Part shown: positions 1 to 52,733 of the stretch, piece by piece
How the letters are laid out: the number at the start of each line of letters is the position of its first letter
How positions within the stretch are numbered: the stretch's first letter is position 1
Assembly (NCBI GenBank): GCA_037144045.1
Contig: JBAWXN010000002.1
Span: 1 to 52,733 of the forward strand
Direction of reading: 5' to 3'
DNA: 52,733 nt
Origin: a bacterium
GTDB taxonomy: Bacteria; Patescibacteriota; Minisyncoccia; Phycocordibacterales; UBA1006
Made by a program: the position numbers and the translations under genes
Notes under the pieces: model-generated
Seen by the model: the letters and a program-made list of their open reading frames with translations, nothing else
What the model was told of the DNA's origin: nothing
The model's database searches: none

Positions 1-124
1 GGTTGAGGGTTTGAGCTGGGAGGTACCCACCGGTTGGGGCTGCGGCGAAGACGAAGAGGCCGTAGCCTAAGATACTGAGGAGTGAAAAAGAAATGGTGAG
101 GGTTTTGCGAAGAGGTGATGACAT
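1..124 (-). CDS. N-terminus of a secreted/surface protein (runs off the window edge)
   Basis: Manual translation from ATG at 124: MSSPLRKTLTISFSLLSILGYGLFVFAAAPTGGYLPAQTLN..., with a signal-peptide-like N-terminus. Confidence 0.65.
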   Translation of the reverse strand, partial: MSSPLRKTLTISFSLLSILGYGLFVFAAAPTGGYLPAQTLN

Positions 125-195
125 TATGTGTAGTAGTATACTAGAAAATGTATATACGGTGCAAGAAAAAAATCCCGGGTGGGATTTTTTTCTTA

Positions 196-858
196 TTATT
201 TTAATTCAACTGAATTAATAACAAGGGGATCAACAGGTCGATCACCTGGCACCGTTTGTACCTTACTCATTTTTTCAACAAGGTCGTATCCAGAAATAAC
301 ATGCCCGAACACGGTATGTTTACTATTAAGGAAGGTGTTATCAGCTACGTTAATGAAGAATTGTGATCCATTAGTATTAGGACCCGCGTTTGCCATTGCA
401 ATAGTTCCCTTAATGTTATTATTCGTTGATTTGATTTCATCATCGAATTGGTATCCGGGACCACCCGTTCCCCACATGGCTTGTTTCGAATCGTCTTTGG
501 TTAATGGGTCACCACCTTGGATCATGAAATCCTTGATCACGCGGTGGAATTTTGTTCCATTATAGAATCCTGACGAAGCAAGCTTAATAAAATTTTCTAC
601 AGTATTTGGAGTATTAGTGTTATCGAATGCGATAACAATATCACCCATGGTTGTTTTAAAAGTCGCTTGAGTGTACATCTTTTTTTCTAGTGATTTGATT
701 GGTAAGGTGCTCGATGCAGATGATGTATCAGTCATGGTTACCACAGGAATTTGTGTATCTGTTGAAACCTGAACCGGTGCGTCACCTTTTCGGAGCACGA
801 GTGCACCAATAATAACGATTATAATTAATCCTGCAAGTGCTAATTGAGTCTTTGACAT
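196..858 (-). CDS. Cyclophilin-type peptidyl-prolyl cis-trans isomerase with N-terminal membrane anchor
   Basis: Cyclophilin motifs FHRVIKDFMIQGGDP, AMANAGPNTNGSQFFIN and HTVFG; hydrophobic N-terminus. Confidence 0.95.
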   Translation of the reverse strand: MSKTQLALAGLIIIVIIGALVLRKGDAPVQVSTDTQIPVVTMTDTSSASSTLPIKSLEKKMYTQATFKTTMGDIVIAFDNTNTPNTVENFIKLASSGFYNGTKFHRVIKDFMIQGGDPLTKDDSKQAMWGTGGPGYQFDDEIKSTNNNIKGTIAMANAGPNTNGSQFFINVADNTFLNSKHTVFGHVISGYDLVEKMSKVQTVPGDRPVDPLVINSVELK

Positions 859-862
859 AGTG

Positions 863-1225
863 CTACGAAAATCCTTTTTTTAATAATTGTTTAACCATCA
901 TGCGTCCTTTGCGCATCAATGTTTGTTTCTTTCCTTTACCTTGTTTAAACGTTTCACTGATATCGGCTACCGCTCGATCGAGTGCGGTATATAAATCGGC
1001 ATCGGCGACTTCTACATAATAGGTGTCACCTTTCGTGTCTAAGGTAATTTCCGTAACGAACACATCAGTTCCTGCTTTGTGGTGTGCTGAAGGTTTTCCG
1101 AGTTCTACTTGAACAAAACCTGATGTGTGAATGATTTTCTCGAGAGTTGCAACCTTCTTATATACCGCATCAGTAATGGCGTCGGTAAGAGGTATTCGTA
1201 ATCCTTTGATACTTATATTCAACAT
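863..1225 (-). CDS. raiA: Ribosome hibernation factor HPF/RaiA (short form)
   Basis: Typical HPF pattern (LTDAI...KV..LEK; DLYTALDRAVA). ATG at 1225 preferred over the ORF-track start at 1276. Confidence 0.8.
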   Translation of the reverse strand: MLNISIKGLRIPLTDAITDAVYKKVATLEKIIHTSGFVQVELGKPSAHHKAGTDVFVTEITLDTKGDTYYVEVADADLYTALDRAVADISETFKQGKGKKQTLMRKGRMMVKQLLKKGFS

Positions 1226-1342
1226 AACGTGAGACACACGATTGATTACCTTCGTGCGCCATAGGTAGTATATCACCCATCATGCACCCGGGTGAAATTT
1301 GACATTTGTTAAACTACATGTAATTATAAAAGAAAACTGAAT

Positions 1343-1654
1343 ATGGACGTAGTTGCTGCATTTACCGCACTCAAAGCTGCTTACCTCAATAAAGAATTAT
1401 TTCCTGAATTTGAAGAATATCTCAAAACAGCTCAAAGTAACGGTGTCCGCAAAGAAGCTCGTTACTTTTCTTTTTTATTGAGAACCAAGTATGGATTTCA
1501 AACTTCTGAATACACCGAAATCCAAAAATACTATCAAGAAAAACAAAACAATTTTTGGTACGAACTCCATTGGGGCGAAGTTCCGCAAAAAGCAAAAGAC
1601 GCAAATCCTGAACTTTACAAACTCCAACCCGGAGAACGCAGAGACCTGGTATAA
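1343..1654 (+). CDS. Hypothetical protein
   Basis: 103-aa ORF followed by a terminator; no family recognised. Confidence 0.6.
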   Translation: MDVVAAFTALKAAYLNKELFPEFEEYLKTAQSNGVRKEARYFSFLLRTKYGFQTSEYTEIQKYYQEKQNNFWYELHWGEVPQKAKDANPELYKLQPGERRDLV

Positions 1655-1700
1655 CTAACCCTCCTTCCTTGTATAACCATGCAGGGAAGGATTTTTTTGT

Positions 1701-1735
1701 AACAAAAACACCCTCGCAAGGAGGGTGTTTTTGTT
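1701..1735. terminator. Bidirectional intrinsic terminator
   Basis: Perfect 15-bp stem AACAAAAACACCCTC/GAGGGTGTTTTTGTT between convergent genes. Confidence 0.8.
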
Positions 1736-2345
1736 ATTTGACTGCAAGTTCTGACGCTGATGAATCAACAGCAACTTCTGTAGTTGCAATTTTATTCATT
1801 GCCCAAGTAACAAGCTTTTTATAGTCATGTCGGATTGAAGGAGGGTTATAGGTGTCAATAATGTCACCAATTTCCTTATCCTTGTAATGATGTGCTGTTT
1901 TTGGGTTATGACCACCGAGACTCTTGGCTACTACATCAATTGCTTGATTAATATCCTTGAATCGAATAGTACATCCACCATATCCAAAGGGGTTGTTTTC
2001 ACCACTTTTTACTGTACACATCATTTTTCCACCGTTTGATTCGATGGTTCCAATTGCTGGCAAGAGACGCCAGTCAATTCCATAATAATCCGCCGCTTGC
2101 ACCATGGCTAAACCATATCCCGCGAGGGGTGAATTATCACGTTTTGTAAAGAATGTATCAATCTTCGCAGCACGTTGTGCTTGGGTTAACCCATCCACAA
2201 GTACTTCTTCAGATTGAGATACGTTATATAAACTGTCAAGTGGGGCCTCTGCTTGAGCGATCGGGGTTATTAATCCGACTGCCAGACCGACGATGAGGAT
2301 ATATCCTAGCACCATTTGACGAAAGACATTGAAATGTTTCGGCAT
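1734..2345 (-). CDS. Secreted lysozyme-like/glucosaminidase-fold protein
   Basis: Signal peptide; WRLLPAIGTIESNGG and NNPFGYG motifs of lysozyme-like cell-wall hydrolases. Confidence 0.6.
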   Translation of the reverse strand: MPKHFNVFRQMVLGYILIVGLAVGLITPIAQAEAPLDSLYNVSQSEEVLVDGLTQAQRAAKIDTFFTKRDNSPLAGYGLAMVQAADYYGIDWRLLPAIGTIESNGGKMMCTVKSGENNPFGYGGCTIRFKDINQAIDVVAKSLGGHNPKTAHHYKDKEIGDIIDTYNPPSIRHDYKKLVTWAMNKIATTEVAVDSSASELAVK

Positions 2346-2522
2346 AATTGACGATTACGCTTCGTCGAACGCTATAACTGGAATTGCTCCTTCGAGTTTT
2401 ACTGAGTAAAACTTTTTGGGAAATAAAAACACCTGATTTCAGGCACGTACCTAGTCTAGCATAACAAGGGCTTGCTGTCAAGGTGTTTTTATGGTATTTT
2501 GCAGTTTTTTGGTAAATAATCC

Positions 2523-3527
2523 TTATTTTGCAATGGTTTTGGTTTTTTGGGACAAACGGCTTTTTTGCATCTTTTCAGTGTATTTTATGAGTACCGGAAT
2601 ACTTGCTGCAACGGGCAATGCAAGGAACGCTCCAAGGATTCCAAACATCCCCGCTCCGATTACCACTGACAAAAATACGAGTGCCGGTGATAAATTAAGT
2701 GCTTTGTTGTAGACCATTGGCACTATAAACGTGTTTTCTATCTGCTGATACACCAAGTAGAAGATGATTACAAGGAGTCCTGTAACTGGACCATGCGCAA
2801 GTCCGAGGATAGCCGCAGGAATCAATGCAATAAGCGGTCCTACATACGGCAACAAGTCCATAATTCCGGTGAAAATAGCAAGCGGCAGTGCAAACGGTAC
2901 CCCAAGGATGGTAAGCCCAAGGAAGATTATCACCGTACACACCGCAGAAACGATTAAGTTTCCTCGGATATAATGCCCTACTACGAGCGAAATTTCCTGA
3001 AACATACTACTCGTCATTTCTTTGTTTTTAGGCGACAATACCCCAAGGATTATTTCAGTAAGGGCTTTACGGTCATATATTAAATAGAACACAGCAACAA
3101 TTACCGTAACGATAGAACCAATAACTCCAATGACTGTTTTGGTTGAATCAAGTACATATCCTGCGTTTCCTTGAATCGTTTCAAGGATGTTAATACTTTT
3201 AAACGATTCAGGGATAAATGATAGTCCATCAATTAATTGATTAATACTTACTACGACTTGAGGGAATTGATTTGAAAATGCGATCGCTGTAAACACGGCA
3301 ACTAATATAATGGGAATCAATAGCAATAATACAACTGATAACACCGCGGCCCACCATGGCATTTTTTTATTAAATTTTTCAGCAATAGGCGTCAGTGCCA
3401 TTGAAATAATTACCGCGATTAATAATACGATTAATACCGTAAGTCCTTTCCATGCTAAATAGATCATGAGCCCCATAGCCACGATACGCGCGAGTGCTGC
3501 AAACGAAAAAGGTGATTCTTGTTTCAT
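2523..3527 (-). CDS. AI-2E family transporter
   Basis: Multiple TM helices; LPYVGP and QQIENTFIVPMV..KALNLSPA motifs. Confidence 0.9.
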   Translation of the reverse strand: MKQESPFSFAALARIVAMGLMIYLAWKGLTVLIVLLIAVIISMALTPIAEKFNKKMPWWAAVLSVVLLLLIPIILVAVFTAIAFSNQFPQVVVSINQLIDGLSFIPESFKSINILETIQGNAGYVLDSTKTVIGVIGSIVTVIVAVFYLIYDRKALTEIILGVLSPKNKEMTSSMFQEISLVVGHYIRGNLIVSAVCTVIIFLGLTILGVPFALPLAIFTGIMDLLPYVGPLIALIPAAILGLAHGPVTGLLVIIFYLVYQQIENTFIVPMVYNKALNLSPALVFLSVVIGAGMFGILGAFLALPVAASIPVLIKYTEKMQKSRLSQKTKTIAK

Positions 3528-3596
3528 GTAAATAGTATACGTAGGTTTACTTTGACTTGCAATAAATAGTAATATTAACTATACTCCCAAAAAATT

Positions 3597-4058
3597 ATGA
3601 CATATATCATTTCTATTATCTTTATCATTCTTGGATACTATCTCGGAAAAGTAACTTGTAACAACCACTTTAAAAAATCAGGTATCTGGATCACCATTGC
3701 AATCTTTGTCCTTATTAATGGACTCCATTCATTAATTGACGGAGTCAGTCTGGTGGGTATGAGTCATTGGAAAGTAATTGGACTTATGGCAGGACATGAA
3801 TTGATTCGACAACCAGTATTGTACGCATTATTCCTGGGTATGATTTTACCCTTCAATAATCTGTCACGATGGGCACGCTACGGCGTAGCTTTCCTTGCAG
3901 TAACCGGTGTTTGGGCTGTATCAGTAATTATCGGATCTGCGTTTGGTAATCAATTAGTACATATTCAACAATTTGAATCACTTATTCCCTATCTCCAATT
4001 CCTATTCATTGGTGATGTTATCCACCATGTATTTGACTGGTTCCACCATCGGTCTTGA
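3597..4058 (+). CDS. Hypothetical membrane protein
   Basis: Hydrophobic 153-aa ORF with His-containing motifs; -10 TATACT at 3580-3585. Confidence 0.65.
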   Translation: MTYIISIIFIILGYYLGKVTCNNHFKKSGIWITIAIFVLINGLHSLIDGVSLVGMSHWKVIGLMAGHELIRQPVLYALFLGMILPFNNLSRWARYGVAFLAVTGVWAVSVIIGSAFGNQLVHIQQFESLIPYLQFLFIGDVIHHVFDWFHHRS

Positions 4059-4083
4059 TTCTTGACGAAAAATTTATATACTG

Positions 4084-4380
4084 GTGAAAACACTGGTTAT
4101 GAAGCATTTACTGATTATCTTGCTTTCTTTCACTACTATTACTGGTTTTAGCCAACACCGGCATCGACCTCGAGTTCTTTGCCCTGGATATGTTATCCAA
4201 ACTCCTCGCATAGCTATTGCACCACCGTGCAATTACCCCTGTGGCCCCCAGGTGGTACACATTCCGACCTGGCACTATGTGACCGTAAATCGCCCCGTTA
4301 TTGATTTCTGGGGTAACTATGTACGCGACTATTACGGACGCATCATTTACGAACGCGTTCGCATCATGGTGTATGACTAA
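4084..4380 (+). CDS. Hypothetical secreted protein
   Basis: Signal-peptide-like MKHLLIILLSFTTITGFSQ (likely start 4099); followed by a terminator. Confidence 0.6.
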   Translation: MKTLVMKHLLIILLSFTTITGFSQHRHRPRVLCPGYVIQTPRIAIAPPCNYPCGPQVVHIPTWHYVTVNRPVIDFWGNYVRDYYGRIIYERVRIMVYD

Positions 4381-4405
4381 TCGGTATTACTACAAAATGT
4401 AAATG

Positions 4406-4437
4406 AACGCCTTGCTATTGCAAGGCGTTTTTGTTTT
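4406..4437 (+). terminator. Intrinsic terminator
   Basis: AACGCCTTGC-TATT-GCAAGGCGTT stem plus T-run. Confidence 0.75.
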
Positions 4438-4456
4438 TGCTATAGTACCTGCACAT

Positions 4457-4528
4457 TCCCCTGTAGCTCAGCGGTAGAGCAAACGACTGTTAATCGTTTG
4501 GTCGCAGGTTCGATCCCTGCCGGGGGAG
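4457..4528 (+). tRNA. tRNA-Asn (GTT)
   Basis: Full cloverleaf: acceptor TCCCCTG/CGGGGGA, D-arm GCTC/GAGC, anticodon loop CTGTTAA, T-loop TTCGATC. No encoded CCA. Extended -10 TGcTATAGT at 4438-4446. Confidence 0.97.
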
Positions 4529-6211
4529 CACAACAAAAGAAAGCATCTCGAAAGAGGTGTTTTCTTTTGCATTTACAAGCTGAAAGTTAGGTTCTAACGT
4601 AGCAATTTTCTTGAAGAACCCATCACTGCATTCTTTGATGCTTATAAGTGATTTAGGCAAGGAAACACAAAGGTTTTTGTCCTTTATGTTTAGGTTCGAA
4701 CCTAAAGCCACAACAATCGACTTCTTCTGCTCCGCGGTCCCGTTTCGGAACTTTTCAAGAGCATTCTCGGCAAATTGAGCATAGTTTTCGGCGACCTCAA
4801 ACCAATTGATTAGTCGATCTTGATGACTGGTTCGATTGTTCTTAATGATCGTGAGTTCTTCTTCAATTTCAGATTTATACTTCTTGAATTGCTCAGCATC
4901 AATTTCATTGTCTGCTCGCATGCGTGTGTATCGGTCCAATTTATTTACAAGGTCAATTTCCTTACGGTTCTGTGCGTGGACCAGCTCTTTCTGATTTCCA
5001 ATTTCTTCCTTATGGATTTCTTGGAAGCCTGCCTTAAGCCAGGAATGAAACTCTTCCGGAATGGTAATAGAAGATAGATATTGTTCCACTTGAGCACTGA
5101 GTTGTTTCTCGGTCATATTTCCTTTTTGGCTGCATCCTTCTCGCCGTCCCGTGCAATGGTAATAAGTAATATCAATAAACGAAGGTTGTTTCATTTCTGA
5201 AATGTCAGTGCCACATTTGGGGCAATCAGTACGAGTAATCATTGAAAACTTATATTTGCAATTCTTGCAGATGCATTGCTTCTTACGCTCAGCGGTAATC
5301 TTACATCCGCAATCTCCACAGGTAAGAGGCCCCCGAAAAGGATAAGGAATATCTTCTTGGTACTGTCTCGGTCGCCCCTTCTTCCCAAACATTTTCTGTG
5401 CCTTATCGAATTCTTCAGGAGTGATCATTGCTTCGTGTTTTCCAAGGACCTCACTCTTTCCTCCGACTCCATCATTCCAGTCAAAGTAGCCGCAATAAAA
5501 TTTATTCTTAAAGAATCCTGCCACCGTAGATTCGGCGTATTTTACACCTTGCTGATTGCGCAGCCCGTATTCATCCGCTAATTTCTTATGTATAGACTTA
5601 ATACTATAGGTACCAGAAAGAAGCATGTCCCATCCCTTACGAATAATAGCAAAGCGTTTATTGTCCTTTAGAATTTCTTTATCTCCTGCTTCAAATGTAT
5701 CTTTCGGATTGTGCATGTAGCCAGCCGGAAGCTGAGCGCAGGGGTACCAACCACGCATAGCCTTCTGGCGCATTCCACGTTTTGCATCCTCACTAAGATC
5801 CTTAACGAATTGATTAGCCATCCCCATTTCTACTGCCATCATGATTACATTGTCAGTAGGATAATAATTTCCAGAATAGGTCTTAATATGTTTAATAATG
5901 CCTTGTTGTAGAAGCCAGCTAATTTGTCCACCATCAATAGGGTTGCGCGCAAGTCGATTAAGCTTCCAGCAGATAATACCGCTTGCTTCACCATTATGCA
6001 TACGTTGAAGCATTTCATTGAACTTTTCGCGCCCTGGCTTTTTAGCTGACTTGGATTCAGTAATTTCAGCCACTACCTCTAGTCCATACTGTTCGGCCAC
6101 TTTTCTCATCTCAAGAAGCTGATCCTCAATGGAAGCAACTTGTTTGTCTTCTGATTCAGAAGAGCGTCGACAATAAATAAAATATTTATTGTCATTGGTT
6201 AAAGTTTTCAT
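4490..6211 (-). CDS. Large serine recombinase (resolvase + recombinase + Zn-ribbon + coiled coil)
   Basis: N-terminal YCRRSSE catalytic Ser motif, WKLNRLARN, CGDCG Zn ribbon, coiled coil. The last codons (PRQGSNLRPND) are the antisense of tRNA-Asn. Confidence 0.95.
   Translation of the reverse strand: MKTLTNDNKYFIYCRRSSESEDKQVASIEDQLLEMRKVAEQYGLEVVAEITESKSAKKPGREKFNEMLQRMHNGEASGIICWKLNRLARNPIDGGQISWLLQQGIIKHIKTYSGNYYPTDNVIMMAVEMGMANQFVKDLSEDAKRGMRQKAMRGWYPCAQLPAGYMHNPKDTFEAGDKEILKDNKRFAIIRKGWDMLLSGTYSIKSIHKKLADEYGLRNQQGVKYAESTVAGFFKNKFYCGYFDWNDGVGGKSEVLGKHEAMITPEEFDKAQKMFGKKGRPRQYQEDIPYPFRGPLTCGDCGCKITAERKKQCICKNCKYKFSMITRTDCPKCGTDISEMKQPSFIDITYYHCTGRREGCSQKGNMTEKQLSAQVEQYLSSITIPEEFHSWLKAGFQEIHKEEIGNQKELVHAQNRKEIDLVNKLDRYTRMRADNEIDAEQFKKYKSEIEEELTIIKNNRTSHQDRLINWFEVAENYAQFAENALEKFRNGTAEQKKSIVVALGSNLNIKDKNLCVSLPKSLISIKECSDGFFKKIATLEPNFQLVNAKENTSFEMLSFVVLPRQGSNLRPND
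4509..4598. other. tRNA/element junction (attL-like): tRNA T-arm + GGAGC core + recombinase 3' arm
   Basis: The LSR ORF crosses into the tRNA at GAGC 4526-4529. The right arm has a hairpin (4534-4569, which can act as the tRNA terminator) and GTTCTAAC at 4591-4598, the same layout as sites at 19.4-21.0 kb. Confidence 0.7.
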
Positions 6212-6351
6212 AAATTTAATTTAGAGACACAAAAGGGGATGATGGTTAACGATTTCAGAGTTGCTACACACGAAATCACCATCACCCCCTATTGGGCTTA
6301 AATCGTTAATAAAATCTCGTATGTAGCATTACAATTATAGCCTGTTTGATT

Positions 6352-7845
6352 TTAAAAAGGAATTTGGCCTGGATCATCATAGAATGATTCACTGTCGGAC
6401 TCGTCGTTAGTGACAGTAGTACTATACTTATGATTGATCAAGCGAATAGTTCGATGCGTACTCCTTTCGCGTTCAATAGTAATTCCTATTTTTCCTAGAG
6501 GCACCTCGAGCTGATTGATCTTTTTACTCAGAATCACTTCGTTTTTTGGTAGCTCTAATCTGCTTATCGATCTCTCATTCCACAAGGATTCACTTAGGAC
6601 TTGATAGAGTTCACGCGGGGTACCTTCCCAAGTTTTCTTATCTGACATAAAGTCTCGTATAGTTACGGCTATGTCACTATTATTAATAGCTTCATCGGTC
6701 TGACTTTCAATGTTGCGATTGTAAGCATTTAAAAATTGCTCTTGTGAGTAACCAATAGATTTGGCAATTGCGCATCCCCAGATGGCAAAATCTGCCATCC
6801 TGGGACTACTTCCTAAGACAATTTGATCTTTTATCTTCATACTATTTGATACTGCTGTAAATATTGCACCTAAGATAAGGGCTTTTTCTTCTTGGAAACC
6901 CTTAAACAATTTTTCCTCACTAATTCTTTGAGAGTCATCCATTCGTTTAAGCGGAAAAAGTATTGAGCGCTCCAAAAGGTCCGGCTGTGTTCCGTCAAGA
7001 TTGATACCATTAATACCAATACATCGCTTAAAATTATAGATAACATCTCCGTCATTGGTATATAGTTCACGCTTAGAAACTCCAATACCTGTGATTGCTT
7101 TACATAAACAATCAGAAAGTTTTTGATCAACATACGAGACATTATCAAAAAAACTAAACCAATTATGTTCTAATTGTTGGATAAGCTCGTTATTGTTCTC
7201 AGGGAATGTAACAATCCCAAGCTGTGACGGGTCTACTAATTCACGTGTAATTCTTGACACGCTTGATTTTGCTGAACCCTGAGGACCGTATACATATGCC
7301 AAAGGATGAGGGATACCCGGAATAAAACAGGATATAATCCAGACTAAAAATAGAATCTTTTGATCTTCATCGGTAATATTTAAGAAATCAAGAATTCTTC
7401 TCACGTCGCCTCCCAATTGAGGATCCACCTGTGATTTATGATGGGTATATCTTTTAAATAAAATCGGCTCATGGTTTATTTTTGTAACCTCCCAACCATC
7501 CTTACTTATTGATATTGTGCTCCATGTTGAATTGGTTAGATCGTACAATATTTTTTCTTTATACCAAGCAACCCTGTTATGAAGTTGATGTTCAGGTCCA
7601 TCAAATAAGGCTTTCGCTTTTAGTAATTCAATAATACTTTTGATGCTTTCTCTGCCTGGATTTTTTTCAAGGGTCTGATAAAGAACACTTCTACACCATA
7701 AAGCTGTCTTAATTCCATCACAAGGATATATTTTCAAAACACCCTCATCATCAATCCGAATCCAAGGATTTTGTTTCTCGTCATGAAATAACTCAATGTT
7801 CTGGTTTAAGATTATTTCAAGATTTTCATCTACGTTGTTAATCAT
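6352..7845 (-). CDS. Mobile-element P-loop ATPase (primase/helicase-like replication protein)
   Basis: Walker A GPQGSAKS, Walker B-like FFDNV, DLLERS, PRMADF; typical of phage/ICE replication ATPases. Confidence 0.7.
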   Translation of the reverse strand: MINNVDENLEIILNQNIELFHDEKQNPWIRIDDEGVLKIYPCDGIKTALWCRSVLYQTLEKNPGRESIKSIIELLKAKALFDGPEHQLHNRVAWYKEKILYDLTNSTWSTISISKDGWEVTKINHEPILFKRYTHHKSQVDPQLGGDVRRILDFLNITDEDQKILFLVWIISCFIPGIPHPLAYVYGPQGSAKSSVSRITRELVDPSQLGIVTFPENNNELIQQLEHNWFSFFDNVSYVDQKLSDCLCKAITGIGVSKRELYTNDGDVIYNFKRCIGINGINLDGTQPDLLERSILFPLKRMDDSQRISEEKLFKGFQEEKALILGAIFTAVSNSMKIKDQIVLGSSPRMADFAIWGCAIAKSIGYSQEQFLNAYNRNIESQTDEAINNSDIAVTIRDFMSDKKTWEGTPRELYQVLSESLWNERSISRLELPKNEVILSKKINQLEVPLGKIGITIERERSTHRTIRLINHKYSTTVTNDESDSESFYDDPGQIPF

Positions 7846-7972
7846 ATATTGATTTAATGAGATTCATCATCCAGAATGTGAGCTCATATGCATCCTCTTG
7901 AGAAATAACAACTCCATATTTTTTGTTGTATATCTCAATGAGACTATCGAGCTGTTTCTGAGAGATCTTCAT
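7838..7972 (-). CDS. Small (44 aa) element protein, not in the ORF track
   Basis: MKISQKQLDSLIEIYNKKYGVVISQEDAYELTFWMMNLIKSIYD; its stop overlaps the start of the ATPase (ATGATTAA), suggesting translational coupling. Confidence 0.65.
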   Translation of the reverse strand: MKISQKQLDSLIEIYNKKYGVVISQEDAYELTFWMMNLIKSIYD

Positions 7973-8087
7973 TTTTTGATTTATTTATTAATAATAATTT
8001 GTAAAGAAAAAAACGCCCTGTGGCGCTCGTTCCTACGAAAGCTATTTTATTTATTTTATATCTTAATGAATATCATAATGATGGTCA

Positions 8088-8834
8088 TTAATTTTTTACC
8101 TCTATTAGATCATACAAATCAACATTTCTTTTATCGTCTCTATCTTTGATAGAATCTATATCTGCAACACCCCTTATTAGGGATAGGAGTTGTTTCCTTG
8201 CTCCTGTGTGTTGATATTCCCCGCCCATTCTTTCAATTACCCGTTCCTTCTTACAAGTAAGGTCTTTACCTCCTTCAAAAAAACATTCTAATAACTTCCT
8301 GGGCGCACCAGATATCTTTTGCGTACTTTTTCCATAGGAATTGGAAAGGATTCCAGATTTTGGATCGAAATAAAGATTTTTGAGTTTAGGTTTACCAGAA
8401 GAGATATTTCCCGAATTCTTCTTCTCTAATAGTTTTATAAGAAGTGTTTTTAATTCACAATCCTCTAATCCTTGAGAAGGAAGATTATTACTGTAATATT
8501 CTTGGCGCATACTCTGTACTTTACCCAAAGCCTTCTTGATACAATTATTGGCCGCATTCACTTCTTGGATTTCTTCGGGAGTTATTTTTTTATTGAACAT
8601 TAAATCCCTAGGTACTTCAATATCGTCAATCGAAAGAACACTTGAACCAATCGGACTAGCAATTAGTTTATTTAAAATATCTAGTTCTTTCCAATAGAGA
8701 AAACTCAGTACCTTATCATCGTCTACAGGCTCAGTAAAGTGAGCATCAATTATTTTTCGTAGATTATAGACAGATTGGGAAAGTGCTCTACGGTATTCTT
8801 TTATTTGGTCTGATGTATGCTGTTTTGTCCTCAT
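8088..8834 (-). CDS. Hypothetical protein, possible C-terminal winged-helix DNA-binding domain
   Basis: 248-aa ORF co-oriented with the ATPase/LSR; C-terminal half resembles an OmpR-type wHTH (weak). Confidence 0.55.
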   Translation of the reverse strand: MRTKQHTSDQIKEYRRALSQSVYNLRKIIDAHFTEPVDDDKVLSFLYWKELDILNKLIASPIGSSVLSIDDIEVPRDLMFNKKITPEEIQEVNAANNCIKKALGKVQSMRQEYYSNNLPSQGLEDCELKTLLIKLLEKKNSGNISSGKPKLKNLYFDPKSGILSNSYGKSTQKISGAPRKLLECFFEGGKDLTCKKERVIERMGGEYQHTGARKQLLSLIRGVADIDSIKDRDDKRNVDLYDLIEVKN

Positions 8835-8862
8835 ATTTGTATAGTAACAAACTTTCTAATAA

Positions 8863-8892
8863 TTGACATATATTATTTATGTGTGTTATAAT
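8863..8892 (+). promoter_or_regulatory. Sigma70 promoter for the TerS-like gene
   Basis: TTGACA (8863-8868), 18 nt, TATAAT (8887-8892) with an extended TG. Confidence 0.75.
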
Positions 8893-8932
8893 GTATACAT
8901 TACCCTACTTTTCCTATGATGCTACGTAACCT

Positions 8933-9238
8933 ATGAAATCTAAACCCTCAAGTAAGCAAAGACAATACGCATACAACCTTCTCAACTCAAATCAGACTAA
9001 ACAACAATCAGCCCTCATGGCTGGATATTCAGAGTCTATGGCTCGTGTTCCTGCTCAAATTGAGCAATCTAAAGGATTCCATCTCGCAATGGCTATTATT
9101 GCTGGCTATACCGAAAATGTAGCAATGCAAATACTTCACGAGCTCCAAGCAAGGGATATTTCCAAGGAGGATACAAAGAATCTCTTTTATGGAATTGATG
9201 TTTTATCTAAGGCTTGGGAGAGGTTTATGTCAAAATAA
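8933..9238 (+). CDS. Terminase small subunit-like HTH protein
   Basis: N-terminal KQRQYA...KQQSALMAGYSES..A resembles the TerS HTH pattern. Confidence 0.5.
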   Translation: MKSKPSSKQRQYAYNLLNSNQTKQQSALMAGYSESMARVPAQIEQSKGFHLAMAIIAGYTENVAMQILHELQARDISKEDTKNLFYGIDVLSKAWERFMSK

Positions 9239-9312
9239 CGCTTTATTTTATAACTATTTTTTGCTATAGTTTGTGCACAACTTAATCAGTAGCCTAAACC
9301 TTAGAAAAATTC

Positions 9313-9441
9313 TGAGGCATGGTGAAAAAACCCAGTAAAGATTAAAAAACCCATCATATGGGGCTATCTTTACTGGTCGTATCTGGAAACGGATACGGAG
9401 GGCGAAAGCTCTCACCTATGTGGTGGGCTTTTTGCGTCTCA
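9313..9441 (+). ncRNA. Candidate structured RNA (multi-hairpin, two GAAA tetraloops)
   Basis: Stems CCAGTAAAGAT/ATCTTTACTGG, CGTATCTG-GAAA-CGGATACG and GAGGGC-GAAA-GCTCTC, in an intergenic region. Confidence 0.45.
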
Positions 9442-9471
9442 ATTATCTAAACTAACCAAGTCAAATCTTTT

Positions 9472-10218
9472 ATGAGTACAATAGGATGGATAGCTTTGTT
9501 TGCTATATTGATAGCACTTAATATTTATTTACAGGACCGTAATTCGAAGCAGCCAGTGAAAACAATCACCGATGTTGAAGAAGCTATAAAAGAATACCTT
9601 GGTTTTGCAAAGGAAAACTCAAATTCTAATCAGTTACGTGAAAAAGCAACTACCCTTGAAAAACGCCTAGGCTTATGTAAGCAACTTATTACTATACAAT
9701 CGTTACATGAGCAAAATCCTATGCTGCTAGTAGCTTTAGGCATTGATCGTTATCGAACACTGGGAGAAAATACAGAATTTAAAGCACCCAATTGGAATTA
9801 CTGGAATACGGATATTCTTAAAGAAAAAGATATTATTCTTATCTATGAAAATATAATAAAAGCCGGGGATGTTTTGCTTTCAAGGATAAATAATGAAGAG
9901 ATTAAACCTAGTTACATGCTTTTGTTTAGTAAAGACTCTATAGCATTAAGTCGAATCATTAAATATAGTAGTGATGACCTATTTGGTGATACTAAGAAAG
10001 TATTTAAAAAAGGATTAAGTGGTGAATACGAGGATTTATTACGGTTTTCAATAGAACAAGATTCTTATAAAATTGAAACTTTCCATCCAGGAGAATGGAC
10101 AATTGAACTTGTTGACTGCTTTAATCTTTTTAGTAAGAACTTTAACACATGGAACAATAAGATGGAAAAAATTAACAACTGGGTAGATATACAAAAATTT
10201 TCTCCAGATAAAAAATAG
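9472..10218 (+). CDS. Hypothetical protein with N-terminal TM anchor
   Basis: 248-aa ORF; no family recognised. Confidence 0.7.
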   Translation: MSTIGWIALFAILIALNIYLQDRNSKQPVKTITDVEEAIKEYLGFAKENSNSNQLREKATTLEKRLGLCKQLITIQSLHEQNPMLLVALGIDRYRTLGENTEFKAPNWNYWNTDILKEKDIILIYENIIKAGDVLLSRINNEEIKPSYMLLFSKDSIALSRIIKYSSDDLFGDTKKVFKKGLSGEYEDLLRFSIEQDSYKIETFHPGEWTIELVDCFNLFSKNFNTWNNKMEKINNWVDIQKFSPDKK

Positions 10219-10305
10219 GCACCCTGGGTATACCCTTTTCAATAAGGGGCAGGGTCATTGTAGTAAAAAGGGTCCCATTGTTTCAATTAGGATACAGTAA
10301 AATAA

Positions 10306-10659
10306 AAACACAAAAAACAAAAGATTCCCCATTCAGGGAGAGAATATGGTAAATATGATTGTTGGAATAGTTGGATACAGAAAGTCAATTTTAAAATCCT
10401 TCCACGTTCTAACCTTCGCACTACTTGGTCACAAACCTTTCAAAGGAAGTTCTTTGAACAGGGCTATATTGAAGGAGACCCACTAGACTATAACCCTCCC
10501 CAAAAGACATCTTCGAGCGAAATTATAAATAAGGTTGTTAGGTTTGCCTCGGTTGGAATGATTGATGGAATGGTCGTGTTTATTAAAACTTATCTTCAGG
10601 GTCATTCGAAAGCGACTGGTGTTTCGTTTGACCTAGGAAGAACTTTTGATTCCCTATGA
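10306..10659 (+). pseudogene. Start-less open frame (probable frameshifted gene)
   Basis: Open frame of 117 codons (KIPHSGREYGKYDCWNSWIQKV...FDSL*) with no ATG until about 10558. Its stop overlaps the ATG of 10656. An A-rich stretch at about 10299-10322 is the candidate frameshift site. Confidence 0.35.
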
Positions 10660-11045
10660 TTAAATTAAGAGCATTAACTGAAAAGGTACGAAATTATTTC
10701 AAAGACCCTTTATTCTTGAGTAAATGGGATATGTATTCGCACTACGGAAAAGTCGAAAGGTCTAAGTTGAAAATGATAGGAATACCTACTCATTTTTATA
10801 TAAATTGGAACCCTTACTCTACGTCAATACATCTTCTCAAGGAAGACTTTCTGGCAAATATCTACCCCTTCACTCATATTGCGAAATCTTCTGATTTTAA
10901 AGTATCTCTTCGTAGTCCTGATAGAAATACTGAAAAAAATATCGCAGATGCCTTATCAGGGAGCTCTTATCCTGAGCGGCTAGAAAATGCTTTAGGTAGC
11001 TTTATAAGAAAGGTAACATTACTTCGCTTGAAATTGACCATGTAA
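10656..11045 (+). CDS. Hypothetical protein
   Basis: 129-aa ORF. Confidence 0.5.
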   Translation: MIKLRALTEKVRNYFKDPLFLSKWDMYSHYGKVERSKLKMIGIPTHFYINWNPYSTSIHLLKEDFLANIYPFTHIAKSSDFKVSLRSPDRNTEKNIADALSGSSYPERLENALGSFIRKVTLLRLKLTM

Positions 11046-11113
11046 GTAGAAAAGGACTGATTTCCTTTGGTAAAAATTACCTGCAGTTTTTACATTGGGG
11101 TATTGCTAAGAAG

Positions 11114-11617
11114 ATGAATAAAAAAGTTCAGATAATTCAGATTCCAAAAGTAAATACTTTTAAGATTGGTTGGGGCGAAACAGGAAGACCTTTAAAAGAA
11201 AAACAACTAAAACGCATAGTTAGACTTGATAAAAACGCAGTGATACCAGAATTCGTATTAAAAGCACAGGAGAATGGAAAGGAGCTTGATTTTGATAGCG
11301 CTTTATATTCCGATACCAAAAATAAAGAAATGGCACGACTCACAAAGAATCTAGGTTGGAGTATTCGGACTGGTTTATGGAACAAAATGAACGACTACTA
11401 TCGCTTAAAGAGAATGTTGAAGTTTAGAGAGGTGCAAATTATTGCTCGAGACCAAATAGTAAAGGCGTTAAATCAATTTTTCGAGAAAAATCTCAACAAT
11501 GCGATAGTTCTTGAAACAAACGCAACCCTAGAAAAAGTATCTGATATTCGGTCGGAACTTGATTCTGGTAAACTCTCTGTTCAAGAGGTTGCCTCTTTGC
11601 TGGATAAAATGGATTAG
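11114..11617 (+). CDS. Hypothetical protein
   Basis: 167-aa ORF. Confidence 0.55.
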   Translation: MNKKVQIIQIPKVNTFKIGWGETGRPLKEKQLKRIVRLDKNAVIPEFVLKAQENGKELDFDSALYSDTKNKEMARLTKNLGWSIRTGLWNKMNDYYRLKRMLKFREVQIIARDQIVKALNQFFEKNLNNAIVLETNATLEKVSDIRSELDSGKLSVQEVASLLDKMD

Positions 11618-11650
11618 TTCTCTGATATAGAAATGTTATACTGTCTTAAC

Positions 11651-12202
11651 ATGACATCAATCACGATTCCTAACCCTTCCCGAAAACGAGCACTCCTTAT
11701 TATCGATGTTCAGACTGGTTTTACAAATGATCGCAGTGCGTGGATTATCCCAAATATTGTTCGACTTATCACAGATGGTACGTATACATCTTTTGTCTGT
11801 GCAAAATTCCATGCAGACCAGGGGTCCCAATGGGATAAGCAGTCCGGATGGACATTCGAACTAACCCCGACGGTTCCTGAAATAAAAGACATTCTGGATT
11901 TTGGAAAGACAATATTTATCACCAAAACAGCACGGTCTATTTTCATCGAACAACCGGGACTTGTCCAAAATCTTCGTGATCAAGGAATCGAAGAGGTGCA
12001 TATTGTCGGCTATGATATCAATGATTGTGTCCTCACCACAGCAAATGATGCATTTGATTATGGGTTTTATACTTATGTCATCGAGGAAGCCTCGGAATCG
12101 AGTCAAAGCAAAGAGCTTTGCGACGCAGCCCTGCTTATCTTGCGAGAAAACGAAATGACCAACCATTCGGAACTGATTTCAGAGAAAAAAGTGCTAGAAT
12201 AA
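11651..12202 (+). CDS. Isochorismatase-family cysteine hydrolase
   Basis: LLIIDVQ.GF, TK...S.F and INDCVLTTA motifs. ATG 11651 lies 8 nt after TGtTATACT. Confidence 0.9.
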   Translation: MTSITIPNPSRKRALLIIDVQTGFTNDRSAWIIPNIVRLITDGTYTSFVCAKFHADQGSQWDKQSGWTFELTPTVPEIKDILDFGKTIFITKTARSIFIEQPGLVQNLRDQGIEEVHIVGYDINDCVLTTANDAFDYGFYTYVIEEASESSQSKELCDAALLILRENEMTNHSELISEKKVLE

Positions 12203-12208
12203 TCCCAT

Positions 12209-13429
12209 ATGAAAGAACATCTTATCAAGCTTTGGAACTCGAATGATATCCCTATTGGTGTTCGTGTCCTGACATTTGCTACCTCTATACGCTGGATTGG
12301 CTGGGGTGTTGCTGAAAGCCTTATCCCAGTATTTCTATTTACGTTCGGACACTCTTATGCAAATGCGGGTATTCTGAAATCTTTTTATGATATTGCATTC
12401 ATCCTGGCCATTCCTTTGATTGGAGTACTGGCCGACCGCATGCGGGGAACGACTATTATTTTGATCGGTCTAAGCTTTTACATATTTGTTGGAACTGGAT
12501 ATTATCTGGCAGGACTTACGGGGCTTGTAATATTCATCATCATTGCAAGATTCATGAACGGATTAGGGTATGCATTTGACTCGGTCGGACGCGAAACATA
12601 TTTCAGACGGCACACCCCGAAAGAAAAGCTTGCGACCGTGTTCGGATATTTCGATTCAGTAGGGATTTTCTGGTGGATTGTTGCAGCTTTGTTTGGAATT
12701 CTCTTGGTAAAGTTTTTCTCAATCCCACTACTTTTGTTCTTGATTACTCCCACGGTTTTGATCGCAATGTTCATTATTTGGAGATTCAGGAAAAAAGAAA
12801 AACAAGAGGTGTTTTCTGACGATCAAAAAAGAGCTCGTTTTCGAGATATTCTTCGTGACTTCAAGGCTTGGGACTGGAGACTTAAATTGCTTGCCTCATT
12901 CAATTTCTTCATATCGTTTTCCGTTTCGAGTGTGTACTTTTTCCTGCCGATCGAAATCTATACCCAAGGTGGGGGATATACGCCGGTCATTGTTATGGGG
13001 GTTATCATGTCGCTCCCTGCGCTCCTCGGTTGGGGACTTGGGAACTTTTTCGACCGAAAAGGAATTAGAGTTTTTGGATACGGATTACTCTGCCTCGCGA
13101 TCCTTCTAGCACTTCTTGGGTTCATTACTGGGTATATTTGGCAGATTGCTATTGCGTTCGGGATCGGCATAATAACGGAACTTCTGTGGGTTGGTAGTCA
13201 GGAACTTATGACGTTATATACAAAGCCTGACCACTTTGGTCGAGTGGACGGCATCTCTCGCAGTATCGACAATGCTGGCGATCTTATCGGTCCACTCTTG
13301 GCTGGAGTAGTCATCGATATTTGGGGGCCTGATGTCACGTATTTCGGTATGGCATTGTTAGTAATGGCAATGACAGCGGTATTTCTTGTGGGGAGTCGAC
13401 ATATGAAACGTAAGGCAATAAACATATGA
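12209..13429 (+). CDS. MFS transporter
   Basis: About 12 TM segments; GVLADRMRG motif A. Confidence 0.9.
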   Translation: MKEHLIKLWNSNDIPIGVRVLTFATSIRWIGWGVAESLIPVFLFTFGHSYANAGILKSFYDIAFILAIPLIGVLADRMRGTTIILIGLSFYIFVGTGYYLAGLTGLVIFIIIARFMNGLGYAFDSVGRETYFRRHTPKEKLATVFGYFDSVGIFWWIVAALFGILLVKFFSIPLLLFLITPTVLIAMFIIWRFRKKEKQEVFSDDQKRARFRDILRDFKAWDWRLKLLASFNFFISFSVSSVYFFLPIEIYTQGGGYTPVIVMGVIMSLPALLGWGLGNFFDRKGIRVFGYGLLCLAILLALLGFITGYIWQIAIAFGIGIITELLWVGSQELMTLYTKPDHFGRVDGISRSIDNAGDLIGPLLAGVVIDIWGPDVTYFGMALLVMAMTAVFLVGSRHMKRKAINI

Positions 13430-13908
13430 ATAATAATCCCTCATCGTTAACTGTTAAAATAATAATCTCAACAACTCCCATCGAAGAGATCATTGAGCTG
13501 TCATATCTTTCGGGTCCGTCTGACAACAAACATTATCAGAAGATCATGGCTGGGTTTATCGCAAATAGTCTTAGCGCATCTCCAGATTTAGATCTGGGTA
13601 TTGTATATGGTTTGTACGAAGGAGAAAACCTTATTGCCTCCGCTCGAATTAAACAAGATGAATATACATCAACTGCTGTTTCGATTGAATATGTTGCTGT
13701 AAAACCTGAATATCGAGGGAAAGGATTGGGCGCAACTTTTATGAAAGGTTTGTTTAAAGAAATAAAAGAAAGATGGGGCAAGAAAATTGTCATGCTTGCG
13801 ACAGGCGAATCGAGGCCTTTTTACGATAAAATAGGCATGTCATTACTTGGGGAAATGACAAACAAGGATGAGGGTTCTCGATTTTATATGTATGAGTGGC
13901 TGGACTAG
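13426..13908 (+). CDS. GNAT family acetyltransferase
   Basis: VAVKPEYRGKGLG acetyl-CoA motif; FYDKIGM. Confidence 0.9.
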   Translation: MNNNPSSLTVKIIISTTPIEEIIELSYLSGPSDNKHYQKIMAGFIANSLSASPDLDLGIVYGLYEGENLIASARIKQDEYTSTAVSIEYVAVKPEYRGKGLGATFMKGLFKEIKERWGKKIVMLATGESRPFYDKIGMSLLGEMTNKDEGSRFYMYEWLD

Positions 13909-13921
13909 TATTCAAAAATAT

Positions 13922-14419
13922 ATGAATCTATCAAATGTTTCAATTCAAAAAACTTCAAAGAGTTTCGATTTCTGGCAGTATGTCTCTATCGTCATCCACG
14001 GACGAGAATGGTCATGGTTGATGTGGATTTTTATCATGACAACAATCGGGCATGGAAAATGCAATCTCTTCGTTGTTCGTGATCAAGACACGATTATCGG
14101 GGGATTTTTTGTCGCGGATTTTCCCGTTGCAAAATACAAGCCGTATAATATTTTCAACCACGAAGCGAAATTGAAAATAGCAGAGCTACGTAGAAACGGA
14201 TATCTCGGTTTCTGTTGTTTTATCATTTCCCCAGAATACCGTAATTCAGGCCTCGGTTCATTTGTATGGGAATTATTCTTTGAGAATCATGCAGTCAAGG
14301 TATTTTTCACCGCTTCTCAAAAAGCAGTTCCATTTTACTTACGGCACGGAGCGAAAGTTTTCTATTCAAGCCGACATACCATCTATACCTATGAAACTAC
14401 AAACAAAAACACCGTTTGA
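13922..14419 (+). CDS. GNAT family acetyltransferase
   Basis: ISPEYRNSGLG and AVPFYLRHG motifs; start refined from 13868. Confidence 0.8.
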   Translation: MNLSNVSIQKTSKSFDFWQYVSIVIHGREWSWLMWIFIMTTIGHGKCNLFVVRDQDTIIGGFFVADFPVAKYKPYNIFNHEAKLKIAELRRNGYLGFCCFIISPEYRNSGLGSFVWELFFENHAVKVFFTASQKAVPFYLRHGAKVFYSSRHTIYTYETTNKNTV

Positions 14420-14439
14420 GATATACGGTGTTTTTGTTT
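14401..14439. terminator. Bidirectional intrinsic terminator
   Basis: Perfect 15-bp stem AAACAAAAACACCGT/ACGGTGTTTTTGTTT between convergent genes. Confidence 0.8.
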
Positions 14440-14452
14440 GAGGTAATCCTTC

Positions 14453-14803
14453 TTACTCAAGCGGTTTAGATCCGTCTTTATTACTGAGCCCTTCTGCTGC
14501 AGAAAAAATCTTTGCATCTTGGTTAATTTCAACCTGTGGAAGGATATCCTTTCGCGCATTCTCCCCTTCGTACATTTCAGGATGAAGCGACCGATGAATC
14601 TTCTTGTAATTTTTGCTCGCTTCGTTATACCGTTGTACTATTTTGTAGTTTGCCTCTTCGTCAAAGTCTTCAGCTCCGAAATCTACACCATTTAGGATGT
14701 TAGCTGCCTCGACATATTCTGTGTCAGCTTTTTGTAGGTCAGCTTCTGTAAATGTCTCTTGCTTATTAAAGATTTTCTTAAAAAATGATGAGTCGCCTGG
14801 CAT
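14453..14803 (-). CDS. Hypothetical protein
   Basis: 116-aa acidic ORF. Confidence 0.6.
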   Translation of the reverse strand: MPGDSSFFKKIFNKQETFTEADLQKADTEYVEAANILNGVDFGAEDFDEEANYKIVQRYNEASKNYKKIHRSLHPEMYEGENARKDILPQVEINQDAKIFSAAEGLSNKDGSKPLE

Positions 14804-14903
14804 ATAGATTGGGTTAGTTGGTTCTTAATAGTGACGCTTGGACACTGATTTTATTATACGCTTTTCATGGCAGGAGGCTAGGGTATTAAATACCAAGTAA
14901 ACA

Positions 14904-15269
14904 TTACCATAGAAAAGAGGAAATTTGATGCCTAAAAATGAAAACAAGGATTGTAAAAACAAGAGTGCCCACAAGAGATTTTATCGAATAGTTATCCTGG
15001 TGATTCTTACCACCAATGAGCAAATAGGTAAGCTCATCAACAAACAATCCGAGCCCAATAGCAAATAACCACACATTTTTAGCCAGCAACCCAAAGACAG
15101 CTAAGAGGATACCATACATGTAATGGTGTATTCGGAAGCCTCCAATAGTCGGGCTTGCGATGGGTTTAAAGTAGAGAAAGATTCTTGTGGCAAGAATAGT
15201 TATAAGGAAAATGAGAAAAGATGCATTGTCGATACTCATACCATCATGGTAACATATCCATATGAACAT
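14904..15269 (-). CDS. Small membrane protein (HHYMYG motif)
   Basis: Hydrophobic helices with RIHHYMYG and GLFVDEL motifs; true start may be slightly downstream. Confidence 0.7.
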   Translation of the reverse strand: MFIWICYHDGMSIDNASFLIFLITILATRIFLYFKPIASPTIGGFRIHHYMYGILLAVFGLLAKNVWLFAIGLGLFVDELTYLLIGGKNHQDNYSIKSLVGTLVFTILVFIFRHQISSFLW

Positions 15270-15714
15270 CCGCCCCGCAACCGAACAAGACTTTCCTCGA
15301 CTCTACGAAATTGGAAGTCAGACCCCAGAACTTCGAGTCAGTGCCACAGAATCATTCATGGATGCCGACGAATTTAAATGGGCGATCACAGAATACAAAA
15401 ATGCGGTCTTTCTGATTGCAGAATTAGATGGCTCGATTGTAGGTTTCATTTACGCTAATGCTAAAGACCTGGACAAGCCGGTCAAACATAAATACGCCTG
15501 CTTGGTATACATGACTGTCCTACCTGAATTTAGGAAACAAGGGATTGCAAAAGAATTGTATGCTACCTGTTTGAGTGAGCTGAAAAGCAAAGGGATTACC
15601 CACATGTACGGATGGGCAAATGCTGAAAGCGACGGAGCCATCATTTCCTTTTTGGAAAAGGAAGGATTCGCCAAGGGGCACAAGTATGTCTGGATGGATA
15701 GAGAAATAGTTTAA
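15262..15714 (+). CDS. GNAT family acetyltransferase
   Basis: MNIRPAT..D; VLPEFRKQGIA; FLEKEGF. Confidence 0.9.
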   Translation: MNIRPATEQDFPRLYEIGSQTPELRVSATESFMDADEFKWAITEYKNAVFLIAELDGSIVGFIYANAKDLDKPVKHKYACLVYMTVLPEFRKQGIAKELYATCLSELKSKGITHMYGWANAESDGAIISFLEKEGFAKGHKYVWMDREIV

Positions 15715-15723
15715 AATAAAACG

Positions 15724-16182
15724 ATGAAAAAGATTGCTCAAAAAATTAAGATCAGTAAGGCAGAAGCCACCGATGCTCAAGAAATACGAAAACTTGAAAC
15801 TTTGGTATGGGAGGAAGAAGTGACAAACCAGTACGACAGTCCCATGTTCGTTCGCTTCGGATATGTATTCACTGCCAAGGAAGGCAAGAAGCTGGTGGGT
15901 GCCATCGTAGCTTTCAGAACGAACAAAAATGAGGTGTTCGTATCCGATATTGTTGTGCATCCATCCTATCAAGGCAAGAAAATTGGAGAGAAACTTTATA
16001 AGAAGCTCATTCAAAGCGTGAAAGGTAAAAATATCGTTTCATTCCTAGACCCAGATCTTATCCCAACACTTAATCTTCACAAGAAACTTGGAGGTAAAGT
16101 GGTGGCGAAAGTTAGAAACGCATATGATTTAAAAGAAGGACTGGAGACAGGTGTTCGGCTCATGGTTAGGATTAAAAATTAG
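15724..16182 (+). CDS. GNAT family acetyltransferase
   Basis: IVVHPSYQGKKIG; LHKKLG. Confidence 0.88.
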   Translation: MKKIAQKIKISKAEATDAQEIRKLETLVWEEEVTNQYDSPMFVRFGYVFTAKEGKKLVGAIVAFRTNKNEVFVSDIVVHPSYQGKKIGEKLYKKLIQSVKGKNIVSFLDPDLIPTLNLHKKLGGKVVAKVRNAYDLKEGLETGVRLMVRIKN

Positions 16183-16660
16183 CAATCCCCAGGTTTTTTA
16201 GGTGTTCTTGAATGAGTGCGACATCCACAAGGTGTTTTGGTTTGTTGTATGCTTGCTTAAATTTTAAAATATCTGTCAGTGAAGCAAAGCGAACAGTATC
16301 AATTACCTCTGATCTTTCGAGCAAATCTTCAAAAGAAGGTGTAATATTTCCGCAATTTACATCCAAATAAAGTTCCACCGAACCGCGTCGCAGATATACT
16401 TGCCCTAATTTATCGCTATAAGTCCAGGGGATTTGTTCCCATCCTTGCTGTTTGCATGTTTCAAAAAGGGTTGGAGTGACGACAATATCAATATCATCTA
16501 CATTCCTGATAGCATGTGCTGCCATAGGGCTACTTCCAACAATAATGTACTGATTGCTTTGGAAATTCAGGTTTTTGATTGTCGTGAAAATATCTATTCC
16601 ATTTCCCGGAAGGATGATAACTGCATCGGTTTTTGAGATTTGGATACTAGGTGATTTCAT
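16172..16660 (-). CDS. Nucleotidyltransferase-superfamily protein
   Basis: GS...AAHAIRNVDDIDIVV NTase motif; C-terminal K....KH..D. Confidence 0.65.
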   Translation of the reverse strand: MKSPSIQISKTDAVIILPGNGIDIFTTIKNLNFQSNQYIIVGSSPMAAHAIRNVDDIDIVVTPTLFETCKQQGWEQIPWTYSDKLGQVYLRRGSVELYLDVNCGNITPSFEDLLERSEVIDTVRFASLTDILKFKQAYNKPKHLVDVALIQEHLKNLGIANF

Positions 16661-16730
16661 AAGCTTATTCTAACACTAGAGCCAGGTAAGACCATGAAGG
16701 AAGATGGTTAGATCAGCAACTGGTAATACC

Positions 16731-16759
16731 TTGACAAAACGCCCATTTGTTGCTATACT
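16731..16759 (+). promoter_or_regulatory. Sigma70 promoter of the DGR target gene
   Basis: TTGACA (16731-16736), 17 nt, TATACT (16754-16759) with an extended TG. Confidence 0.8.
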
Positions 16760-16826
16760 ACCCCTAAGCAAGTATTCTTGCCGACTGCTCCGACAGATTT
16801 CGGAAAACCTTCAAAATATCATACGC

Positions 16827-17489
16827 ATGGCAAATGTACGTGACATGGGGCTTGGACAATGGAATGAATTTTCTGTTGCACTCCACAAGGCTGGTTTCGA
16901 TACCGACCTTATCCAAAAGATTATTAACGCCAGAGACAACAAGCTGGCAAAAGCGATGTACACGGCTGTAATAGGTGAAGAACTGGACGAACGCTTCGGA
17001 CCCGCAATTGTGGAATTCGAGCTTACCGTTCCCACCGACTACAATCACGATACGCAGATAGACACTTCCGGTGCAAAAGCCAGAAAGGAGAAAACTACGT
17101 ATTACTACAACGATGACTTGACCAGCAAGAACTTTGCAAAAGCTACGAACAAATTGGTTCCCGGCAAAACCTACAAGGTGAAAATCTTCCCGATACTTTC
17201 AACGGTAACGAGCGAAGATTGCATGGCGTTATTGCGCAAGCAAAAAGCTATACTGGTAGGCGGACAGGGTGCTACATTAGTTTACGACCTTGCAAAAGAC
17301 AAGTTGCCCAAAGGTAAATGGACGGCTTCCTTTGATGAAAAGGACGCATTGTGGAAAGACGCTGACGGGGACCGTAGGGTGCCTTACGTGCACGCGTTCA
17401 CGGACGGTGGCTTCAAGTTCAACCTCGGCAACTTCGGGCTTGTCTGGCATTCTGTCAACTGTGTTCTTTGCTTCTGCGAACTAATTTAA
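16827..17489 (+). CDS. DGR target protein with C-terminal variable region (CLec-like fold expected)
   Basis: Last 120 nt match the TR with adenine-specific mismatches. ATG 16827 preferred because the ORF-track start at 16704 lies upstream of the promoter. Confidence 0.9.
   Translation: MANVRDMGLGQWNEFSVALHKAGFDTDLIQKIINARDNKLAKAMYTAVIGEELDERFGPAIVEFELTVPTDYNHDTQIDTSGAKARKEKTTYYYNDDLTSKNFAKATNKLVPGKTYKVKIFPILSTVTSEDCMALLRKQKAILVGGQGATLVYDLAKDKLPKGKWTASFDEKDALWKDADGDRRVPYVHAFTDGGFKFNLGNFGLVWHSVNCVLCFCELI
17360..17479 (+). repeat. DGR variable repeat (VR)
   Basis: 120-nt ungapped match to 17830-17949 with 11 mismatches, all opposite TR adenines. Confidence 0.97.
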
Positions 17490-17541
17490 GTACTTAGGTA
17501 CTTGGATTCTTAATGTCATTGTGTCCTTAGATACTTTGTCC

Positions 17542-17572
17542 GTGGCTTCGCGAATGCGAAGCCACTTTTTTT
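17542..17572 (+). terminator. GC-rich hairpin downstream of VR (DGR homing hairpin and/or terminator)
   Basis: GTGGCTTCGC-GAAT-GCGAAGCCAC followed by T7. A second hairpin AAGTAC-TTAG-GTACTT lies at 17488-17503. Confidence 0.7.
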
Positions 17573-17829
17573 ATACCAAAAATCACTTATACTACATCTC
17601 GGAAAGCGATCAGTGTTCGGCTACGGCTTCATGCGATCAATTTCTCGTCTGGGAATATGCGAGAGGCTCGTCGGGTACGCCTTGCGAGAGAGTGCATCCC
17701 TTCATGAAAAAAATATAAATTAGTCGGTGCAACACATCCGCGGACAATTTGTGTCCCGAGTAAAATACAGAGGGTGGCTGGTGCTGTCTTTGGTGGAATG
17801 GAAGGTGTGTTGTACATTGCTTGCGTGTG

Positions 17830-17949
17830 CGCTGACGGGAACCGTAGGGTGCCTAACGTGAACGCGAACACGGACGGTGACTTCAAGTTCAACCTCGGCA
17901 ACTTCGGGAATGACTGGAATTCTGACAACTGTGTTCTTTGCTTCTGCGA
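17830..17949 (+). repeat. DGR template repeat (TR)
   Basis: Nine AAC/AAT codons in the VR frame; has an A at every position where VR differs. Confidence 0.97.
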
Positions 17950-17961
17950 CTCATGGATTTT

Positions 17962-17987
17962 CTCCCGCTATTTCGTGGGAGTTTTTT
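17962..17987 (+). terminator. Terminator-like hairpin just 3' of TR
   Basis: CTCCCGC/GTGGGAG stem plus T6; overlaps the avd stop codon. Confidence 0.55.
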
Positions 17988-18306
17988 CTTGAAGGTTTTT
18001 CTTCCATCCGCCGAGCATGCGCCCGCATTCGTCGAGTTGTAGTATAATCTTCGCGTAAATCTCGTGGTTGATGACTTTATGCTCCCATCCGAGTTGCAAG
18101 AAGAACTTGAGCAGATCTGATTTGCCGATAGCGTGGGATACGAGCGACAGTTTCTCAAACTTGTCATAAGCAAAGGTTGCCTGAAAGAGTAGTTCGAGGA
18201 GTTCAAGAAAAATATTGTCGATCTTGCAACCAAGAGTGTGCCTATCAACCTTGGAAACGTTTGCTAAATGGTCATGCCAAACCCTGTACGATTCTTTCGC
18301 CTGCAC
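17968..18306 (-). CDS. avd: DGR accessory variability determinant (four-helix bundle); 5' end possibly frameshifted at a G12 tract
   Basis: RHTLGCKID, DLLKFFLQLGWE and ECGRMLGGW Avd motifs. The frame stays open upstream (PPPPIIPLVL) but has no start codon. Confidence 0.85.
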   Translation of the reverse strand: MQAKESYRVWHDHLANVSKVDRHTLGCKIDNIFLELLELLFQATFAYDKFEKLSLVSHAIGKSDLLKFFLQLGWEHKVINHEIYAKIILQLDECGRMLGGWKKNLQEKTPTK

Positions 18307-18325
18307 GAGAACAAGCGGTATGATC

Positions 18326-18337
18326 GGGGGGGGGGGG
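18326..18337 (+). repeat. G12 homopolymer tract between avd and RT
   Basis: Twelve consecutive G. Confidence 0.95.
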
Positions 18338-18362
18338 AGAATTTCGGGTCTTTAACTTTAAT

Positions 18363-19343
18363 ATGTTCACTCATAAATACAACAATATCATATCGGTGGA
18401 AAATCTGCTTTCGACATGGGAGCGTTTCCTCAAAGGAAAGCGTGGGAAAAAGGATGTGATGATTTTTCAGTCGAAGTTTTCCGATAATATTCTTGCGTTG
18501 CACAAAGAGCTTGTGGGGCGGTCATATGTTCATGGGGCATATTCGGCGTTCAATGTGTCGGATCCGAAGCCGAGAAACATCCACAAGGCGGAAGTTCGCG
18601 ACCGACTGCTCCACCACCTCATCTACAAGGAGCTGTATTGGTATTTTGATACTCGATTCATCCACGATTCGTATTCGTGTCGCAAGGATAAAGGAACCCA
18701 TAAGGCGCTCGACAGGTTTCGTGAATTTGCTGGAAAGGTATCCAAAAACAACACCCGAACGTGCTACGTTTTGAAATGTGATATTAGAAAGTTCTTCTCG
18801 AGCATTGACCATGAGACGCTTCATATAATTCTGAAACGGCATATCGAAGACCCTGAGATGCACTGGCTCATCGGTCAGGTTGTCTCGAGTTTTCATACGA
18901 CAAGGGTTGGTGTGGGGCTTCCGCTTGGCAACCTTACTTCTCAACTGTTGGTGAATATCTACATGCATGAGTTCGATATGTTCGTTAAGCAGGAGCTTCG
19001 TGTTAAATATTATTTAAGGTACGCGGACGATTTTGCTGTTCTTTCGGATGACAGGAAGTATCTGGAAGAAATACTTATCAAGATGGAGGAATTTCTGAAA
19101 ACTAAATTAAAGCTAAGTCTTCACGAGGACAAGGTGTATATCAAGACGTATGCGACAGGTGTGGACTTTTTGGGATGGGTTCATTTTCCATACCACAGGC
19201 AGATACGTACGACGACAAAACACAAAGTTGTTAGAAATCTGAAAGGATATCCGAAACCCGAAACGGTGAGCTCATATAGGGGGTTGCTAGAGCATGGAGA
19301 TACTTATGATTTGAGAAGACGGACAGGGTTGCAACCGTTATAG
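18363..19343 (+). CDS. DGR reverse transcriptase
   Basis: KPRNIH..EVRDRLLHH, KCDIRKFF.SIDH, GLPLGNLTSQ and YLRYADDF motifs; no maturase/endonuclease tail; adjacent TR/VR. Confidence 0.97.
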   Translation: MFTHKYNNIISVENLLSTWERFLKGKRGKKDVMIFQSKFSDNILALHKELVGRSYVHGAYSAFNVSDPKPRNIHKAEVRDRLLHHLIYKELYWYFDTRFIHDSYSCRKDKGTHKALDRFREFAGKVSKNNTRTCYVLKCDIRKFFSSIDHETLHIILKRHIEDPEMHWLIGQVVSSFHTTRVGVGLPLGNLTSQLLVNIYMHEFDMFVKQELRVKYYLRYADDFAVLSDDRKYLEEILIKMEEFLKTKLKLSLHEDKVYIKTYATGVDFLGWVHFPYHRQIRTTTKHKVVRNLKGYPKPETVSSYRGLLEHGDTYDLRRRTGLQPL

Positions 19344-19370
19344 CTTTTCCGACACTTCCGTCAGGAACGA
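19338..19370. repeat. Partial att-like left arm (site A')
   Basis: TTATAGCTTT identical to site C (20928-20937), followed by CCGA...CAGG. Contains the RT stop codon; lacks the GAGC core. Confidence 0.4.
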
Positions 19371-19405
19371 CGGTAACTTTGTCATGAAGAAATGATGGTG
19401 ATCCT

Positions 19406-19505
19406 CCTCGATAATCAGGGTTCTGATCTGGCGCAGTCGTGCGAGCCAGCAAAAAGACCTTATTTTATATAGGTCTTTTTTGTTACCTTTTGGTGAATTC
19501 GAACC
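19406..19505. repeat. att-like site A
   Basis: CCTCGATAAT starts 37 nt before GAGC (19443), as in site B. Right arm: CAGCAAAAAGACCT hairpin, TTGTTACCTTT, then ATTCGAACC 50 nt after the core. Confidence 0.75.
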
Positions 19506-20081
19506 TTATACTATTCGCCTTACAATTTTTTGAAGTTTAGGTATAATTTCTTCCTTAAACCAAGGGTTCTTCTTTAGCCAGATATTGTTACGTGGTGAAG
19601 GGTGGACTAATGGTAGGTAGTTTGGTAAATATTCTTCAAATGATTTAACTGTTTCAGTGAGGGACTTTTTTCGTTTTGTGCCAAGATAAAGTTCCTGTGA
19701 ATACTGTCCAATTAAAATAGTTAATTCTATGTTTGGCATATTTTCTAAAATAAGTGGATGCCACTTTTCTGCAAAACCTTTTCGTGGTGGCACATCACCT
19801 CGCTCCTTGCTACCAGGAAAATAGAAATCCATTGGAACCAAAGCGACCTTCTTTTCATCATAAAAAATTTCTTTAATCATTCCGAGCCACGCTCTTAAGT
19901 TATCTCCGCTTAAATCATTCCACGGTACATTACTTTCTTGTGCTAAGCGTCCTGGTGCTTGTCCTATGATAAGTATCTTTGCAGACTTGTGAGCTGTGTA
20001 AATAGGTTCCCATCCTTTTTTGTGAAAAGGTTTGTTTTCTTTGTCATTTATAATTTCTCCTTTTATCTGCTTTAGGTTCAT
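19506..20081 (-). CDS. Uracil-DNA glycosylase superfamily protein
   Basis: IIGQAPG and LVHPSPRN UDG motifs; lies exactly between sites A and B. Confidence 0.9.
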   Translation of the reverse strand: MNLKQIKGEIINDKENKPFHKKGWEPIYTAHKSAKILIIGQAPGRLAQESNVPWNDLSGDNLRAWLGMIKEIFYDEKKVALVPMDFYFPGSKERGDVPPRKGFAEKWHPLILENMPNIELTILIGQYSQELYLGTKRKKSLTETVKSFEEYLPNYLPLVHPSPRNNIWLKKNPWFKEEIIPKLQKIVRRIV

Positions 20082-20100
20082 ATGCTAACTATATCATTTT

Positions 20101-20200
20101 CCTCGATAATTACTTGTCGAACATCCTCCCAAGTTCGGAGCAAAATTTTAATCTTATTTTGTAAAGGCAATTTTACATACTTTAAAAGAAGTTCGAACCT
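20101..20200. repeat. att-like site B
   Basis: GTCGAAC-N10-GTTCG-GAGC (core 20138), then GTTCGAACC at 20191. Confidence 0.8.
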
Positions 20201-20216
20201 GTGATATTATTTAGTT

Positions 20217-20927
20217 ATGAAAAAAATAACAGGTATTTTGTTTGTTGTTGGTGCGCTGATAGTAAACATACCGTACGCATTACTTATTAGTAATTTTAAT
20301 TATCCAGATATTTTAAGAGAACCTGCAGGAGTGGTGCTTACTAATTTTGCAGCTGGAGGTAGCAATTTGATCTATACTTGGCTCTTCTTTGCACTCGCAG
20401 GATTACCACTTCTTTTCGCTACAATAATGCTTGGAAAACTATGGAAGAATGCTTCTAGTACTCTGGTGAGCTTAGCTACTACTTTTGGAATAATCGCACT
20501 TGTCGCTCAGTTGATTGGTCTTTTGAGATGGGTCTTCGTTGTTCCAATACTAGCTCAGAATTATGTTGCGAACGGCGCTACAGAAGCGATACAGACAGCT
20601 TCGACCGTAGCATTTCAAACAGTTAACCAATTCGGAGGTGTACTCCTTGGGGAATACGTAGGTCAGCTTTTCAGTATTATTTCTATGTTCTTATTCAGTA
20701 TTATTATTTTACGTAATAAACTTTTGAAGTCGTGGGTTGCCTGGCTTGGTTTTGTGGCATCTCTAATCTATCTACTTGCCGAAACTGAACTATTTCATAC
20801 AGTTATACCTTCATTCCCAGTGGTGGATGTCGCTGGTCTACTTGGGAGTGTATTATGGATCGTTTGGTTAATTTCTATAGGGGTATTATTAATCACTCAG
20901 AAGAATTCTCCAAATCAAGCTCAGTAA
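20217..20927 (+). CDS. DUF4386-like membrane protein
   Basis: FNYPDILREP...GLLRWVFVVP.LA pattern; multi-TM; lies between sites B and C. Confidence 0.75.
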   Translation: MKKITGILFVVGALIVNIPYALLISNFNYPDILREPAGVVLTNFAAGGSNLIYTWLFFALAGLPLLFATIMLGKLWKNASSTLVSLATTFGIIALVAQLIGLLRWVFVVPILAQNYVANGATEAIQTASTVAFQTVNQFGGVLLGEYVGQLFSIISMFLFSIIILRNKLLKSWVAWLGFVASLIYLLAETELFHTVIPSFPVVDVAGLLGSVLWIVWLISIGVLLITQKNSPNQAQ

Positions 20928-21021
20928 TTATAGCTTTCCGAACATTGTCCCAGGTGCGGAGCCAGCAAAATCACCTTATAAAACAGGGTGATTTTTTGTT
21001 ACCTTTCTAGGAGTTCGAACC
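20924..21021. repeat. att-like site C
   Basis: TCCGAAC-N10-GTGCG-GAGC (core 20959), CAGCAAAATCACC hairpin, TTGTTACCTTT, then GTTCGAACC at 21013. Right arm closely similar to site A. Confidence 0.8.
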
Positions 21022-21058
21022 TGGCTAATTTATAGTATTAGTTCTATACTTTTATTAT

Positions 21059-21406
21059 ATGTTTATTATTACAGTATCACATTTAATCAATGTTCTAGTT
21101 GCCGGCGTAATAGCGTTGCTTTTAATGAGTAATGAGCGTCATATGAAAAAAGTATTTGGTGATGTAACTCCTGCAAGACAGATACTTTCATCTCTTTATA
21201 TGGCTATAGCAGTAGCTTCTTTCGTTGCGCTTGCTCTACCACAGTACGGTATTGCTATTGCTCTCGTACTTTTTCCTATTCAGATACTTTACAAGCTTTC
21301 TACACTGGTCACGGTGTCTTCAAAAAGCAATCCTGTAATCTGGTGTAATTTAGCGATTTCAATTGTGCACGCAATATCTCTTTACACTATTTACTTTCTT
21401 CAATAA
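21059..21406 (+). CDS. Small membrane protein
   Basis: 115-aa hydrophobic ORF; its stop codon lies inside site D. Confidence 0.75.
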   Translation: MFIITVSHLINVLVAGVIALLLMSNERHMKKVFGDVTPARQILSSLYMAIAVASFVALALPQYGIAIALVLFPIQILYKLSTLVTVSSKSNPVIWCNLAISIVHAISLYTIYFLQ

Positions 21407-21440
21407 TCGCAATTCGAACATCACCCCACGTTCGGAGCCA
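21400..21440. repeat. att-like site D (left arm + core)
   Basis: TTCGAAC-N10-GTTCG-GAGC (core 21435). Confidence 0.8.
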
Positions 21441-21452
21441 GTTAGTAATTCT

Positions 21453-21493
21453 CCAATAACAGCTATCCGAAATCCGTCCAAGGTTCGGAGCAT
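21453..21493. repeat. att-like site E (left arm + core)
   Basis: TCCGAAA-N10-GTTCG-GAGC (core 21488); its GGAG sits at Shine-Dalgarno distance from ATG 21494. Confidence 0.8.
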
Positions 21494-21949
21494 ATGAAAA
21501 AACTTCTTGAAAACAGTAGGTATATCGTCTATTTTGCAGTGGTGTCTTCACTGATCGCTTCTCTTGCAACGTTCGTATGGGCGACTGTTCGAATGCTTAC
21601 TACCTTGTACCACATGTTCCTTGAAATGGGTGGGGAGGGAGCAAATTTTGCGACGACTCATTTAGTAGGAATTCTTGACGCATTTATCCTTGCAGTCATT
21701 TTCTATATTTTCTCAGTCGCACTCCATGAGTTGTTCATCGGCGACCTTGATTTACCTAATTGGCTTGAGATCAGAACCCTTGATGACCTCAAAAAGAAAG
21801 TTTCGAGCGTAATCGCACTCATGCTCGCAGTCACCTTTTTGGAGCACATCACTCAATGGGTCGATCCACTCGGAACGCTTTACTTTGGTATTGCGATAGC
21901 GGTTGTCATCTTTGCACTCATTTTCTACATGAAGGAAAAGGATAAGTAA
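21494..21949 (+). CDS. YqhA/UPF0114 family membrane protein
   Basis: LD..LDDLKKKV..VI.L.LAVTFLE pattern. Confidence 0.85.
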   Translation: MKKLLENSRYIVYFAVVSSLIASLATFVWATVRMLTTLYHMFLEMGGEGANFATTHLVGILDAFILAVIFYIFSVALHELFIGDLDLPNWLEIRTLDDLKKKVSSVIALMLAVTFLEHITQWVDPLGTLYFGIAIAVVIFALIFYMKEKDK

Positions 21950-21961
21950 GAGCGCAATTTA

Positions 21962-22037
21962 GCGCTTCTCCCTTTTCGGAAATGGTTCAAAGTTGGAGCA
22001 AGAGTAGTATAAAAGAGCACGCAAGTGTTCTTTTTAT
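21962..22037. repeat. Degenerate att-like site F followed by a terminator hairpin (candidate array end)
   Basis: TTCGGAA-N10-GTTG-GAGC (core 21996; one base short), then AAAAGAGCAC-GCAA-GTGTTCTTTT. Confidence 0.55.
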
Positions 22038-22073
22038 CTTTAGCAGAATCTAAATCTATGCTATCGTTCTTAT

Positions 22074-23360
22074 ATGAATAAAAAATACACGATCATGGTA
22101 ATCGCTTGTGCAGTCCTTATTGGTGGGGTTCACTTTGCAGCTGCTCAAGAAACAATGCAGTTGCGAGCTGTTACCAATACACGTACCAATCTAAGAGTAT
22201 CCCCCGAACCGGAAACACCTACCATCGTCGTATCCGACACAACCCCTGTATTTGAAACATCTACTCCTACCCCATCACCAGTAATAACCGTTACTTCGGG
22301 AAGCACCGAGTTCAGTACCATAACCTGTATTAAGACAACAACAGGTTCATGTATTCTCTATTCTTGTTCAGATGGTACAAAAACAAATACGTGTGATTTA
22401 ATGTGTAAAACCACTAAACCGGCAGACCCCTCATTAGTTGGAGCCGTAGTAACCGATGAACCTAAGATCACCAGCTTCTTCCCTGAATCAGGTAATGCAG
22501 GTACCCAAGTTCGTGTCTATCTAACCAAAGGTCAGAAAGCTTTTTCAGGTCCAGATTCTATTGAAATCGGTGGGGTCAAAGCAAAAATGATCTTGTTCGG
22601 TAATGTTCCAGGAAGTAAGGCAGATTTCTACACAGACATTATTGTTCCTGAGGGTGCAAAGACGGGTAAAATTACGATTACCAAACCACAGACATTTGCA
22701 AAGTCGGGATCAAGTGATGCAGACTTTGTTGTAATCCCAACTCAGGATGCGCCTTTTATTACTTCGATAAAACCAATTGCTGGATATCCTGGACAGGAAG
22801 TCATCGTGGAATATTATATGGGAACGAAAACTTTTTCTGGACTGGATTCGATTGAAATCGGCGGAGTGCCGGTTGTCACAAAAATGCACAGTGATGTATG
22901 GGCGAAAAAGCCTCATGGGTATATGGAAAAAATTATCATTCCAGATAATGCAAAGTCAGGTAAAATTACCTTGAACAAGAAAAATTTTGGAAGCGTTTCC
23001 AGTAAAGATGATTTCATTGTTACTGCCGCAACCGATGCGCCAACCATCCTTTCGTTTTCACCGACAGGTGGATCGCCTGGTGACGAGATAATCCTTAAGG
23101 TAGTCGCTGGGAAGAAAAACTTTTCGGCACCTGATGCGATTTATATCGGGGAAGTAAAAGCAGAAATAGTTAAAGGTCTTACTGATACAACTGGAATACG
23201 AACCTACACTATCAGGGTTCCTGAAAATGCAAAAACTGGAAAAATTATTTTCCGAAAACCAGGAGCGTTCGTAGATGTAGCCACCGTTACAGATTTTCAA
23301 GTTTATGGGGCTGTGAAGTCTTTCTTCCACAAGGTAGGAAATTTCTTCAAAGGAAAATAA
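22074..23360 (+). CDS. Secreted protein with three IPT/TIG-like repeats
   Basis: Signal peptide, Thr/Pro-rich linker, three repeats starting PKITSFFPESG / PFITSIKPIAG / PTILSFSPTGG. Confidence 0.8.
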   Translation: MNKKYTIMVIACAVLIGGVHFAAAQETMQLRAVTNTRTNLRVSPEPETPTIVVSDTTPVFETSTPTPSPVITVTSGSTEFSTITCIKTTTGSCILYSCSDGTKTNTCDLMCKTTKPADPSLVGAVVTDEPKITSFFPESGNAGTQVRVYLTKGQKAFSGPDSIEIGGVKAKMILFGNVPGSKADFYTDIIVPEGAKTGKITITKPQTFAKSGSSDADFVVIPTQDAPFITSIKPIAGYPGQEVIVEYYMGTKTFSGLDSIEIGGVPVVTKMHSDVWAKKPHGYMEKIIIPDNAKSGKITLNKKNFGSVSSKDDFIVTAATDAPTILSFSPTGGSPGDEIILKVVAGKKNFSAPDAIYIGEVKAEIVKGLTDTTGIRTYTIRVPENAKTGKIIFRKPGAFVDVATVTDFQVYGAVKSFFHKVGNFFKGK

Positions 23361-23367
23361 TAGCACT

Positions 23368-23395
23368 AAAAATCTCCCGATATTGGGAGATTTTT
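23368..23395. terminator. Bidirectional intrinsic terminator
   Basis: AAAAATCTCCC/GGGAGATTTTT stem between convergent genes. Confidence 0.75.
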
Positions 23396-23403
23396 GGTTT
23401 AAC

Positions 23404-23754
23404 TTAAAAAAATCTTTCAATTACTATTTTACCGTCTTTAATTTTATAAACGCAGATTTCAGATTCTTTATTTCGCCCACGAGTTTTACTGGTAATATCC
23501 ATAGTCATAACACAAGCAAAACTGTCATCAGCAACAATAGGGTCACTGATGGTCATCTCATGCATTTCTGCAATATCTGACTGCCATTCTTGAGACGCTG
23601 CTTGTGCTTCTTCTTTACCATGTCGGACGACTCCTCCCCATTCAGCGAGTTCATGAGTCTCCCAGCCAGGTGCAAAAAGCTCATCCCATGCTCCTTCAAA
23701 ATTATTTGCTCGACACAGCTCTACTAATCTATTTGCTATTTCTTGTGTGTTCAT
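23404..23754 (-). CDS. SnoaL/NTF2-like protein
   Basis: MNTQEIANRLVELCR...EICVYKIKDGKIV.ERFF pattern. Confidence 0.8.
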   Translation of the reverse strand: MNTQEIANRLVELCRANNFEGAWDELFAPGWETHELAEWGGVVRHGKEEAQAASQEWQSDIAEMHEMTISDPIVADDSFACVMTMDITSKTRGRNKESEICVYKIKDGKIVIERFF

Positions 23755-23827
23755 ACTATCTTTAATTAACTTTTAATATACTCATTATAATGCAAAACTT
23801 ATTCAAACAGTACCCCCTTCAAGATAA

Positions 23828-24316
23828 TTATTTCAGGTAACTGTCGAACCAGATCGCATGACACGTGTAACCACCCACGTTCTTTTGTAAGTAGTCTTGA
23901 TGATAGCTTTCAGCTTTGTAAAAGGTAGTTAATGGTTCTAATGTTGTAACTACAGGATCGCTCCATCGTTTTGATGCATTTACAATTTTAATAAAATTTT
24001 CTCCTTCATTTTTTTCCTCCTCATTTCCATAGAAAATTGCAGAGCGGTATGAGGTACCCTTATCATTTCCCTGTTGATTAAGCGTTGTTGGATTATGGAT
24101 CTGAAAGAAGAAATCGAGGAGGTTTTTATATGAAGTCTTGGACGGATCGTATTCAATTTCCACGGCTTCGGCGTGCCCTGGATGATTATCGTAGGTTGGA
24201 TTCTCATTCTTTCCACCAGTATAACCAACCTCAGTAGCGATCACACCTGGCTGGGTCCTAATAAGGTCTTCCAGCCCCCAGAAACATCCTCCAGCGAGTA
24301 CTATTTTCTTATTCAT
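23828..24316 (-). CDS. msrA: Peptide methionine sulfoxide reductase MsrA
   Basis: GGCFWG active site, GYTGG, HAEAV, YHQDY; start refined from 24331. Confidence 0.95.
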
Positions 24317-24317
24317 A

Positions 24318-24725
24318 CTATTTTTCATCAATATCTAAACAAACTGAATTAATACATAGATGTTTCCCTGTTTTTGATTCTGCATCATCAAACAAATGTC
24401 CCAAATGAGATTTGCAATTCGCACATACTACCTCAGTACGGTGCATTCCCATACTGTCATCATCTTGCATTTCTATAGCTCCGGGCAGTGCCTCGTCAAA
24501 ACTTGGCCACCCACGCAATCCCGCCATGTCTGAATGAAATTTCGCAGTACTAGGAAATAAAGGCGCACTACAAGCTTTGCAAGTATAGGTACCTTCTGGA
24601 TTTTCTTTATAAAATCTTCCAGAAAAAGGTGCCTCGGTACCTTTTTCTCTTAACACGTTATATTGCTCAGGTGTTAACTTATTCTTGAACTCTTCTTCAT
24701 TAGTAGGCATGTCATGATTATTCAT
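24318..24725 (-). CDS. msrB: Methionine-R-sulfoxide reductase MsrB (Zn-type)
   Basis: CKAC/CANC Zn motifs, GWPSF, HLGHLF, CINS. Confidence 0.95.
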
Positions 24726-24752
24726 ATAGGTTGTTTATTTGTATTATAAAGA

Positions 24753-26564
24753 TTAATTAAATAAGTAGAGATATTTTCCATAACCATTCCGATCCATTTC
24801 TTCTTTAGGAATAAATTTAAGTGAAGCAGAGTTAGTGCAAAAACGCCTACCACCTGCTTCTTTGGGACCATCCTCGAAAACGTGACCAACGTGTCCGCCA
24901 TCGCTTCGTATTTCTGTACGAGTCGTGGAGAGCGAATTGTCCGCATGCATGGTTACTGAATCATCATCAATCGTCCTCCAGAAGCTTGGCCATCCGGTGC
25001 CTGAATCATATTTATGAGTACTCGAAAAAAGTGGTTTTCCCGTGACGATGTCGACATAGATACCAGCTGCCTTGTTATTCCAATAGGAATTATTAAATGG
25101 CGACTCGGTCCCGCTCTCTGCAACCACATGGTATGCGAGCGGATCCAAGTTCTTGAGCAGTTCCGCAATTTCTTCTTCGGTGTAATCGTAGTCACTCTTT
25201 TTTGATATACCTTCCTTTGCTTGAGTTTTTGCCTGCTCTGATTGTAAAAATTGTATTGCAGCATCCTTTCCCCATGTTTCTTCTACGAATCCAGCTCGAC
25301 CTGACCCTTTCTTATATCGCTCATAATGATCCGCTGCCTTTTTGTAATAATCCTGATGATATTCTTCGGCTTTAAAGAATGTGGTGAAAGGAAGTATTTC
25401 CGTTGCTATCGGCTTATTGAATAAATCACTTTTCTCTAATCGTTGTTTTGAATCTCGAGCCACCATTTCTTGCTCTTCGCTTTGAAAGAAAATTGCGGTG
25501 GTGTATTGAAATCCCTTGTCTGCAAACTGTCCGTTGATATTTGTCGGATCAATATGTGACCAATAAATATCTAATATTTTCTCCGTAGAAATAACACTTG
25601 GATCATAGGTTATCTGTACCGCTTCGCGATGTTTTGTCGTTCCTTGTGCAACCGAGAGATATGATGCATTTGATTCGTCACCTCCCGCATATCCAGAAAC
25701 CGCATCGATGACTCCGACCTCTTCTTGAAAATATGCTTCGGTGCACCAAAAGCATCCCCCTGCAAGCGTAATGGTTTCATACTGCATGTCTGAAGTATTC
25801 AGAATTGATTGCCCTTGCACTGAATTATTTTTAGGGGCAAATTTCTCGATGAGTGAATCTTCAAGTTGTATCGTTGCGCCATACCCTGAATCTAAAATAA
25901 GAGTTTCTATTTTCTTGTCATAACCCGTAAGAACTGCAATACCTACCAGAATAATAAGCACTCCAAATACTTTCTTGATCGTTCCTGCGGTCTGCATATG
26001 CGCAGTTACTTTATTCACAATTTTTTGACCAAAGTAAGCAATAACCAGTAGTGAGATCGCGAGACCAGTGGTGAAGCCAAGGAGATAGATAAATCCTCCG
26101 ATAAATGTTGCAGGGAGAACTGTGGCAATAATAAAGAGATATGTCGGAGAACATGTAGTGAACACTGGACCCAGTGCCAAACCGATCAGTATATCCCCCT
26201 TATAGCTTTTCTTTTGATAACCTGTTCCAACTGCTTTATTGCTCGCAATATTCAGTTTATTAATGTAGGGTATCTTTGCCCAAAATGATGGAGATACTAT
26301 AGCAAGACCAACAAGAATAATCACGACTCCAGAAAAACTCGTCCAGAATAGTTGAGGAATAGTAATAAACAGTGTTGTTGCTTTTAAAAGTAATGTAAAC
26401 AAGACCACTGATACAGATAGTGAACCAATTACTGTAAGTGCTCGTTTTGAGACTCCTCGAGAGCCTTCTTCTGATGCTCCTATTACCACAGGGAGCAGTG
26501 GTAATATACATGGTGCAAGTACGGTAAATACTCCTGCTAGAACTGAGATAATAAAGAAGACCAT
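24753..26564 (-). CDS. CcdA/DsbD-type TM domain fused to MsrA and MsrB
   Basis: N-terminal APCILPLLP and FTTCSP membrane domain; GGCFWC MsrA; GTGWPSF...HVGHVF..GP...RFCTNS MsrB without Zn cysteines. Confidence 0.9.
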   Translation of the reverse strand: MVFFIISVLAGVFTVLAPCILPLLPVVIGASEEGSRGVSKRALTVIGSLSVSVVLFTLLLKATTLFITIPQLFWTSFSGVVIILVGLAIVSPSFWAKIPYINKLNIASNKAVGTGYQKKSYKGDILIGLALGPVFTTCSPTYLFIIATVLPATFIGGFIYLLGFTTGLAISLLVIAYFGQKIVNKVTAHMQTAGTIKKVFGVLIILVGIAVLTGYDKKIETLILDSGYGATIQLEDSLIEKFAPKNNSVQGQSILNTSDMQYETITLAGGCFWCTEAYFQEEVGVIDAVSGYAGGDESNASYLSVAQGTTKHREAVQITYDPSVISTEKILDIYWSHIDPTNINGQFADKGFQYTTAIFFQSEEQEMVARDSKQRLEKSDLFNKPIATEILPFTTFFKAEEYHQDYYKKAADHYERYKKGSGRAGFVEETWGKDAAIQFLQSEQAKTQAKEGISKKSDYDYTEEEIAELLKNLDPLAYHVVAESGTESPFNNSYWNNKAAGIYVDIVTGKPLFSSTHKYDSGTGWPSFWRTIDDDSVTMHADNSLSTTRTEIRSDGGHVGHVFEDGPKEAGGRRFCTNSASLKFIPKEEMDRNGYGKYLYLFN

Positions 26565-26565
26565 A

Positions 26566-27141
26566 TTATTTTATTTCTGATACCAAGTTCGCAAGCTTGG
26601 GACTACCGCTCCATTTTTTAATCAGGTTCCCATCCTTATCAACCTGAACAAGGGTGTGCTGATAGGTTACGCCGTACTTCTTTTTTAGTTCTGTTTCTTT
26701 GTCATAATCTACTTTCAAGATACTAACCCCTTCCGGGATTGAGCTTATATTTTTTTCAATATCTGAGTTAAGACTTCTACATGATGGACACCATGAAGCG
26801 TGAAAAAAAAGAACCACATCTCCTTTCTCTGCTCGTGCAATTTTTTCTGGTGAATACGCTTCGTATGAGCCAGTTTTCATCATTGCTTTTTCTTCAGTCA
26901 TCTTGGTATCTTCCATGGCTTCTTTTTTAATCATGGTTTCTGTTTCCATTTCTTCTTTCTTGACCATAGTGCCTCCTTCGGGCACCTTTGTATCTTCCAT
27001 AGCTTTCTGCTCCATTTGGTCTTTTACCATCATCGCATCATCGTTATTTCTCATTGATGCATATACCCCACCGACGATAACCACAAGTGCAATAACTCCA
27101 ATAATAATGTACGTGTTTTTGTTCATAAATAAGTTGTTCAT
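26566..27141 (-). CDS. Membrane-anchored thioredoxin-family protein with a Met-rich linker
   Basis: TM anchor, Met/Lys/Glu-rich linker, FHASWCPSC active site. Confidence 0.9.
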   Translation of the reverse strand: MNNLFMNKNTYIIIGVIALVVIVGGVYASMRNNDDAMMVKDQMEQKAMEDTKVPEGGTMVKKEEMETETMIKKEAMEDTKMTEEKAMMKTGSYEAYSPEKIARAEKGDVVLFFHASWCPSCRSLNSDIEKNISSIPEGVSILKVDYDKETELKKKYGVTYQHTLVQVDKDGNLIKKWSGSPKLANLVSEIK

Positions 27142-27176
27142 CTTGTATTAATAATAACACTGTAAGTATAAACAAA

Positions 27177-27216
27177 AATAACTACAATGTAAAGTTAACT
27201 TTACATTGTAGTTATT
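27177..27216. promoter_or_regulatory. Perfect 40-bp palindrome (operator; core ATGTAAAG-N4-CTTTACAT)
   Basis: AATAACTACAATGTAAAGTT|AACTTTACATTGTAGTTATT upstream of the thioredoxin gene. Confidence 0.7.
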
Positions 27217-27227
27217 ACTACACCACA

Positions 27228-27614
27228 CTATAGGTTTTTGTCAGCCCACCACCTTGTCACAATTTTTGCAGTAACCATTACTACAAGGGCAACAACAAGC
27301 CACGCATCCACCTTGTGATAATAACCTTGAATAATAATTCCAAGCACGAGAGCTGCAGATCCGGCCAGAAAGGCATTGCGACCTGCAAGCGACCGGTGAA
27401 TACCATCACGTTCGTCACCCTCTGTTTCGCGTAGAACGAAACTTGTAAATATACCAAATAGCGCGAGAATGACCGCGAGCATAGCCATTACCATCATATC
27501 TGGCATCCAAAAATGGAAAGGATTTACAAGAAGTATGGCTATGCTAACGAGACCCGCCATTACAATGATTTCTTTAATGTTATTTTTCATAAGAGAGTTT
27601 GAATATTTTTTCAA
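27228..27614 (-). CDS. DUF2178-like membrane protein
   Basis: DERD..HR..AGR.AF motif; coupled to the XRE gene. Confidence 0.7.
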
Positions 27615-27792
27615 CAGGCATTTTGAAAAAATGGCTAATTTTTAATGCAAGCAAGAGCGATGGGGTGTAGTTACCTTTTTCCAATGCGATAATGGTTTGA
27701 CGACTCACCGCTACAGCACCAGCAAGTTCTTCCTGGGTGGTATTATGTTGTGTTCGCAGCTGGGCTACGGTGCTCATGATTCGTTCTGTCAT
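27580..27792 (-). CDS. XRE-family HTH transcriptional regulator
   Basis: [28 protein letters not shown]. Confidence 0.95.
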
Positions 27793-27820
27793 AATATGAG
27801 CATAGCAAGCTTTTATGAGT

Positions 27821-27840
27821 ATGTAAAGCTTGCTTTACAT
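27821..27840. promoter_or_regulatory. Operator ATGTAAAG-N4-CTTTACAT upstream of the XRE gene
   Basis: Same 8-bp arms as 27187-27206. Confidence 0.7.
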
Positions 27841-28054
27841 TTAGTTTTCCTTTTCAGAGGATACGAACACAGGAACAAGAAGTTACCTGGGCTGGAGGAG
27901 TAAACTTGACTTTTTATGTATTTTGTGCTATTCTATTTATTGAATAGAACCTTGAATCACTTCGTTATTTATTGCTTATTTTGTTGAGTCTTCCCTGTTT
28001 CCTTATAGAGATAGAGATGACTTAATAATTATCTAATCATTAAATAATCAAACG

Positions 28055-28486
28055 ATGAATAAAGCATCCTTAATTACTCTTCAACAAGCAAACCCAAACG
28101 GGTTGCTTGAATTCGGTGAATCATTATCCTATGCAGAGTATGCAACAGAGTGTTATTTCTCTGGTCTGGCAACTATTGGCACCGTGAATAACGGGCATGA
28201 ACTATACCGATCAAAAAGCTTGCGTCACCAGACAACTGAGGACTTCTACAAATATCCTGCAAGTTCAAAGAATTCACTAAGTACATTGTTCACCGTTCAA
28301 AGTGAATCAGCAGGTGATTTACTAGTTGTGTTCGTTGCAGATATTTCGAAGAATGGTCGTGTTCAGGCTACCCTAGTTTTAACAGACACCGCCTGGCAAG
28401 AAGTATTGGCCTCAAACCAAAAAGTAATGCGCGTAGAACAGTTCTACCTACACATCATTGAAGAAAAATTACAGGTAGCAGCTTAA
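28055..28486 (+). CDS. Hypothetical protein
   Basis: 143-aa ORF; promoter TTGACT-17-TATTCT at 27906-27934; terminator at about 28508-28537. Confidence 0.65.
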   Translation: MNKASLITLQQANPNGLLEFGESLSYAEYATECYFSGLATIGTVNNGHELYRSKSLRHQTTEDFYKYPASSKNSLSTLFTVQSESAGDLLVVFVADISKNGRVQATLVLTDTAWQEVLASNQKVMRVEQFYLHIIEEKLQVAA

Positions 28487-28596
28487 TTATTTAGCCCGCC
28501 AGTACGGAAACCCGTTCGCTGAGCGGGTTTTCTTTTTAGTTAATTCTAAACTAACACCACTGAAAAAGCCTTTATTTGAAATAATAATATGGATGT

Positions 28597-31419
28597 GTGA
28601 TAATTATATGTATGAAATCCTTATTACGTGCTAAAAAATATTTACTATTAGTAATAGTTATCGTGACTATAATTTTTTCCCATCCTGGAATTACTCGAGC
28701 TGATGATGACGGTATTGGTCCGAACCTTGTTTCTTTTACTTCACAAACAGCGGACAGTACTTATGGCCCAGGATCACAAATTATTATTAATGCTAATTTT
28801 GACACGGACCTTAACTCCTTTGGAGATACCAATATGCAGGTGCAGTTGGATAGCGGTGCAATCGTTGATTTAAATTCCAACAATGGGAATTCGGTCCTGG
28901 TCGGTATTTATACGGTAGGCGGTTATGGGAGTGGAGAAAATTCGTCCGACCTAACTGTTGCATCGATTGTTTCGGCTACAAATATCCAAGACCAATTTGG
29001 CAGCACTGGAGTTAATTATCAGAATCTTCCCGGATCAAACTTGGCTAATAACTCAAACATTGTAGTAAACACGGTCCCGCTGCCTGCATTTTCGGGCGGT
29101 GACGGATCGTCGGGAAATCCTTATCAGATTACGACATGTACCCAGTTGCAGGAGATTGGGTCTAATACGTCTCTTTTCAATAAGGACTACAAGATGATGA
29201 ATAACATCGATTGTTCGGATACGATCAACTGGAATAGTGGCAACGGTTTTGATCCTATTGGTGATGCAACTAATCCATTCACGGGAACTTTTGATGGTGA
29301 TAGCAAAACCATTGATGGTCTATACATTTCTCGTGCTGACAACAGTTATAACCAGTCACCAACTGATGAAGAATACGTAGGTATCTTTGGAGCTACCACG
29401 AATGCGACCATTTCACACCTCAGAAGTACGAATGCGATGATTAAAGGATACCTTCACGTAGGAGGTATTGTTGGACATGCAGATAACACTACATTTAATG
29501 ATGTTCAAGTTAACGTGGGCACTGCAGACAATACTTGTAATCCCGGCCACTGTGTGTGGGCACGTTTTGGTGAGGCAGGAGGAGGTATTGTTGGAACAGC
29601 TATCAATGGAACAACCATCACCAACGCAGAAACCGGCGGTCCCGTAAAAGGAAGTGGAAATACCATCGGAGGTATCGTGGGATATATCCAAGACTCAAGT
29701 ATTAGCGACTCAATTTCGAGGTCTAATATTGATGGAGGGTATTATATCGGAGGTATCGCGGGAAATGCTATACGCACCTCATTTGACAATGTTCAAGCCT
29801 ATGGAGACGTCCTCCTTCAAGAGGAAGACTTCAAGACCGGTAATTACGGAGGTGGATTCGTAGGAATTATCGAAGCGTCGACCGTTTCCGACAGTTCGGC
29901 TTCAGGAAATGTTGGAGGAAATGAACTCGTGGGAGGTTTTGCGGGAATGATAAGCTCAACCTCTGTTGTTGATACTACCGCATCTGGAAACGTGCACGTG
30001 TCACAAAGTTACGCTGGAGGATTTGCAGGGGAAACAATCTGTGGAAGTACGTTCTTGCGAGTGCATGCCCTTGGAGACGTAACGTCGTTGTTTGGAAATT
30101 ATGCAGGAGGATTCAGTGGATTTGATGGCTGTGAAGGTCCCGGCTCTACCTTTACTCAAGTTTCTGCACAGGGAGACGTTACAGGAAATAACAATGTTGG
30201 AGGATTTCTTGGATACAGTGGCGGGTCGACATTCGTTAATGCCTACGCAAGTGGTAACGTGACAGCAGTTGACAACGTCGGAGGATTTGCAGGAAATTTG
30301 GCCTATTCATCATTAACGAATGTCTATTCACGTGGAGCAGTCACTGCGGGCGAATTTGCTGAATACCAAGGAGGGTTTTTGGGGGCCACTAATGAGCCAA
30401 CCCTATCAAATACGTTTTGGGATGGCGACACGGCAAACCAAGAATTCCCTTGCGCTAGTATGGGGCACTGTGGTTCTAACATTACCCAACTGACGACGAC
30501 TCAAGCAAAAACTCGATCAACCTATACAAACACAGGATGGGATTTCGATACCATCTGGACCAAGGGATCCTATAATGATGGATATCCGCATTTCCAATGG
30601 GAAGCAGCAGGTAATACTGGCGAAACAATAACGGTGACAACCGCGGGCGCGACAGCGATTACTAAAACGAGTGCCATCCTTGGGGGAACTATTACTGCAG
30701 GTCAGGCCAATTCGTATGGAGTATTCCTAGGGACAGAAAGTCATACTGACGGTGAGCTCCCAGAATATTCTCCAGACACCTTAGCGGTTGCAAGTCAGCT
30801 CAGTGCCCTTTACCCAATAAGTAATGGCCTCCCATCAGCGGAGGTAAGTGCGCCGTATAGTTACGAGACCTCTCTTGATGGTTTCCTTGAATGTGGTACC
30901 ACGTATTACTACCGAGCATTAGTATTTCGATTAGCTGACCCACTTCAATTGTCTGAGTTATTAGGAATCGGTATCGGAAACGAAAGAAGCTTTACAACTG
31001 TAGCGTGTAATGATGCGACACCAACCATCAGCACCGGTTCGTCAGGGGGTGGTTCACAATTTGCATGGACACCTCAAGGATCAAATAATACTGTGACCCC
31101 GGTTAACACTTCAACTACGCCCGATAATGACAAAAATACTTGTCCTGCAGACCAAATCCTTACTCAAAACATGCGCGCTGGTGCACGTAATGGTAAATAC
31201 CACCCGTACACCAAAGCAATTGTCCGTGAAGTAAAAATACTTCAAGCACACATGAACCGACTTGGATTTAATTCAGGACCAGTAGACGGAATTCTTGGAA
31301 AACTTACTGATGGTGCAATCAAGCGCATGCAGAAGTATTTAGGAACAGATCAGGACGGATTAGTAGGACCGAAGACGCGTGGACTCATCAATAATTCGTG
31401 CGGTGCGAAAGGATTATAA
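28597..31419 (+). CDS. Large secreted/surface protein with GLUG-like repeats and a C-terminal peptidoglycan-binding domain
   Basis: Signal peptide; FSGGDGSSGNPYQITTCTQLQ, FTGTFDGD; repeated VGG..G motifs; C-terminal VDGILGKLT.GAIKRMQ...DGLVGPKTR. Confidence 0.85.
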   Translation: MIIICMKSLLRAKKYLLLVIVIVTIIFSHPGITRADDDGIGPNLVSFTSQTADSTYGPGSQIIINANFDTDLNSFGDTNMQVQLDSGAIVDLNSNNGNSVLVGIYTVGGYGSGENSSDLTVASIVSATNIQDQFGSTGVNYQNLPGSNLANNSNIVVNTVPLPAFSGGDGSSGNPYQITTCTQLQEIGSNTSLFNKDYKMMNNIDCSDTINWNSGNGFDPIGDATNPFTGTFDGDSKTIDGLYISRADNSYNQSPTDEEYVGIFGATTNATISHLRSTNAMIKGYLHVGGIVGHADNTTFNDVQVNVGTADNTCNPGHCVWARFGEAGGGIVGTAINGTTITNAETGGPVKGSGNTIGGIVGYIQDSSISDSISRSNIDGGYYIGGIAGNAIRTSFDNVQAYGDVLLQEEDFKTGNYGGGFVGIIEASTVSDSSASGNVGGNELVGGFAGMISSTSVVDTTASGNVHVSQSYAGGFAGETICGSTFLRVHALGDVTSLFGNYAGGFSGFDGCEGPGSTFTQVSAQGDVTGNNNVGGFLGYSGGSTFVNAYASGNVTAVDNVGGFAGNLAYSSLTNVYSRGAVTAGEFAEYQGGFLGATNEPTLSNTFWDGDTANQEFPCASMGHCGSNITQLTTTQAKTRSTYTNTGWDFDTIWTKGSYNDGYPHFQWEAAGNTGETITVTTAGATAITKTSAILGGTITAGQANSYGVFLGTESHTDGELPEYSPDTLAVASQLSALYPISNGLPSAEVSAPYSYETSLDGFLECGTTYYYRALVFRLADPLQLSELLGIGIGNERSFTTVACNDATPTISTGSSGGGSQFAWTPQGSNNTVTPVNTSTTPDNDKNTCPADQILTQNMRAGARNGKYHPYTKAIVREVKILQAHMNRLGFNSGPVDGILGKLTDGAIKRMQKYLGTDQDGLVGPKTRGLINNSCGAKGL

Positions 31420-31437
31420 AATATCACAATATAAAAT

Positions 31438-31872
31438 ATGACAACACTTAGCACCTGGATCAACTTTAACGGTAATGCAGAAGAAGCACTCACTTTCTAC
31501 CAATCAGTTTTCGGTGGTGAGTTTACAAAAATCATTCACTTCAAAGACATTGCAACAGATGAATTTCCTATTCCAGAGACAGAAGCGCAAAAAATTATGT
31601 ACATTGCCCTCCCTATTGGTAACAGTGGACAATTAGTTGCAAATGACGTCCCGGAATTTATGGGACATGTAAACGAAAACGAAAACAGAAGTAAAATTCT
31701 CATTACTGTTTCAAGTAAGGATGAGGCAGACCGATTATTTAACGGACTTTCAGTAGGTGGAACTATCGAAGGACCTCTTGGTGATAGTCCTTGGGGTAGC
31801 TACGCCGGAATGTTTCGAGACAAATATGGTATTGAATGGATTATTGAATATACTCCTGATAAAACCAATTAA
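31438..31872 (+). CDS. VOC/PhnB-like protein
   Basis: FNGNAEEALTFYQSVFGGE...PWGSYAGMFRDKYGIEW. Confidence 0.9.
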   Translation: MTTLSTWINFNGNAEEALTFYQSVFGGEFTKIIHFKDIATDEFPIPETEAQKIMYIALPIGNSGQLVANDVPEFMGHVNENENRSKILITVSSKDEADRLFNGLSVGGTIEGPLGDSPWGSYAGMFRDKYGIEWIIEYTPDKTN

Positions 31873-31967
31873 TAATAAAACACTCCTTGTGGGTGTTTTA
31901 TTATTACTGTAATTTACTAAACAAAAAAGAGCAGGCTTTCACCTACTCTTTCTCACCCTATTAAGTT

Positions 31968-32624
31968 TTACCACTGTCGATACCGATTACGCGGTTCTGG
32001 TTCGTCCTGCCACATACGGTACAGGAATTGTGCCATCATAAGCAATATTGCTAGAGATCCAATTACCCAGAAATGTTGCACTACGGCAGACAATACCAAA
32101 ATGAATACTACTAGCAGAATTAAAGCTACAACTGCATACGCTTCGCCAGCTTTGTCGTTACTCGAACTAGAACTACTCGAACTTGATGAGCCACCTCCTA
32201 CGCCTAGGTCGCCATTGTTTGCAATGTAATACCAGTGATAGAACGAACTATGCTGATAGCGATCATTTTGTGCTATTGATGAAGTATTACCCGATGACCA
32301 ATCATCACTTGGTTCTGTGTAAGTAATTCCTAAATATACCGATAGCAAGCATGCTATCGCAAGGAAACCATACACCAATGGCCCAGGTATGAAACGCTTA
32401 TAGTCAAAACTATAACTATCGCCCAACTTGGTCGCAATAAAATAATTAATGTAGTTCATTACTAGTGCAATTGCCGTGCTGAGTACTGCCGCACATAGGT
32501 AGATGTTAATTCCACCCCATGAGGCATTGTACTTTTCATAAGCATACTGGTAGTACACGGTCACTAATGCTGCAATAGCAAATAATACAGTGTACACTAT
32601 ACGAAGCTTCTTCTTTTGTTCCAT
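31968..32624 (-). CDS. Hypothetical membrane protein with poly-Ser linker
   Basis: Multi-TM ORF containing GGGSSSSSSSSSSN. Confidence 0.7.
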   Translation of the reverse strand: MEQKKKLRIVYTVLFAIAALVTVYYQYAYEKYNASWGGINIYLCAAVLSTAIALVMNYINYFIATKLGDSYSFDYKRFIPGPLVYGFLAIACLLSVYLGITYTEPSDDWSSGNTSSIAQNDRYQHSSFYHWYYIANNGDLGVGGGSSSSSSSSSSNDKAGEAYAVVALILLVVFILVLSAVVQHFWVIGSLAILLMMAQFLYRMWQDEPEPRNRYRQW

Positions 32625-32743
32625 TTTCTATATCGTTTGGTTTATTTTATTTTAAATAATGTCTTATACATTATAGCACGTTTAAATTTAAATGTCAATA
32701 TTTCTTCCCTTCTTGATTTGCAATAATCTGCTATACTTAGTGT

Positions 32744-33736
32744 ATGAAACACACCATAATTAACACCTTGCAAGGTGTTGCAATCGGGGATGCGTTTGGA
32801 GTCGGCATTGAGTTTAAAAGCCGTCCATGGATTTTAGAACATGTGCATTTTGACCACATCATACCCAGAACCAATAATGTTTGGAAAGCAAACGGATTCC
32901 CTCTCGATCCGGGTACTTATTCTGACGATACGGAACATACTATTGCTGTTGCAGAAGCGCTCCTGAGCGATGAACCATTTTCAAAAGACCTCCTCCTTGA
33001 AAAATTTAAGCACGAATATGAAACCGATAAGAAGGTAAAAGGATACCCTCGTCAAGGACATGGATCTATTGAACATTGGTATACCGGTGAAAAAACCATT
33101 GATGAAATCAGAACTCAGCAATCACTCCGTGACGACCCAGGAAATGCACCGGTAATGCGCGCAATTCCTATTGCATTTGCCGGTCGAGAAACTCTTCATG
33201 ACTACGCGATTATTAATGCTGATGTGACTCATCCTCATATTGCGGCACGACATGCAAGTCTTATTACTGTATTAACGGCTTGGCACTTTTTAAGGAACCA
33301 AGGAACGAGTGATACATTGTTTTCGTTTTTAAATAACGAATTAGCAAGTGAAGGAATCGCAGAGCAACTTGCGTCGATTGATGCACTTCCTCATCCTGAA
33401 CAACTTACTGAATCAGATTTTGTAGTACTCCACAGTACTCAACCTCTTCCTTTCGTTCCTTGGGATGACAACATTTATGGACTTCCTTGTGCAGCGCTTA
33501 AGACTGCATTGAACGTTGCTTACATTATGAAACACAGCATCTCCGCGTTTGATGCGCTCAAACAGAGTATTCGCATGGGTGGTGACGTAGACTCACTTGC
33601 TGCGGTGTGTACTGGTATTGCGTCAGGTGCTTATGGAACCGATTCGCTTCCTCGATTTTTATTTAACCAAACGGAAGGCCTTGGCCGTATGCAACAGCTT
33701 GGTGAACGGCTCTATGCAAAATTTCAGCATAATTAA
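32744..33736 (+). CDS. ADP-ribosylglycohydrolase family protein
   Basis: GDAFG, YSDDTE, GNAPVMR and GGDVDS motifs. Confidence 0.92.
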   Translation: MKHTIINTLQGVAIGDAFGVGIEFKSRPWILEHVHFDHIIPRTNNVWKANGFPLDPGTYSDDTEHTIAVAEALLSDEPFSKDLLLEKFKHEYETDKKVKGYPRQGHGSIEHWYTGEKTIDEIRTQQSLRDDPGNAPVMRAIPIAFAGRETLHDYAIINADVTHPHIAARHASLITVLTAWHFLRNQGTSDTLFSFLNNELASEGIAEQLASIDALPHPEQLTESDFVVLHSTQPLPFVPWDDNIYGLPCAALKTALNVAYIMKHSISAFDALKQSIRMGGDVDSLAAVCTGIASGAYGTDSLPRFLFNQTEGLGRMQQLGERLYAKFQHN

Positions 33737-33800
33737 ACCGTTATGCAGTTTTCTATTTCAGAATTTCTCTGAACACTCGGTTTCGTTTATACTGTAATTC

Positions 33801-34859
33801 ATGAACAAAGACTCGGTAAAGAAAATATTAGAAGAGCCTATTGTACTTCCAAGAAATCCAATCTGGGAAATTGTGAGAGTTTTTGGGCGAGATGAAATCA
33901 TTGCACTTATTATTGGGACTGTGGGAACGGCGTTAGTAAGTCTCTTTGTAAGTAACTTGATTATGCTTGCACTTGCAGCACCAGTGATCGAGAAAATTGG
34001 ATTCTTTATTGCTTACATCAAAGAACCTTCTGGCCTTAAAAAGGGATTCGCGAGCATGCTCAAGGATCTTATAGCCCATGATCCCCTCTATGCACTCCTT
34101 ATGGTTATTGCACTTAGTTTATATAATGCACCTGCTTGGATACTTTCTATTTCATGTTTCATTATTGCGCTCGGAATAGTAGCAACCGGAGAAGTGCTCA
34201 TTACTGAAATCCGTTATCGACTTCAATTTTTGAAATATAAAAAACTAGGATTTCGATTTGAATCATATTTAGAATCACGATTTTATATTAAAAAAGCAGA
34301 CACAGAAAAAATCATTACTGACTTTGCACGAGAATTTAATTTACACAAAAGAGAATCTGCAAACTATCATGATTTATATTTCGCAACTAAACTTGAAAAC
34401 TTTAACGGTCGCGAACCAGTGCTCAGACTTCGCCAGAGAACTCTTAATACCGTACAGACGTTTCAAATTGTTTATACCAAAGCTTCTGAAATGACGCGCA
34501 GTCACCCTACCCAATTTAATTACTACCCTTCAAGAAAAGATAAGGCCTGGATCAAGCTCGACCAACCAATGCCTTGGAGTATTAGCGATATTGAAAATGA
34601 ATCAATTCGAAATCTCGGTCGTTCAATCAGTCTAGAACCAACTCGCGAAATCTTCTTCTCTCGATCTGTAGTACGCAACCCACAAACTATTTTAGTTTCG
34701 GTAGATCAAATTGAAAACGGTAATGATCCCCTTACGGTTATTGAAATAAAATCACGACTAGATACTGCGAGTAAAAAGGTATTTATTCAGGCCATGCGCC
34801 ATGTAATGCTTAAACACGAAGTAATTCAAACTACTCACGGAAAAAGTGCCTTATTATAA
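33801..34859 (+). CDS. Membrane protein with C-terminal CYTH-like domain
   Basis: N-terminal TM helices; ESRF, DLYF, LRLRQR, VDQ and IEIK resemble CYTH motifs. Confidence 0.55.
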   Translation: MNKDSVKKILEEPIVLPRNPIWEIVRVFGRDEIIALIIGTVGTALVSLFVSNLIMLALAAPVIEKIGFFIAYIKEPSGLKKGFASMLKDLIAHDPLYALLMVIALSLYNAPAWILSISCFIIALGIVATGEVLITEIRYRLQFLKYKKLGFRFESYLESRFYIKKADTEKIITDFAREFNLHKRESANYHDLYFATKLENFNGREPVLRLRQRTLNTVQTFQIVYTKASEMTRSHPTQFNYYPSRKDKAWIKLDQPMPWSISDIENESIRNLGRSISLEPTREIFFSRSVVRNPQTILVSVDQIENGNDPLTVIEIKSRLDTASKKVFIQAMRHVMLKHEVIQTTHGKSALL

Positions 34860-34893
34860 AGCATGACGTTTGCGTGAGTATTATTTCACCTAG

Positions 34894-35577
34894 TTACATC
34901 TTAACCTCTACAATAAGGGCTTGTGCTCCACCATCGGTCACGAGTAGTATTTCGGATACTTTGGTAATGCGGGCCTGATCTCCAGCACTCAATAATTCAC
35001 CATTAACGAAAACTTCGCCTTTACTTATATATATTAAACAACCCCAGCCTACCTCAAGAACTATTTTGGCTTCTTGTGTTGGAGTAAGTACTAATTTTGA
35101 AACGGTAGCATTCGCATACAGTGCCACGACTCCCGACTTTGTTCCAGACGCAAGCACCGTTACTGGATGTGTATCAACAATTTTTTTCTGTTCATAGCTT
35201 GTTACTGTAGTTTGATTAGAATGAAACCATAATTGATAAAGATGTATCGGAACATCATGTCGATTAAATTCAGAATGGACTACATGATTGCCCGCAGACA
35301 TGCGTTGTACTTCTCCAGCAGTAAGCGTTTCCTTGTTTCCCATACTATCAGTATGCGTTAAGGTTCCTTCAAGAATAATAGTAAGTATTTCCATTTTTGC
35401 GTGTGGATGGTCTGGAAAACCAGCACCAGGTGCAATTACATCATCATTGAACACACGCAGTGCTCCAAAATTCATATTGGTAGCCTCGTGGTAGTGTCCA
35501 AATGAAAAGAGCCAATAGGTTTGTAGCGAGCCAAAGTCATTATAATACCGGTCTGCCGCTGGAATTTTTTTAATCAT
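34894..35577 (-). CDS. Pirin family protein
   Basis: FSFGHY, FPDHPH..MEI, GEVQRMSAG..V.HSE, LYQLW; start refined from 35598. Confidence 0.93.
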   Translation of the reverse strand: MIKKIPAADRYYNDFGSLQTYWLFSFGHYHEATNMNFGALRVFNDDVIAPGAGFPDHPHAKMEILTIILEGTLTHTDSMGNKETLTAGEVQRMSAGNHVVHSEFNRHDVPIHLYQLWFHSNQTTVTSYEQKKIVDTHPVTVLASGTKSGVVALYANATVSKLVLTPTQEAKIVLEVGWGCLIYISKGEVFVNGELLSAGDQARITKVSEILLVTDGGAQALIVEVKM

Positions 35578-35684
35578 ATATATAAGTGTACCAGACATTT
35601 ATATATGACAAGGATTATTGACTAAATAATATAAAATGGTACTATACACTTCACTGTATTTTCAAACAAAATAACTGATTAAAA

Positions 35685-36788
35685 ATGAAGAGAACGTTCG
35701 AAGAGATCGACTATGCGATCCGAAACAAATTATTTACTCCCCCAAAACCAATCGAGGTGCCCGATGCAAAAGCAAAGCTGCGCATTGCCGAACTCGATTC
35801 AGAGGGTAGACTTATCATTATGAAAAAGGATGATGGTCACGGACACATAGGTGTCATTGGACTAAAACCCGATATTTTATCGCTCTATACCTTAGGTTTT
35901 CTTGATGTAACTACTAAGCACCCTTTAATTGTTAGCGAACTACTCTCTGTTAAATTTCCCGAGGAAACGATACTGTGTAGTGAAATTACTTGCTTAGTAA
36001 ACGGAAAGCAAGACCGTAATCAACTTACGAGCATTAATCGTGCAAAAGACGAAAAGGCTATTACTTATCCAACACGAACCGGAATTTTTCCTAAAATGTC
36101 TATCTTCAACACACTCATGTGGAACGGAGAAGACACAACTGCATGGACCAACTATGACCGCTACATGCAGGTGGTTGAGTATTTTAAGAAAAAAAGTAAA
36201 ACATTCGACTATGTTCATGTTACAGAATTAGTACTTGGCTCACTTGCTGATGCACGTATCCGCGCACAAGAATCAAAATGGGAAGGAATGGTCTTATACG
36301 ATCCTGACGCAACCACTGAAATCTTTATTAATAAAGGTGATGACATTCCACGACCTGATGGTTGTTGGAAAGACAAAGATCACTTCGAAGGTGATTTCGT
36401 AGCGTTTGCTTATGAACCAAGTACTGCAAAATCCCATCCAGGCGCTGTACGCGATTTCTGGATTGGGCTTCTCGACAAAAAAACAGGACTTGTTATTCCT
36501 ATGGGTAAATGTGGGGGCGGTATGAAAAAGTCAGAGCGTATTAAGTATGCTAATCCTGATCTTTACCCACTACCGATTGAGGTGAGATATGAAAATATGT
36601 CTAAACATGGCAAATTAGTTCATCCACGCTTTAGACGCGTTCGTGATGAATCTGATAAAAAATGGCAGCAATGTATTGCAACACCTGAACAACTCAAACA
36701 TGAGCTTGCAAAAACGGTACACCGCATTGACCCTCTTAATACTGAACGCATTATTCTTCGTGGTAAAAAACCAAAATATATTAAATAG
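35685..36788 (+). CDS. ATP-dependent DNA ligase-like protein
   Basis: KxDG (KDDG), WEGMVL, WKDK and OB-fold HPRF.RVR..DK motifs. Confidence 0.75.
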   Translation: MKRTFEEIDYAIRNKLFTPPKPIEVPDAKAKLRIAELDSEGRLIIMKKDDGHGHIGVIGLKPDILSLYTLGFLDVTTKHPLIVSELLSVKFPEETILCSEITCLVNGKQDRNQLTSINRAKDEKAITYPTRTGIFPKMSIFNTLMWNGEDTTAWTNYDRYMQVVEYFKKKSKTFDYVHVTELVLGSLADARIRAQESKWEGMVLYDPDATTEIFINKGDDIPRPDGCWKDKDHFEGDFVAFAYEPSTAKSHPGAVRDFWIGLLDKKTGLVIPMGKCGGGMKKSERIKYANPDLYPLPIEVRYENMSKHGKLVHPRFRRVRDESDKKWQQCIATPEQLKHELAKTVHRIDPLNTERIILRGKKPKYIK

Positions 36789-36854
36789 TACTACACCCCC
36801 GAGCAATCGGGGGATTTTTTTGAATAATTATTATGAATCATTTATACTCGTTAT

Positions 36855-37526
36855 ATGAAAGCGCATCCTGAAAAAGTACTCATTATCCTTGAACGTGATA
36901 GCTATGAAAAAGACACTCAATTACTCAATCGATTAATTACCGCCCTTGCACCGAGTGGTTATACTCCTATTTGGTATAACCCTCACGGTGTGGGAAGTTC
37001 ACAACTCGTTACATCACACCCATTTGTTAATGCACTACCTCGCTGGCTACGAATTCTTATTAAAGCCCTACTCCTCATGCGACATCCTTCACGACTCGGA
37101 CATTATTTATCAAATGATGCTTGGCGTGAATCTACCATAGAAGGTCGCTGTATTAATCTAAAAAAATTTATAGGAACATTTAGCCCAGAAACTGAAATCG
37201 CAATTTTTTCACGATCTGCAGGCGGGCGTATTGCTTCAATCATTACTGACTCAACTGCAATTCGAAAAATCATATGCCTCGGATACCCCTTCAAACACCC
37301 CGACCAACCTGATGAACCAAGTCGCTATCGACATCTCGCACAACTACAGACACCCCTCCTCATTATTCAAGGGTCTCGTGATGTCTACGGTGGATATGGA
37401 ATTAGAAATAACTACCGATTATCACCTGCAGTAGAATTAGATTTTATAGATACTGATCATGATTTCAAATTAAACAACGAACAATTTATCTGGGTAGTAA
37501 ATCGTATTGTAAGATTTCTCAAATAA
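36855..37526 (+). CDS. Alpha/beta hydrolase (KANL3/Tex30-like)
   Basis: SRSAGGR nucleophile elbow, CLGYPF, LIIQGSRD.YG, DHD. Confidence 0.8.
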   Translation: MKAHPEKVLIILERDSYEKDTQLLNRLITALAPSGYTPIWYNPHGVGSSQLVTSHPFVNALPRWLRILIKALLLMRHPSRLGHYLSNDAWRESTIEGRCINLKKFIGTFSPETEIAIFSRSAGGRIASIITDSTAIRKIICLGYPFKHPDQPDEPSRYRHLAQLQTPLLIIQGSRDVYGGYGIRNNYRLSPAVELDFIDTDHDFKLNNEQFIWVVNRIVRFLK

Positions 37527-37598
37527 TTGACATAATTATTAAAAGTGCTATTGTGAAATAGTATTTTTATTTTGATTACCTCATTATAAATCCTGCTC

Positions 37599-38204
37599 GT
37601 GAACAATATTATAACGACTCATTCTGGGAATACGCGTCACGCAGTTCTCATTCATCCTTTTGGGATATGTATTAAATTTCCAAAAATAAATCTTTTCGAA
37701 GGATTACGAAAACTATTCAAAATCATTCAGCTCTTGTTTGAAATATTTGTTGTGAAAACAAAAAAACAATGGGAATTGGAGTGGTATGTAAAATGGATTA
37801 TATTTGGGCATTATGAACAAGTAGTTGTTAAGCCCGTAAGTTATTGCTGGATGCGCGGTATTATGGCAAATGGTAATGAATTCTATTACTACGTAACCAA
37901 TAGTAGTAATCCATTATTGATACCAACTTATTTTTCATTTTTCGGCCTCATTAATATCCAACCTATCGTAAACCCTATGACAACCCATCGCTACGACTTG
38001 TTTTCATTATTTTGGAGATCGACAGAGATCCCCAATGAAATGATGGGTTGTGATTCTCACGCATGGGAATCACAGAATTTCACCCAACACCAGGATGGTA
38101 CTATTGCGCTTTACGACTATGCCTCAACACGCGCATGGCCTATCGTTAAAAAATACGGACCTCGCTTTTCGAGAATTCTATTACCCACAATCACTTCATC
38201 GTAG
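37599..38204 (+). CDS. Hypothetical protein, possibly kinase-like fold
   Basis: IKFPK, DSH....NF and YDYA loosely resemble kinase motifs. Confidence 0.55.
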   Translation: MNNIITTHSGNTRHAVLIHPFGICIKFPKINLFEGLRKLFKIIQLLFEIFVVKTKKQWELEWYVKWIIFGHYEQVVVKPVSYCWMRGIMANGNEFYYYVTNSSNPLLIPTYFSFFGLINIQPIVNPMTTHRYDLFSLFWRSTEIPNEMMGCDSHAWESQNFTQHQDGTIALYDYASTRAWPIVKKYGPRFSRILLPTITSS

Positions 38205-38283
38205 TTGTGGTTTTTTATTTGAAAGAATGCTACAGTACTACCCAATTCATATTAAATAACCAGTACCTTAAAATTTATAGAAT

Positions 38284-39195
38284 ATGCAAATGAACGAGCA
38301 TTTAACCAAGCTCCAAAAGGAGCAAGGAAACCTTTGTTTACAAATCCGCGCCCAATGGAACCTGATTCCTGAAATAGTGCGCGATCGTCATCGTAACAAC
38401 ACGTTTGATGTACTTACTTATTTCTTTAAGGAAATCATTGCCGCTTGCAATGAACACTTTCTTTGTATTGAATTTAATGTCCCTTCATTCCAAACACTGG
38501 GATCAGAAGGAATTCGCGCACTGGAATTTTTATGCAAGTTCAGTAAACAACTGAACTTTTTTACTATTTACGATGCAAATTTCAGTAGTAGCACAGCCAA
38601 CATTCACGTAGCTATGCGCCCAACTCAACAATTGTCTGAGTATGTGTTTACGATGGCACAAGCGGTCACTGTAAATCCCTATTTCGGAAACAGTGACGGT
38701 ATTGGCCATTTCCTCATGGCACCGAGTGAATCTGGAGCGTTTGTAACCACTCGCACAAAAGGATTTGATGCAGATGAATTCCAAACATTACTCGTTGCAG
38801 CAGATGCGCAAACATTCCAGTATTGGGATAAGTTTGGTAACTATGCGAAAGACCTGGTTAGTATTCTTGATCAGAAACTTATTCCTCTTTGGCTTCTGAC
38901 AACTTATCGCGTAAGCGACCGTTGGGAATTTCCTGGTAAATGCTCTATTTCCATGAACAGCAACGACTTGGTAAATGACATTCGCCTTGCGCGCAAGGTT
39001 ATCCAAAAGGAAATGTTTATTAAAGTTCCCTATTCTAATGATATGAAACAAATCATTGACAATGGTCGCCTTGAAAATACTAATCGAGGCGTTATCGTTA
39101 CTGTTAGTGATCAAATCATTTATTTTGGCCGCGATGAACAATTCGCAGAAGCATCACGTGCCCGCGCACAATTTTATAAAGAACAACTTGCGTGA
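38284..39195 (+). CDS. OMP decarboxylase-like protein with degenerate active site
   Basis: PyrF-type segments (AVTVNPYFG.D....F, ...A..RA) but DANFSSS in place of DxKxxD. Confidence 0.6.
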   Translation: MQMNEHLTKLQKEQGNLCLQIRAQWNLIPEIVRDRHRNNTFDVLTYFFKEIIAACNEHFLCIEFNVPSFQTLGSEGIRALEFLCKFSKQLNFFTIYDANFSSSTANIHVAMRPTQQLSEYVFTMAQAVTVNPYFGNSDGIGHFLMAPSESGAFVTTRTKGFDADEFQTLLVAADAQTFQYWDKFGNYAKDLVSILDQKLIPLWLLTTYRVSDRWEFPGKCSISMNSNDLVNDIRLARKVIQKEMFIKVPYSNDMKQIIDNGRLENTNRGVIVTVSDQIIYFGRDEQFAEASRARAQFYKEQLA

Positions 39196-39279
39196 ATTAC
39201 AAAACCCTCCATTAAGGAGGGTTTATTTTTATTATTGACATTTTATATCAGAAGCATAGAGTAGATAAAACAAGGTCCT

Positions 39280-39804
39280 ATGAAACTAATCATGACCAGT
39301 ATCTTCTTTATAGTATGGTTTATGATGGGTACTTCACAACGTGTGTATGTACCTCAAAAACCTTATTCTGCAACTGATCGTTATAACGACAGCCTCCTTA
39401 TTTACAACGTGTATAAAACACAAATAGAAATGATTCAACGCATTACTTCTATTAACCAGCGGTCTTGGTATGACCGTTCAGCTCATGATGACAGTATTAT
39501 TGCATGTGCACTTATCAGGCTTAGGACATATAACAAGGTAGCCTATCAACCTGACTCTGAATTTAATCGCGAAGGAGTTGGCGTTGCCTTGCATTATCCA
39601 GCACCATCACTCCTCGAACATTCAGGACAGTTTGTCCAGAAAGTACTTTCGTTTCGATATTCTATTTTAGATACGCAAACGCATTTCATGCCAGATTCAT
39701 CGGGTCGGAAAATACCCTATAACATTCGGTATTACTATGACCATGGTCGAATCATTGCTGAAGAACGCATAAACCCTATCACCTTTGAAAAAATTAATCA
39801 GTGA
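39280..39804 (+). CDS. Hypothetical secreted protein
   Basis: Signal-peptide-like N-terminus; 174 aa. Confidence 0.6.
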   Translation: MKLIMTSIFFIVWFMMGTSQRVYVPQKPYSATDRYNDSLLIYNVYKTQIEMIQRITSINQRSWYDRSAHDDSIIACALIRLRTYNKVAYQPDSEFNREGVGVALHYPAPSLLEHSGQFVQKVLSFRYSILDTQTHFMPDSSGRKIPYNIRYYYDHGRIIAEERINPITFEKINQ

Positions 39805-39855
39805 CCCTTCGGGGTCTTTTTTGTCATTTTGGTAAATATAAGGTATAGTCCCGGT

Positions 39856-40428
39856 ATGATCATCAAGAGCGCACAATTTTTACAAGGAATCGTCCCTACA
39901 AGTAGTCCTCTCGAACCCACTATTCCACAGGTTGTTTTATATGGTCGATCAAATGCTGGAAAATCATCTACAGTTAACTGCCTTACGGGAAATAAAAAAT
40001 TAGCGCGTGCATCGGATACCCCGGGTCGCACTAAGGAAGCCAACGTATTCACAATCAATAAGTCATGGTACCTCATCGACATGCCTGGATACGGATATGC
40101 GGCAGCATCAAAAAATGATCGTGAATCCATTCATGGCTTGATTACATGGTTTATCCGCGAAACAGAAACAGAACAACGTAAGAGCGTATTAATCATTGAT
40201 AGTAAAATCGGCCTCACGGACTCTGATCGAGAAATACTTACTATGCTTATTGAACAAGGCGAATCTATTACAATTCTCATGAACAAGATCGACCGCCTTA
40301 CCCAAGCAAAAGTTTCTGCAACCACCAAGAAAGTCCGCGCTGAAATTCCGGCCGATATTACGATTATTCCCTTTTCAGCAAAGACTGGAAAGGGTATCCC
40401 AGCACTACTTGACTTAATTGGCAATTAG
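39856..40428 (+). CDS. engB: Ribosome biogenesis GTPase YihA/YsxC
   Basis: GRSNAGKSS, S.TPGRT, DMPGYG, NKID and FSA motifs; ATG 39856 lies 6 nt after TATAGT. Confidence 0.95.
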   Translation: MIIKSAQFLQGIVPTSSPLEPTIPQVVLYGRSNAGKSSTVNCLTGNKKLARASDTPGRTKEANVFTINKSWYLIDMPGYGYAAASKNDRESIHGLITWFIRETETEQRKSVLIIDSKIGLTDSDREILTMLIEQGESITILMNKIDRLTQAKVSATTKKVRAEIPADITIIPFSAKTGKGIPALLDLIGN

Positions 40429-40463
40429 TGCTATAATTGTTTTACAACAAATAAATAAGGTAT

Positions 40464-40988
40464 ATGAAAAATTTAATAGGAATTTTAGCGCTTGCGCTCA
40501 TTATGGTAACTGCATCAAGCTGTAGAAAACAGCGTGGCTGCACCCAAATTAACGCAGTAAACTATTCTCGAGTAGCCGAACAAGACGATGGCTCATGCTA
40601 TTACGATAACGGCAACAATGGGAATAATGGCAATGGTGGTAATACTCAAGCTACAACAGCCAGTGTATGGACCAATGGTTCGAGACAGATTTATGTCTGG
40701 ATCGGATACATAGATTCAAACAATATTAGCGGGCAGCGAAACACCGCACCTATGTGTAATAATGAATCGGGTTGCTTCCATACTGCGAAAGTAGTAGAAG
40801 GTGGCACTTATGATTTGTATGCACAATCGAATGACGGCAATGTATGGAGACAAACCATCACTATCGCAAAGGGTTGTAACACATATTTACTGGACCAGAG
40901 CGGCCTCCACAAAAAAGACTTAGACAGCGCTGGGTACACCATACCTATGCAGCCTATGCCTTCTATTGTAGATATGCGAAGACGCTAA
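40464..40988 (+). CDS. Putative lipoprotein
   Basis: Lipobox ASSC; GCT...A.NY...A..DDGSC motif. Confidence 0.75.
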   Translation: MKNLIGILALALIMVTASSCRKQRGCTQINAVNYSRVAEQDDGSCYYDNGNNGNNGNGGNTQATTASVWTNGSRQIYVWIGYIDSNNISGQRNTAPMCNNESGCFHTAKVVEGGTYDLYAQSNDGNVWRQTITIAKGCNTYLLDQSGLHKKDLDSAGYTIPMQPMPSIVDMRRR

Positions 40989-41113
40989 CAATTCAAAAAC
41001 TATTTTGAACGCCTCGATTCCATCGGGGCGTTTTTTGTTACTTGACTTAATTATAAAAATAATGTATTATATTTCTATCTCTCATCGCTAACGATAAGAC
41101 ATTTTCTATTTTC

Positions 41114-41701
41114 ATGAATAATTTTAAAAAGGGCGGATTTAATAAAGGAGGCTTCGGTGATCGAAAATCATTCGGAGGTAAACCTTCATTTGGTGGTAAA
41201 TCATCTTTCGGTGGTAAGCCGGATTTCAAGAAAAAATCTTGGGACAAAGGTGGTAATGATTTTGGTGGCGATCGACAAATGTTCGACGCGGTATGTAGTG
41301 GATGTGGCAAGTCATGCCAAGTTCCCTTCCGACCATCAAACGGAAAAGAAGTTTTCTGTAACGACTGTTTCGGTAAAGTAAAAGGCGATGAAACATTTGT
41401 ACGTAACGATTCACGCAGTGAATACCCTCGTGCAACTGGCGGACAAAACATTGACGCCGTAGTTCGACAATTACAAGTAGTTGCTTCAAAATTGGATCAA
41501 CTTATTGGAATTATGAACGCACAAGCTAAACAAGCTCCTAAACCTGTTACTGAAAAGAAACCAGAAATTTCTGTAGTTACATCTGTAGTTGCTGAAGCAG
41601 CAGATTCTAAACCAGCTTTTATTAAGAAGGCTCCAGCAGTAAAAAAAGTAGCAGCTCCTAAAAAAGTTGCCGCCAAAAAAGCTCCAGCGAAGAAAAAGTA
41701 A
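41114..41701 (+). CDS. CxxC-x17-CxxC domain protein
   Basis: CSGCGKSCQVPFRPSNGKEVFCNDCF; SFGGK repeats at the N-terminus; Lys/Ala-rich tail. Confidence 0.9.
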   Translation: MNNFKKGGFNKGGFGDRKSFGGKPSFGGKSSFGGKPDFKKKSWDKGGNDFGGDRQMFDAVCSGCGKSCQVPFRPSNGKEVFCNDCFGKVKGDETFVRNDSRSEYPRATGGQNIDAVVRQLQVVASKLDQLIGIMNAQAKQAPKPVTEKKPEISVVTSVVAEAADSKPAFIKKAPAVKKVAAPKKVAAKKAPAKKK

Positions 41702-41740
41702 TCTAAAAAACCACCCGGCGAACCTGGGTGGTTTTGATTA

Positions 41741-42403
41741 TTATTTTTTTTGATAAAGAAATGTTTGTCTCTCCAAGGACCAACCATCATCGGATATGTC
41801 TGATTCAAAACCCTCTACAGAGTCTACTAGTACCAAACCGTACTGAGTAGTGATGGAATCAATAAGTGAAAAAGCGTGCGCATACCCTATGGCTACACCA
41901 GAATCACGAACCACTGATGTAAAAGATGGATCCCAATGTATCCAGGTATCAAATGCAATGAATCCCTCCTTACAAACAATCCGTGCTGCTTCAGTAAGTA
42001 CGTGAGTAATGTTATGAATATAACCTATCGAACAACATGAAACCACTAGTGCTTGCGATTCTGTATCTAGAGGAACTCCTTCGGATTCAAGATCGACACA
42101 ATGGAGAAGTATTGAATCACGCAACGGGTGATTGTGCTTAATATCATCAAGCATATTTATTGCTCCATCAATAGCAACACTTTGTGAAAAATGAAAAGCT
42201 GTATTAAGTACCGGAATTGAAGGCCCCGGACCTGACCCTAAATCAGTCATACTTTTGTTTTCCAGAAAGGACTTTGCATAGGGTATTTGTGTAAGCATTG
42301 AAACAATGTCGTAACAGGGCCACACCGTACCTTGTTCATGCCACCATTTCCAATAATCACGCGGAGGGACTTGATCAGAGTTATAGTATTCTAATGCGTT
42401 CAT
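41741..42403 (-). CDS. Class I SAM-dependent methyltransferase
   Basis: DLGSGPG motif I, AID, VDL. Confidence 0.8.
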   Translation of the reverse strand: MNALEYYNSDQVPPRDYWKWWHEQGTVWPCYDIVSMLTQIPYAKSFLENKSMTDLGSGPGPSIPVLNTAFHFSQSVAIDGAINMLDDIKHNHPLRDSILLHCVDLESEGVPLDTESQALVVSCCSIGYIHNITHVLTEAARIVCKEGFIAFDTWIHWDPSFTSVVRDSGVAIGYAHAFSLIDSITTQYGLVLVDSVEGFESDISDDGWSLERQTFLYQKK

Positions 42404-42498
42404 TGATATTTTGTTTTTTGTACAGTACTATTTATATTACTTATTGTCAAACAACCCCCTGTTGTACTCGTAATACCTACACGTTATACTCTTAATCT

Positions 42499-42834
42499 AT
42501 GCATACATTTTTTATGAACCTCTGGTCTACATTTGTACGAACCATGCACTCTATTCATTTCTTTAAATATGGATTTATGATGAATGACAGTATTTGGATT
42601 CATATGATTGGTGGCGGTATCCTCGGTAAAATTATTCACCGGTATTTACCAGCGAAGTACACCATTCTCATCGTACTTGGTATTGCTATTACCTGGGAGT
42701 TTATTGAAATATACCTTGAAACTCCAAACAAGGCGGCACTCCTTGCGGTGTACGGTTCAGTAGAACGGTATATCTATGACAGTATTGGTGATATTATCGG
42801 CGCTGTTATTATTGCAGCACTCTGCATTTTCTAA
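42499..42834 (+). CDS. Small membrane protein
   Basis: HMIGG...WEFIE...DSIGDII pattern. Confidence 0.65.
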   Translation: MHTFFMNLWSTFVRTMHSIHFFKYGFMMNDSIWIHMIGGGILGKIIHRYLPAKYTILIVLGIAITWEFIEIYLETPNKAALLAVYGSVERYIYDSIGDIIGAVIIAALCIF

Positions 42835-42909
42835 TTAAAATCCTTACATAGTTACTGTGCAAGGATTTTTAACCCTTCTCTTTTCCTAAAAAATGTCTAT
42901 ACTACGGCT

Positions 42910-44376
42910 ATGAATTATGACGTTGCGGAATTACTCGCACTCAAACCAAATCTGACCGCGGACGAACAAGCACTCATTGTGCGAGCTTTTGAGTTCAGTA
43001 AACAAGCGCACGAAACTCAAAAACGTAACAGTGGCGAACCGTATTTCTACCACCTATTTAAAACGGCTGAAATTCTTGCAACTATGAATGCTGATGCAGT
43101 GACCATCGCTGCAGGATTACTGCATGACGTTCTCGAAGACACAGCAACTACCGAAACAGAACTCACTGAAGAATTTGGTCAGGAAATTGTAACTTTGGTG
43201 GAAGGAGTAACAAAGCTAGGTCATTTAAAATACAAAGGTATCGAACGCCACGCTGAATCCTTGCGTAAATTTTTCATCGCAAGTGCTCATGATATTCGAG
43301 TGGTAGTAATCAAGCTTGCTGATCGATTGCACAACATATCAACTCTTGAACACGTGCGTCCTGAAAAACAGAAGCGTATCGCTCTTGAAACCTTGCAAAT
43401 TTATGCACGCCTCGCTGATCGATTAGGAATGGGTAAAATGAAAGCGCAATTGGAAGACAAGGCATTCCCTTTTGCGTATCCGGAAGAATACCTCAAGGTG
43501 CAAAAGTTGTTGAATGAATTTACATCGCACGGGGAACAACACCTTACTCAAGTAGCAGAAACGTTACGTGATGAACTTAAAATACTTGATGCAAATATCA
43601 CCAGTTTGAACTACCGTGTAAAACATTTATTTAGTTTATGGGAAAAGTTAAAACTTAACGATTACGACATTGGGAAAATATTCGATATCTTCGCCTTGCG
43701 TATTTTAGTTCCAACGGTTGGTGATTGTTACCAAGCATTGGGTATTATTCACGGACTCTACAAGCCTTTGCCTGGGAAGTTTAAAGACTATATTGCACTT
43801 CCTAAAAAGAACGGCTACCAGTCACTCCATACTACCGTATTTGATGGATCAGGAGGAATCATTGAAATCCAAATCCGAACGGTAACCATGCACGAAGAAG
43901 CCGAATACGGAATTTATTCCCATGTGGGATACAAAGAAACCAATAAAGGAATTGTTGGTGGTGCAACCCATACCAAAACCCATTGGACTAAGGAACTCCT
44001 CGAGGCGCAGCGAACCATGCAAAAACCAGAAGAATTCCTGAGTCATCTAAAACTCGACTTCTTCACCGAGCGAGTATTCGTGTACACACCCCAAGGTGAT
44101 GTTATCGAGCTCCCTAAAGGTGCCTGTGTTATTGATTTTGCGTATGCTATCCATTCAGATATTGGGAACCATATTTTCGGAGCAAAGATCAATGGCAAAA
44201 TGGCACAGCTCCACACTCAAGTTCACCAAGGTGACATTATTGAAATTCTCACCAGTGATAAAAATAAACCCAACCGAAAATGGCTGGAATTTTGTAAGAC
44301 CACTCTTGCGAAACAACAGATCAGAAAACATATCAAGGAACATGGAGGTATGATCGACAAAATGCTCTTGCAATAA
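42910..44376 (+). CDS. RelA/SpoT family (p)ppGpp synthetase/hydrolase (HD + synthetase + TGS, no ACT)
   Basis: RNSGEPYF.H, LLHDVLEDT, KLADRLHN, GYQSLHT, EIQIRT..MH..AEYG, TGS domain. Confidence 0.95.
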   Translation: MNYDVAELLALKPNLTADEQALIVRAFEFSKQAHETQKRNSGEPYFYHLFKTAEILATMNADAVTIAAGLLHDVLEDTATTETELTEEFGQEIVTLVEGVTKLGHLKYKGIERHAESLRKFFIASAHDIRVVVIKLADRLHNISTLEHVRPEKQKRIALETLQIYARLADRLGMGKMKAQLEDKAFPFAYPEEYLKVQKLLNEFTSHGEQHLTQVAETLRDELKILDANITSLNYRVKHLFSLWEKLKLNDYDIGKIFDIFALRILVPTVGDCYQALGIIHGLYKPLPGKFKDYIALPKKNGYQSLHTTVFDGSGGIIEIQIRTVTMHEEAEYGIYSHVGYKETNKGIVGGATHTKTHWTKELLEAQRTMQKPEEFLSHLKLDFFTERVFVYTPQGDVIELPKGACVIDFAYAIHSDIGNHIFGAKINGKMAQLHTQVHQGDIIEILTSDKNKPNRKWLEFCKTTLAKQQIRKHIKEHGGMIDKMLLQ

Positions 44377-44404
44377 TGCAAGAGCATTTTGGTATACTAA
44401 CTCC

Positions 44405-45025
44405 ATGAAACGAATTTATAAAGTTGTTGCAATCACTGTTGTAGTCATCAGCATCATCGTAGCCAGTGGTATTATTTTTTTTGGTCGCGTAATTCCACGG
44501 AATACTCCTGATCATGGTATTGTCGCACCCGCATCAGGAAAAATTATCAGCATCTTTGACACGGATAATCCAACCATTGTTTTTGAAAAGCAGGGTGTTA
44601 CCAATAACGTAACCCTCCCTGAATTTTCTGGCCCGGTTCATGTAATTCTTATTGAACTCAATCTAGGTGATGTTCATGTGCAACGTTCTCCTATTTCTGG
44701 AACCATTGTCCGCATGGACCATTTTGACGGTGACCATGTAAATGCACTTGGCTCAGAAAAAACTACGATTGCGGCAACCAATGAAAAAGTAGTTTCTGTG
44801 TTTAAAAATAATACAACTACCATAGGAGTAGTGCAAGTAGCAGGACGTGCCGCACGAAGAATTAGAAACAGTGCACCAGTCGGATCATCTGTGACTACTG
44901 GTCAAATGTACGGACGTATCCTCCTGGGTTCACAAGTAGTCGTTATTATTCCTCAGCACATTCCTCTCAATGTTCAACTGGGTGAAAAACTCGTAGACGG
45001 TGAAACACTCCTTGTCAACCAGTAA
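44405..45025 (+). CDS. psd: Phosphatidylserine decarboxylase proenzyme
   Basis: VAPASGK, DVHVQRSPISG, QVAG..ARRI, ILLGSQV cleavage motif. Confidence 0.85.
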   Translation: MKRIYKVVAITVVVISIIVASGIIFFGRVIPRNTPDHGIVAPASGKIISIFDTDNPTIVFEKQGVTNNVTLPEFSGPVHVILIELNLGDVHVQRSPISGTIVRMDHFDGDHVNALGSEKTTIAATNEKVVSVFKNNTTTIGVVQVAGRAARRIRNSAPVGSSVTTGQMYGRILLGSQVVVIIPQHIPLNVQLGEKLVDGETLLVNQ

Positions 45026-45099
45026 CAACGTTTGACTGATTAACAAATTAATGTTAGTTTAATCAAGTATCTCATTCTTCATTTTAAAAAAATTGTCTT

Positions 45100-45678
45100 A
45101 TGACATTAATCGCCTCTCAAGTTAAGACCCTTGATGATATTCTCAAGGAAAAAATTCGAACGGTTCCTGATTTCCCTGAAAAAGGAGTCCAGTTCAAAGA
45201 CATCCAGAGCGTACTTATTGACGCAGAACTTCGTAAACTAGTTAAGGAAGGCCTTATCAAGGCCGTTCCTATGAATGGTAGCGAATTCGCGTTTGATGCC
45301 GTACTTTGTTTTGACGCACGCGGGTTCATATTCGCAGGCGCTATTGCAGATGCCGCAGGTGTAGGCGTTATCATGGCCCGTAAAAAGGGTAAGTTACCTC
45401 CACCGGTAATTAGCCAGGAATATTTGAAAGAATATGGCCCTGATTTATTACAAGTAGAGGAAGGACTTATTAAGCCAGGAATGCGCATCCTTATTCATGA
45501 CGATGCTTTGGCTACTGGCGGAACATCTGCTGCAGCCGCTATTATTGTTCAAAACTGTGGCGGTATTGTTGTCGGTTTTAATTACATCATTGAGCTCGAA
45601 GCGCTTGGTGGCAAGAAAGTACTTGCACAATACGTTGCAGATCCTGCACTCATCACGAGTCTGGTAACCTACCGTTAA
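45100..45678 (+). CDS. apt: Adenine phosphoribosyltransferase
   Basis: IRTVPDFPEKGVQFKDI, DARGFIF, DDALATGGT. Confidence 0.93.
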   Translation: MTLIASQVKTLDDILKEKIRTVPDFPEKGVQFKDIQSVLIDAELRKLVKEGLIKAVPMNGSEFAFDAVLCFDARGFIFAGAIADAAGVGVIMARKKGKLPPPVISQEYLKEYGPDLLQVEEGLIKPGMRILIHDDALATGGTSAAAAIIVQNCGGIVVGFNYIIELEALGGKKVLAQYVADPALITSLVTYR

Positions 45679-45778
45679 TAGCATCACAGCTAATATTTTT
45701 ACTTATGAGAGACCCAACCCGGGTCTCTTTTTATTGACTTTAGACTGAAATAACGTATAGTAGCAAAAAATTCGATCA

Positions 45779-46381
45779 ATGGCAGATTTAAAATTATTCA
45801 TTGCTTTCCTAGGAGGCAAACAAGGGGATGACAAAATTGAGTCTCACAATTTATTTTTTGGAGTTGGTGAAACATTTGAATCACTCCTCCCTGCAATTAA
45901 AAAATCATGGAAAGGAGTCAAGAAACTTCACGTTGATTCCTGGATGGCAATTGAGCAGGTTGACGGACACGCCATAAAGGTTACCCGTAATGAAGGTAGT
46001 CAACCTCATAATCCAGAACTTTTTCCAAAATTACTATTGGTAAATATTGGATTCTACAAACGCGCAGAACTAGGCGAACAACACCGCCTTATCACCCTCC
46101 TCCTGAAGAACGAATCGGAAACTATTCATAACAAACTTATGAAAAGTGATCCTGACTTTTTTAAAGGTCAAAGTGGTACCGAACCTGGCAGGTCTCATGT
46201 TGATGACCAACATAATCTATCCCAGGCACAGGAATACGATACCGATGACGTATTTAATATCAGCGAAGAAATTCCTGATTGCCTGTTTGAATTTATTCCT
46301 TTATCGAAAAATGAATTACGTATTATTGAACCGACTTCCGGATTTCTGTTTCTTAAAGAATTAGCAGCACTTCCTGAGTAA
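45779..46381 (+). CDS. DUF1543 family protein
   Basis: KLF...LGG......IESH...F.VG; LHVDSW; H.DD. Confidence 0.75.
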   Translation: MADLKLFIAFLGGKQGDDKIESHNLFFGVGETFESLLPAIKKSWKGVKKLHVDSWMAIEQVDGHAIKVTRNEGSQPHNPELFPKLLLVNIGFYKRAELGEQHRLITLLLKNESETIHNKLMKSDPDFFKGQSGTEPGRSHVDDQHNLSQAQEYDTDDVFNISEEIPDCLFEFIPLSKNELRIIEPTSGFLFLKELAALPE

Positions 46382-46415
46382 TAATAAAACCCACCGCATC
46401 ATAGGTGGGTTTATG

Positions 46416-47687
46416 TTATGACACAAAACCAAGAGAAGGAATACTGAATTGTTTTGCGAATCTTTTTACAGTACCCACAGTTTTCATAGTATTCGATCCC
46501 CGGGGAATACTTGAACCGATCCATACTAATGGTATGCCGTATTTATTCTGAAGCTTATCAAGTGACTCATAGATAGTATCAGTGACTGTTGATTTTTCAG
46601 ATTCATTAAAAAGGTTCAGTGATGTTTCCCTATATGAACTTAGTTGTGAAACCGTAACCCCTGTAGCGCGATACATTACCCCTTTCTGGAAAAGAGTATT
46701 AAATCGTAATCGAATAATACGCATCATTTCCCTAGGAGTAGCAGCTGCATAAGGAAGTTCAAAGTCTACCATTTCATAGGTAAATTGCTGAGTCTTAAGG
46801 AATATCGACACTTTCTTGGCGAATGTCCCCCGCGAGCGAAGTGTCTTACACACGTGTTCAACGTTTCGCACTAATTCAGCAAACACATACGACTCATCCT
46901 GTGAAGGTTTACTAAATGTTCGGGTTCGACTGGTTGACTGATACTCTCTACGACTCCCGTCATGAAGTGAAAATATTTTAACCCCTTGCAGTTCTTGATG
47001 TATTTCCTGGCACGGTTTCGAGAAGAAACTTCGCACCCAACTATCTTCTTTAACGGTAAACTGAAATGCTGTAGCGATGCCCCACTTACGTAAAATAATT
47101 GCCGTGCGTCGGCCTATTCCCCAAACATCCTCAATGGCAACTTGATTTAAAAACGCGTCTATTTCATTCCCTGGAACCACAGTAAGCCCTGAAGGTTTTT
47201 TAAATCCTGAAGCGATTTTTGCGAGTGTTTTAGTAATGGAAACTCCTACGGAAAAAGTAATCCCGAGTTCTGATTCTAAATCACGCTTCATTCGTTCAGC
47301 AATTTCTGTGTAATTCATATGCAGTTCATGGGCTAATTCTGTAATATCAACAAAACACTCATCAATACTGTAAGCTTCTACTTTTTTAGTATAGCGTTTA
47401 AGGATTGCAATCATGCGCTGTGAGTAAGCCTCATACACCTGGAAATCGGAACTAATCGCTACTAACCCAGGACAAAGCTTTCTTGCGTCAGAGAGTTTCA
47501 TAGCTCGGGTAATTCCTCGTTTTTTCGCTTCTTGTGACATTGCCGACACAATACCCTTTTCGAGTCCTGTTATTACCGGCAACCCTTTCAGATCGGGACG
47601 ACTTGCGAGTTCACATGCTACGAAAAATGAATCACCATCCACGTGTAAAAACGCCCGAGGAAACGGTTCGTAAATTTTTGTTTTCAT
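46416..47687 (-). CDS. dinB: Y-family translesion DNA polymerase (DinB/UmuC)
   Basis: LHVDGDSFF, SIDECFVD, TKTLAKIAS..KKPSG, DVWGIG. Confidence 0.93.
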   Translation of the reverse strand: MKTKIYEPFPRAFLHVDGDSFFVACELASRPDLKGLPVITGLEKGIVSAMSQEAKKRGITRAMKLSDARKLCPGLVAISSDFQVYEAYSQRMIAILKRYTKKVEAYSIDECFVDITELAHELHMNYTEIAERMKRDLESELGITFSVGVSITKTLAKIASGFKKPSGLTVVPGNEIDAFLNQVAIEDVWGIGRRTAIILRKWGIATAFQFTVKEDSWVRSFFSKPCQEIHQELQGVKIFSLHDGSRREYQSTSRTRTFSKPSQDESYVFAELVRNVEHVCKTLRSRGTFAKKVSIFLKTQQFTYEMVDFELPYAAATPREMMRIIRLRFNTLFQKGVMYRATGVTVSQLSSYRETSLNLFNESEKSTVTDTIYESLDKLQNKYGIPLVWIGSSIPRGSNTMKTVGTVKRFAKQFSIPSLGFVS

Positions 47688-47713
47688 ATAATTTTAATTA
47701 ATTACGTAAATGA

Positions 47714-48280
47714 TTAATACTTCCTCACTACCCCTTTTACTACCGCTGCAATTTTTAGTTCTTCTGTTGGGTAAATATTTTTAAAATCTTTGTTTGCAGG
47801 TTCCAAATACATTTTTCCGTTTTTCTTGCGTAAGTATTTCATGGTCCAACCTCCATCTACTTCCGCAATCACAATATCACCTTCACGGGCATTTTGAGTT
47901 CGTTCTGCAATAACCAAGTCACCTTCACATATTCCTGCCTCAATCATTGAATCACCTTTCACTTCGAGAATGTAGGTTGATTCTTTTTTCTCGATAAGAT
48001 AGTCATCGATACTCATGGTGTCTGAACTTGTTTCTTCTGCAGTCGTCGGAAATCCCGCCTCAACAAGTCCGAGTACAGGCACTTCATCAAACATACGTGT
48101 TGGTATGAGTTTACCTGCTGAATCCTTATCGACGATTCCTTCATCAATCATTTTATCAATGAGTTTGGCCACTGCGTTTTTAGACTTGAATCCAACCAAT
48201 TCCATAATTTCGGTATACGAGGGCATTCGTTTATGGTTTTGATAAAACCCCATTATTTTTTCTTTATAAGAGTGAAACAT
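47714..48280 (-). CDS. lexA: LexA repressor (wHTH + S24 peptidase)
   Basis: PSY.EI...VGFKS, EAGFP cleavage site, GDSM (Ser), TMK (Lys). Confidence 0.85.
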   Translation of the reverse strand: MFHSYKEKIMGFYQNHKRMPSYTEIMELVGFKSKNAVAKLIDKMIDEGIVDKDSAGKLIPTRMFDEVPVLGLVEAGFPTTAEETSSDTMSIDDYLIEKKESTYILEVKGDSMIEAGICEGDLVIAERTQNAREGDIVIAEVDGGWTMKYLRKKNGKMYLEPANKDFKNIYPTEELKIAAVVKGVVRKY

Positions 48281-48289
48281 AGTAGTATC

Positions 48290-48493
48290 TTATGCGAATG
48301 AAAATGATCGTGCAACTCGCAACCCTGGAGTACGCACCGTTCGTCGACTCAAGACATCCAGGTGAGCCACGAGAAACTTATGACGTTTTGCTTCTTTTTT
48401 GTACGATTTACCACGAATAATTTTCATATCAATTTTTTCATTGATAATCTTTATTTCGTGTAGCAATTCGTGAATTGTTTTTTCTTTACTCAT
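48290..48493 (-). CDS. Small hypothetical protein, first gene of the lexA-dinB operon
   Basis: MSKEKTIHELL...; start refined because the promoter lies at 48537-48565. Confidence 0.65.
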   Translation of the reverse strand: MSKEKTIHELLHEIKIINEKIDMKIIRGKSYKKEAKRHKFLVAHLDVLSRRTVRTPGLRVARSFSFA

Positions 48494-48536
48494 ATAAATA
48501 TAATGTGATTTAAAACGGCCTCTTAATAACAAACAC

Positions 48537-48565
48537 AGTATAGGTGAACGTTCGTTCACTGTCAA
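48537..48565 (-). promoter_or_regulatory. Sigma70 promoter with an SOS box in the spacer
   Basis: Minus strand TTGACA (48565-48560), 17 nt, TATACT (48542-48537). GTGAAC-GTTC-GTTCAC at 48544-48559 matches GAAC-N4-GTTC. Confidence 0.85.
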
Positions 48566-48639
48566 AGGATTTCGAGAATTTTCTTGTGGATAACTAAAAA
48601 ATCCCCGAATAACACAGGGATTTAGTAACTATTATTTAA

Positions 48640-49518
48640 TTAGCGCGCGAGGTACTTGAGTAAACTTTTTTGAATGACTTTGCTAAACCTTAGTTTAATA
48701 AGGGCACTATCTTTTATCTGACGCACTCGTTCCCTAGATAAGCCTCCAATCAAATACCCTATTTCTTCTAAAGTCATTGGATCGTGCCCTGAACCAATAC
48801 CAAAATAAAGTCGGAGTATTTGCTGCTCTCTTAACGTAAGAGTATTTAATATCCTATCAAGATCACTTTTTAGAGACACTTGTTCAAAAAGTTCAGTATC
48901 AAGCCATGGAGCATGCGGCTCAAGAAGTCGGTTAACGTATGCTTCGCCTTCTGATTTATCAAGAGGTGCATCCAAGCTTACTGTTCCAATAACCATGTCG
49001 CGTGTACTAATCACTTCATCCAAAGAAATATTCATAATTTCTGAAAGTTCGTCGTCGGTGGGCTCACGTTCATACTCCGATAAAAAGTCGTTTTCCGCTT
49101 TGTATACTTTATAAAGCAGGGTAACTTTATTTTGAGGAATACGAATATGTCTTGAATTATCTGCGAGGGCCTTTATAATACTTTGCCTTATCCACCATAC
49201 CGCATACGAAATAAATTTAAATCCACGCGTTTCATCAAATTTCCAAGCAGCCTTCAGTAATCCCAGATTACCTTCATTGATAAGATCAATAAGTGGTAAC
49301 CCGTAATTTTGATACTGTTTTGCAACTGATACTACAAAACGTAAATTTGCTCCTATTAGTTTTTCAAGAGCTTGGACATCGCCCTTACGAATAAGAATCG
49401 CAAGTTCTACTTCTTGCTCTGGAGTGATCAAATCTACACTAGAGATATCTTTTAAATACTGATCGAGTACATCACCTTCCCGTGAAGTAATTGATTTTTT
49501 AATTTTGAGCTGCCGCAT
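48640..49518 (-). CDS. RNA polymerase sigma factor, RpoD/SigA-like (regions 1.2-4)
   Basis: NLRFVVSVAKQY, DLINEGNLGL, FDETRGFKFISYAVWWIRQ, TLEEIG...SRERVRQI. Confidence 0.95.
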   Translation of the reverse strand: MRQLKIKKSITSREGDVLDQYLKDISSVDLITPEQEVELAILIRKGDVQALEKLIGANLRFVVSVAKQYQNYGLPLIDLINEGNLGLLKAAWKFDETRGFKFISYAVWWIRQSIIKALADNSRHIRIPQNKVTLLYKVYKAENDFLSEYEREPTDDELSEIMNISLDEVISTRDMVIGTVSLDAPLDKSEGEAYVNRLLEPHAPWLDTELFEQVSLKSDLDRILNTLTLREQQILRLYFGIGSGHDPMTLEEIGYLIGGLSRERVRQIKDSALIKLRFSKVIQKSLLKYLAR

Positions 49519-49622
49519 GGGTTCATAGGTTTTTTTGATAGTAACTCATACTATTTAATTTGTCAAAAATAAAACCCGCTGATGGTATCAGCGGGTTCAC
49601 TTATTAAATTAACTATAAAGAA

Positions 49623-50825
49623 TTATGCAACTACTGCTTCACCGTGCTCAACCAAAATATTTGCAACGCGATCGCGCACTTGTTCTGCAAAGTCGGTTGT
49701 GGAAAGCGTTGTTGCAAAATGCATATCACCAGTTCCAATACCTTCTTTATACAAGCTCGCTATAGCATTACGAATTGCATTTGCTTCGGTTTCACAATCT
49801 GCATGATCAAGCATCATCGCAAACGCAAGAAGGAACGCGGTAGGGTTGGCAATATTTTTACCCGCAATATCGTCTGCAGTACCACCAATAGCCTCAAACA
49901 TAGCATGCGTATCGCCAACATTCGCACCGGCTGCAGTAGGAACACCTCCTACCTGAGCTGCTGCAGCATCTGACAAATAATCACCATTAAGGTTCATAGT
50001 AACAATAACCTCGAACCGTTTTGGATTACGCAATATTTGTTGAAACGCATCATCGGCAATAATCGTATCCACATAAACCAGCGACTCACGTTCTTCTTCT
50101 GAAAAACGAGATTCCTCGCCTTTAAAGTAAACACGCTTACCATAGGTATCACGTATGTAGTCCAAGCACCATTGCTTGAAAGAACCCTCCGTGTATTTCA
50201 TGATATTACCTTTATGTACAATGCACACTTTCTTGCGATTGTGAGCAAGCGCATATTCCATAGCACTACCAATTATTTTTTTGGTTGTTTCTAAAGAAAT
50301 GAATTTAATACCGGCACCAACTAGGTCTGTTTTAAAATGATCTGGTAATTTTTTTCGCCAGTTATCAGAAACAAATTCTATCAAGTCGGCCACCTCTTGT
50401 GAACCCGGCTCTGCTTCAATACCCATATATACGTCTTCTGTGTTTTCACGGAAGATTACCACATTTAAATCCTGAGGGTTTTTCACAGGAGTTTGTACTC
50501 CTTCGAAGTAAGTAATGGGGCGAATATTCGCAAACAATTTTAAAGCTGAGCGCAGTGCAACGTTTGCAGATTGAGGACCTGTACCTTCTTGGGTTCTCGT
50601 AGGTCCTTTCATACTAATCGTGTAATTTTTAAACAAATCAATAGTTGCTTCGCTCAATGGCCCTTGTTCACCACCGGGCATTTTTTTTCGAAACTGCATT
50701 ACCACCTCAACAGTTAAATCAATAGTTGAAATTCCTTTTTCGACAATGCGCAGTGCGCGAGCAAAATCTTCACCAATACCTTCACCAATTAAGTGGAGGT
50801 ATTTGAGTACTTTTTTCTTTTTCAT
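49623..50825 (-). CDS. icd: Isocitrate dehydrogenase (type I)
   Basis: KGP, SANVALR, IFRENTEDVY, VHKGNIMKYTEG.F, NLNGDYLSD. Confidence 0.85.
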   Translation of the reverse strand: MKKKKVLKYLHLIGEGIGEDFARALRIVEKGISTIDLTVEVVMQFRKKMPGGEQGPLSEATIDLFKNYTISMKGPTRTQEGTGPQSANVALRSALKLFANIRPITYFEGVQTPVKNPQDLNVVIFRENTEDVYMGIEAEPGSQEVADLIEFVSDNWRKKLPDHFKTDLVGAGIKFISLETTKKIIGSAMEYALAHNRKKVCIVHKGNIMKYTEGSFKQWCLDYIRDTYGKRVYFKGEESRFSEEERESLVYVDTIIADDAFQQILRNPKRFEVIVTMNLNGDYLSDAAAAQVGGVPTAAGANVGDTHAMFEAIGGTADDIAGKNIANPTAFLLAFAMMLDHADCETEANAIRNAIASLYKEGIGTGDMHFATTLSTTDFAEQVRDRVANILVEHGEAVVA

Positions 50826-50921
50826 GTTATAAATTTTATTTATTATAAATAATTTAAATTAAAAGTCAAGTAACCGAACCCGCTTGACTCGACTTCGTGT
50901 TAAGTATACACTAAATAGTCT

Positions 50922-51581
50922 ATGAAACACACTAAATCAGCTCGTACTTATATTGGTTATAGTATTGCTACCCTCTTATCACTAAGCCTTATTATTGCGT
51001 CACTTAACGGTTGGGCTTCCCTGTCATTAATCGAAACCCTTGCCTTTATTACTGGAGGTATCACGGTGTGGCTAGTAGTTAAAGAAAACATATGGAACTG
51101 GCCCATTGGTATCGCAAATTCAGCATTCTTCGTAGTCCTCTTCCTTGAAGCAAAACTCTACGCGGATATGGCACTCCAGGTCGTATATATCATCCTTGGA
51201 TTTTTGGGATGGTACTGGTGGTTATTTGGGGGCAAGAACAAAGCCAAGCTTACTATTGAAAAAATCCCGATTAAAACTGCAATCGTTCTAGGAGTAATCG
51301 GGATCCTGGGAACGATTGGTGCAACGTATTACTTACAAAGTATTGGTGATAGTGCCCCATTCCTTGATGGGCTTACCACCATACTCAGTCTTATTGCCCA
51401 ATATTTACTCACTAAAAAATACCTCGAGAACTGGTATGTGTGGATCACTGCTGATGTTATCTATATTGGACTATATGCAAGTAAGGGACTGTATCTCACT
51501 TCGATTCTGTATATAGTATTCCTCGTAATGTGTATTATCGGACTTAATGAATGGCGTGCTACACGCAAAACCTATGTTTAA
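50922..51581 (+). CDS. pnuC: Nicotinamide riboside transporter PnuC
   Basis: NIWNWPIG, LYAD..LQ, PFLDG.TT..S..AQ.L...KY.ENW..W...D. Confidence 0.95.
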   Translation: MKHTKSARTYIGYSIATLLSLSLIIASLNGWASLSLIETLAFITGGITVWLVVKENIWNWPIGIANSAFFVVLFLEAKLYADMALQVVYIILGFLGWYWWLFGGKNKAKLTIEKIPIKTAIVLGVIGILGTIGATYYLQSIGDSAPFLDGLTTILSLIAQYLLTKKYLENWYVWITADVIYIGLYASKGLYLTSILYIVFLVMCIIGLNEWRATRKTYV

Positions 51582-52539
51582 TCATGGACTCGTAGTTGGA
51601 AAATTTTATCCACCCCACCTTGGGCACAGCTTCCTTATTGAAACTGCCCTGAAACATTGCACGAAAGTTTCAGTAATTCTGTGCTGGAAAAAAAGTGAGA
51701 CGATTCCAGGAATGCTTCGTGCTCAGTGGCTCAAAAAAATACATCCCGCGATTGACTTAAAAGTGGTTGAAGATATTCATTTACGCGATGACGACTCAGA
51801 AGGATGGGCAGCATTCACCAAAGGAATCCTAGGAACGAATCCTGATGCGGTTTTCACATCAGAATCATATGGTGATCCTTACGCATCATTCCTAGGATGT
51901 ATACATATACTTGTAGATAAGGAACGAGCATCTATCCCTATTTCCGCAACTATGGTTCGTAAAAACCCTATCACCTATGGAAAATATTTACATCCAATTG
52001 TTCGAGCGCATTTTGCCCGCAAGGTATGCATTGTAGGCGCAGAGTCAACAGGAACGACTACATTATCAAAAGCACTTGCGGAACATTACAAAACAGTTTG
52101 GGTTCCTGAATACGGACGTATCTATTCCGAAGCAAAATTTTCAAGCACTAACGGAACTGAATGGACGAGTGCAGAATTTACCGCTATTGCTCAAGAACAA
52201 GTTCGTATGGAACGATTACTTGCCGAACAATCAAACGGACTCGTCATTTGCGATACCGATCCGTTTGCAACGAGTATTTGGCATGAACGATACATGCATG
52301 CACCATCACCGGATGTTGAAGCGATCGCCAATCAAAATAATTACGACTTATACATTGTAACTGGTGATGAAATTCCTTTTGTACAAGACGGTTACCGGGA
52401 TGGTGAATCTATCCGTCATTGGATGCACAATCGATTTATTGAAAAACTCGAACAGACACATCGTGACTACATTCTTGTTACCGGAAGTCACGAAGACCGT
52501 ATGACTGCCGCAACCAAAGCAATTGATGCATTGCTATAA
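51574..52539 (+). CDS. nadR: NadR-like NMN adenylyltransferase / ribosylnicotinamide kinase
   Basis: GKFYPPHLGH, ISAT.VR, GAESTGTTT, VPEYGR, CDTD; start overlaps the pnuC stop. Confidence 0.9.
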   Translation: MFNHGLVVGKFYPPHLGHSFLIETALKHCTKVSVILCWKKSETIPGMLRAQWLKKIHPAIDLKVVEDIHLRDDDSEGWAAFTKGILGTNPDAVFTSESYGDPYASFLGCIHILVDKERASIPISATMVRKNPITYGKYLHPIVRAHFARKVCIVGAESTGTTTLSKALAEHYKTVWVPEYGRIYSEAKFSSTNGTEWTSAEFTAIAQEQVRMERLLAEQSNGLVICDTDPFATSIWHERYMHAPSPDVEAIANQNNYDLYIVTGDEIPFVQDGYRDGESIRHWMHNRFIEKLEQTHRDYILVTGSHEDRMTAATKAIDALL

Positions 52540-52544
52540 AAAAA

Positions 52545-52578
52545 TAAACCACCCTTATTTCAGGGTGGTTTTGTTTTT
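52545..52578. terminator. Bidirectional intrinsic terminator
   Basis: AAACCACCC/GGGTGGTTT stem flanked by A and T runs between convergent genes. Confidence 0.7.
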
Positions 52579-52732
52579 ATGAATCAAACTTTTCAATAAT
52601 CGCTTTTGCTTGCTCTATGGAACGATTTAAATTTTCTTTAGCTTGTTTTTCATAGCGGCTACGAAAATAGTCTGTAAAATAGATGTGCGAGCGGTGCATG
52701 AATGTTTGCAAAATATTAAGTCTCCGCGGATA
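52577..52732 (-). CDS. C-terminus of an HD-superfamily-like protein (runs off the window edge)
   Basis: Manual translation YPRRLNILQTFMHRSHIYFTDYFRSRYEKQAKENLNRSIEQAKAIIEKFDS*, resembling the tail of predicted HD phosphohydrolases. Confidence 0.55.
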   Translation of the reverse strand, partial: YPRRLNILQTFMHRSHIYFTDYFRSRYEKQAKENLNRSIEQAKAIIEKFDS

Positions 52733-52733
52733 A

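What the first reader, a model, noticed from the sequence alone, without database searches (positions are those of the whole stretch)
4490..21493. att left arms encode in-frame alternative C-terminal tails for the recombinase
On the minus strand the LSR reads ...GTT GTG CTC (VVL) through the core, then antisense tRNA (PRQGSNLRPND*). The sites below all have the core in the same xxG-CTC frame and continue open with a conserved peptide. A: WLARLRQIRTLIIEEDHH...; B: LLRTWEDVRQVIIEENDIVSI*; C: WLRTWDNVRKAIITELDLENSSE*; D: WLRTWGDVRIAIIEESK*; E: MLRTLDGFRIAVIGE. In B the upstream arm is also in frame (RFELL...KILLRTW), echoing TLEP in the LSR, and the tail's TGA overlaps the UDG ATG. Inference: attP lies inside the LSR 3' end, so excision swaps a tRNA-derived tail for an L-R-T-W-x-x-V-R-x-x-I-I-x-E tail. 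This could be a built-in activity, stability or directionality switch, and no RDF gene is evident. Recombination that alters a protein's C-terminus is established for integration-dependent immunity in mycobacteriophages such as BPs.
Basis: partly seen in the sequence, partly recalled or inferred. Interest (0 to 1): 0.75.

Follow-up and report, generated by a model that had tools for sequence, protein, structure and literature searches.

The report
Serine integrase gene spanning its attP
A mobile element inserted at a tRNA-Asn gene carries a serine integrase whose recombination site lies inside its own gene, so the enzyme's last 10-35 residues change with integration state; the alternative tail evolves like real protein-coding sequence, which I found described only for a tyrosine integrase (phage Mx8).

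Summary
The 573-aa large serine recombinase (LSR, minus strand 6211-4490) reads across a GAGC crossover core into the antisense 3' end of tRNA-Asn. Sites A-E (cores end at 19446, 20141, 20962, 21438, 21491; degenerate F at 21999) carry left arms that continue the same frame as L-R-T-W-x-x-V-R-x-x-I-I-x-E.

The predicted family test came out positive:
- Among the 120 best homologues, about half end in antisense-tRNA tails. About a quarter end in L-x-x-[VIL]-R-T-x-[IL]-[IL] tails, and about a quarter stop before the core.
- Near-identical proteins occur in both states (97% identity, diverging at the core).

The arms evolve as coding sequence in the LSR frame: pN/pS is 0.43-0.58, against 0.84-1.4 in most control frames. 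This holds even for arms not joined to a gene. The tail has an amphipathic-helix pattern.

A contig from a sister sample joins tRNA-Asn directly to site A's right flank, so the 14.9 kb between them is an insertion. The other sites look like older cassettes stacked at the tRNA, as in SCCmec islands. Many tail-bearing proteins in databases probably come from such tandem junctions, not circles; two loci show this.

A regulatory role for the tail is plausible by analogy with Mx8 IntP/IntX, but untested. No circular junction was found.

The parts
4457..4529 (+). tRNA-Asn(GTT). Its 3' part is the B arm of the attachment site, with T-loop TTCGAT at 4509-4514, 11 nt before the GAGC core.
   Evidence: ARAGORN; Rfam RF00005, 69.8 bits; sequence.
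4490..6211 (-). Large serine recombinase gene, 573 aa. The last 11 codons plus the stop codon (4490-4525) are read from the antisense tRNA: PRQGSNLRPND*.
   Evidence: Translation; Pfam PF00239 and PF07508; 2761 homologues; the AF2 model of a homologue matches the SPbeta, phiC31, Bxb1 and LI integrase structures.
4526..4529 (.). attL crossover core GAGC. These four letters are shared by the tRNA end, sites A-F and the empty-site contig.
   Evidence: joint 4525->19443, with 4 letters fitting either side.
4530..4598 (.). P' arm inside the LSR coding sequence. It holds a 16-bp hairpin (4534-4569, with CTCGAA in the stem and loop) followed by a T-run on the + strand, which acts as a replacement terminator for the tRNA. 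GGTTCTAAC at 4590-4598 is the 'TLEP' codons, at the position of the family's FEP/TTCGAACC motif.
   Evidence: strand folding: -21.5 kcal/mol, z -7.3; sequence; family alignment.
4526..19442 (.). The 14.9-kb integrative element. It carries the LSR, LOOT RNA, isochorismatase, an MFS transporter, four GNATs and a DGR.
   Evidence: A contig in run X2 joins a tRNA-Asn 3' end directly to 19443 onward, skipping 14917 nt; Pfam; Rfam.
19338..19446 (-). Site A, the attR of the LSR element. It is a P arm whose in-frame tail is LARLRQIRTLIIEEDHHHFFMTKLPSFLTEVSEKL*, with core 19443-19446.
20078..20141 (-). Site B. P arm with tail LRTWEDVRQVIIEENDIVSI*. The stop overlaps the ATG of the UDG gene (19506-20081, - strand).
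20893..20962 (-). Site C. P arm with tail LRTWDNVRKAIITELDLENSSE*. On the + strand the arm contains the TAA stop (20925-20927) of the DUF4386 cassette gene.
21387..21438 (-). Site D. P arm with tail LRTWGDVRIAIIEESK*. On the + strand the arm contains the TAA stop (21404-21406) of ORF 21059-21406.
21359..21491 (-). Site E. P arm with tail LRTLDGFRIAVIGELL..., which reads on through site D. Its core abuts the ATG of ORF 21494-21949.
21960..22036 (.). Site F. A degenerate P arm plus GAGC (21996-21999), followed by a terminator hairpin. This is probably the oldest junction and the native tRNA trailer.
19447..19506 (+). Right module of site A: CAGC (completing an encoded CCA end), a terminator hairpin, then GTTACC...TTCGAACC. 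Equivalent modules lie at 20142-20201 (B) and 20963-21023 (C, 75% identical to A).
   Evidence: the repeat finder D4 and D14. The X2 contig shows module A directly after a tRNA-Asn.

Best explanation
Shown:
- A 14.9-kb integrative element sits in the 3' end of tRNA-Asn.
- Its large serine integrase gene runs across the crossover core, so attP (a P arm stored at the far end of the element, joined to the P' arm that forms the gene's 3' end) lies inside the coding sequence.
- The protein therefore has two or more C-termini. When the gene abuts the tRNA, the tail is 11 residues read from the antisense tRNA. When the gene is joined to a P arm, the tail is 16-43 residues beginning x-x-(L/W)-x-x-(V/I)-R-(T)-x-(I/L)-(I/L)-(E/D). 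That happens in the excised circle, or in a tandem array where a newer element has inserted between the gene and the tRNA.
- The first 14 or so codons of the P arm are under purifying selection in the integrase frame.

Inferred:
- These codons extend an amphipathic C-terminal helix that starts in the P'-encoded part.
- The form made from the circle, which must carry out integration, is the helix-complete, selected form. The integrated form is helix-truncated and probably differs in activity, stability or site preference, as Mx8 Int does from IntX.
- Sites B-F are P arms left by earlier elements or integrase-less cassettes that inserted one after another at the tRNA, as in SCC composite islands.
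For: - Geometry. The ZD-like motif TTCGAA lies 16 nt from GAGC in the P arms and 11 nt from it in the tRNA. This is the 5-bp attP/attB offset of LI integrase (PMC3783163). Relatives have quasi-palindromic attP sites, for example L021 GTCCTTGTGCACAGGAC.
- Insertion. X2 contig joint 4525->19443. A relative in X7 lacks the DUF4386 cassette, joint 20142->20993.
- Family split.. In tRNA-class loci, attR arms 9-10 kb upstream give in-frame tails (L067, L006, L037, L050, L003 and others).
- Same gene in both states. P0017 and P0018 are 97% identical over 562 aa and diverge exactly after LCAE. P0044 and P0068 are 88% identical.
- Coding signature. pN/pS over codons 1-14 is 0.43 for detached arms, 0.58 for attached arms and 0.46 for window arms B-E. 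The two shifted sense frames give 0.86-1.42 and codons 15-22 give 0.87. In column shuffles, 0/2000, 2/2000 and 25/2000 reach the observed values. The Arg codon is only CGA, AGA or CGG. Ser switches between TCT and AGT in the two L006 arms.
- Beyond the DNA footprint. Codons 9-14, outside a 24-bp half-site, give a ratio of 0.49. Tails of tRNA-Tyr-class elements are conserved to 21 aa (VRTAIIESDYxFLPxF).
- Helix pattern. Residues are hydrophobic at positions 0, 3, 6, 10 and 11. R is present at position 7 in 38 of 39 arms.
- AF2. In P0034, helix 543-565 crosses the core, with pLDDT 91 for residues 551-560. In the window protein, residues 542-573 have pLDDT below 50.
- Tandem junctions. L084 and L001.
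Against: - No circular (attP) junction of this element was found in Logan contigs or JGI metagenomes.
- The X2 empty-site contig has 4 differences in 30 nt of its tRNA part. It is therefore another strain or host, not an excision product of this genome.
- A sister clade (Prolixibacteraceae and Odoribacter-type loci) ends its ORF about 40 nt before the core, so the tail is dispensable there.
- Beyond about codon 14 the tails are unconstrained and stop at positions consistent with chance.
- pS is near saturation, and the pairs compared are not independent.
- One antisense frame shares third positions with the sense frame. It gives 0.54 for detached arms, though it has more stop codons.
- Window arms B-E have I, Q or K where the family has T.
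- The AF2 alignments are shallow (30-35 sequences), and the two models are of different proteins.
- No functional difference between the isoforms has been measured.
Confidence: 0.6

Rival explanations
1. The tail is translated, but only because the att site happens to overlap the gene. Selection merely keeps the read-through peptide harmless (soluble, not a degron, stop soon after). The two isoforms behave the same, and directionality is set by an unrecognised RDF as in other serine integrases.
For: - The constraint is moderate (pN/pS 0.43-0.58) and confined to about 14 codons.
- Tail length is variable: 8 aa in L023 and more than 40 aa in L041.
- In L084 the tRNA tail is only PR*.
- Short-class relatives work without any spanning tail.
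- The island has many small ORFs without a family match that could be an RDF, for example the 101-aa ORF at 8933-9238 with an HTH-like match.
Against: - Specific residues are conserved (R in 38/39 arms, T in 35/39, and a hydrophobic 0/3/6/10/11 pattern) across CPR and Bacteroidota lineages that are only about 45% identical.
- AF2 places these residues in a confident helix continuous with the gene-encoded part.
- A merely harmless peptide would not need an invariant Arg.
Confidence: 0.2
2. The conservation of the arms is purely a DNA-level constraint: integrase RD and ZD contacts on the attP half-site. The peptide is an accidental translation of a conserved binding site at fixed spacing.
For: - The best-conserved letters, (G)TTCGAAC, are the ZD-type motif also present in the tRNA T-loop and the P' arm.
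- The frame is fixed automatically by the fixed 16-nt spacing.
- Conservation fades after about 40 nt.
Against: - Variation has three-base periodicity and synonymous substitutions are in excess only in the integrase frame.
- Codon switches preserve the amino acid while changing the motif (CGA/AGA, TCT/AGT, CTN/TTG).
- The same signal is seen in codons 9-14, beyond the 24-bp half-site described for LI integrase.
Confidence: 0.12
3. The sites are integron-like cassette junctions. Arm conservation would then serve the cassette genes on the + strand: the shared TAA stop inside (C/G)ATAAT, terminators, and a possible -10-like box. It would not serve the integrase.
For: - The TAA stops of the cassette genes at C and D lie inside the arm.
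- Each junction carries a terminator hairpin.
- Single-gene units lie between the sites, and a relative lacks one unit.
Against: - The UDG cassette is on the other strand.
- The same arm motif is joined to integrase ORFs in about a quarter of homologues, where no cassette gene ends in it.
- The + strand frames show no coding signal except the one that shares third positions with the integrase frame.
- There is no tyrosine IntI and no attC-type folded site.
Confidence: 0.08

Closest known systems
Myxophage Mx8 integrase IntP/IntX (Tojo et al. 1996; Magrini et al. 1999; summarised in PMC6070905)
   Same: attP lies inside the integrase coding sequence. Integration gives the gene a new 3' end, so the enzyme's C-terminus depends on integration state. 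For Mx8 the review reports that the recombinant form is not inactivated but has changed specificity: it recombines several attachment sites with varying efficiencies. From memory, not checked here: the Mx8 target is a tRNA gene, and the modified form is less active.
   Different: Mx8 Int is a tyrosine recombinase with arm-type sites. Here the enzyme is a large serine recombinase with a short two-half-site att, the alternative tail is stored about 15 kb away at attR, and the tRNA-derived tail is read from the antisense strand. No activity data exist here.
Large serine integrases of phages and elements (LI/A118, phiC31, Bxb1, SPbeta SprA)
   Same: Domain order, zinc ribbon with coiled-coil, and structural matches. 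The ZD-type motif is offset by 5 bp between attP-type and attB-type half-sites.
   Different: In the cases I know (from memory), attP lies next to the int gene and not inside it, and directionality is ascribed to a separate RDF acting on the coiled-coil. Here a roughly 90-aa extra C-terminal region ends in the att-spanning helix.
SCC / SCCmec composite islands at rlmH (CcrAB, CcrC; PMC11470126)
   Same: Large serine recombinases. Repeated insertion occurs at the 3' end of one conserved gene, giving tandem cassettes bounded by att sites. Many cassettes lack a recombinase and are mobilised in trans, in any combination. The window's array A-F, and the tandem LSR elements in L084 and L001, look like this.
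   Different: The target is a tRNA gene and the units are as small as one gene. I know of no report that a ccr gene spans its att site.
Integration-dependent immunity of mycobacteriophage BPs
   Same: attP lies inside a coding sequence, so integration changes a protein's C-terminus. This is from memory and from reviews listed.
   Different: In BPs the gene cut is the repressor, the recombinase is a tyrosine integrase, and the lost tail is a degradation tag. Here the integrase itself is cut, and no degradation tag is evident.

Membership tests
Large serine recombinase (serine integrase) | N-terminal resolvase-type catalytic domain with conserved Arg and Ser | tested here: met
   PF00239, E 9e-19, residues 11-154. 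R15 and S17 are invariant in the alignment of 24 homologues.
Large serine recombinase (serine integrase) | Recombinase domain, then a zinc ribbon with an inserted coiled-coil | tested here: met
   PF07508, residues 188-275. Cys 298, 301, 315, 318, 330 and 333 are invariant. AF2 shows long paired helices at about 376-480 after a beta-rich zinc domain. Foldseek top hits are SPbeta, phiC31, Bxb1 and LI integrases, E down to 1e-18.
Large serine recombinase (serine integrase) | Short att sites with two half-sites around a central dinucleotide, and the ZD motif 5 bp closer to the centre in attB than in attP | tested here: met
   TTCGAA lies 16 nt from GAGC in the P arms and 11 nt from it in the tRNA. 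CTCGAA sits at a similar distance in P'. The rule comes from PMC3783163. The exact dinucleotide within GAGC is not resolved.
Large serine recombinase (serine integrase) | Catalyses attP x attB integration, with excision needing an RDF | not testable with these tools
   Only presence/absence polymorphism was seen. No RDF was recognised.
Mx8-type integrase modified by its own reaction | attP lies inside the integrase ORF, and integration creates a new 3' end | tested here: met
   The ORF crosses the core. Near-identical proteins carry either tail.
Mx8-type integrase modified by its own reaction | The two forms differ in activity or specificity | not testable with these tools
   Indirect evidence only: purifying selection on the tail and the AF2 helix.
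Mx8-type integrase modified by its own reaction | Tyrosine recombinase | tested here: not met
   The enzyme is a serine recombinase. The resemblance is one of mechanism, not of family.
SCC-like composite island | Tandem units bounded by the recombinase's att sites at the 3' end of one conserved gene, some without a recombinase | tested here: met
   Six sites bound the LSR element, the UDG, DUF4386 and two small-ORF units, and a 53-nt D-E interval with no gene. A unit is missing in a relative. Tandem LSR elements occur in L084 and L001.
SCC-like composite island | Units excise and circularise in trans | not testable with these tools
   No circular junctions were seen in contigs.
Integron | Tyrosine IntI, attI, and folded attC sites | tested here: not met
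   The only recombinase is an LSR. The arms are not attC-like; the junction hairpins are terminators.

The most novel reading that the evidence does not exclude
The tail is a built-in state sensor that replaces or supplements an RDF.
- Only a gene joined to a P arm (in a circle, or a resident gene displaced by a newcomer) makes the helix-complete integrase that is competent for attP x attB.
- The tRNA-adjacent gene makes a helix-truncated form with different directionality, or a shorter life.
- If so, in tandem arrays each newcomer re-arms the older integrase behind it. That would drive the stacking and reshuffling of cassettes at one tRNA gene in the small genomes of CPR bacteria.
Probability: 0.25. 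Interest if true: 0.85.

Novelty: new variant of a known kind. Interest (0 to 1): 0.6.

Why it matters
Serine integrases are valued as simple, one-way genome-engineering tools whose direction is set by a separate factor. If a large natural clade writes its integration state into the integrase's own C-terminus, direction or activity could be controlled without a second protein. There are 2761 homologues at E<=1e-20, in Patescibacteria, Bacteroidota and other groups. It would also extend the Mx8 principle (an enzyme modified by the reaction it catalyses) to the other recombinase superfamily. Separately, the stacked cassettes at tRNA-Asn show how reduced CPR genomes gather accessory genes at one site: a DGR, GNATs, UDG and membrane proteins.

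Tried and rejected
I could not scan the genome for further sites or look at relatives' empty tRNA-Asn loci.
- Circular junction of this element. It was absent from Logan contigs of the source and sister runs. The exact junction word GTCGTGCGAGCACAACAAAAG had no hit in JGI metagenomes. Only contigs were available, not raw reads, and contigs drop rare forms.
- The RNA run of the same sample had no coverage.
- Viral contigs gave only two distant relatives at 32% identity, so this is not a typical phage integrase.
- The 7.9-kb contig carrying P0017 is not circular and has no tRNA, so it does not tell a circle from a tandem.
- In Lutibacter oricola the tail-bearing LSR sits among conjugation-type genes, with no tRNA within 10 kb. 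The Bacteroidota context remains unresolved.
- I first read the right modules of A and C as the native tRNA trailer. The P' arm, modules A-C and site F all carry a terminator, and A-C also carry CCA plus a TTCGAACC motif at the position of the LSR 'FEP' codons. They may therefore be element-borne P'-type arms. This is not settled.
- The length of the open frame beyond codon 12 is no longer than chance, so it is not evidence.
- Pfam and PHROGs gave no RDF candidate.
- Literature searches found no description of a serine integrase gene spanning its attP. Absence from the held library is not proof.

Full report
**What is there**

tRNA-Asn(GTT) lies at 4457-4529 on the + strand. A 573-aa ORF runs on the - strand from 6211 to 4490. 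It has Resolvase and Recombinase domains and 2761 homologues at E<=1e-20. An AlphaFold model of a homologue matches the SPbeta, phiC31, Bxb1 and LI serine-integrase structures. The ORF's last 11 codons (PRQGSNLRPND*) are the antisense of the tRNA's acceptor and T arm.

Five sites share a left arm of about 40 nt ending in GAGC, the same four letters that end the tRNA. The cores end at 19446, 20141, 20962, 21438 and 21491. The motif is far above chance: 4 matches against 0.11 expected. A profile search finds no other copy in the window. A degenerate sixth site lies at 21996-21999.

Read on the - strand from the CTC codon of the core, every arm stays open in the integrase frame and gives L-R-T-W-x-x-V-R-x-x-I-I-x-E (A: LARLRQIRTLIIEE...).

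**The sites are serine-integrase half-sites**

- TTCGAA lies 16 nt before GAGC in the arms, while the tRNA T-loop TTCGAT lies 11 nt before it. That 5-bp offset is the attP/attB rule established for LI integrase (PMC3783163).
- The gene's own 3' end (P' arm) carries CTCGAA at a mirror distance.
- In relatives the two arms form an obvious quasi-palindrome.
- The P' arm also folds into a 16-bp hairpin with a T-run on the tRNA strand (-21.5 kcal/mol, z -7.3). The last codons of the integrase therefore double as a replacement terminator for the tRNA.

**Which site belongs to the element**

In a sister sample (run X2), a 235-nt contig joins a tRNA-Asn 3' end directly to 19443-19640, skipping 14917 nt, with GAGC shared. 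So 4526-19442 is an insertion and site A is its attR.

The tRNA part of that contig differs at 4 of 30 positions from the window's tRNA, while the right side is identical. It is therefore another strain or host with an unoccupied site, not an excision product. In a more distant relative (run X7), a contig passes from site B to the module after site C without the DUF4386 gene. Single units therefore come and go.

Of the 120 best homologues (42-57% identical):
- about half end in antisense-tRNA peptides (...LCAGxDSNLRR..., ...LLPDLDSNQD...);
- about a quarter end in L-x-x-[VIL]-R-T-x-[IL]-[IL]...;
- about a quarter stop earlier.

In 80 genomic loci:
- about 31 ORFs run into a tRNA (Asn, Tyr, Gln, His, Thr, Ile, Gly);
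- 22 have the P-type tail and no tRNA within 10 kb.

In tRNA-class loci, one or two arms 9-10 kb upstream give the same in-frame tail. Examples are L067 VLHMLYDVRTAVMDKKSI*, L006 KCTGLREVRTAIIESDY... and L037 LLRQLDAFRTVDWNK.

Near-identical integrases occur in both states. P0017 and P0018 are 97% identical over 562 residues and diverge exactly after ...LCAE, into IEAVRQFCSV versus QDLNLRRETRR.... P0044 and P0068 are 88% identical and do the same.

**Coding or DNA motif?**

I aligned about 40 arms in register and compared related pairs (Nei-Gojobori).

| Arms, codons 1-14 after the core | pN/pS, integrase frame | Column shuffles reaching this |
|---|---|---|
| Detached (not joined to any gene) | 0.43 | 0/2000 |
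| Attached | 0.58 | 2/2000 |
| Window B-E alone | 0.46 | 25/2000 |

Controls and supporting detail:
- The two shifted sense frames give 0.86-1.42.
- Of the antisense frames, only the one that shares third positions comes close. It gives 0.54 for detached and 0.84 for attached arms, with more stop codons.
- The signal is present in codons 1-5, 6-8 and 9-14 separately. It vanishes after codon 15, where the ratio is 0.87.
- Codons 9-14 lie outside the roughly 24-bp half-site of LI integrase.
- Individual switches tell the same story. The Arg codon is only CGA, AGA or CGG. Thr uses all four ACN codons. Ser is TCT in one L006 arm and AGT in the other.
- The residue profile is that of an amphipathic helix: hydrophobic at positions 0, 3, 6, 10 and 11, R at 7 in 38/39 arms, T at 8 in 35/39, and acidic at 12.
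- AlphaFold puts these residues of P0034 in a helix (543-565) that starts in the gene-encoded part and crosses the core. pLDDT is 91 for residues 551-560.
- The last 32 residues of the window's tRNA-tailed protein are predicted disordered, with pLDDT below 50. The alignments are shallow and the two proteins differ, so this is only suggestive.

**Where the tail-bearing proteins come from**

Not necessarily from circles.
- In L084, the locus of the closest homologue (57% identity), an integrase ending VLLAGLRRVRTYILS* lies 7 kb upstream of a second, frameshifted integrase. The second one ends ...VGLPR* inside an antisense tRNA-Asn.
- In L001, a second integrase C-terminus with a P-type tail lies 9.5 kb upstream of the tRNA-adjacent one.

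So a newer element can insert between the tRNA and a resident element, and the displaced integrase then reads into the newcomer's P arm.

This is the stacking seen at rlmH with SCC elements and Ccr serine recombinases. There, cassettes without a recombinase are moved in trans (PMC11470126). It accounts for the window's array, which runs from the newest unit (the LSR element, next to the tRNA) to older ones reduced to single genes (UDG, DUF4386 and two small ORFs). Several other CPR loci have two arms about 1 kb apart (L067, L050, L006).

Two points stay open:
- whether the right modules of A-C (CCA, terminator, TTCGAACC) are native trailers or element-borne P'-type arms;
- the context of the Bacteroidota loci.

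**Limits**

- No attP junction of this element was found.
- A sister clade ends its ORF about 40 nt before the core, so a spanning tail is not obligatory for the fold.
- Tails are unconstrained beyond about 14-21 residues.
- Nothing here measures activity, stability or directionality.
- An RDF cannot be excluded.

**Comparison with what is known**

The principle is published for the tyrosine integrase of myxophage Mx8: attP inside the integrase gene, and integration rewriting its C-terminus and properties (summarised in PMC6070905). This is a closer precedent than the BPs repressor. I found no description of it for a serine integrase.

Earlier notes of this scan report the same layout in other CPR genomes. 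They agree with this report but are not independent evidence.

**Verdict**

The tail is a selected coding sequence. The regulatory switch is a reasonable, testable inference. I class this as a new variant of a known kind.

Noticed in passing
window 16704-19343: A diversity-generating retroelement sits inside the LSR element. It has a reverse transcriptase (18363-19343, PF00078) and a 120-nt VR/TR pair (17360-17479 and 17830-17949, 91% identical) at the end of a 261-aa target gene.
   Followed up: partly
window 9291-9413 (+): LOOT RNA (Rfam RF03000, 95.9 bits) lies inside the element. Contigs of an unrelated activated-sludge run match just this roughly 60-nt stretch at high depth.
   Followed up: partly
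window 4534-4569: A perfect 16-bp hairpin lies inside the last codons of the integrase (dG -21.5, z -7.3). It has an A-run on one side and a T-run on the other, so it looks like a terminator in both directions. On the integrase strand it sits just before the crossover and could end the mRNA before its stop codon.
   Followed up: partly
window 19447-19506, 20142-20201, 20963-21023: The right-hand modules of sites A-C end in (A/G)(A/G)TTCGAACC 49-50 nt after the core. This is the same motif and roughly the same distance as the conserved 'FEP' codons (TTCGAACC) about 66 nt before the core in LSR genes. attR sites in other loci show it too (L001, L055, L067). It may be a third binding motif or a relic of integrase 3' ends.
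   Followed up: partly
window 20925-20927 and 21404-21406: The TAA stop codons of the + strand cassette genes at sites C and D lie inside the conserved (C/G)ATAAT of the P arm, which reads as the 'I-I' codons on the other strand.
   Followed up: no
L005, L009, L020, L021, L048 around 10001-10036 and 11715-11751: In Flavobacteriia loci, a 12-16-nt inverted repeat links the integrase's codons for YFLYAR (TTTTCTCTATGC) with GCATAGAGAAAA, which lies just after the P-type tail and before a terminator. This could be 5'-3' pairing within the mRNA that exists only in the P-arm-joined state.
   Followed up: partly
L006 1860-1900 and 2875-2915: Both attR modules of this tRNA-Tyr element contain, about 50 nt from the core, an inverted copy of the core plus the start of the B arm (GTGCGCCGGGA).
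   Followed up: no
window 13426-16182: A run of four GNAT acetyltransferase genes, plus isochorismatase and an MFS transporter, makes up cargo of the element.
   Followed up: no

Follow-up and report, generated by a model that had tools for sequence, protein, structure and literature searches.

What does a large serine recombinase recognise when its own gene ends inside a tRNA gene? In the window analysed here (the whole stretch of DNA, 52,733 nucleotides), an integrase gene adjoins a tRNA-Asn gene, reads over a short core into the tRNA and takes its final 12 codons (LPRQGSNLRPND, then the stop) from the antisense strand of the tRNA. It is proposed that the T-loop box of this tRNA is the outer, zinc-ribbon-zone recognition motif of an attB half-site. 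On the wider reading, which is probably correct, the tRNA-Asn T-loop serves a large serine recombinase as its outer attB recognition box, and attP carries a mimic of that box 5 bp further out. The features of the junction are the following.

4457..4529, plus strand: tRNA-Asn(GTT), candidate attB-type (B) arm of the junction (ARAGORN; Rfam RF00005 gives 4457-4528, 69.8 bits)
4508..4515, plus strand: T-loop box GTTCGATC (tRNA nt 53-60), read from the sequence
4525..4529, plus strand: GGAGC, common to the tRNA end and arms B-E, read from the sequence
4490..6211, minus strand: large serine recombinase gene, 573 aa (Pfam Resolvase and Recombinase; translation)

At the end of the tRNA, G4528 is the discriminator base and C4529 the encoded C74. 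Read on the integrase-sense strand, the T-loop box is TCGAAC and occupies +15..+20 from the complement of the discriminator. The limits of attL and attR identity, in the window and in six related loci (L046, L081, L087, L108, L116 and L121), confine the crossover to G4526-G4528, a range of 3 nt, the identity between attP and attB being short (3-9 nt); the crossover hence falls inside GGAGC, where the initial annotation had placed it. Within this range, A4527-G4528 (tRNA nt 72-73) is the favoured candidate for the crossover dinucleotide, because its competitor would, for the Tyr and Gly classes, be GC, which is palindromic.

By its domains and its coiled-coil, the protein encoded at 4490..6211 is a large serine recombinase (serine integrase). 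The resolvase-type N-terminal catalytic domain (PF00239, E 9e-19) contains the Arg-x-Ser nucleophile motif, and residues R15 and S17 are conserved at a level of at least 90% among 38 homologues. It is followed by the Recombinase domain (DBD1; PF07508) and a Cys4 zinc-ribbon (DBD2); PF13408 is present in homologues, and cysteines Cys298, 301, 315, 318, 330, 333, 353 and 360 are invariant. Residues 232-325 align to the A118 integrase (4KIS/6DNW; phmmer). In the AF2 model (pLDDT 83.6), helices 386-433 and 439-490 make up a long coiled-coil that interrupts the zinc-ribbon domain; an additional folded module towards the C-terminus covers approximately residues 493-539, and the whole tail region has pLDDT <50. 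The best Foldseek matches to this model are the SPbeta, Bxb1, phiC31 and LI integrases, of which the first three, as integrase-DNA structures, match over their full length with E values of 1e-19 to 1e-12. A phage origin was considered and rejected, the relatives in IMG/VR being only 25-28% identical.

For the Listeria innocua (LI) integrase, the zinc-ribbon motif covers positions 16-24 of the attP half-site but 11-19 of the attB half-site (Rutherford et al. 2013, PMC3783163); the same paper cites a published experiment that converted a Bxb1 attP into an attB. A shift of DBD2 has been seen directly by cryo-EM for the SPbeta integrase (PMC11722253), where it amounts to 4 bp; a shift of 5 bp is therefore not universal. 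If the crossover lies at tRNA nt 72-73, the box described here would span positions 15-20 of the attB half-site and 20-25 of the attP half-site, within ~1 bp of the LI zones. The present system further resembles the Listeria innocua/A118 model in its domain order (catalytic, recombinase, and zinc-ribbon with inserted coiled-coil), in an outer motif that, on the tRNA-side arm, is 5 bp nearer the centre in attB and in an inner segment common to both sites. It differs in that the motif is the universal tRNA T-loop box and not a phage-specific word, that one arm per site has the box while the other is a hairpin, and that attP lies within the coding sequence of the integrase itself; sequence identity to the LI integrase is only ~14-18%.

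In the mechanism proposed, attP would lie inside the last ~25 codons of the integrase gene. Beyond the crossover, the element arm would mimic the tRNA twice: first through a copy of 3-9 nt of the acceptor end, and then through a copy of the T-loop box, encoded as NTT-CGA/AGA-ACN (Val/Ile/Leu-Arg-Thr) and separated from the crossover by exactly 5 bp more than the box of the tRNA. If the enzyme behaves like the Listeria/A118, Bxb1, phiC31 and SPbeta integrases, this box would be read and bound by the zinc-ribbon domain (DBD2), which on attP would sit farther from the crossover than on attB by half a helical turn. The coiled-coil would then point in a different direction on each site, and synapsis would probably be limited to attP x attB pairs. 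A crossover near tRNA nt 72-73 (A4527-G4528) would connect the tRNA with the body of the integrase gene, and the tail arm, now detached, would end up at the opposite end of the insert.

Candidate tail arms of this kind, attP-type by their spacing, lie at five positions in the window.

19404..19446, plus strand: arm F, GTTC at 19420-19423, 19 nt before GAGC; the minus strand encodes LARLRQIRTLIIEED
20099..20141, plus strand: arm B, GTCGAAC at 20116-20122; the minus strand encodes LRTWEDVRQVIIEENDIVSI followed by a stop
20920..20962, plus strand: arm C, TCCGAAC at 20937-20943; a hairpin module comes after it
21396..21438, plus strand: arm D, TTCGAAC at 21413-21419
21449..21491, plus strand: arm E, TCCGAAA at 21466-21472; the outermost arm, abutting a UPF0114 gene

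Arms B-E (20099-21491) are 43 nt long and end in CGGAGC. As had been claimed from the sequence at the outset, TTCGATC (4509-4515) stands 10 nt from GAGC (4526-4529) in the tRNA, and a (T/G)(T/C)CGAA(C/A) 7-mer stands 15 nt before GAGC in each of B, C, D and E. Arm F had been taken for a degenerate arm at 14 nt, which is wrong: when aligned on the family-invariant GTTC, its spacing is 19 nt against 14 nt in the tRNA (GTTC 4508-4511), which again gives +5. Of all matches to the family tail in the window, its peptide LARLRQIRTLIIEED is the best, and arm F is a family-typical arm, in register and not degenerate, followed by a hairpin module at 19447-19508. Arms B-E continue the integrase ORF in frame and represent alternative 3' ends of the gene; in arm B, the minus-strand stop overlaps the ATG of a UDG-family gene (20081..19506). 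These four arms depart from the family box (TCGACA, TCGGAA, TCGAAT and TCGGAT), their differences resemble coding-sequence divergence, and they may be relics.

Taken alone, the window is weak evidence for the offset. The 24-nt arm pattern has four exact occurrences against 0.49 expected. With shuffled arms, a match as good at exactly 15 nt had P = 0.002 for D, the best arm at the fixed offset, 0.02 for B and C, and 0.08 for E, values that are not independent of one another because arms B-E are homologous; when any spacing from 0 to 30 was allowed, P ranged from 0.06 to 0.96. A search for further copies of the tRNA-Asn end at <=2 mismatches found none.

It is the comparative data that make the +5 observation strong, weak though it is from the window alone. 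The family comparison comprised 80 homologous loci, distributed over many phyla (Patescibacteria, Bacteroidota, Elusimicrobiota and Verrucomicrobiota among them), with 70 complete ORFs. Nearly half of these ORFs (34/70) enter the 3' end of a tRNA, with nine tRNA identities represented (Asn, His, Gln, Trp, Tyr, Lys, Ile, Gly and Glu), and one family ORF (L083) runs into or abuts a tmRNA gene. The remaining homologues have the Val/Ile/Leu-Arg-Thr tail, encoded NTT-CGA/AGA-ACN. Counted from the discriminator base, the box lies at +15 in the tRNAs and at +20 in the element arms; it is invariant at +15..+20 in the 34 attL junctions across all nine identities. Among 199 fused/intact pairs with a common anchor peptide, 190 showed the +5 offset; 17 different anchor peptides were involved. 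When all spacings were scanned in the 34 fused loci, the sole peak on the sense strand was at self+5 and the antisense strand gave none; this peak yields real arms in the same six loci that helped to bound the crossover. Furthermore, the spacing of the pattern GTTC[GT]A-N{k}-GAGC was surveyed in 134 kb of tRNA-Asn loci from 12 relatives: k=12 gave 14 tRNA-type matches and k=17 gave eight arm matches (five distinct sequences from three genomes), while every other value of k gave 0 or 1 match.

One intact-tail homologue, with the box at +20, sits on a circular element of 10,519 bp that was assembled three times independently, and because of this location the +20 form is the free attP. Together with the fused/intact pairs, the self+5 peak and the k=12/k=17 survey, the circular form upholds the proposal of the initial annotation that the 5-bp offset fits attB versus attP geometry. 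The family tests and the circular element likewise support its assignment of the tRNA arm as attB-type and the cassette arms as attP-type, which generalises far beyond the window. Its label P' for the cassette arm does not stand, however: if the tRNA is drawn at the left, P is the cassette arm and P' the side of the integrase gene. On that P' side, three further features lie within the window.

4534..4569, plus strand: P' arm, a perfect 16-bp hairpin with a GAAA loop, then a T-rich run (folding, dG -21.5 kcal/mol, z -6.1)
4591..4596, minus strand: second T-loop-like box TAGAAC, at -68 from the discriminator complement, in Leu-Glu-Pro codons TTA GAA CCT
4694..4699, minus strand: third T-loop-like box TCGAAC, at -171, in Gly-Ser-Asn-Leu codons and within the palindrome TTAGGTTCGAACCTAA

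The hairpin sits within the integrase coding sequence and is probably a replacement terminator for the tRNA; analogous P' arm hairpins with compensatory changes occur in six family loci (L104, L110, L113, L115, L116 and L121). The TCGA at 4548-4551, seemingly symmetric to the element arm, was considered as an inverted copy of the box on this arm and rejected, as it forms the apex of the 16-bp hairpin. A family scan for GTTC[GT]A near -20 to -25, where an inverted box on the P'/B' arm would lie, found none. Only one arm per site carries the box, and the sites are thus far more asymmetric than classical serine-integrase sites.

Deeper in the gene, a box stands at exactly -68 in ~40/48 family genes, with codons that are nearly always TTC/TTA-GAA-CC, and at -171 in most family genes. 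At -171, Ser-Asn is written TCG-AAC in 55/57 cases, TCG making up 14% of the Ser codons in those genes. The -68 and -171 boxes are unexplained by a simple half-site model.

One alternative to zinc-ribbon reading accepts the box as a real DNA signal and assigns it another reader: a small C-terminal domain after the coiled-coil, or a partner protein, perhaps within a res-like accessory architecture that also includes the boxes at -68 and -171. Such a reader would suit the invariance and codon-level conservation of those two boxes, the extra module at ~493-539 in the AF2 model, the left arms that lack the box, and the modules after arms F, B and C, which hold the box at -57, that is, 11 bp (one helical turn) closer. 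It is nonetheless unlikely, since positions 15-20 and 20-25 coincide with the LI zinc-ribbon zones and, for several arms of other genomes, the 130 nt on the other side contain no box.

It is also improbable that the element-arm box is kept only for the C-terminal peptide of the integrase (L..VRT.II), with both its resemblance to the T-loop and its 5-bp offset as by-products of coding. This explanation draws on the conservation of the tail peptide across phyla, on arms B-E, which differ largely at third codon positions, and on the AGA in arm F, by which TCGA itself is not required. Codon choice speaks against it: the Arg codon of the tail motif is CGA (11) or AGA (5), hence restricted to NGA, in 16/16 intact tails, whereas the two codons together account for 46% of Arg codons in the same genes. 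Moreover, the same DNA word recurs in two further reading frames of the gene, where codon bias is extreme, cassette arms without the integrase (in genome G013) retain the box and stop directly after it, the whole tail region is modelled at pLDDT <50, and coding gives no reason for an offset of 5 over 2 or 8. Across 27 arms, G+22, A+23 and A+24 are conserved at 93-100%. The box is under constraint at the DNA level; its conservation could partly act at the protein level, since it also encodes a conserved peptide.

It is highly improbable that the arms are direct repeats of the 3' end of the tRNA that have decayed and bear a chance 5-bp insertion and a functionless offset, comparable to tyrosine-integrase repeats or the 20-bp ssrA repeats of Dehalococcoides islands: although elements that target tRNA or tmRNA genes usually bear a copy of the 3' end of their target, and 3-9 nt of the acceptor end are indeed repeated in the arms, there is no tRNA similarity between that copy and the box, and a random indel would differ among lineages, whereas Asn, Tyr, Trp, Gly and other classes each show an identical +5 independently.

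A more tentative extension of the T-loop reading, and one that is rather unlikely, concerns sites in which attP or attB identity is set by one arm only. On the tRNA side, that arm would confer identity through its box at +20 or +15, while the other arm would be a terminator-like hairpin in element and chromosome alike. The tRNA junction would then still be attB after insertion, each detached tail arm would be attP, and the -68 and -171 boxes would be accessory sites. If this were true, one enzyme could add single-gene cassettes in a row behind any tRNA, cut them out and rearrange them, in an integron-like manner, which would account for the arrays of arms found here (five), in G013 (six) and at L046, L081 and L116.

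Tyrosine integrases that target tRNA genes also enter the 3' part of the gene, leave the tRNA intact and build tandem accretions; in these systems a long identical core rebuilds the tRNA end, with no shifted-motif logic. The present system shares the 3'-tRNA integration, intact tRNA and tandem accretions, and differs in its catalytic family. In integrons, IntI is a tyrosine recombinase that acts on folded single-stranded attC. Rows of single-gene cassettes, each ending in a recombination site and lying beside a fixed entry site, are common to both, whereas the sites here are double-stranded, serine-type and derived from the end of the recombinase's own gene. Neither an IntI tyrosine recombinase nor attC hairpins were found in the window, where the sole recombinase is serine-type and the arms are coding-derived.

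The closest published system is that of the Dehalococcoides ssrA islands, the likeness to DsiB being one of description. There, attL is in every case overlapped by the recombinase ORF (DsiB), which extends into the target RNA gene (McMurdie et al. 2011, PMC3146451); the islands stand in tandem rows, some without an integrase, and their target is a tRNA-like 3' end (PMC3146451). Correspondingly, the recombinase ORF in the window overlaps attL and ends inside its target RNA gene, and L083 abuts a tmRNA gene. The differences are that 3-9 nt are shared here, with the crossover at the acceptor end, as against a 20-bp repeat for DsiB, and that no shifted T-loop mimic is described for Dehalococcoides (PMC3146451). 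A 20-bp exact direct repeat of the target 3' end was sought at the far boundary, and GGAGC (5 nt) was all that was found. From the DsiB-type six-gene module (with DsiA small serine recombinase, RecF-like, ParB and Mom among its members), no second resolvase domain, ParB or Mom was detected by Pfam on the three integrase-adjacent genes and PHROGs on ORFs 6352 to 14419. In the open-access literature, no paper was found that links serine recombinases to T-loop recognition or describes this system.

The 5-bp attP/attB rule was derived from a handful of phage integrases, and the present family would present it as a conserved natural design across many phyla, in which the shifted motif is the most conserved word of tRNAs. 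A universal T-loop box would explain how this integrase lineage moves among at least nine tRNA identities and tmRNA, as a change of target would need only a new inner, acceptor-copying part. The family thus points to a class of integrase whose outer specificity is already met at the tRNA genes of any organism, and it offers a ready comparative data set for testing the domain-shift model. It also suggests that the 3' end of an integrase gene can double as its own attachment site, with DNA-level constraint visible in three reading frames.

Two minor observations concern the flanks of the arms. Recovery of the native flank (B') from synteny with 12 relatives was tried and abandoned, gene order around tRNA-Asn not being conserved; the only match is the 7-nt CAGTTAG to the right of arm D, which is the native tRNA-Asn flank in two same-genus genomes. 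The modules after arms F, B and C were also considered as plain remnants of the integrase gene. This is partly right, in that an RFE(F/L)-like box is kept, but two of them have hairpins with compensatory changes.

The source genome is 764 kb and 96% complete, a typical size among Patescibacteria, and the window is one whole contig of it. An integrase gene adjoins the tRNA-Asn gene on its right and reads into it from the opposite strand. The features at this junction are as follows.

4457–4529 (ARAGORN) or 4457–4528 (Rfam), plus strand: tRNA-Asn(GTT)
4509–4515, plus strand: T-loop, TTCGATC
4526–4529, plus strand: GAGC
6211–4490, minus strand: integrase ORF, 573 aa, with Resolvase and Recombinase Pfam domains

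Because the two tRNA predictions end at 4529 and 4528, G4528 is the discriminator and C4529 an encoded C74. The ORF reads GTG CTC CCC CGG... through GGAGC and stops 40 nt inside tRNA-Asn, giving the translated C-terminus ...SFVV|LPRQGSNLRPND* (bar, tRNA junction). The protein is a genuine large serine recombinase: it has the Arg-x-Ser motif and eight invariant cysteines, and residues 232–325 align to the A118 integrase. Its AlphaFold2 model (pLDDT 83.6) contains catalytic, recombinase and zinc-ribbon domains, a long coiled-coil at residues 386–490 and a small extra C-terminal module; in structure it comes closest to the full-length SPbeta, Bxb1, phiC31 and Listeria innocua prophage (LI) integrases.

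More than 2,700 homologues were found, none over 50% identical across the full length. Their C-termini are of two kinds, either fused, with tRNA read-through (e.g. ...LCAGxDSNLRR), or intact, with a tail of their own (e.g. ...LCAGLxxVRTxII). Among 80 loci sampled from genomes of many phyla, 70 ORFs had a complete 3′ end, and 34 of these ran into an opposite-strand tRNA gene (Asn 11, His 7, Gln 6, Trp 3, Tyr 2, Lys 2, and Ile, Gly and Glu one each). One further ORF, in a Margulisiibacteriota MAG, runs into a tmRNA gene in place of a tRNA (locus L083, 11552–11931), which connects the family with islands that target ssrA. In a genome of the same family as the window (G024), too, a homologue sits next to tRNA-Asn. 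Another locus (L120, 431–11073) has an intact-tail integrase and, ~9 kb downstream of it, a second serine recombinase, 23% identical, that abuts tRNA-Asn, an arrangement consistent with elements stacked at one tRNA. Separately, in two same-genus genomes the match to tRNA-Asn falls into two pieces (nt 1–34 and 35–73) ~590 nt apart (G002:C3:27209–27866 and G007:C4:12229–12894), which points to an insertion or an intron within the anticodon loop.

The initial annotation proposed that a T-loop-like word, the box (TCGAAC on the integrase-sense strand), lies 5 bp closer to the core in the tRNA than in the cassette arms. The spacings it gave were correct: TTCGATC lies 10 nt from GAGC in tRNA-Asn, and (T/G)(T/C)CGAA(C/A) lies 15 nt ahead of GAGC in arms B–E.

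19404–19446, plus strand: arm F, the fifth arm
20099–20141, plus strand: arm B, 43-nt repeat ending CGGAGC
20920–20962, plus strand: arm C, 43-nt repeat ending CGGAGC
21396–21438, plus strand: arm D, 43-nt repeat ending CGGAGC
21449–21491, plus strand: arm E, 43-nt repeat ending CGGAGC

A 24-nt arm pattern occurs exactly four times, against 0.49 expected. On the minus strand, in the integrase-ORF frame relative to GAGC, arms B–E encode L-R-T-W-E-D-V-R-Q-V-I-I-E-E and variants; the arms thus represent alternative versions of an integrase gene's 3′ end, which places the attP arm on the far side of the crossover. The stop codon ending arm B overlaps the ATG of a UDG-family gene. Taken by itself, the window's spacing evidence is weak. 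When the arms were shuffled, a match as good at exactly 15 nt arose with P = 0.002 (D), 0.02 (B and C) and 0.08 (E), and with any spacing allowed P was 0.06 or worse; being homologous to one another, arms B–E are not independent tests. Arm F, previously described as degenerate, carries the family box CAGAAC (Ile-Arg-Thr) in register; the off-consensus arms are B–E, which may be relics. Just left of arm F lies a diversity-generating retroelement (16704–19343), with a reverse transcriptase gene (18363–19343, RVT_1) and a 120-nt template/variable repeat pair (17830–17949 and 17360–17479, 91% identical).

Comparison across the family confirmed the 5-bp offset. With the complement of the discriminator (window 4528) as anchor a, the tRNA box TCGAAC occupies a+15 to a+20 in all attL junctions, and T[CA]GAAC occupies a+20 to a+25 in intact tails and detached arms. 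When fused and intact ORFs were paired by a common four-residue anchor just before they diverge, the box offset was +5 in 190 of 199 pairs, across 17 different anchor peptides; in the nine exceptions the anchors lay beyond the junction. The 34 fused loci were also scanned for the first 4–5 nt of the tRNA end followed, at any distance, by T[CA]GAAC. The sole peak on the integrase-sense strand was at the tRNA's own spacing +5, with four matches for a 5-nt core and eight for a 4-nt core (most other bins 0–1, maximum 5), and the opposite strand of these loci gave no match at +5. The +5 matches are genuine arms in which the tail peptide carries on, at L046 (Tyr, two arms), L081 (Asn, two), L087 (Asn), L108 (Gly), L116 (Trp, two) and L121 (Asn).

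A scan for GTTC[GT]A-N{k}-GAGC (k 0–40) over 134 kb around tRNA-Asn in 12 relatives and the window gave, on the tRNA strand, 14 matches at k = 12 (tRNA genes and one duplicated tRNA 3′ end), eight at k = 17 and 0 or 1 at every other k. The eight are arms in the relatives' genomes G021 (one), G015 (one) and G013 (an array of six), none of them among the sites of the initial annotation. In another relative (G006), the final 22–24 nt of tRNA-Asn are repeated exactly ~30 nt upstream of the gene (L033, 1500–1521); unlike the arms, this repeat keeps the tRNA spacing. The independent comparative evidence supports the earlier assignment of the tRNA as attB-type and the cassette arm as attP-type. The label P′ for the cassette arm was reversed: when the tRNA is drawn on the left, P is the cassette arm and P′ the integrase-gene side.

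A free form of one such element was recovered. Three sequencing runs each yielded, independently, the contig that carries the intact-tail homologue P0011 (L129, L130 and L131). Every copy is 10,549 bp long and its ends overlap by 30 nt; once trimmed, the copies are perfect rotations of each other. The resulting 10,519-bp circle encodes the integrase, a DnaJ-domain protein, PG_binding_1 and a hydrolase. Its box is at a+20; therefore, +20 marks the site of the free element and +15 the chromosomal site.

The box also recurs upstream, at exactly a−68 and a−171 in ~40 of 48 family genes, with the window's offsets and extreme codon bias shared by loci L044–L123.

4591–4596, minus strand: box at −68 from the discriminator; in the family, Phe/Leu-Glu-Pro codons (TTC/TTA-GAA-CC)
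4694–4699, minus strand: box at −171 from the discriminator, Ser-Asn codons (TCG-AAC)

At a−171, Ser-Asn is written TCG-AAC in 55 of 57 cases, and TCG makes up 14% of Ser codons. The tail-motif Arg is CGA (11) or AGA (5) in all 16 intact tails, two codons that account for 46% of Arg in the same genes. Positions a+22 to a+24 are G, A and A with 93–100% conservation across 27 arms, and the integrase tail is predicted to be disordered (pLDDT <50 from about residue 550). Arms of cassettes lacking the recombinase retain the box and end right behind it. This codon restriction, the arm conservation, the disordered tail, the recombinase-less arms and the recurrence of the word in three different reading frames (tail, a−68 and a−171) speak for selection acting on the DNA word itself.

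Within single loci, attL and the detached arms agree over short stretches only, and the identities intersect at a to a+2, G4526–G4528 in the window (window, L046, L081, L087, L108, L116 and L121). Since the Tyr and Gly classes would have the palindrome GC at (a+1, a+2), (a, a+1) is favoured, and the crossover dinucleotide would be A4527–G4528, tRNA nt 72–73. With this centre, the box falls at half-site positions 15–20 in attB and 20–25 in attP. In the LI integrase structure, the zinc-ribbon motif lies at positions 11–19 in attB and 16–24 in attP (PMC3783163), and cryo-EM of the SPbeta integrase revealed such a shift directly, of 4 bp (PMC11722253). By analogy, the zinc-ribbon domain is proposed to contact the box. 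No report of T-loop reading by serine recombinases was found in the open-access literature. Among published systems, the ssrA islands of Dehalococcoides come closest: the recombinase gene dsiB overlaps attL there, too, and the islands form tandem stacks; however, they carry a 20-bp exact repeat, and a shifted mimic is not described there (PMC3146451).

Unlike in the classical picture, an inverted box on the other arm was not found in the family. In the window, the P′ arm holds a hairpin, directly after tRNA-Asn and within the integrase coding sequence.

4534–4569, plus strand: perfect 16-bp hairpin with GAAA loop, then a T-rich run (dG −21.5, z −6.1)

The element probably supplies this hairpin as a terminator. 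Other family members have P′ hairpins with different stems, the flanks of detached arms are terminator-like hairpins too, and in G013 the hairpin sequence that follows the tRNA also follows five of the six arms. Arrays recur, with five arms in the window, six in G013 and two each at L046, L081 and L116. The missing inverted box, hairpin flanks and recurring arrays suggest, as a tentative and rather unlikely reading, that site identity resides in one arm only; the tRNA junction would then remain attB-like once an element had inserted. The G013 array (L042, 4064–8900) lies downstream of tRNA-Asn; four of its attP-type arms are identical, the first four in order are spaced at ~600 bp, the remaining two lie ~1–2 kb further on, and its cassette row is larger than the window's. 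Inside the window's island lies a LOOT RNA (9291–9413; Rfam RF03000, 95.9 bits), and a same-genus genome has a LOOT-like stretch ~2 kb downstream of tRNA-Asn (L035, 3707–3926; tblastx segments 72–100% identical).

Follow-up and report, generated by a model that had tools for sequence, protein, structure and literature searches.

An integron-like array of one-gene cassettes behind tRNA-Asn in a Patescibacteria genome, with boundaries resembling large serine recombinase att junctions

The SCC/SCCmec composites and pseudo-SCC of staphylococci and the Enterococcus cassette chromosome are elements of Ccr large serine recombinases that stack at the 3' end of rlmH, and their units, many kilobases long (5-60 kb), are flanked by repeated integration-site sequences, with some lacking a recombinase yet remaining excisable by a neighbour's Ccr. 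For myxophage Mx8 (intP/attP) and the Sulfolobus SSV1 integrase, attP lies inside the integrase gene, and integration alters or splits the frame such that the free and integrated proteins differ. The ssrA islands of Dehalococcoides are arranged in tandem behind a small stable-RNA gene and fall within the size range of SCC elements (McMurdie et al. 2011, PMC3146451). Their recombinase gene, DsiB, is encoded on the reverse strand at the edge marked by attL, with its 3' end overlapping attP/attL; the authors suggest that a full-length gene may exist just in the circular form, or where an adjacent island provides the 3' fragment, and recombinase-less ssrA units are proposed to be cis-mobilisable (PMC3146451). 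Prochlorococcus tycheposons and tRNA islands are several kilobases long and carry replication modules, and of 937 such elements 910 employ a tyrosine recombinase, with partial copies of the tRNA left behind (Hackl et al., bioRxiv 10.1101/2020.12.28.424599).

Here we examine a stretch of 52.7 kb (hereafter the window) from the genome of an ultra-small bacterium of the Patescibacteria, in which a 14.9-kb island encoding a large serine recombinase (LSR) follows a tRNA-Asn gene and is itself followed by four recombinase-less units of 0.5-0.8 kb, which carry genes for a uracil-DNA glycosylase (UDG), a DUF4386 protein, a 115-aa membrane protein and a UPF0114 protein, plus one empty unit of 53 nt. 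Apart from the empty one, each unit consists of two att arms and one cargo gene and nothing else. The closest known systems are the Dehalococcoides ssrA islands and the SCC composite islands. With the former this locus shares tandem units behind a stable-RNA gene, a reverse-strand recombinase gene overlapping att and units without a recombinase, but it targets the final bases of tRNA-Asn, with a core of 4-5 bp, rather than the tmRNA T-loop, with a 20-bp direct repeat, and it has a single LSR in place of a six-gene integration module that includes a second recombinase, DsiA. Units of the type found here, with a median of 851 bp and one gene each, are also much smaller than the SCC-like ssrA islands, and unlike in those islands the detached recombinase tail is a conserved, recognisable peptide across many Patescibacteria lineages. 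Stacked elements at the 3' end of a single conserved gene, repeated site boundaries and recombinase-less units recall SCC, from which the locus differs in targeting a tRNA instead of rlmH, in its single-gene units and in an attP that lies inside the recombinase gene. We also scored the resident LSR as a Ccr and rejected this assignment (NCBIfam CcrA 46.8 against a cut-off of 700, CcrB 40.4 against 900). Integrons and CALINs are similar in function and scale, as in both systems units of 0.5-1.8 kb, most of them with a single gene, line up in one direction, carry very diverse and often unknown cargo and enter at one fixed chromosomal site, but the window lacks an IntI tyrosine recombinase, attC hairpin sites and attI/Pc, its sites are coding-derived, and a minority of cassettes of this kind have a promoter-like TTGACA box of their own at the start (38 of 245 right arms). 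Tycheposons likewise insert repeatedly at tRNAs, with newcomers pushing older elements inward while remnants and cargo stay, yet they form no array of one-gene units; Mx8 and SSV1 share the att site inside the recombinase gene, but both use tyrosine recombinases and neither has a cassette array. The initial annotation did not recognise this type of array as described, a claim that needs narrowing given that tandem serine-recombinase islands with recombinase-less units and a recombinase gene overlapping attP are known in Dehalococcoides (PMC3146451): larger analogues are published, and it is the miniature one-gene form for which we found no description.

The same annotation had listed six sites with a common GAGC-type core, and the cores are present at 19443 (A, GCGAGC), 20138 (B), 20959 (C), 21435 (D), 21488 (E) and 21996 (F; GGAGC in B through F), all on the forward strand. 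Pattern, profile and peptide searches uphold A-E. The left-arm pattern CGAA-N11-GT(T/G)CGGAGC occurs in the window only at B, C, D and E (four matches against 0.7 expected), and a repeat search returned B-E as a 43-nt family and the right arms of A and C, which are 75% identical, as a 64-nt family. When about 150 arms of this kind from other genomes were made into a profile and run against the 52.7-kb window, the only matches were B, C and D (E-values between about 1e-11 and 1e-13) plus site E at 0.025, and a peptide search of the window returned exactly A-E, so that five copies are found, all inside 2.1 kb. Site F (21969-22034, TTTTCGGAAATGGTTCAAAGTTGGAGC) retains the core and is followed by a terminator-like hairpin (22011-22034; -11.9 kcal/mol, z -4.3), but it was matched in the window by neither profile nor peptide and is at best a decayed distal copy.

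Site A (19399-19505) consists of a P arm (19399-19442) whose minus strand encodes L followed by ARLRQIRTLIIEED and reaches a stop at about 19340, a GAGC core (19443-19446) and a right arm (19447-19505) made up of a CCA-like CAG, a hairpin and ATTCGAACC, which the UDG stop adjoins. Site B (20095-20199; nhmmer 8e-13, repeat families, translation) joins a P arm and core (20095-20141, encoding LRTWEDVRQVIIEE on the minus strand) to a right arm (20142-20199) with a final GTTCGAACC, and site C (20920-21021; nhmmer 5.5e-11) has its P arm and core at 20920-20962 (LRTWDNVRKAIITE) and a right arm composed of a hairpin and GTTCGAACC. Sites D (21391-21438, LRTWGDVRIAIIEE; nhmmer 8.5e-12) and E (21445-21491, LRTLDGFRIAVIGE; nhmmer 0.025 and pattern match) are 53 nt apart, and the D-E unit is therefore empty; a comparable empty unit of 60 nt exists in a public locus (L021). 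The proposed right-arm motif, (G/A)TTCGAACC, indeed begins 50, 49 and 50 nt past cores A, B and C, and the hairpins proposed for A and C were borne out by folding (-12.6 kcal/mol, z -3.5, and -12.4 kcal/mol, z -2.8), with no hairpin in the right arm of B. Sites also coincide with gene edges as described, in that arm C contains the DUF4386 stop (20925-20927) and arm D that of the 115-aa gene (21404-21406), and the GGAG of site E forms a ribosome-binding-like site 5 nt upstream of the ATG at 21494. The exception is the RT stop, which lies not in site A proper but in A' (19338-19380, forward strand), a decayed partial left arm without a core that matches the beginning of arm C over 17 nt (82%) and is about 60-65% identical by eye.

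Pfam searches confirmed that no recombinase is encoded between the sites. Cassette 1 carries a gene of the UDG superfamily (19506-20081, minus strand; Pfam UDG 3.8e-21), the sole reverse-oriented cassette gene of the array. Cassette 2 is a core-to-core module (20137-20961) with its DUF4386 gene at 20217-20927 (Pfam DUF4386), cassette 3 encodes a 115-aa hydrophobic protein without a family match (21059-21406) and cassette 4 a UPF0114/YqhA membrane protein (21494-21949; Pfam and homologues), these three being on the forward strand. Closer relatives of the YqhA protein (60-70% identity) come mostly from Deltaproteobacteria or from a deltaproteobacterium-like dap-operon context (L128), and the single best match is 77% identical. 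In a Logan assembly made independently from this sequencing run, a single contig covers 18322-27206, which indicates that the array is not a binning chimera.

At the other end of the island, the T-arm and acceptor end of tRNA-Asn (GTT; 4457-4529, forward strand; ARAGORN, Rfam tRNA 69.8 bits) form an attB-type left arm, and a GGAGC core at 4525-4529 spans the acceptor end, the discriminator base and one more base. The LSR gene (4490-6211, minus strand; 573 aa; Pfam Resolvase, Recombinase and zinc ribbon) has a tail reading VVL/PRQGSNLRPND before its stop, of which the final 12 codons (L/PRQGSNLRPND) cross the core into antisense tRNA-Asn, and this identifies it as the integrated, tail-swapped form of the gene. 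Among 120 homologues of this LSR, 57 have antisense-tRNA-like tails and 24 have native tails of the type ..VRT.II.. or L..(V/I)RT.II, which match arm A. The P' arm of the island (4530-4598, forward strand), delimited by folding, by homologue C-termini with (R/L)(F/L)EP and by other LSR genes of the same layout, contains a 16-bp hairpin and T-run (4534-4569; -21.5 kcal/mol, z -6.2) positioned to terminate tRNA-Asn, followed at 4590-4598 by GGTTCTAAC, the codons L-E-P of the conserved LSR motif. This junction thus has the GGAGC, hairpin and GGTTCTAAC layout that had been likened to that of the sites, although its final motif lies about 61 nt out and not 49-50. The island (4530-19442), bounded by the tRNA core and site A, contains the LSR gene, LOOT RNA, genes for isochorismatase, an MFS transporter and GNAT proteins, and a diversity-generating retroelement (DGR), with no phage or conjugation genes recognised in its 14.9 kb; no second LSR is encoded in the 52.7-kb window. 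As the unit nearest the tRNA, the island is probably the most recent insertion.

Starting at the core, the minus strand of the left arms encodes a conserved peptide, LRTW-DVR--IIEE (LARLRQIRTLIIEE in A). Arms B-E vary in 5 columns at the first codon position, 6 at the second and 11 at the third, and of the 56 codon pairs that differ, 24 are synonymous; across 186 distinct public arms the third position is again the most variable (mean entropy 0.72, 0.61 and 1.13), and the first stop of the frame falls 13-20 codons from the core leucine in 160 of them. Intact LSR genes of other Patescibacteria end in this same peptide, their frames continuing through arm and core (for example LLRTWDNVRKAIIEENQQYL in L081, which supports site C, and WLRTWDDVRKVIIEEK in L049, with similar ends in L108 and L100), which places attP within the 3' end of the LSR gene. 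The tail of arm A matches native tails of relatives of the resident LSR, such as LLAGLRRVRTYILS in P0029; this far arm of the resident LSR is of another type than arms B-E, and LSRs with a B-E type tail are just 22-30% identical to the resident enzyme. From TTCGA(T/A)C to the core there are 10 nt in the tRNA and 15 nt in P arms, a half-site offset that corresponds to the attB/attP offset known from the A118/LI integrase structure. Together, codon-periodic conservation and the match to LSR C-termini support the original view of the sites as serine-recombinase att junctions; their left arms are the detached 3' coding ends of LSR genes.

We then considered the distribution of the site, which is present in at least 119 public stretches, nearly all from Patescibacteria. 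Of the 48 tRNAs in loci matched by the profile, 27 are tRNA-Asn, with sites downstream on the same strand in 24 of those 27, in keeping with the proposed link. Right arms of like kind come after tRNA-Asn ends and after P arms. Two to six sites occur in 54 of 123 profile-matched loci, always in one direction within an array, and the one-gene character of the units mostly holds (57 of 104 contain a single ORF; median length 851 bp). That units are discrete modules is evident from core-to-core copies in unrelated genomes: the DUF4386 unit (window 20137-20961) is 96.1% identical across exactly 825 nt to a unit of a hot-spring genome (L001/L002) whose core proteins share only 42-59% identity with those of the window, with homology ending at both GGAG cores, and in L001 it likewise lies behind tRNA-Asn amid other one-gene units. 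Other core-bounded units are shared by L036 and L095 (92.6%) and by L096 and L115 (91%). A contig from a sister sample (X2) reads GGTTCGAATCCTGCCGGGG directly followed by GAGCCAGCAAAAAGACC, a junction of the empty-site type that joins a tRNA-Asn 3' end to the window sequence from 19443 (198 nt at 100%); its tRNA part differs from that of the window at 4 of 30 positions, so the junction stems from another lineage and is not an excised state of the window strain. This contig, along with the sequence, translation and tail match of site A, marks that site as the attR of the island and supports the placement of the LSR island between the tRNA and an older cassette.

We consider it probable that LSR elements inserted site-specifically behind tRNA-Asn and left A-E as their junctions, with attP inside the LSR gene, and that the result is an integron-like cassette array; the cassette reading is supported in its architecture by comparison of sequences. 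In this LSR lineage, attP would fall in the terminal ~40 codons of the recombinase gene, and crossover would occur in the GGAG at the extreme 3' end of the tRNA (acceptor end and discriminator base), leaving the tRNA intact. Insertion would bring the recombinase gene beside the tRNA so that its frame enters antisense tRNA, supply a substitute hairpin terminator and strand the last ~15 codons of the gene, the P arm, at the far end of the element; a site would then comprise P arm, core and the beginning of the next unit. An LSR may act in trans on small circles to move units that lack one, or such units may be carried along when a neighbouring LSR element excises, and new units would join at the tRNA end. 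Entry at that end is without independent support from arm quality, since no decay gradient was seen along 29 arrays.

A plausible, though less than even, prospect is that small units never move alone but pass between cells and sites solely as passengers of an adjacent LSR element that excises with a more distal site as its far end, to be left behind when that element later departs by itself. Such cis-mobilisation, proposed for CIMEs and, in Dehalococcoides, for recombinase-less ssrA islands (PMC3146451), gains from the open LSR tail frame in every P arm, able to complete a co-excised LSR gene, from chromosomal loci with LSR genes that read across P arms and from the lack of an obvious route between cells for a 0.8-kb circle. 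It fits as well as movement in trans does, yet an LSR was found in just 11 of about 123 public 8-kb loci, leaving most arrays with none within 8 kb, and none lies near the DUF4386 unit of L001 in the 13.7-kb stretch examined.

We think it unlikely that the sites are non-functional scars of full-size LSR islands that lost their recombinase and most cargo in place, leaving fossil units. The scarcity of LSRs, the degenerate copies A', E and F and the empty 53-nt unit are compatible with such decay, and assembled Logan contigs, which drop rare forms, showed neither circular junctions nor deletion joints. Right arms are also heterogeneous (n = 245; GTTCGAAC in 53, a TTGACA-like promoter start in 38), and the sites thus appear one-sided, which is unusual for LSRs. 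This heterogeneity, the missing joints and the scarcity of LSRs weigh against the favoured reading too, as does the difference between arm A and arms B-E. Against decay, in-place deletions would not yield one 825-nt core-ended unit in two unrelated genomes, or account for the remaining shared units; conservation of the P arms is high, with tail frames mostly open; and the fixed spacing of GTTCGAAC, at +49 to +52 in 40 of 46 non-coding right arms (+61 or +70 in 6 of 7 LSR-coded arms), points to one propagating short-end lineage. Finally, a reading of the sites as common intergenic repeats of the REP/MITE kind, as terminator modules or operators, or as the attC array of a tyrosine integron, in each case unconnected to the LSR, is scarcely credible, for although sites lie at gene ends, some with hairpins, and TCGAAC-N10-GTTCG is an inverted repeat, the codon-periodic identity with LSR C-termini, the strict tRNA-Asn link, homology that breaks at the core and not at the dyad, the confinement of the five copies to 2.1 kb, the lack of an Rfam family match and the lack of a tyrosine integrase all argue otherwise.

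On the reading that we favour, that of site-specific insertions by LSR elements, each P arm could complete the frame of any LSR gene landing to its right. Because the inserts end in a detached LSR gene tail, these recombinases would appear to cut within their own gene and, in doing so, to build an integron-like row of cassettes behind tRNA-Asn.

The initial annotation had described six repeated junctions, sites A to F, each made up of a left arm (P arm), a core and a right arm. All six cores are present in the window, at 19443, 20138, 20959, 21435, 21488 and 21996, as GCGAGC in A and GGAGC in B to F; site F, where the core is there and profile and peptide searches find nothing, is doubtful and was not borne out as a genuine site. 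Among relatives of the UPF0114 gene that we examined for site F, the two closest show 77% and 70% identity; public locus L127 is without P arms and locus L128 is a deltaproteobacterium-like dap operon. A pattern search of the window for CGAA-N11-GT(T/G)CGGAGC returned four matches, at B, C, D and E only, against 0.7 expected, and a repeat search identified two families, one of 43 nt common to B to E and one of 64 nt shared by the right arms of A and of C. All arm copies found by a profile search of the 52.7-kb window lie within 19.4-21.5 kb, and the tRNA junction and sites A to E have only GGAG(C) in common, with no long direct repeat. As had been proposed, none of the intervening genes is an integrase: family searches identify UDG (19506-20081), DUF4386 (20217-20927), a 115-aa protein without a family (21059-21406) and UPF0114/YqhA (21494-21949), and zero recombinases. 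One unit, at 21439-21491, is empty: the 53 nt that separate D from E contain no gene, and locus L021 has a comparable unit of 60 nt. The array is no assembly artefact, since a single contig of an independent Logan assembly, made from the same run, spans 18322-27206. The Logan contig of the source run begins at about 18322, beside a G12 tract between avd and RT (window 18300-18322), where variation in homopolymer length may break assembly.

The left arms are the 3' coding ends of large serine recombinase (LSR) genes, with attP inside the recombinase gene and insertion detaching its last ~15 codons. This conclusion follows from a codon signature in the arms, from the native tails of LSR relatives and from complete LSR genes that run through the same arm. 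Read on the minus strand from the core codon CTC, the arms encode LARLRQIRTLIIEE (A), LRTWEDVRQVIIEE (B), LRTWDNVRKAIITE (C), LRTWGDVRIAIIEE (D) and LRTLDGFRIAVIGE (E). Among B to E, variable columns number 5 at the first codon position, 6 at the second and 11 at the third, and 24 of 56 differing codon pairs are synonymous (e.g. ACT/ACC/ACG and CGA/CGG). The resident LSR gene (4490-6211, minus strand) reads toward the tRNA-Asn gene (4457-4529) and overlaps it, such that its frame passes the core into antisense tRNA-Asn and the protein ends in ..EMLSFVVL followed by PRQGSNLRPND and the stop; native tails are those encoded by P arms. Among its 120 best relatives (42-57% identity), antisense-tRNA-like tails (..CAGQDSNLRR.. 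or ..LPDLDSNQD..SYH) are found in 57 and native tails with the pattern L..(V/I)RT.II(E/D) in 24, for instance in the homologues P0029 (..LLAGLRRVRTYILS) and P0075 (..LNSIRTAAIEE), the type being unclear in the other 39. Arm A fits this native tail type. P0029 lies on a 12.5-kb contig, and P0034, another native-tail homologue, sits in a non-Patescibacteria element. Complete LSR genes traverse an arm of the B-E kind and its core in four public Patescibacteria loci, where their C-termini read ..LLRTWDNVRKAIIEENQQYL (L081), ..WLRTWDDVRKVIIEEK (L049), ..LLRTWDDVRMEIMRKNY (L108) and ..MLRTWDDVRTDILERK (L100).

An open tail frame is kept by 160 of 186 arms, in which 13-20 codons separate the leucine at the core from the first stop, and arm conservation follows the LSR-tail codons and not structure, the internal dyad amounting to only 6 bp. 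The LSRs of L049, L081, L100 and L108 share near-identical LRTWDDVR tails and yet are otherwise 24-46% identical; tails and arms therefore seem to be swapped between recombinase lineages, through the recombination itself. On the left, the half-sites are conserved with a 5-bp offset between attB and attP: TTCGA(T/A)C is separated from the core by 10 nt in the tRNA and by 15 nt in P arms. The structure of the A118/LI integrase has this offset between attB and attP at its zinc-ribbon contact. With this difference in spacing, and with arms that encode an LSR tail, the sites are not copies of the tRNA 3' end. Nor do they correspond to a structured RNA, as Rfam searches at gathering and permissive thresholds gave no family and chance-level matches only.

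The right arms vary more. The constant parts of the sites are the core and the left arm (the T-arm of the tRNA or a P arm), and right arms are heterogeneous and without an inverted motif near the core. In LSR-bearing elements, the sequence to the right of the core is LSR coding sequence, with a hairpin and T-run and then, 61-70 nt out, GGTTCGAAC, the codons of a conserved (R/L)(F/L)EP motif of LSRs. Cassette right arms of the A/B/C kind have the same layout in a shorter, non-coding form. Their described features were recovered, in that (G/A)TTCGAACC begins 49-50 nt past cores A, B and C, and the right arms of A and C carry a hairpin followed by GTTCGAACC; the hairpins of A and C are real but modest (-12.6 and -12.4 kcal/mol), and B has none. 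The tRNA junction has a strong hairpin (16 bp, -21.5 kcal/mol, z -6.2), and since it sits directly behind the tRNA, the element supplies tRNA-Asn with a new terminator. In public loci, GTTCGAAC is located at +49 to +52 in 40 of 46 A/B/C-kind arms; in LSR-coded arms, it is located at +61 or +70 in six of seven. Such constant spacing suggests that the short ends form a propagating lineage and did not arise by random deletion. Taken overall, right arms from public loci are mixed, the motif being present in 53 of 245 and a TTGACA-like box starting 38 of 245 among the matches listed. A unit shared by L115 (~3473) and L096 (~3834) starts exactly at the right-arm GTAGAAGTTCGAACC motif and not at the core, which hints that breakage or recombination may also occur at this motif.

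The resident LSR matches Pfam Resolvase (9e-19) and Recombinase (2e-11), with a weak zinc ribbon, and its residues 232-325 have distant PDB matches to A118 integrase; the adjacent 497-aa gene has no family match. The LSR island (4530-19442) lies between the tRNA and an older cassette, and its own arm, at site A, is of another type than B to E, four sites on which the resident LSR may or may not act. At the far end of the island lies a complete diversity-generating retroelement (DGR, 16704-19343), which is therefore mobile-island cargo: the alignment of VR (17360-17479) with TR (17830-17949) is gapless and has 11 mismatches, every one at a TR adenine, and the RT gene occupies 18363-19343. A relation of the sites to the DGR can be dismissed, the VR/TR pair (17360/17830) showing no similarity to them. 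The island also contains a full-length LOOT RNA at 9291-9413 on the plus strand (Rfam RF03000, 95.9 bits against a gathering threshold of 46.4). We recognized no phage or conjugation genes in the island, where PHROG structural matches numbered zero; a phage vehicle is rejected on this ground and on zero matches to the site pattern in 2.9 million IMG/VR contigs. Contigs of other organisms from a sister sample (X2, 43.7 kb) and a further run (X4) contain two tRNA-Asn halves split by 244 extra letters at the anticodon (window 4490/4491), and may represent an intron-bearing, possibly group I-like, tRNA gene.

Comparison with other genomes places the crossover within GGAG at the tRNA 3' end and demonstrates that each junction consists of a left arm, the core and the next unit, and that the modules are core-precise and common to different genomes. 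Window 20137-20961 recurs in a contig of a hot-spring metagenome (run X3) and in its MAG counterpart, contig L001, where exactly 825 nt align at 96.1% identity; the match spans core B to core C, with homology ending at GGAG on both sides. The L001 genome is no close relative, its PPIase and EngB being 59% and 42% identical, and shows no synteny; there, the DUF4386 unit again lies downstream of tRNA-Asn, flanked by a NUDIX unit and an alcohol-dehydrogenase unit, and no LSR was found in a 13.7-kb stretch of the contig. Other core-ended units with differing neighbors are shared between L036 and L095 (92.6%) and between L096 and L115 (91%). Homology to the X2 junction contig likewise breaks at the core: here the tRNA-Asn 3' end is joined at core A to the right arm of A and the UDG cassette (..GATTGGTTGTAGGTTCGAATCCTGCCGGGG followed by GAGCCAGCAAAAAGACC..), with 100% identity to the window over 198 nt. 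This is the arrangement expected before entry of the 14.9-kb LSR island and confirms A as the far end of that island. The tRNA part differs from the window tRNA at 4 of 30 positions, so the junction comes from another lineage. In L001, the DUF4386 unit has as its left arm a 19-nt copy of the tRNA-Asn 3' end (CGAATCCTGCCGGGGGAGC, at 2855-2886), located ~800 nt downstream of the genuine gene. The origin of this second B-type arm is beyond what simple LSR insertion explains. Among assembled Logan contigs we found no circles or deletion joints, forms on which assemblies are uninformative.

In a species-level genome collection, at least 119 stretches carry the arm pattern, nearly all of them from Patescibacteria MAGs; among the matches listed, only 11 loci contain an LSR. 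Among the matches listed, a profile search gave 225 sites, with 54 loci carrying 2-6 sites in one direction per array. In these loci, 27 of 48 tRNAs are tRNA-Asn, with the sites downstream on the same strand in 24 of the 27. Right arms found after tRNA-Asn ends are of the same kinds as those found after P arms, a result that exchange of left arms at the core would predict. The median unit measures 851 bp (quartiles 651-1402), 57 of 104 units hold a single ORF (>=60 aa), and 134 of 167 ORFs are directed away from the tRNA, again among the matches listed. A sample of 20 cargo proteins included nucleoside deoxyribosyltransferases, NUDIX, peptidase S51, DnaJ-domain, SRPBCC, 3-hydroxyisobutyrate-dehydrogenase-like, glyoxalase-like, cupin, HD, NYN, LysE and IMP-cyclohydrolase-like proteins, along with several without a family. 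The closer relatives (60-70%) of the window UPF0114 protein are mostly deltaproteobacterial or come from a deltaproteobacterium-like context, and the origin of its best match (77%) is unclear. In loci L031, L044, L053, L071 and L118, P-arm sites often lie less than ~150 nt from the start of the fetched locus; if these starts are true contig ends, this would fit assembly graphs that branch there, with populations differing after the core.

The closest published case that we found is that of the Dehalococcoides ssrA islands, tandem serine-recombinase islands behind tmRNA in which dsiB lies at attL on the reverse strand, overlapping attP/attL; its authors suggest that dsiB is perhaps complete only on the circle or behind a neighboring island, and that recombinase-less units may be mobilizable in cis (PMC3146451). 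The claim that the array is of an undescribed kind was consequently too strong, these islands including units without a recombinase; for the Patescibacteria version of the system, a full-text literature search found no description. As in the ssrA islands and SCC, the recombinase gene sits at the attL edge and points toward the target gene with its ORF crossing the att site, and tandem units, some recombinase-less, lie between repeated att sequences. SCC composite islands, together with pseudo-SCC elements, form a second close analogue. By contrast with the CcrA+CcrB and DsiA+DsiB pairs of those systems, the window has a single LSR, which falls outside the Ccr family (NCBIfam CcrA 46.8 against a cut-off of 700, CcrB 40.4 against 900), and in place of an rlmH or ssrA target with 15-20-bp direct repeats it uses the last bases of tRNA-Asn and a 4-5-bp core. 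Different from both are the one-gene units, the conserved and recognizable detached-tail peptide and the spread over many Patescibacteria lineages. The Resolvase, Recombinase and zinc-ribbon domains and the very short core shared at hybrid junctions are those of LSR integrative elements. Integrons are alike in scale and function but have no part in common with this system: no Phage_integrase match was obtained among the scanned window proteins, the recombinase being a serine enzyme, and unlike attC sites, which are imperfect palindromes acting as folded single strands, the sites are conserved as LSR-tail codons. Tycheposons follow the same island-building logic with mostly tyrosine enzymes (bioRxiv 10.1101/2020.12.28.424599).

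LSR-tail arms, core-precise shared units and association with tRNA-Asn together support the architecture and recombinase link of the cassette array first proposed. Recombinase-less units would be moved by LSRs, whether as small circles acted on in trans or, in cis, together with a neighboring LSR element that carries them as passengers. New units may enter at the tRNA end, an order to which no decay gradient lends support (arm quality against array position, Spearman rho ~0 across 29 arrays, in biased 8-kb slices). A P arm could complete an LSR gene landing to its right, which would explain the open tail frames in 160 of 186 arms, and the resulting tail swap would alter the enzyme. More tentatively, and with the balance leaning somewhat against it, Patescibacteria may run a serine-recombinase counterpart of the integron, in which recombinase-less one-gene cassettes with ~100-bp att sites derived from a split LSR 3' end are captured, shuffled and exported at tRNA-Asn, each event swapping the LSR tail. 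The enzyme would then carry an antisense-tRNA tail beside the tRNA and its native LRTW-DVR tail on the circle or behind another cassette, making the swap a built-in state switch. If true, such swapping would explain both the open tail frame of orphan arms and the shared tails of LSRs that are 24-46% identical.

For the window itself, these results explain the repeats and make the DGR, the LOOT RNA and the other cargo at 4.5-19.4 kb parts of one mobile island. An attP inside the recombinase's own gene offers a simple model of self-regulation in which integration rewrites the enzyme's tail, and compact tRNA-targeting LSR/att pairs may serve as tools. If the integron comparison holds, gene capture of the integron kind would have evolved with a serine recombinase as its basis. 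The genomes of Patescibacteria are tiny, and the ways in which these bacteria acquire genes are poorly understood. The cargo includes UDG, NUDIX, nucleoside deoxyribosyltransferases, small dehydrogenases, transporters and many unknowns, some with their closest relatives in other phyla; if our reading is true, a widespread tRNA-Asn site at which single accessory genes accumulate would provide this very large group with a main route for gaining genes.
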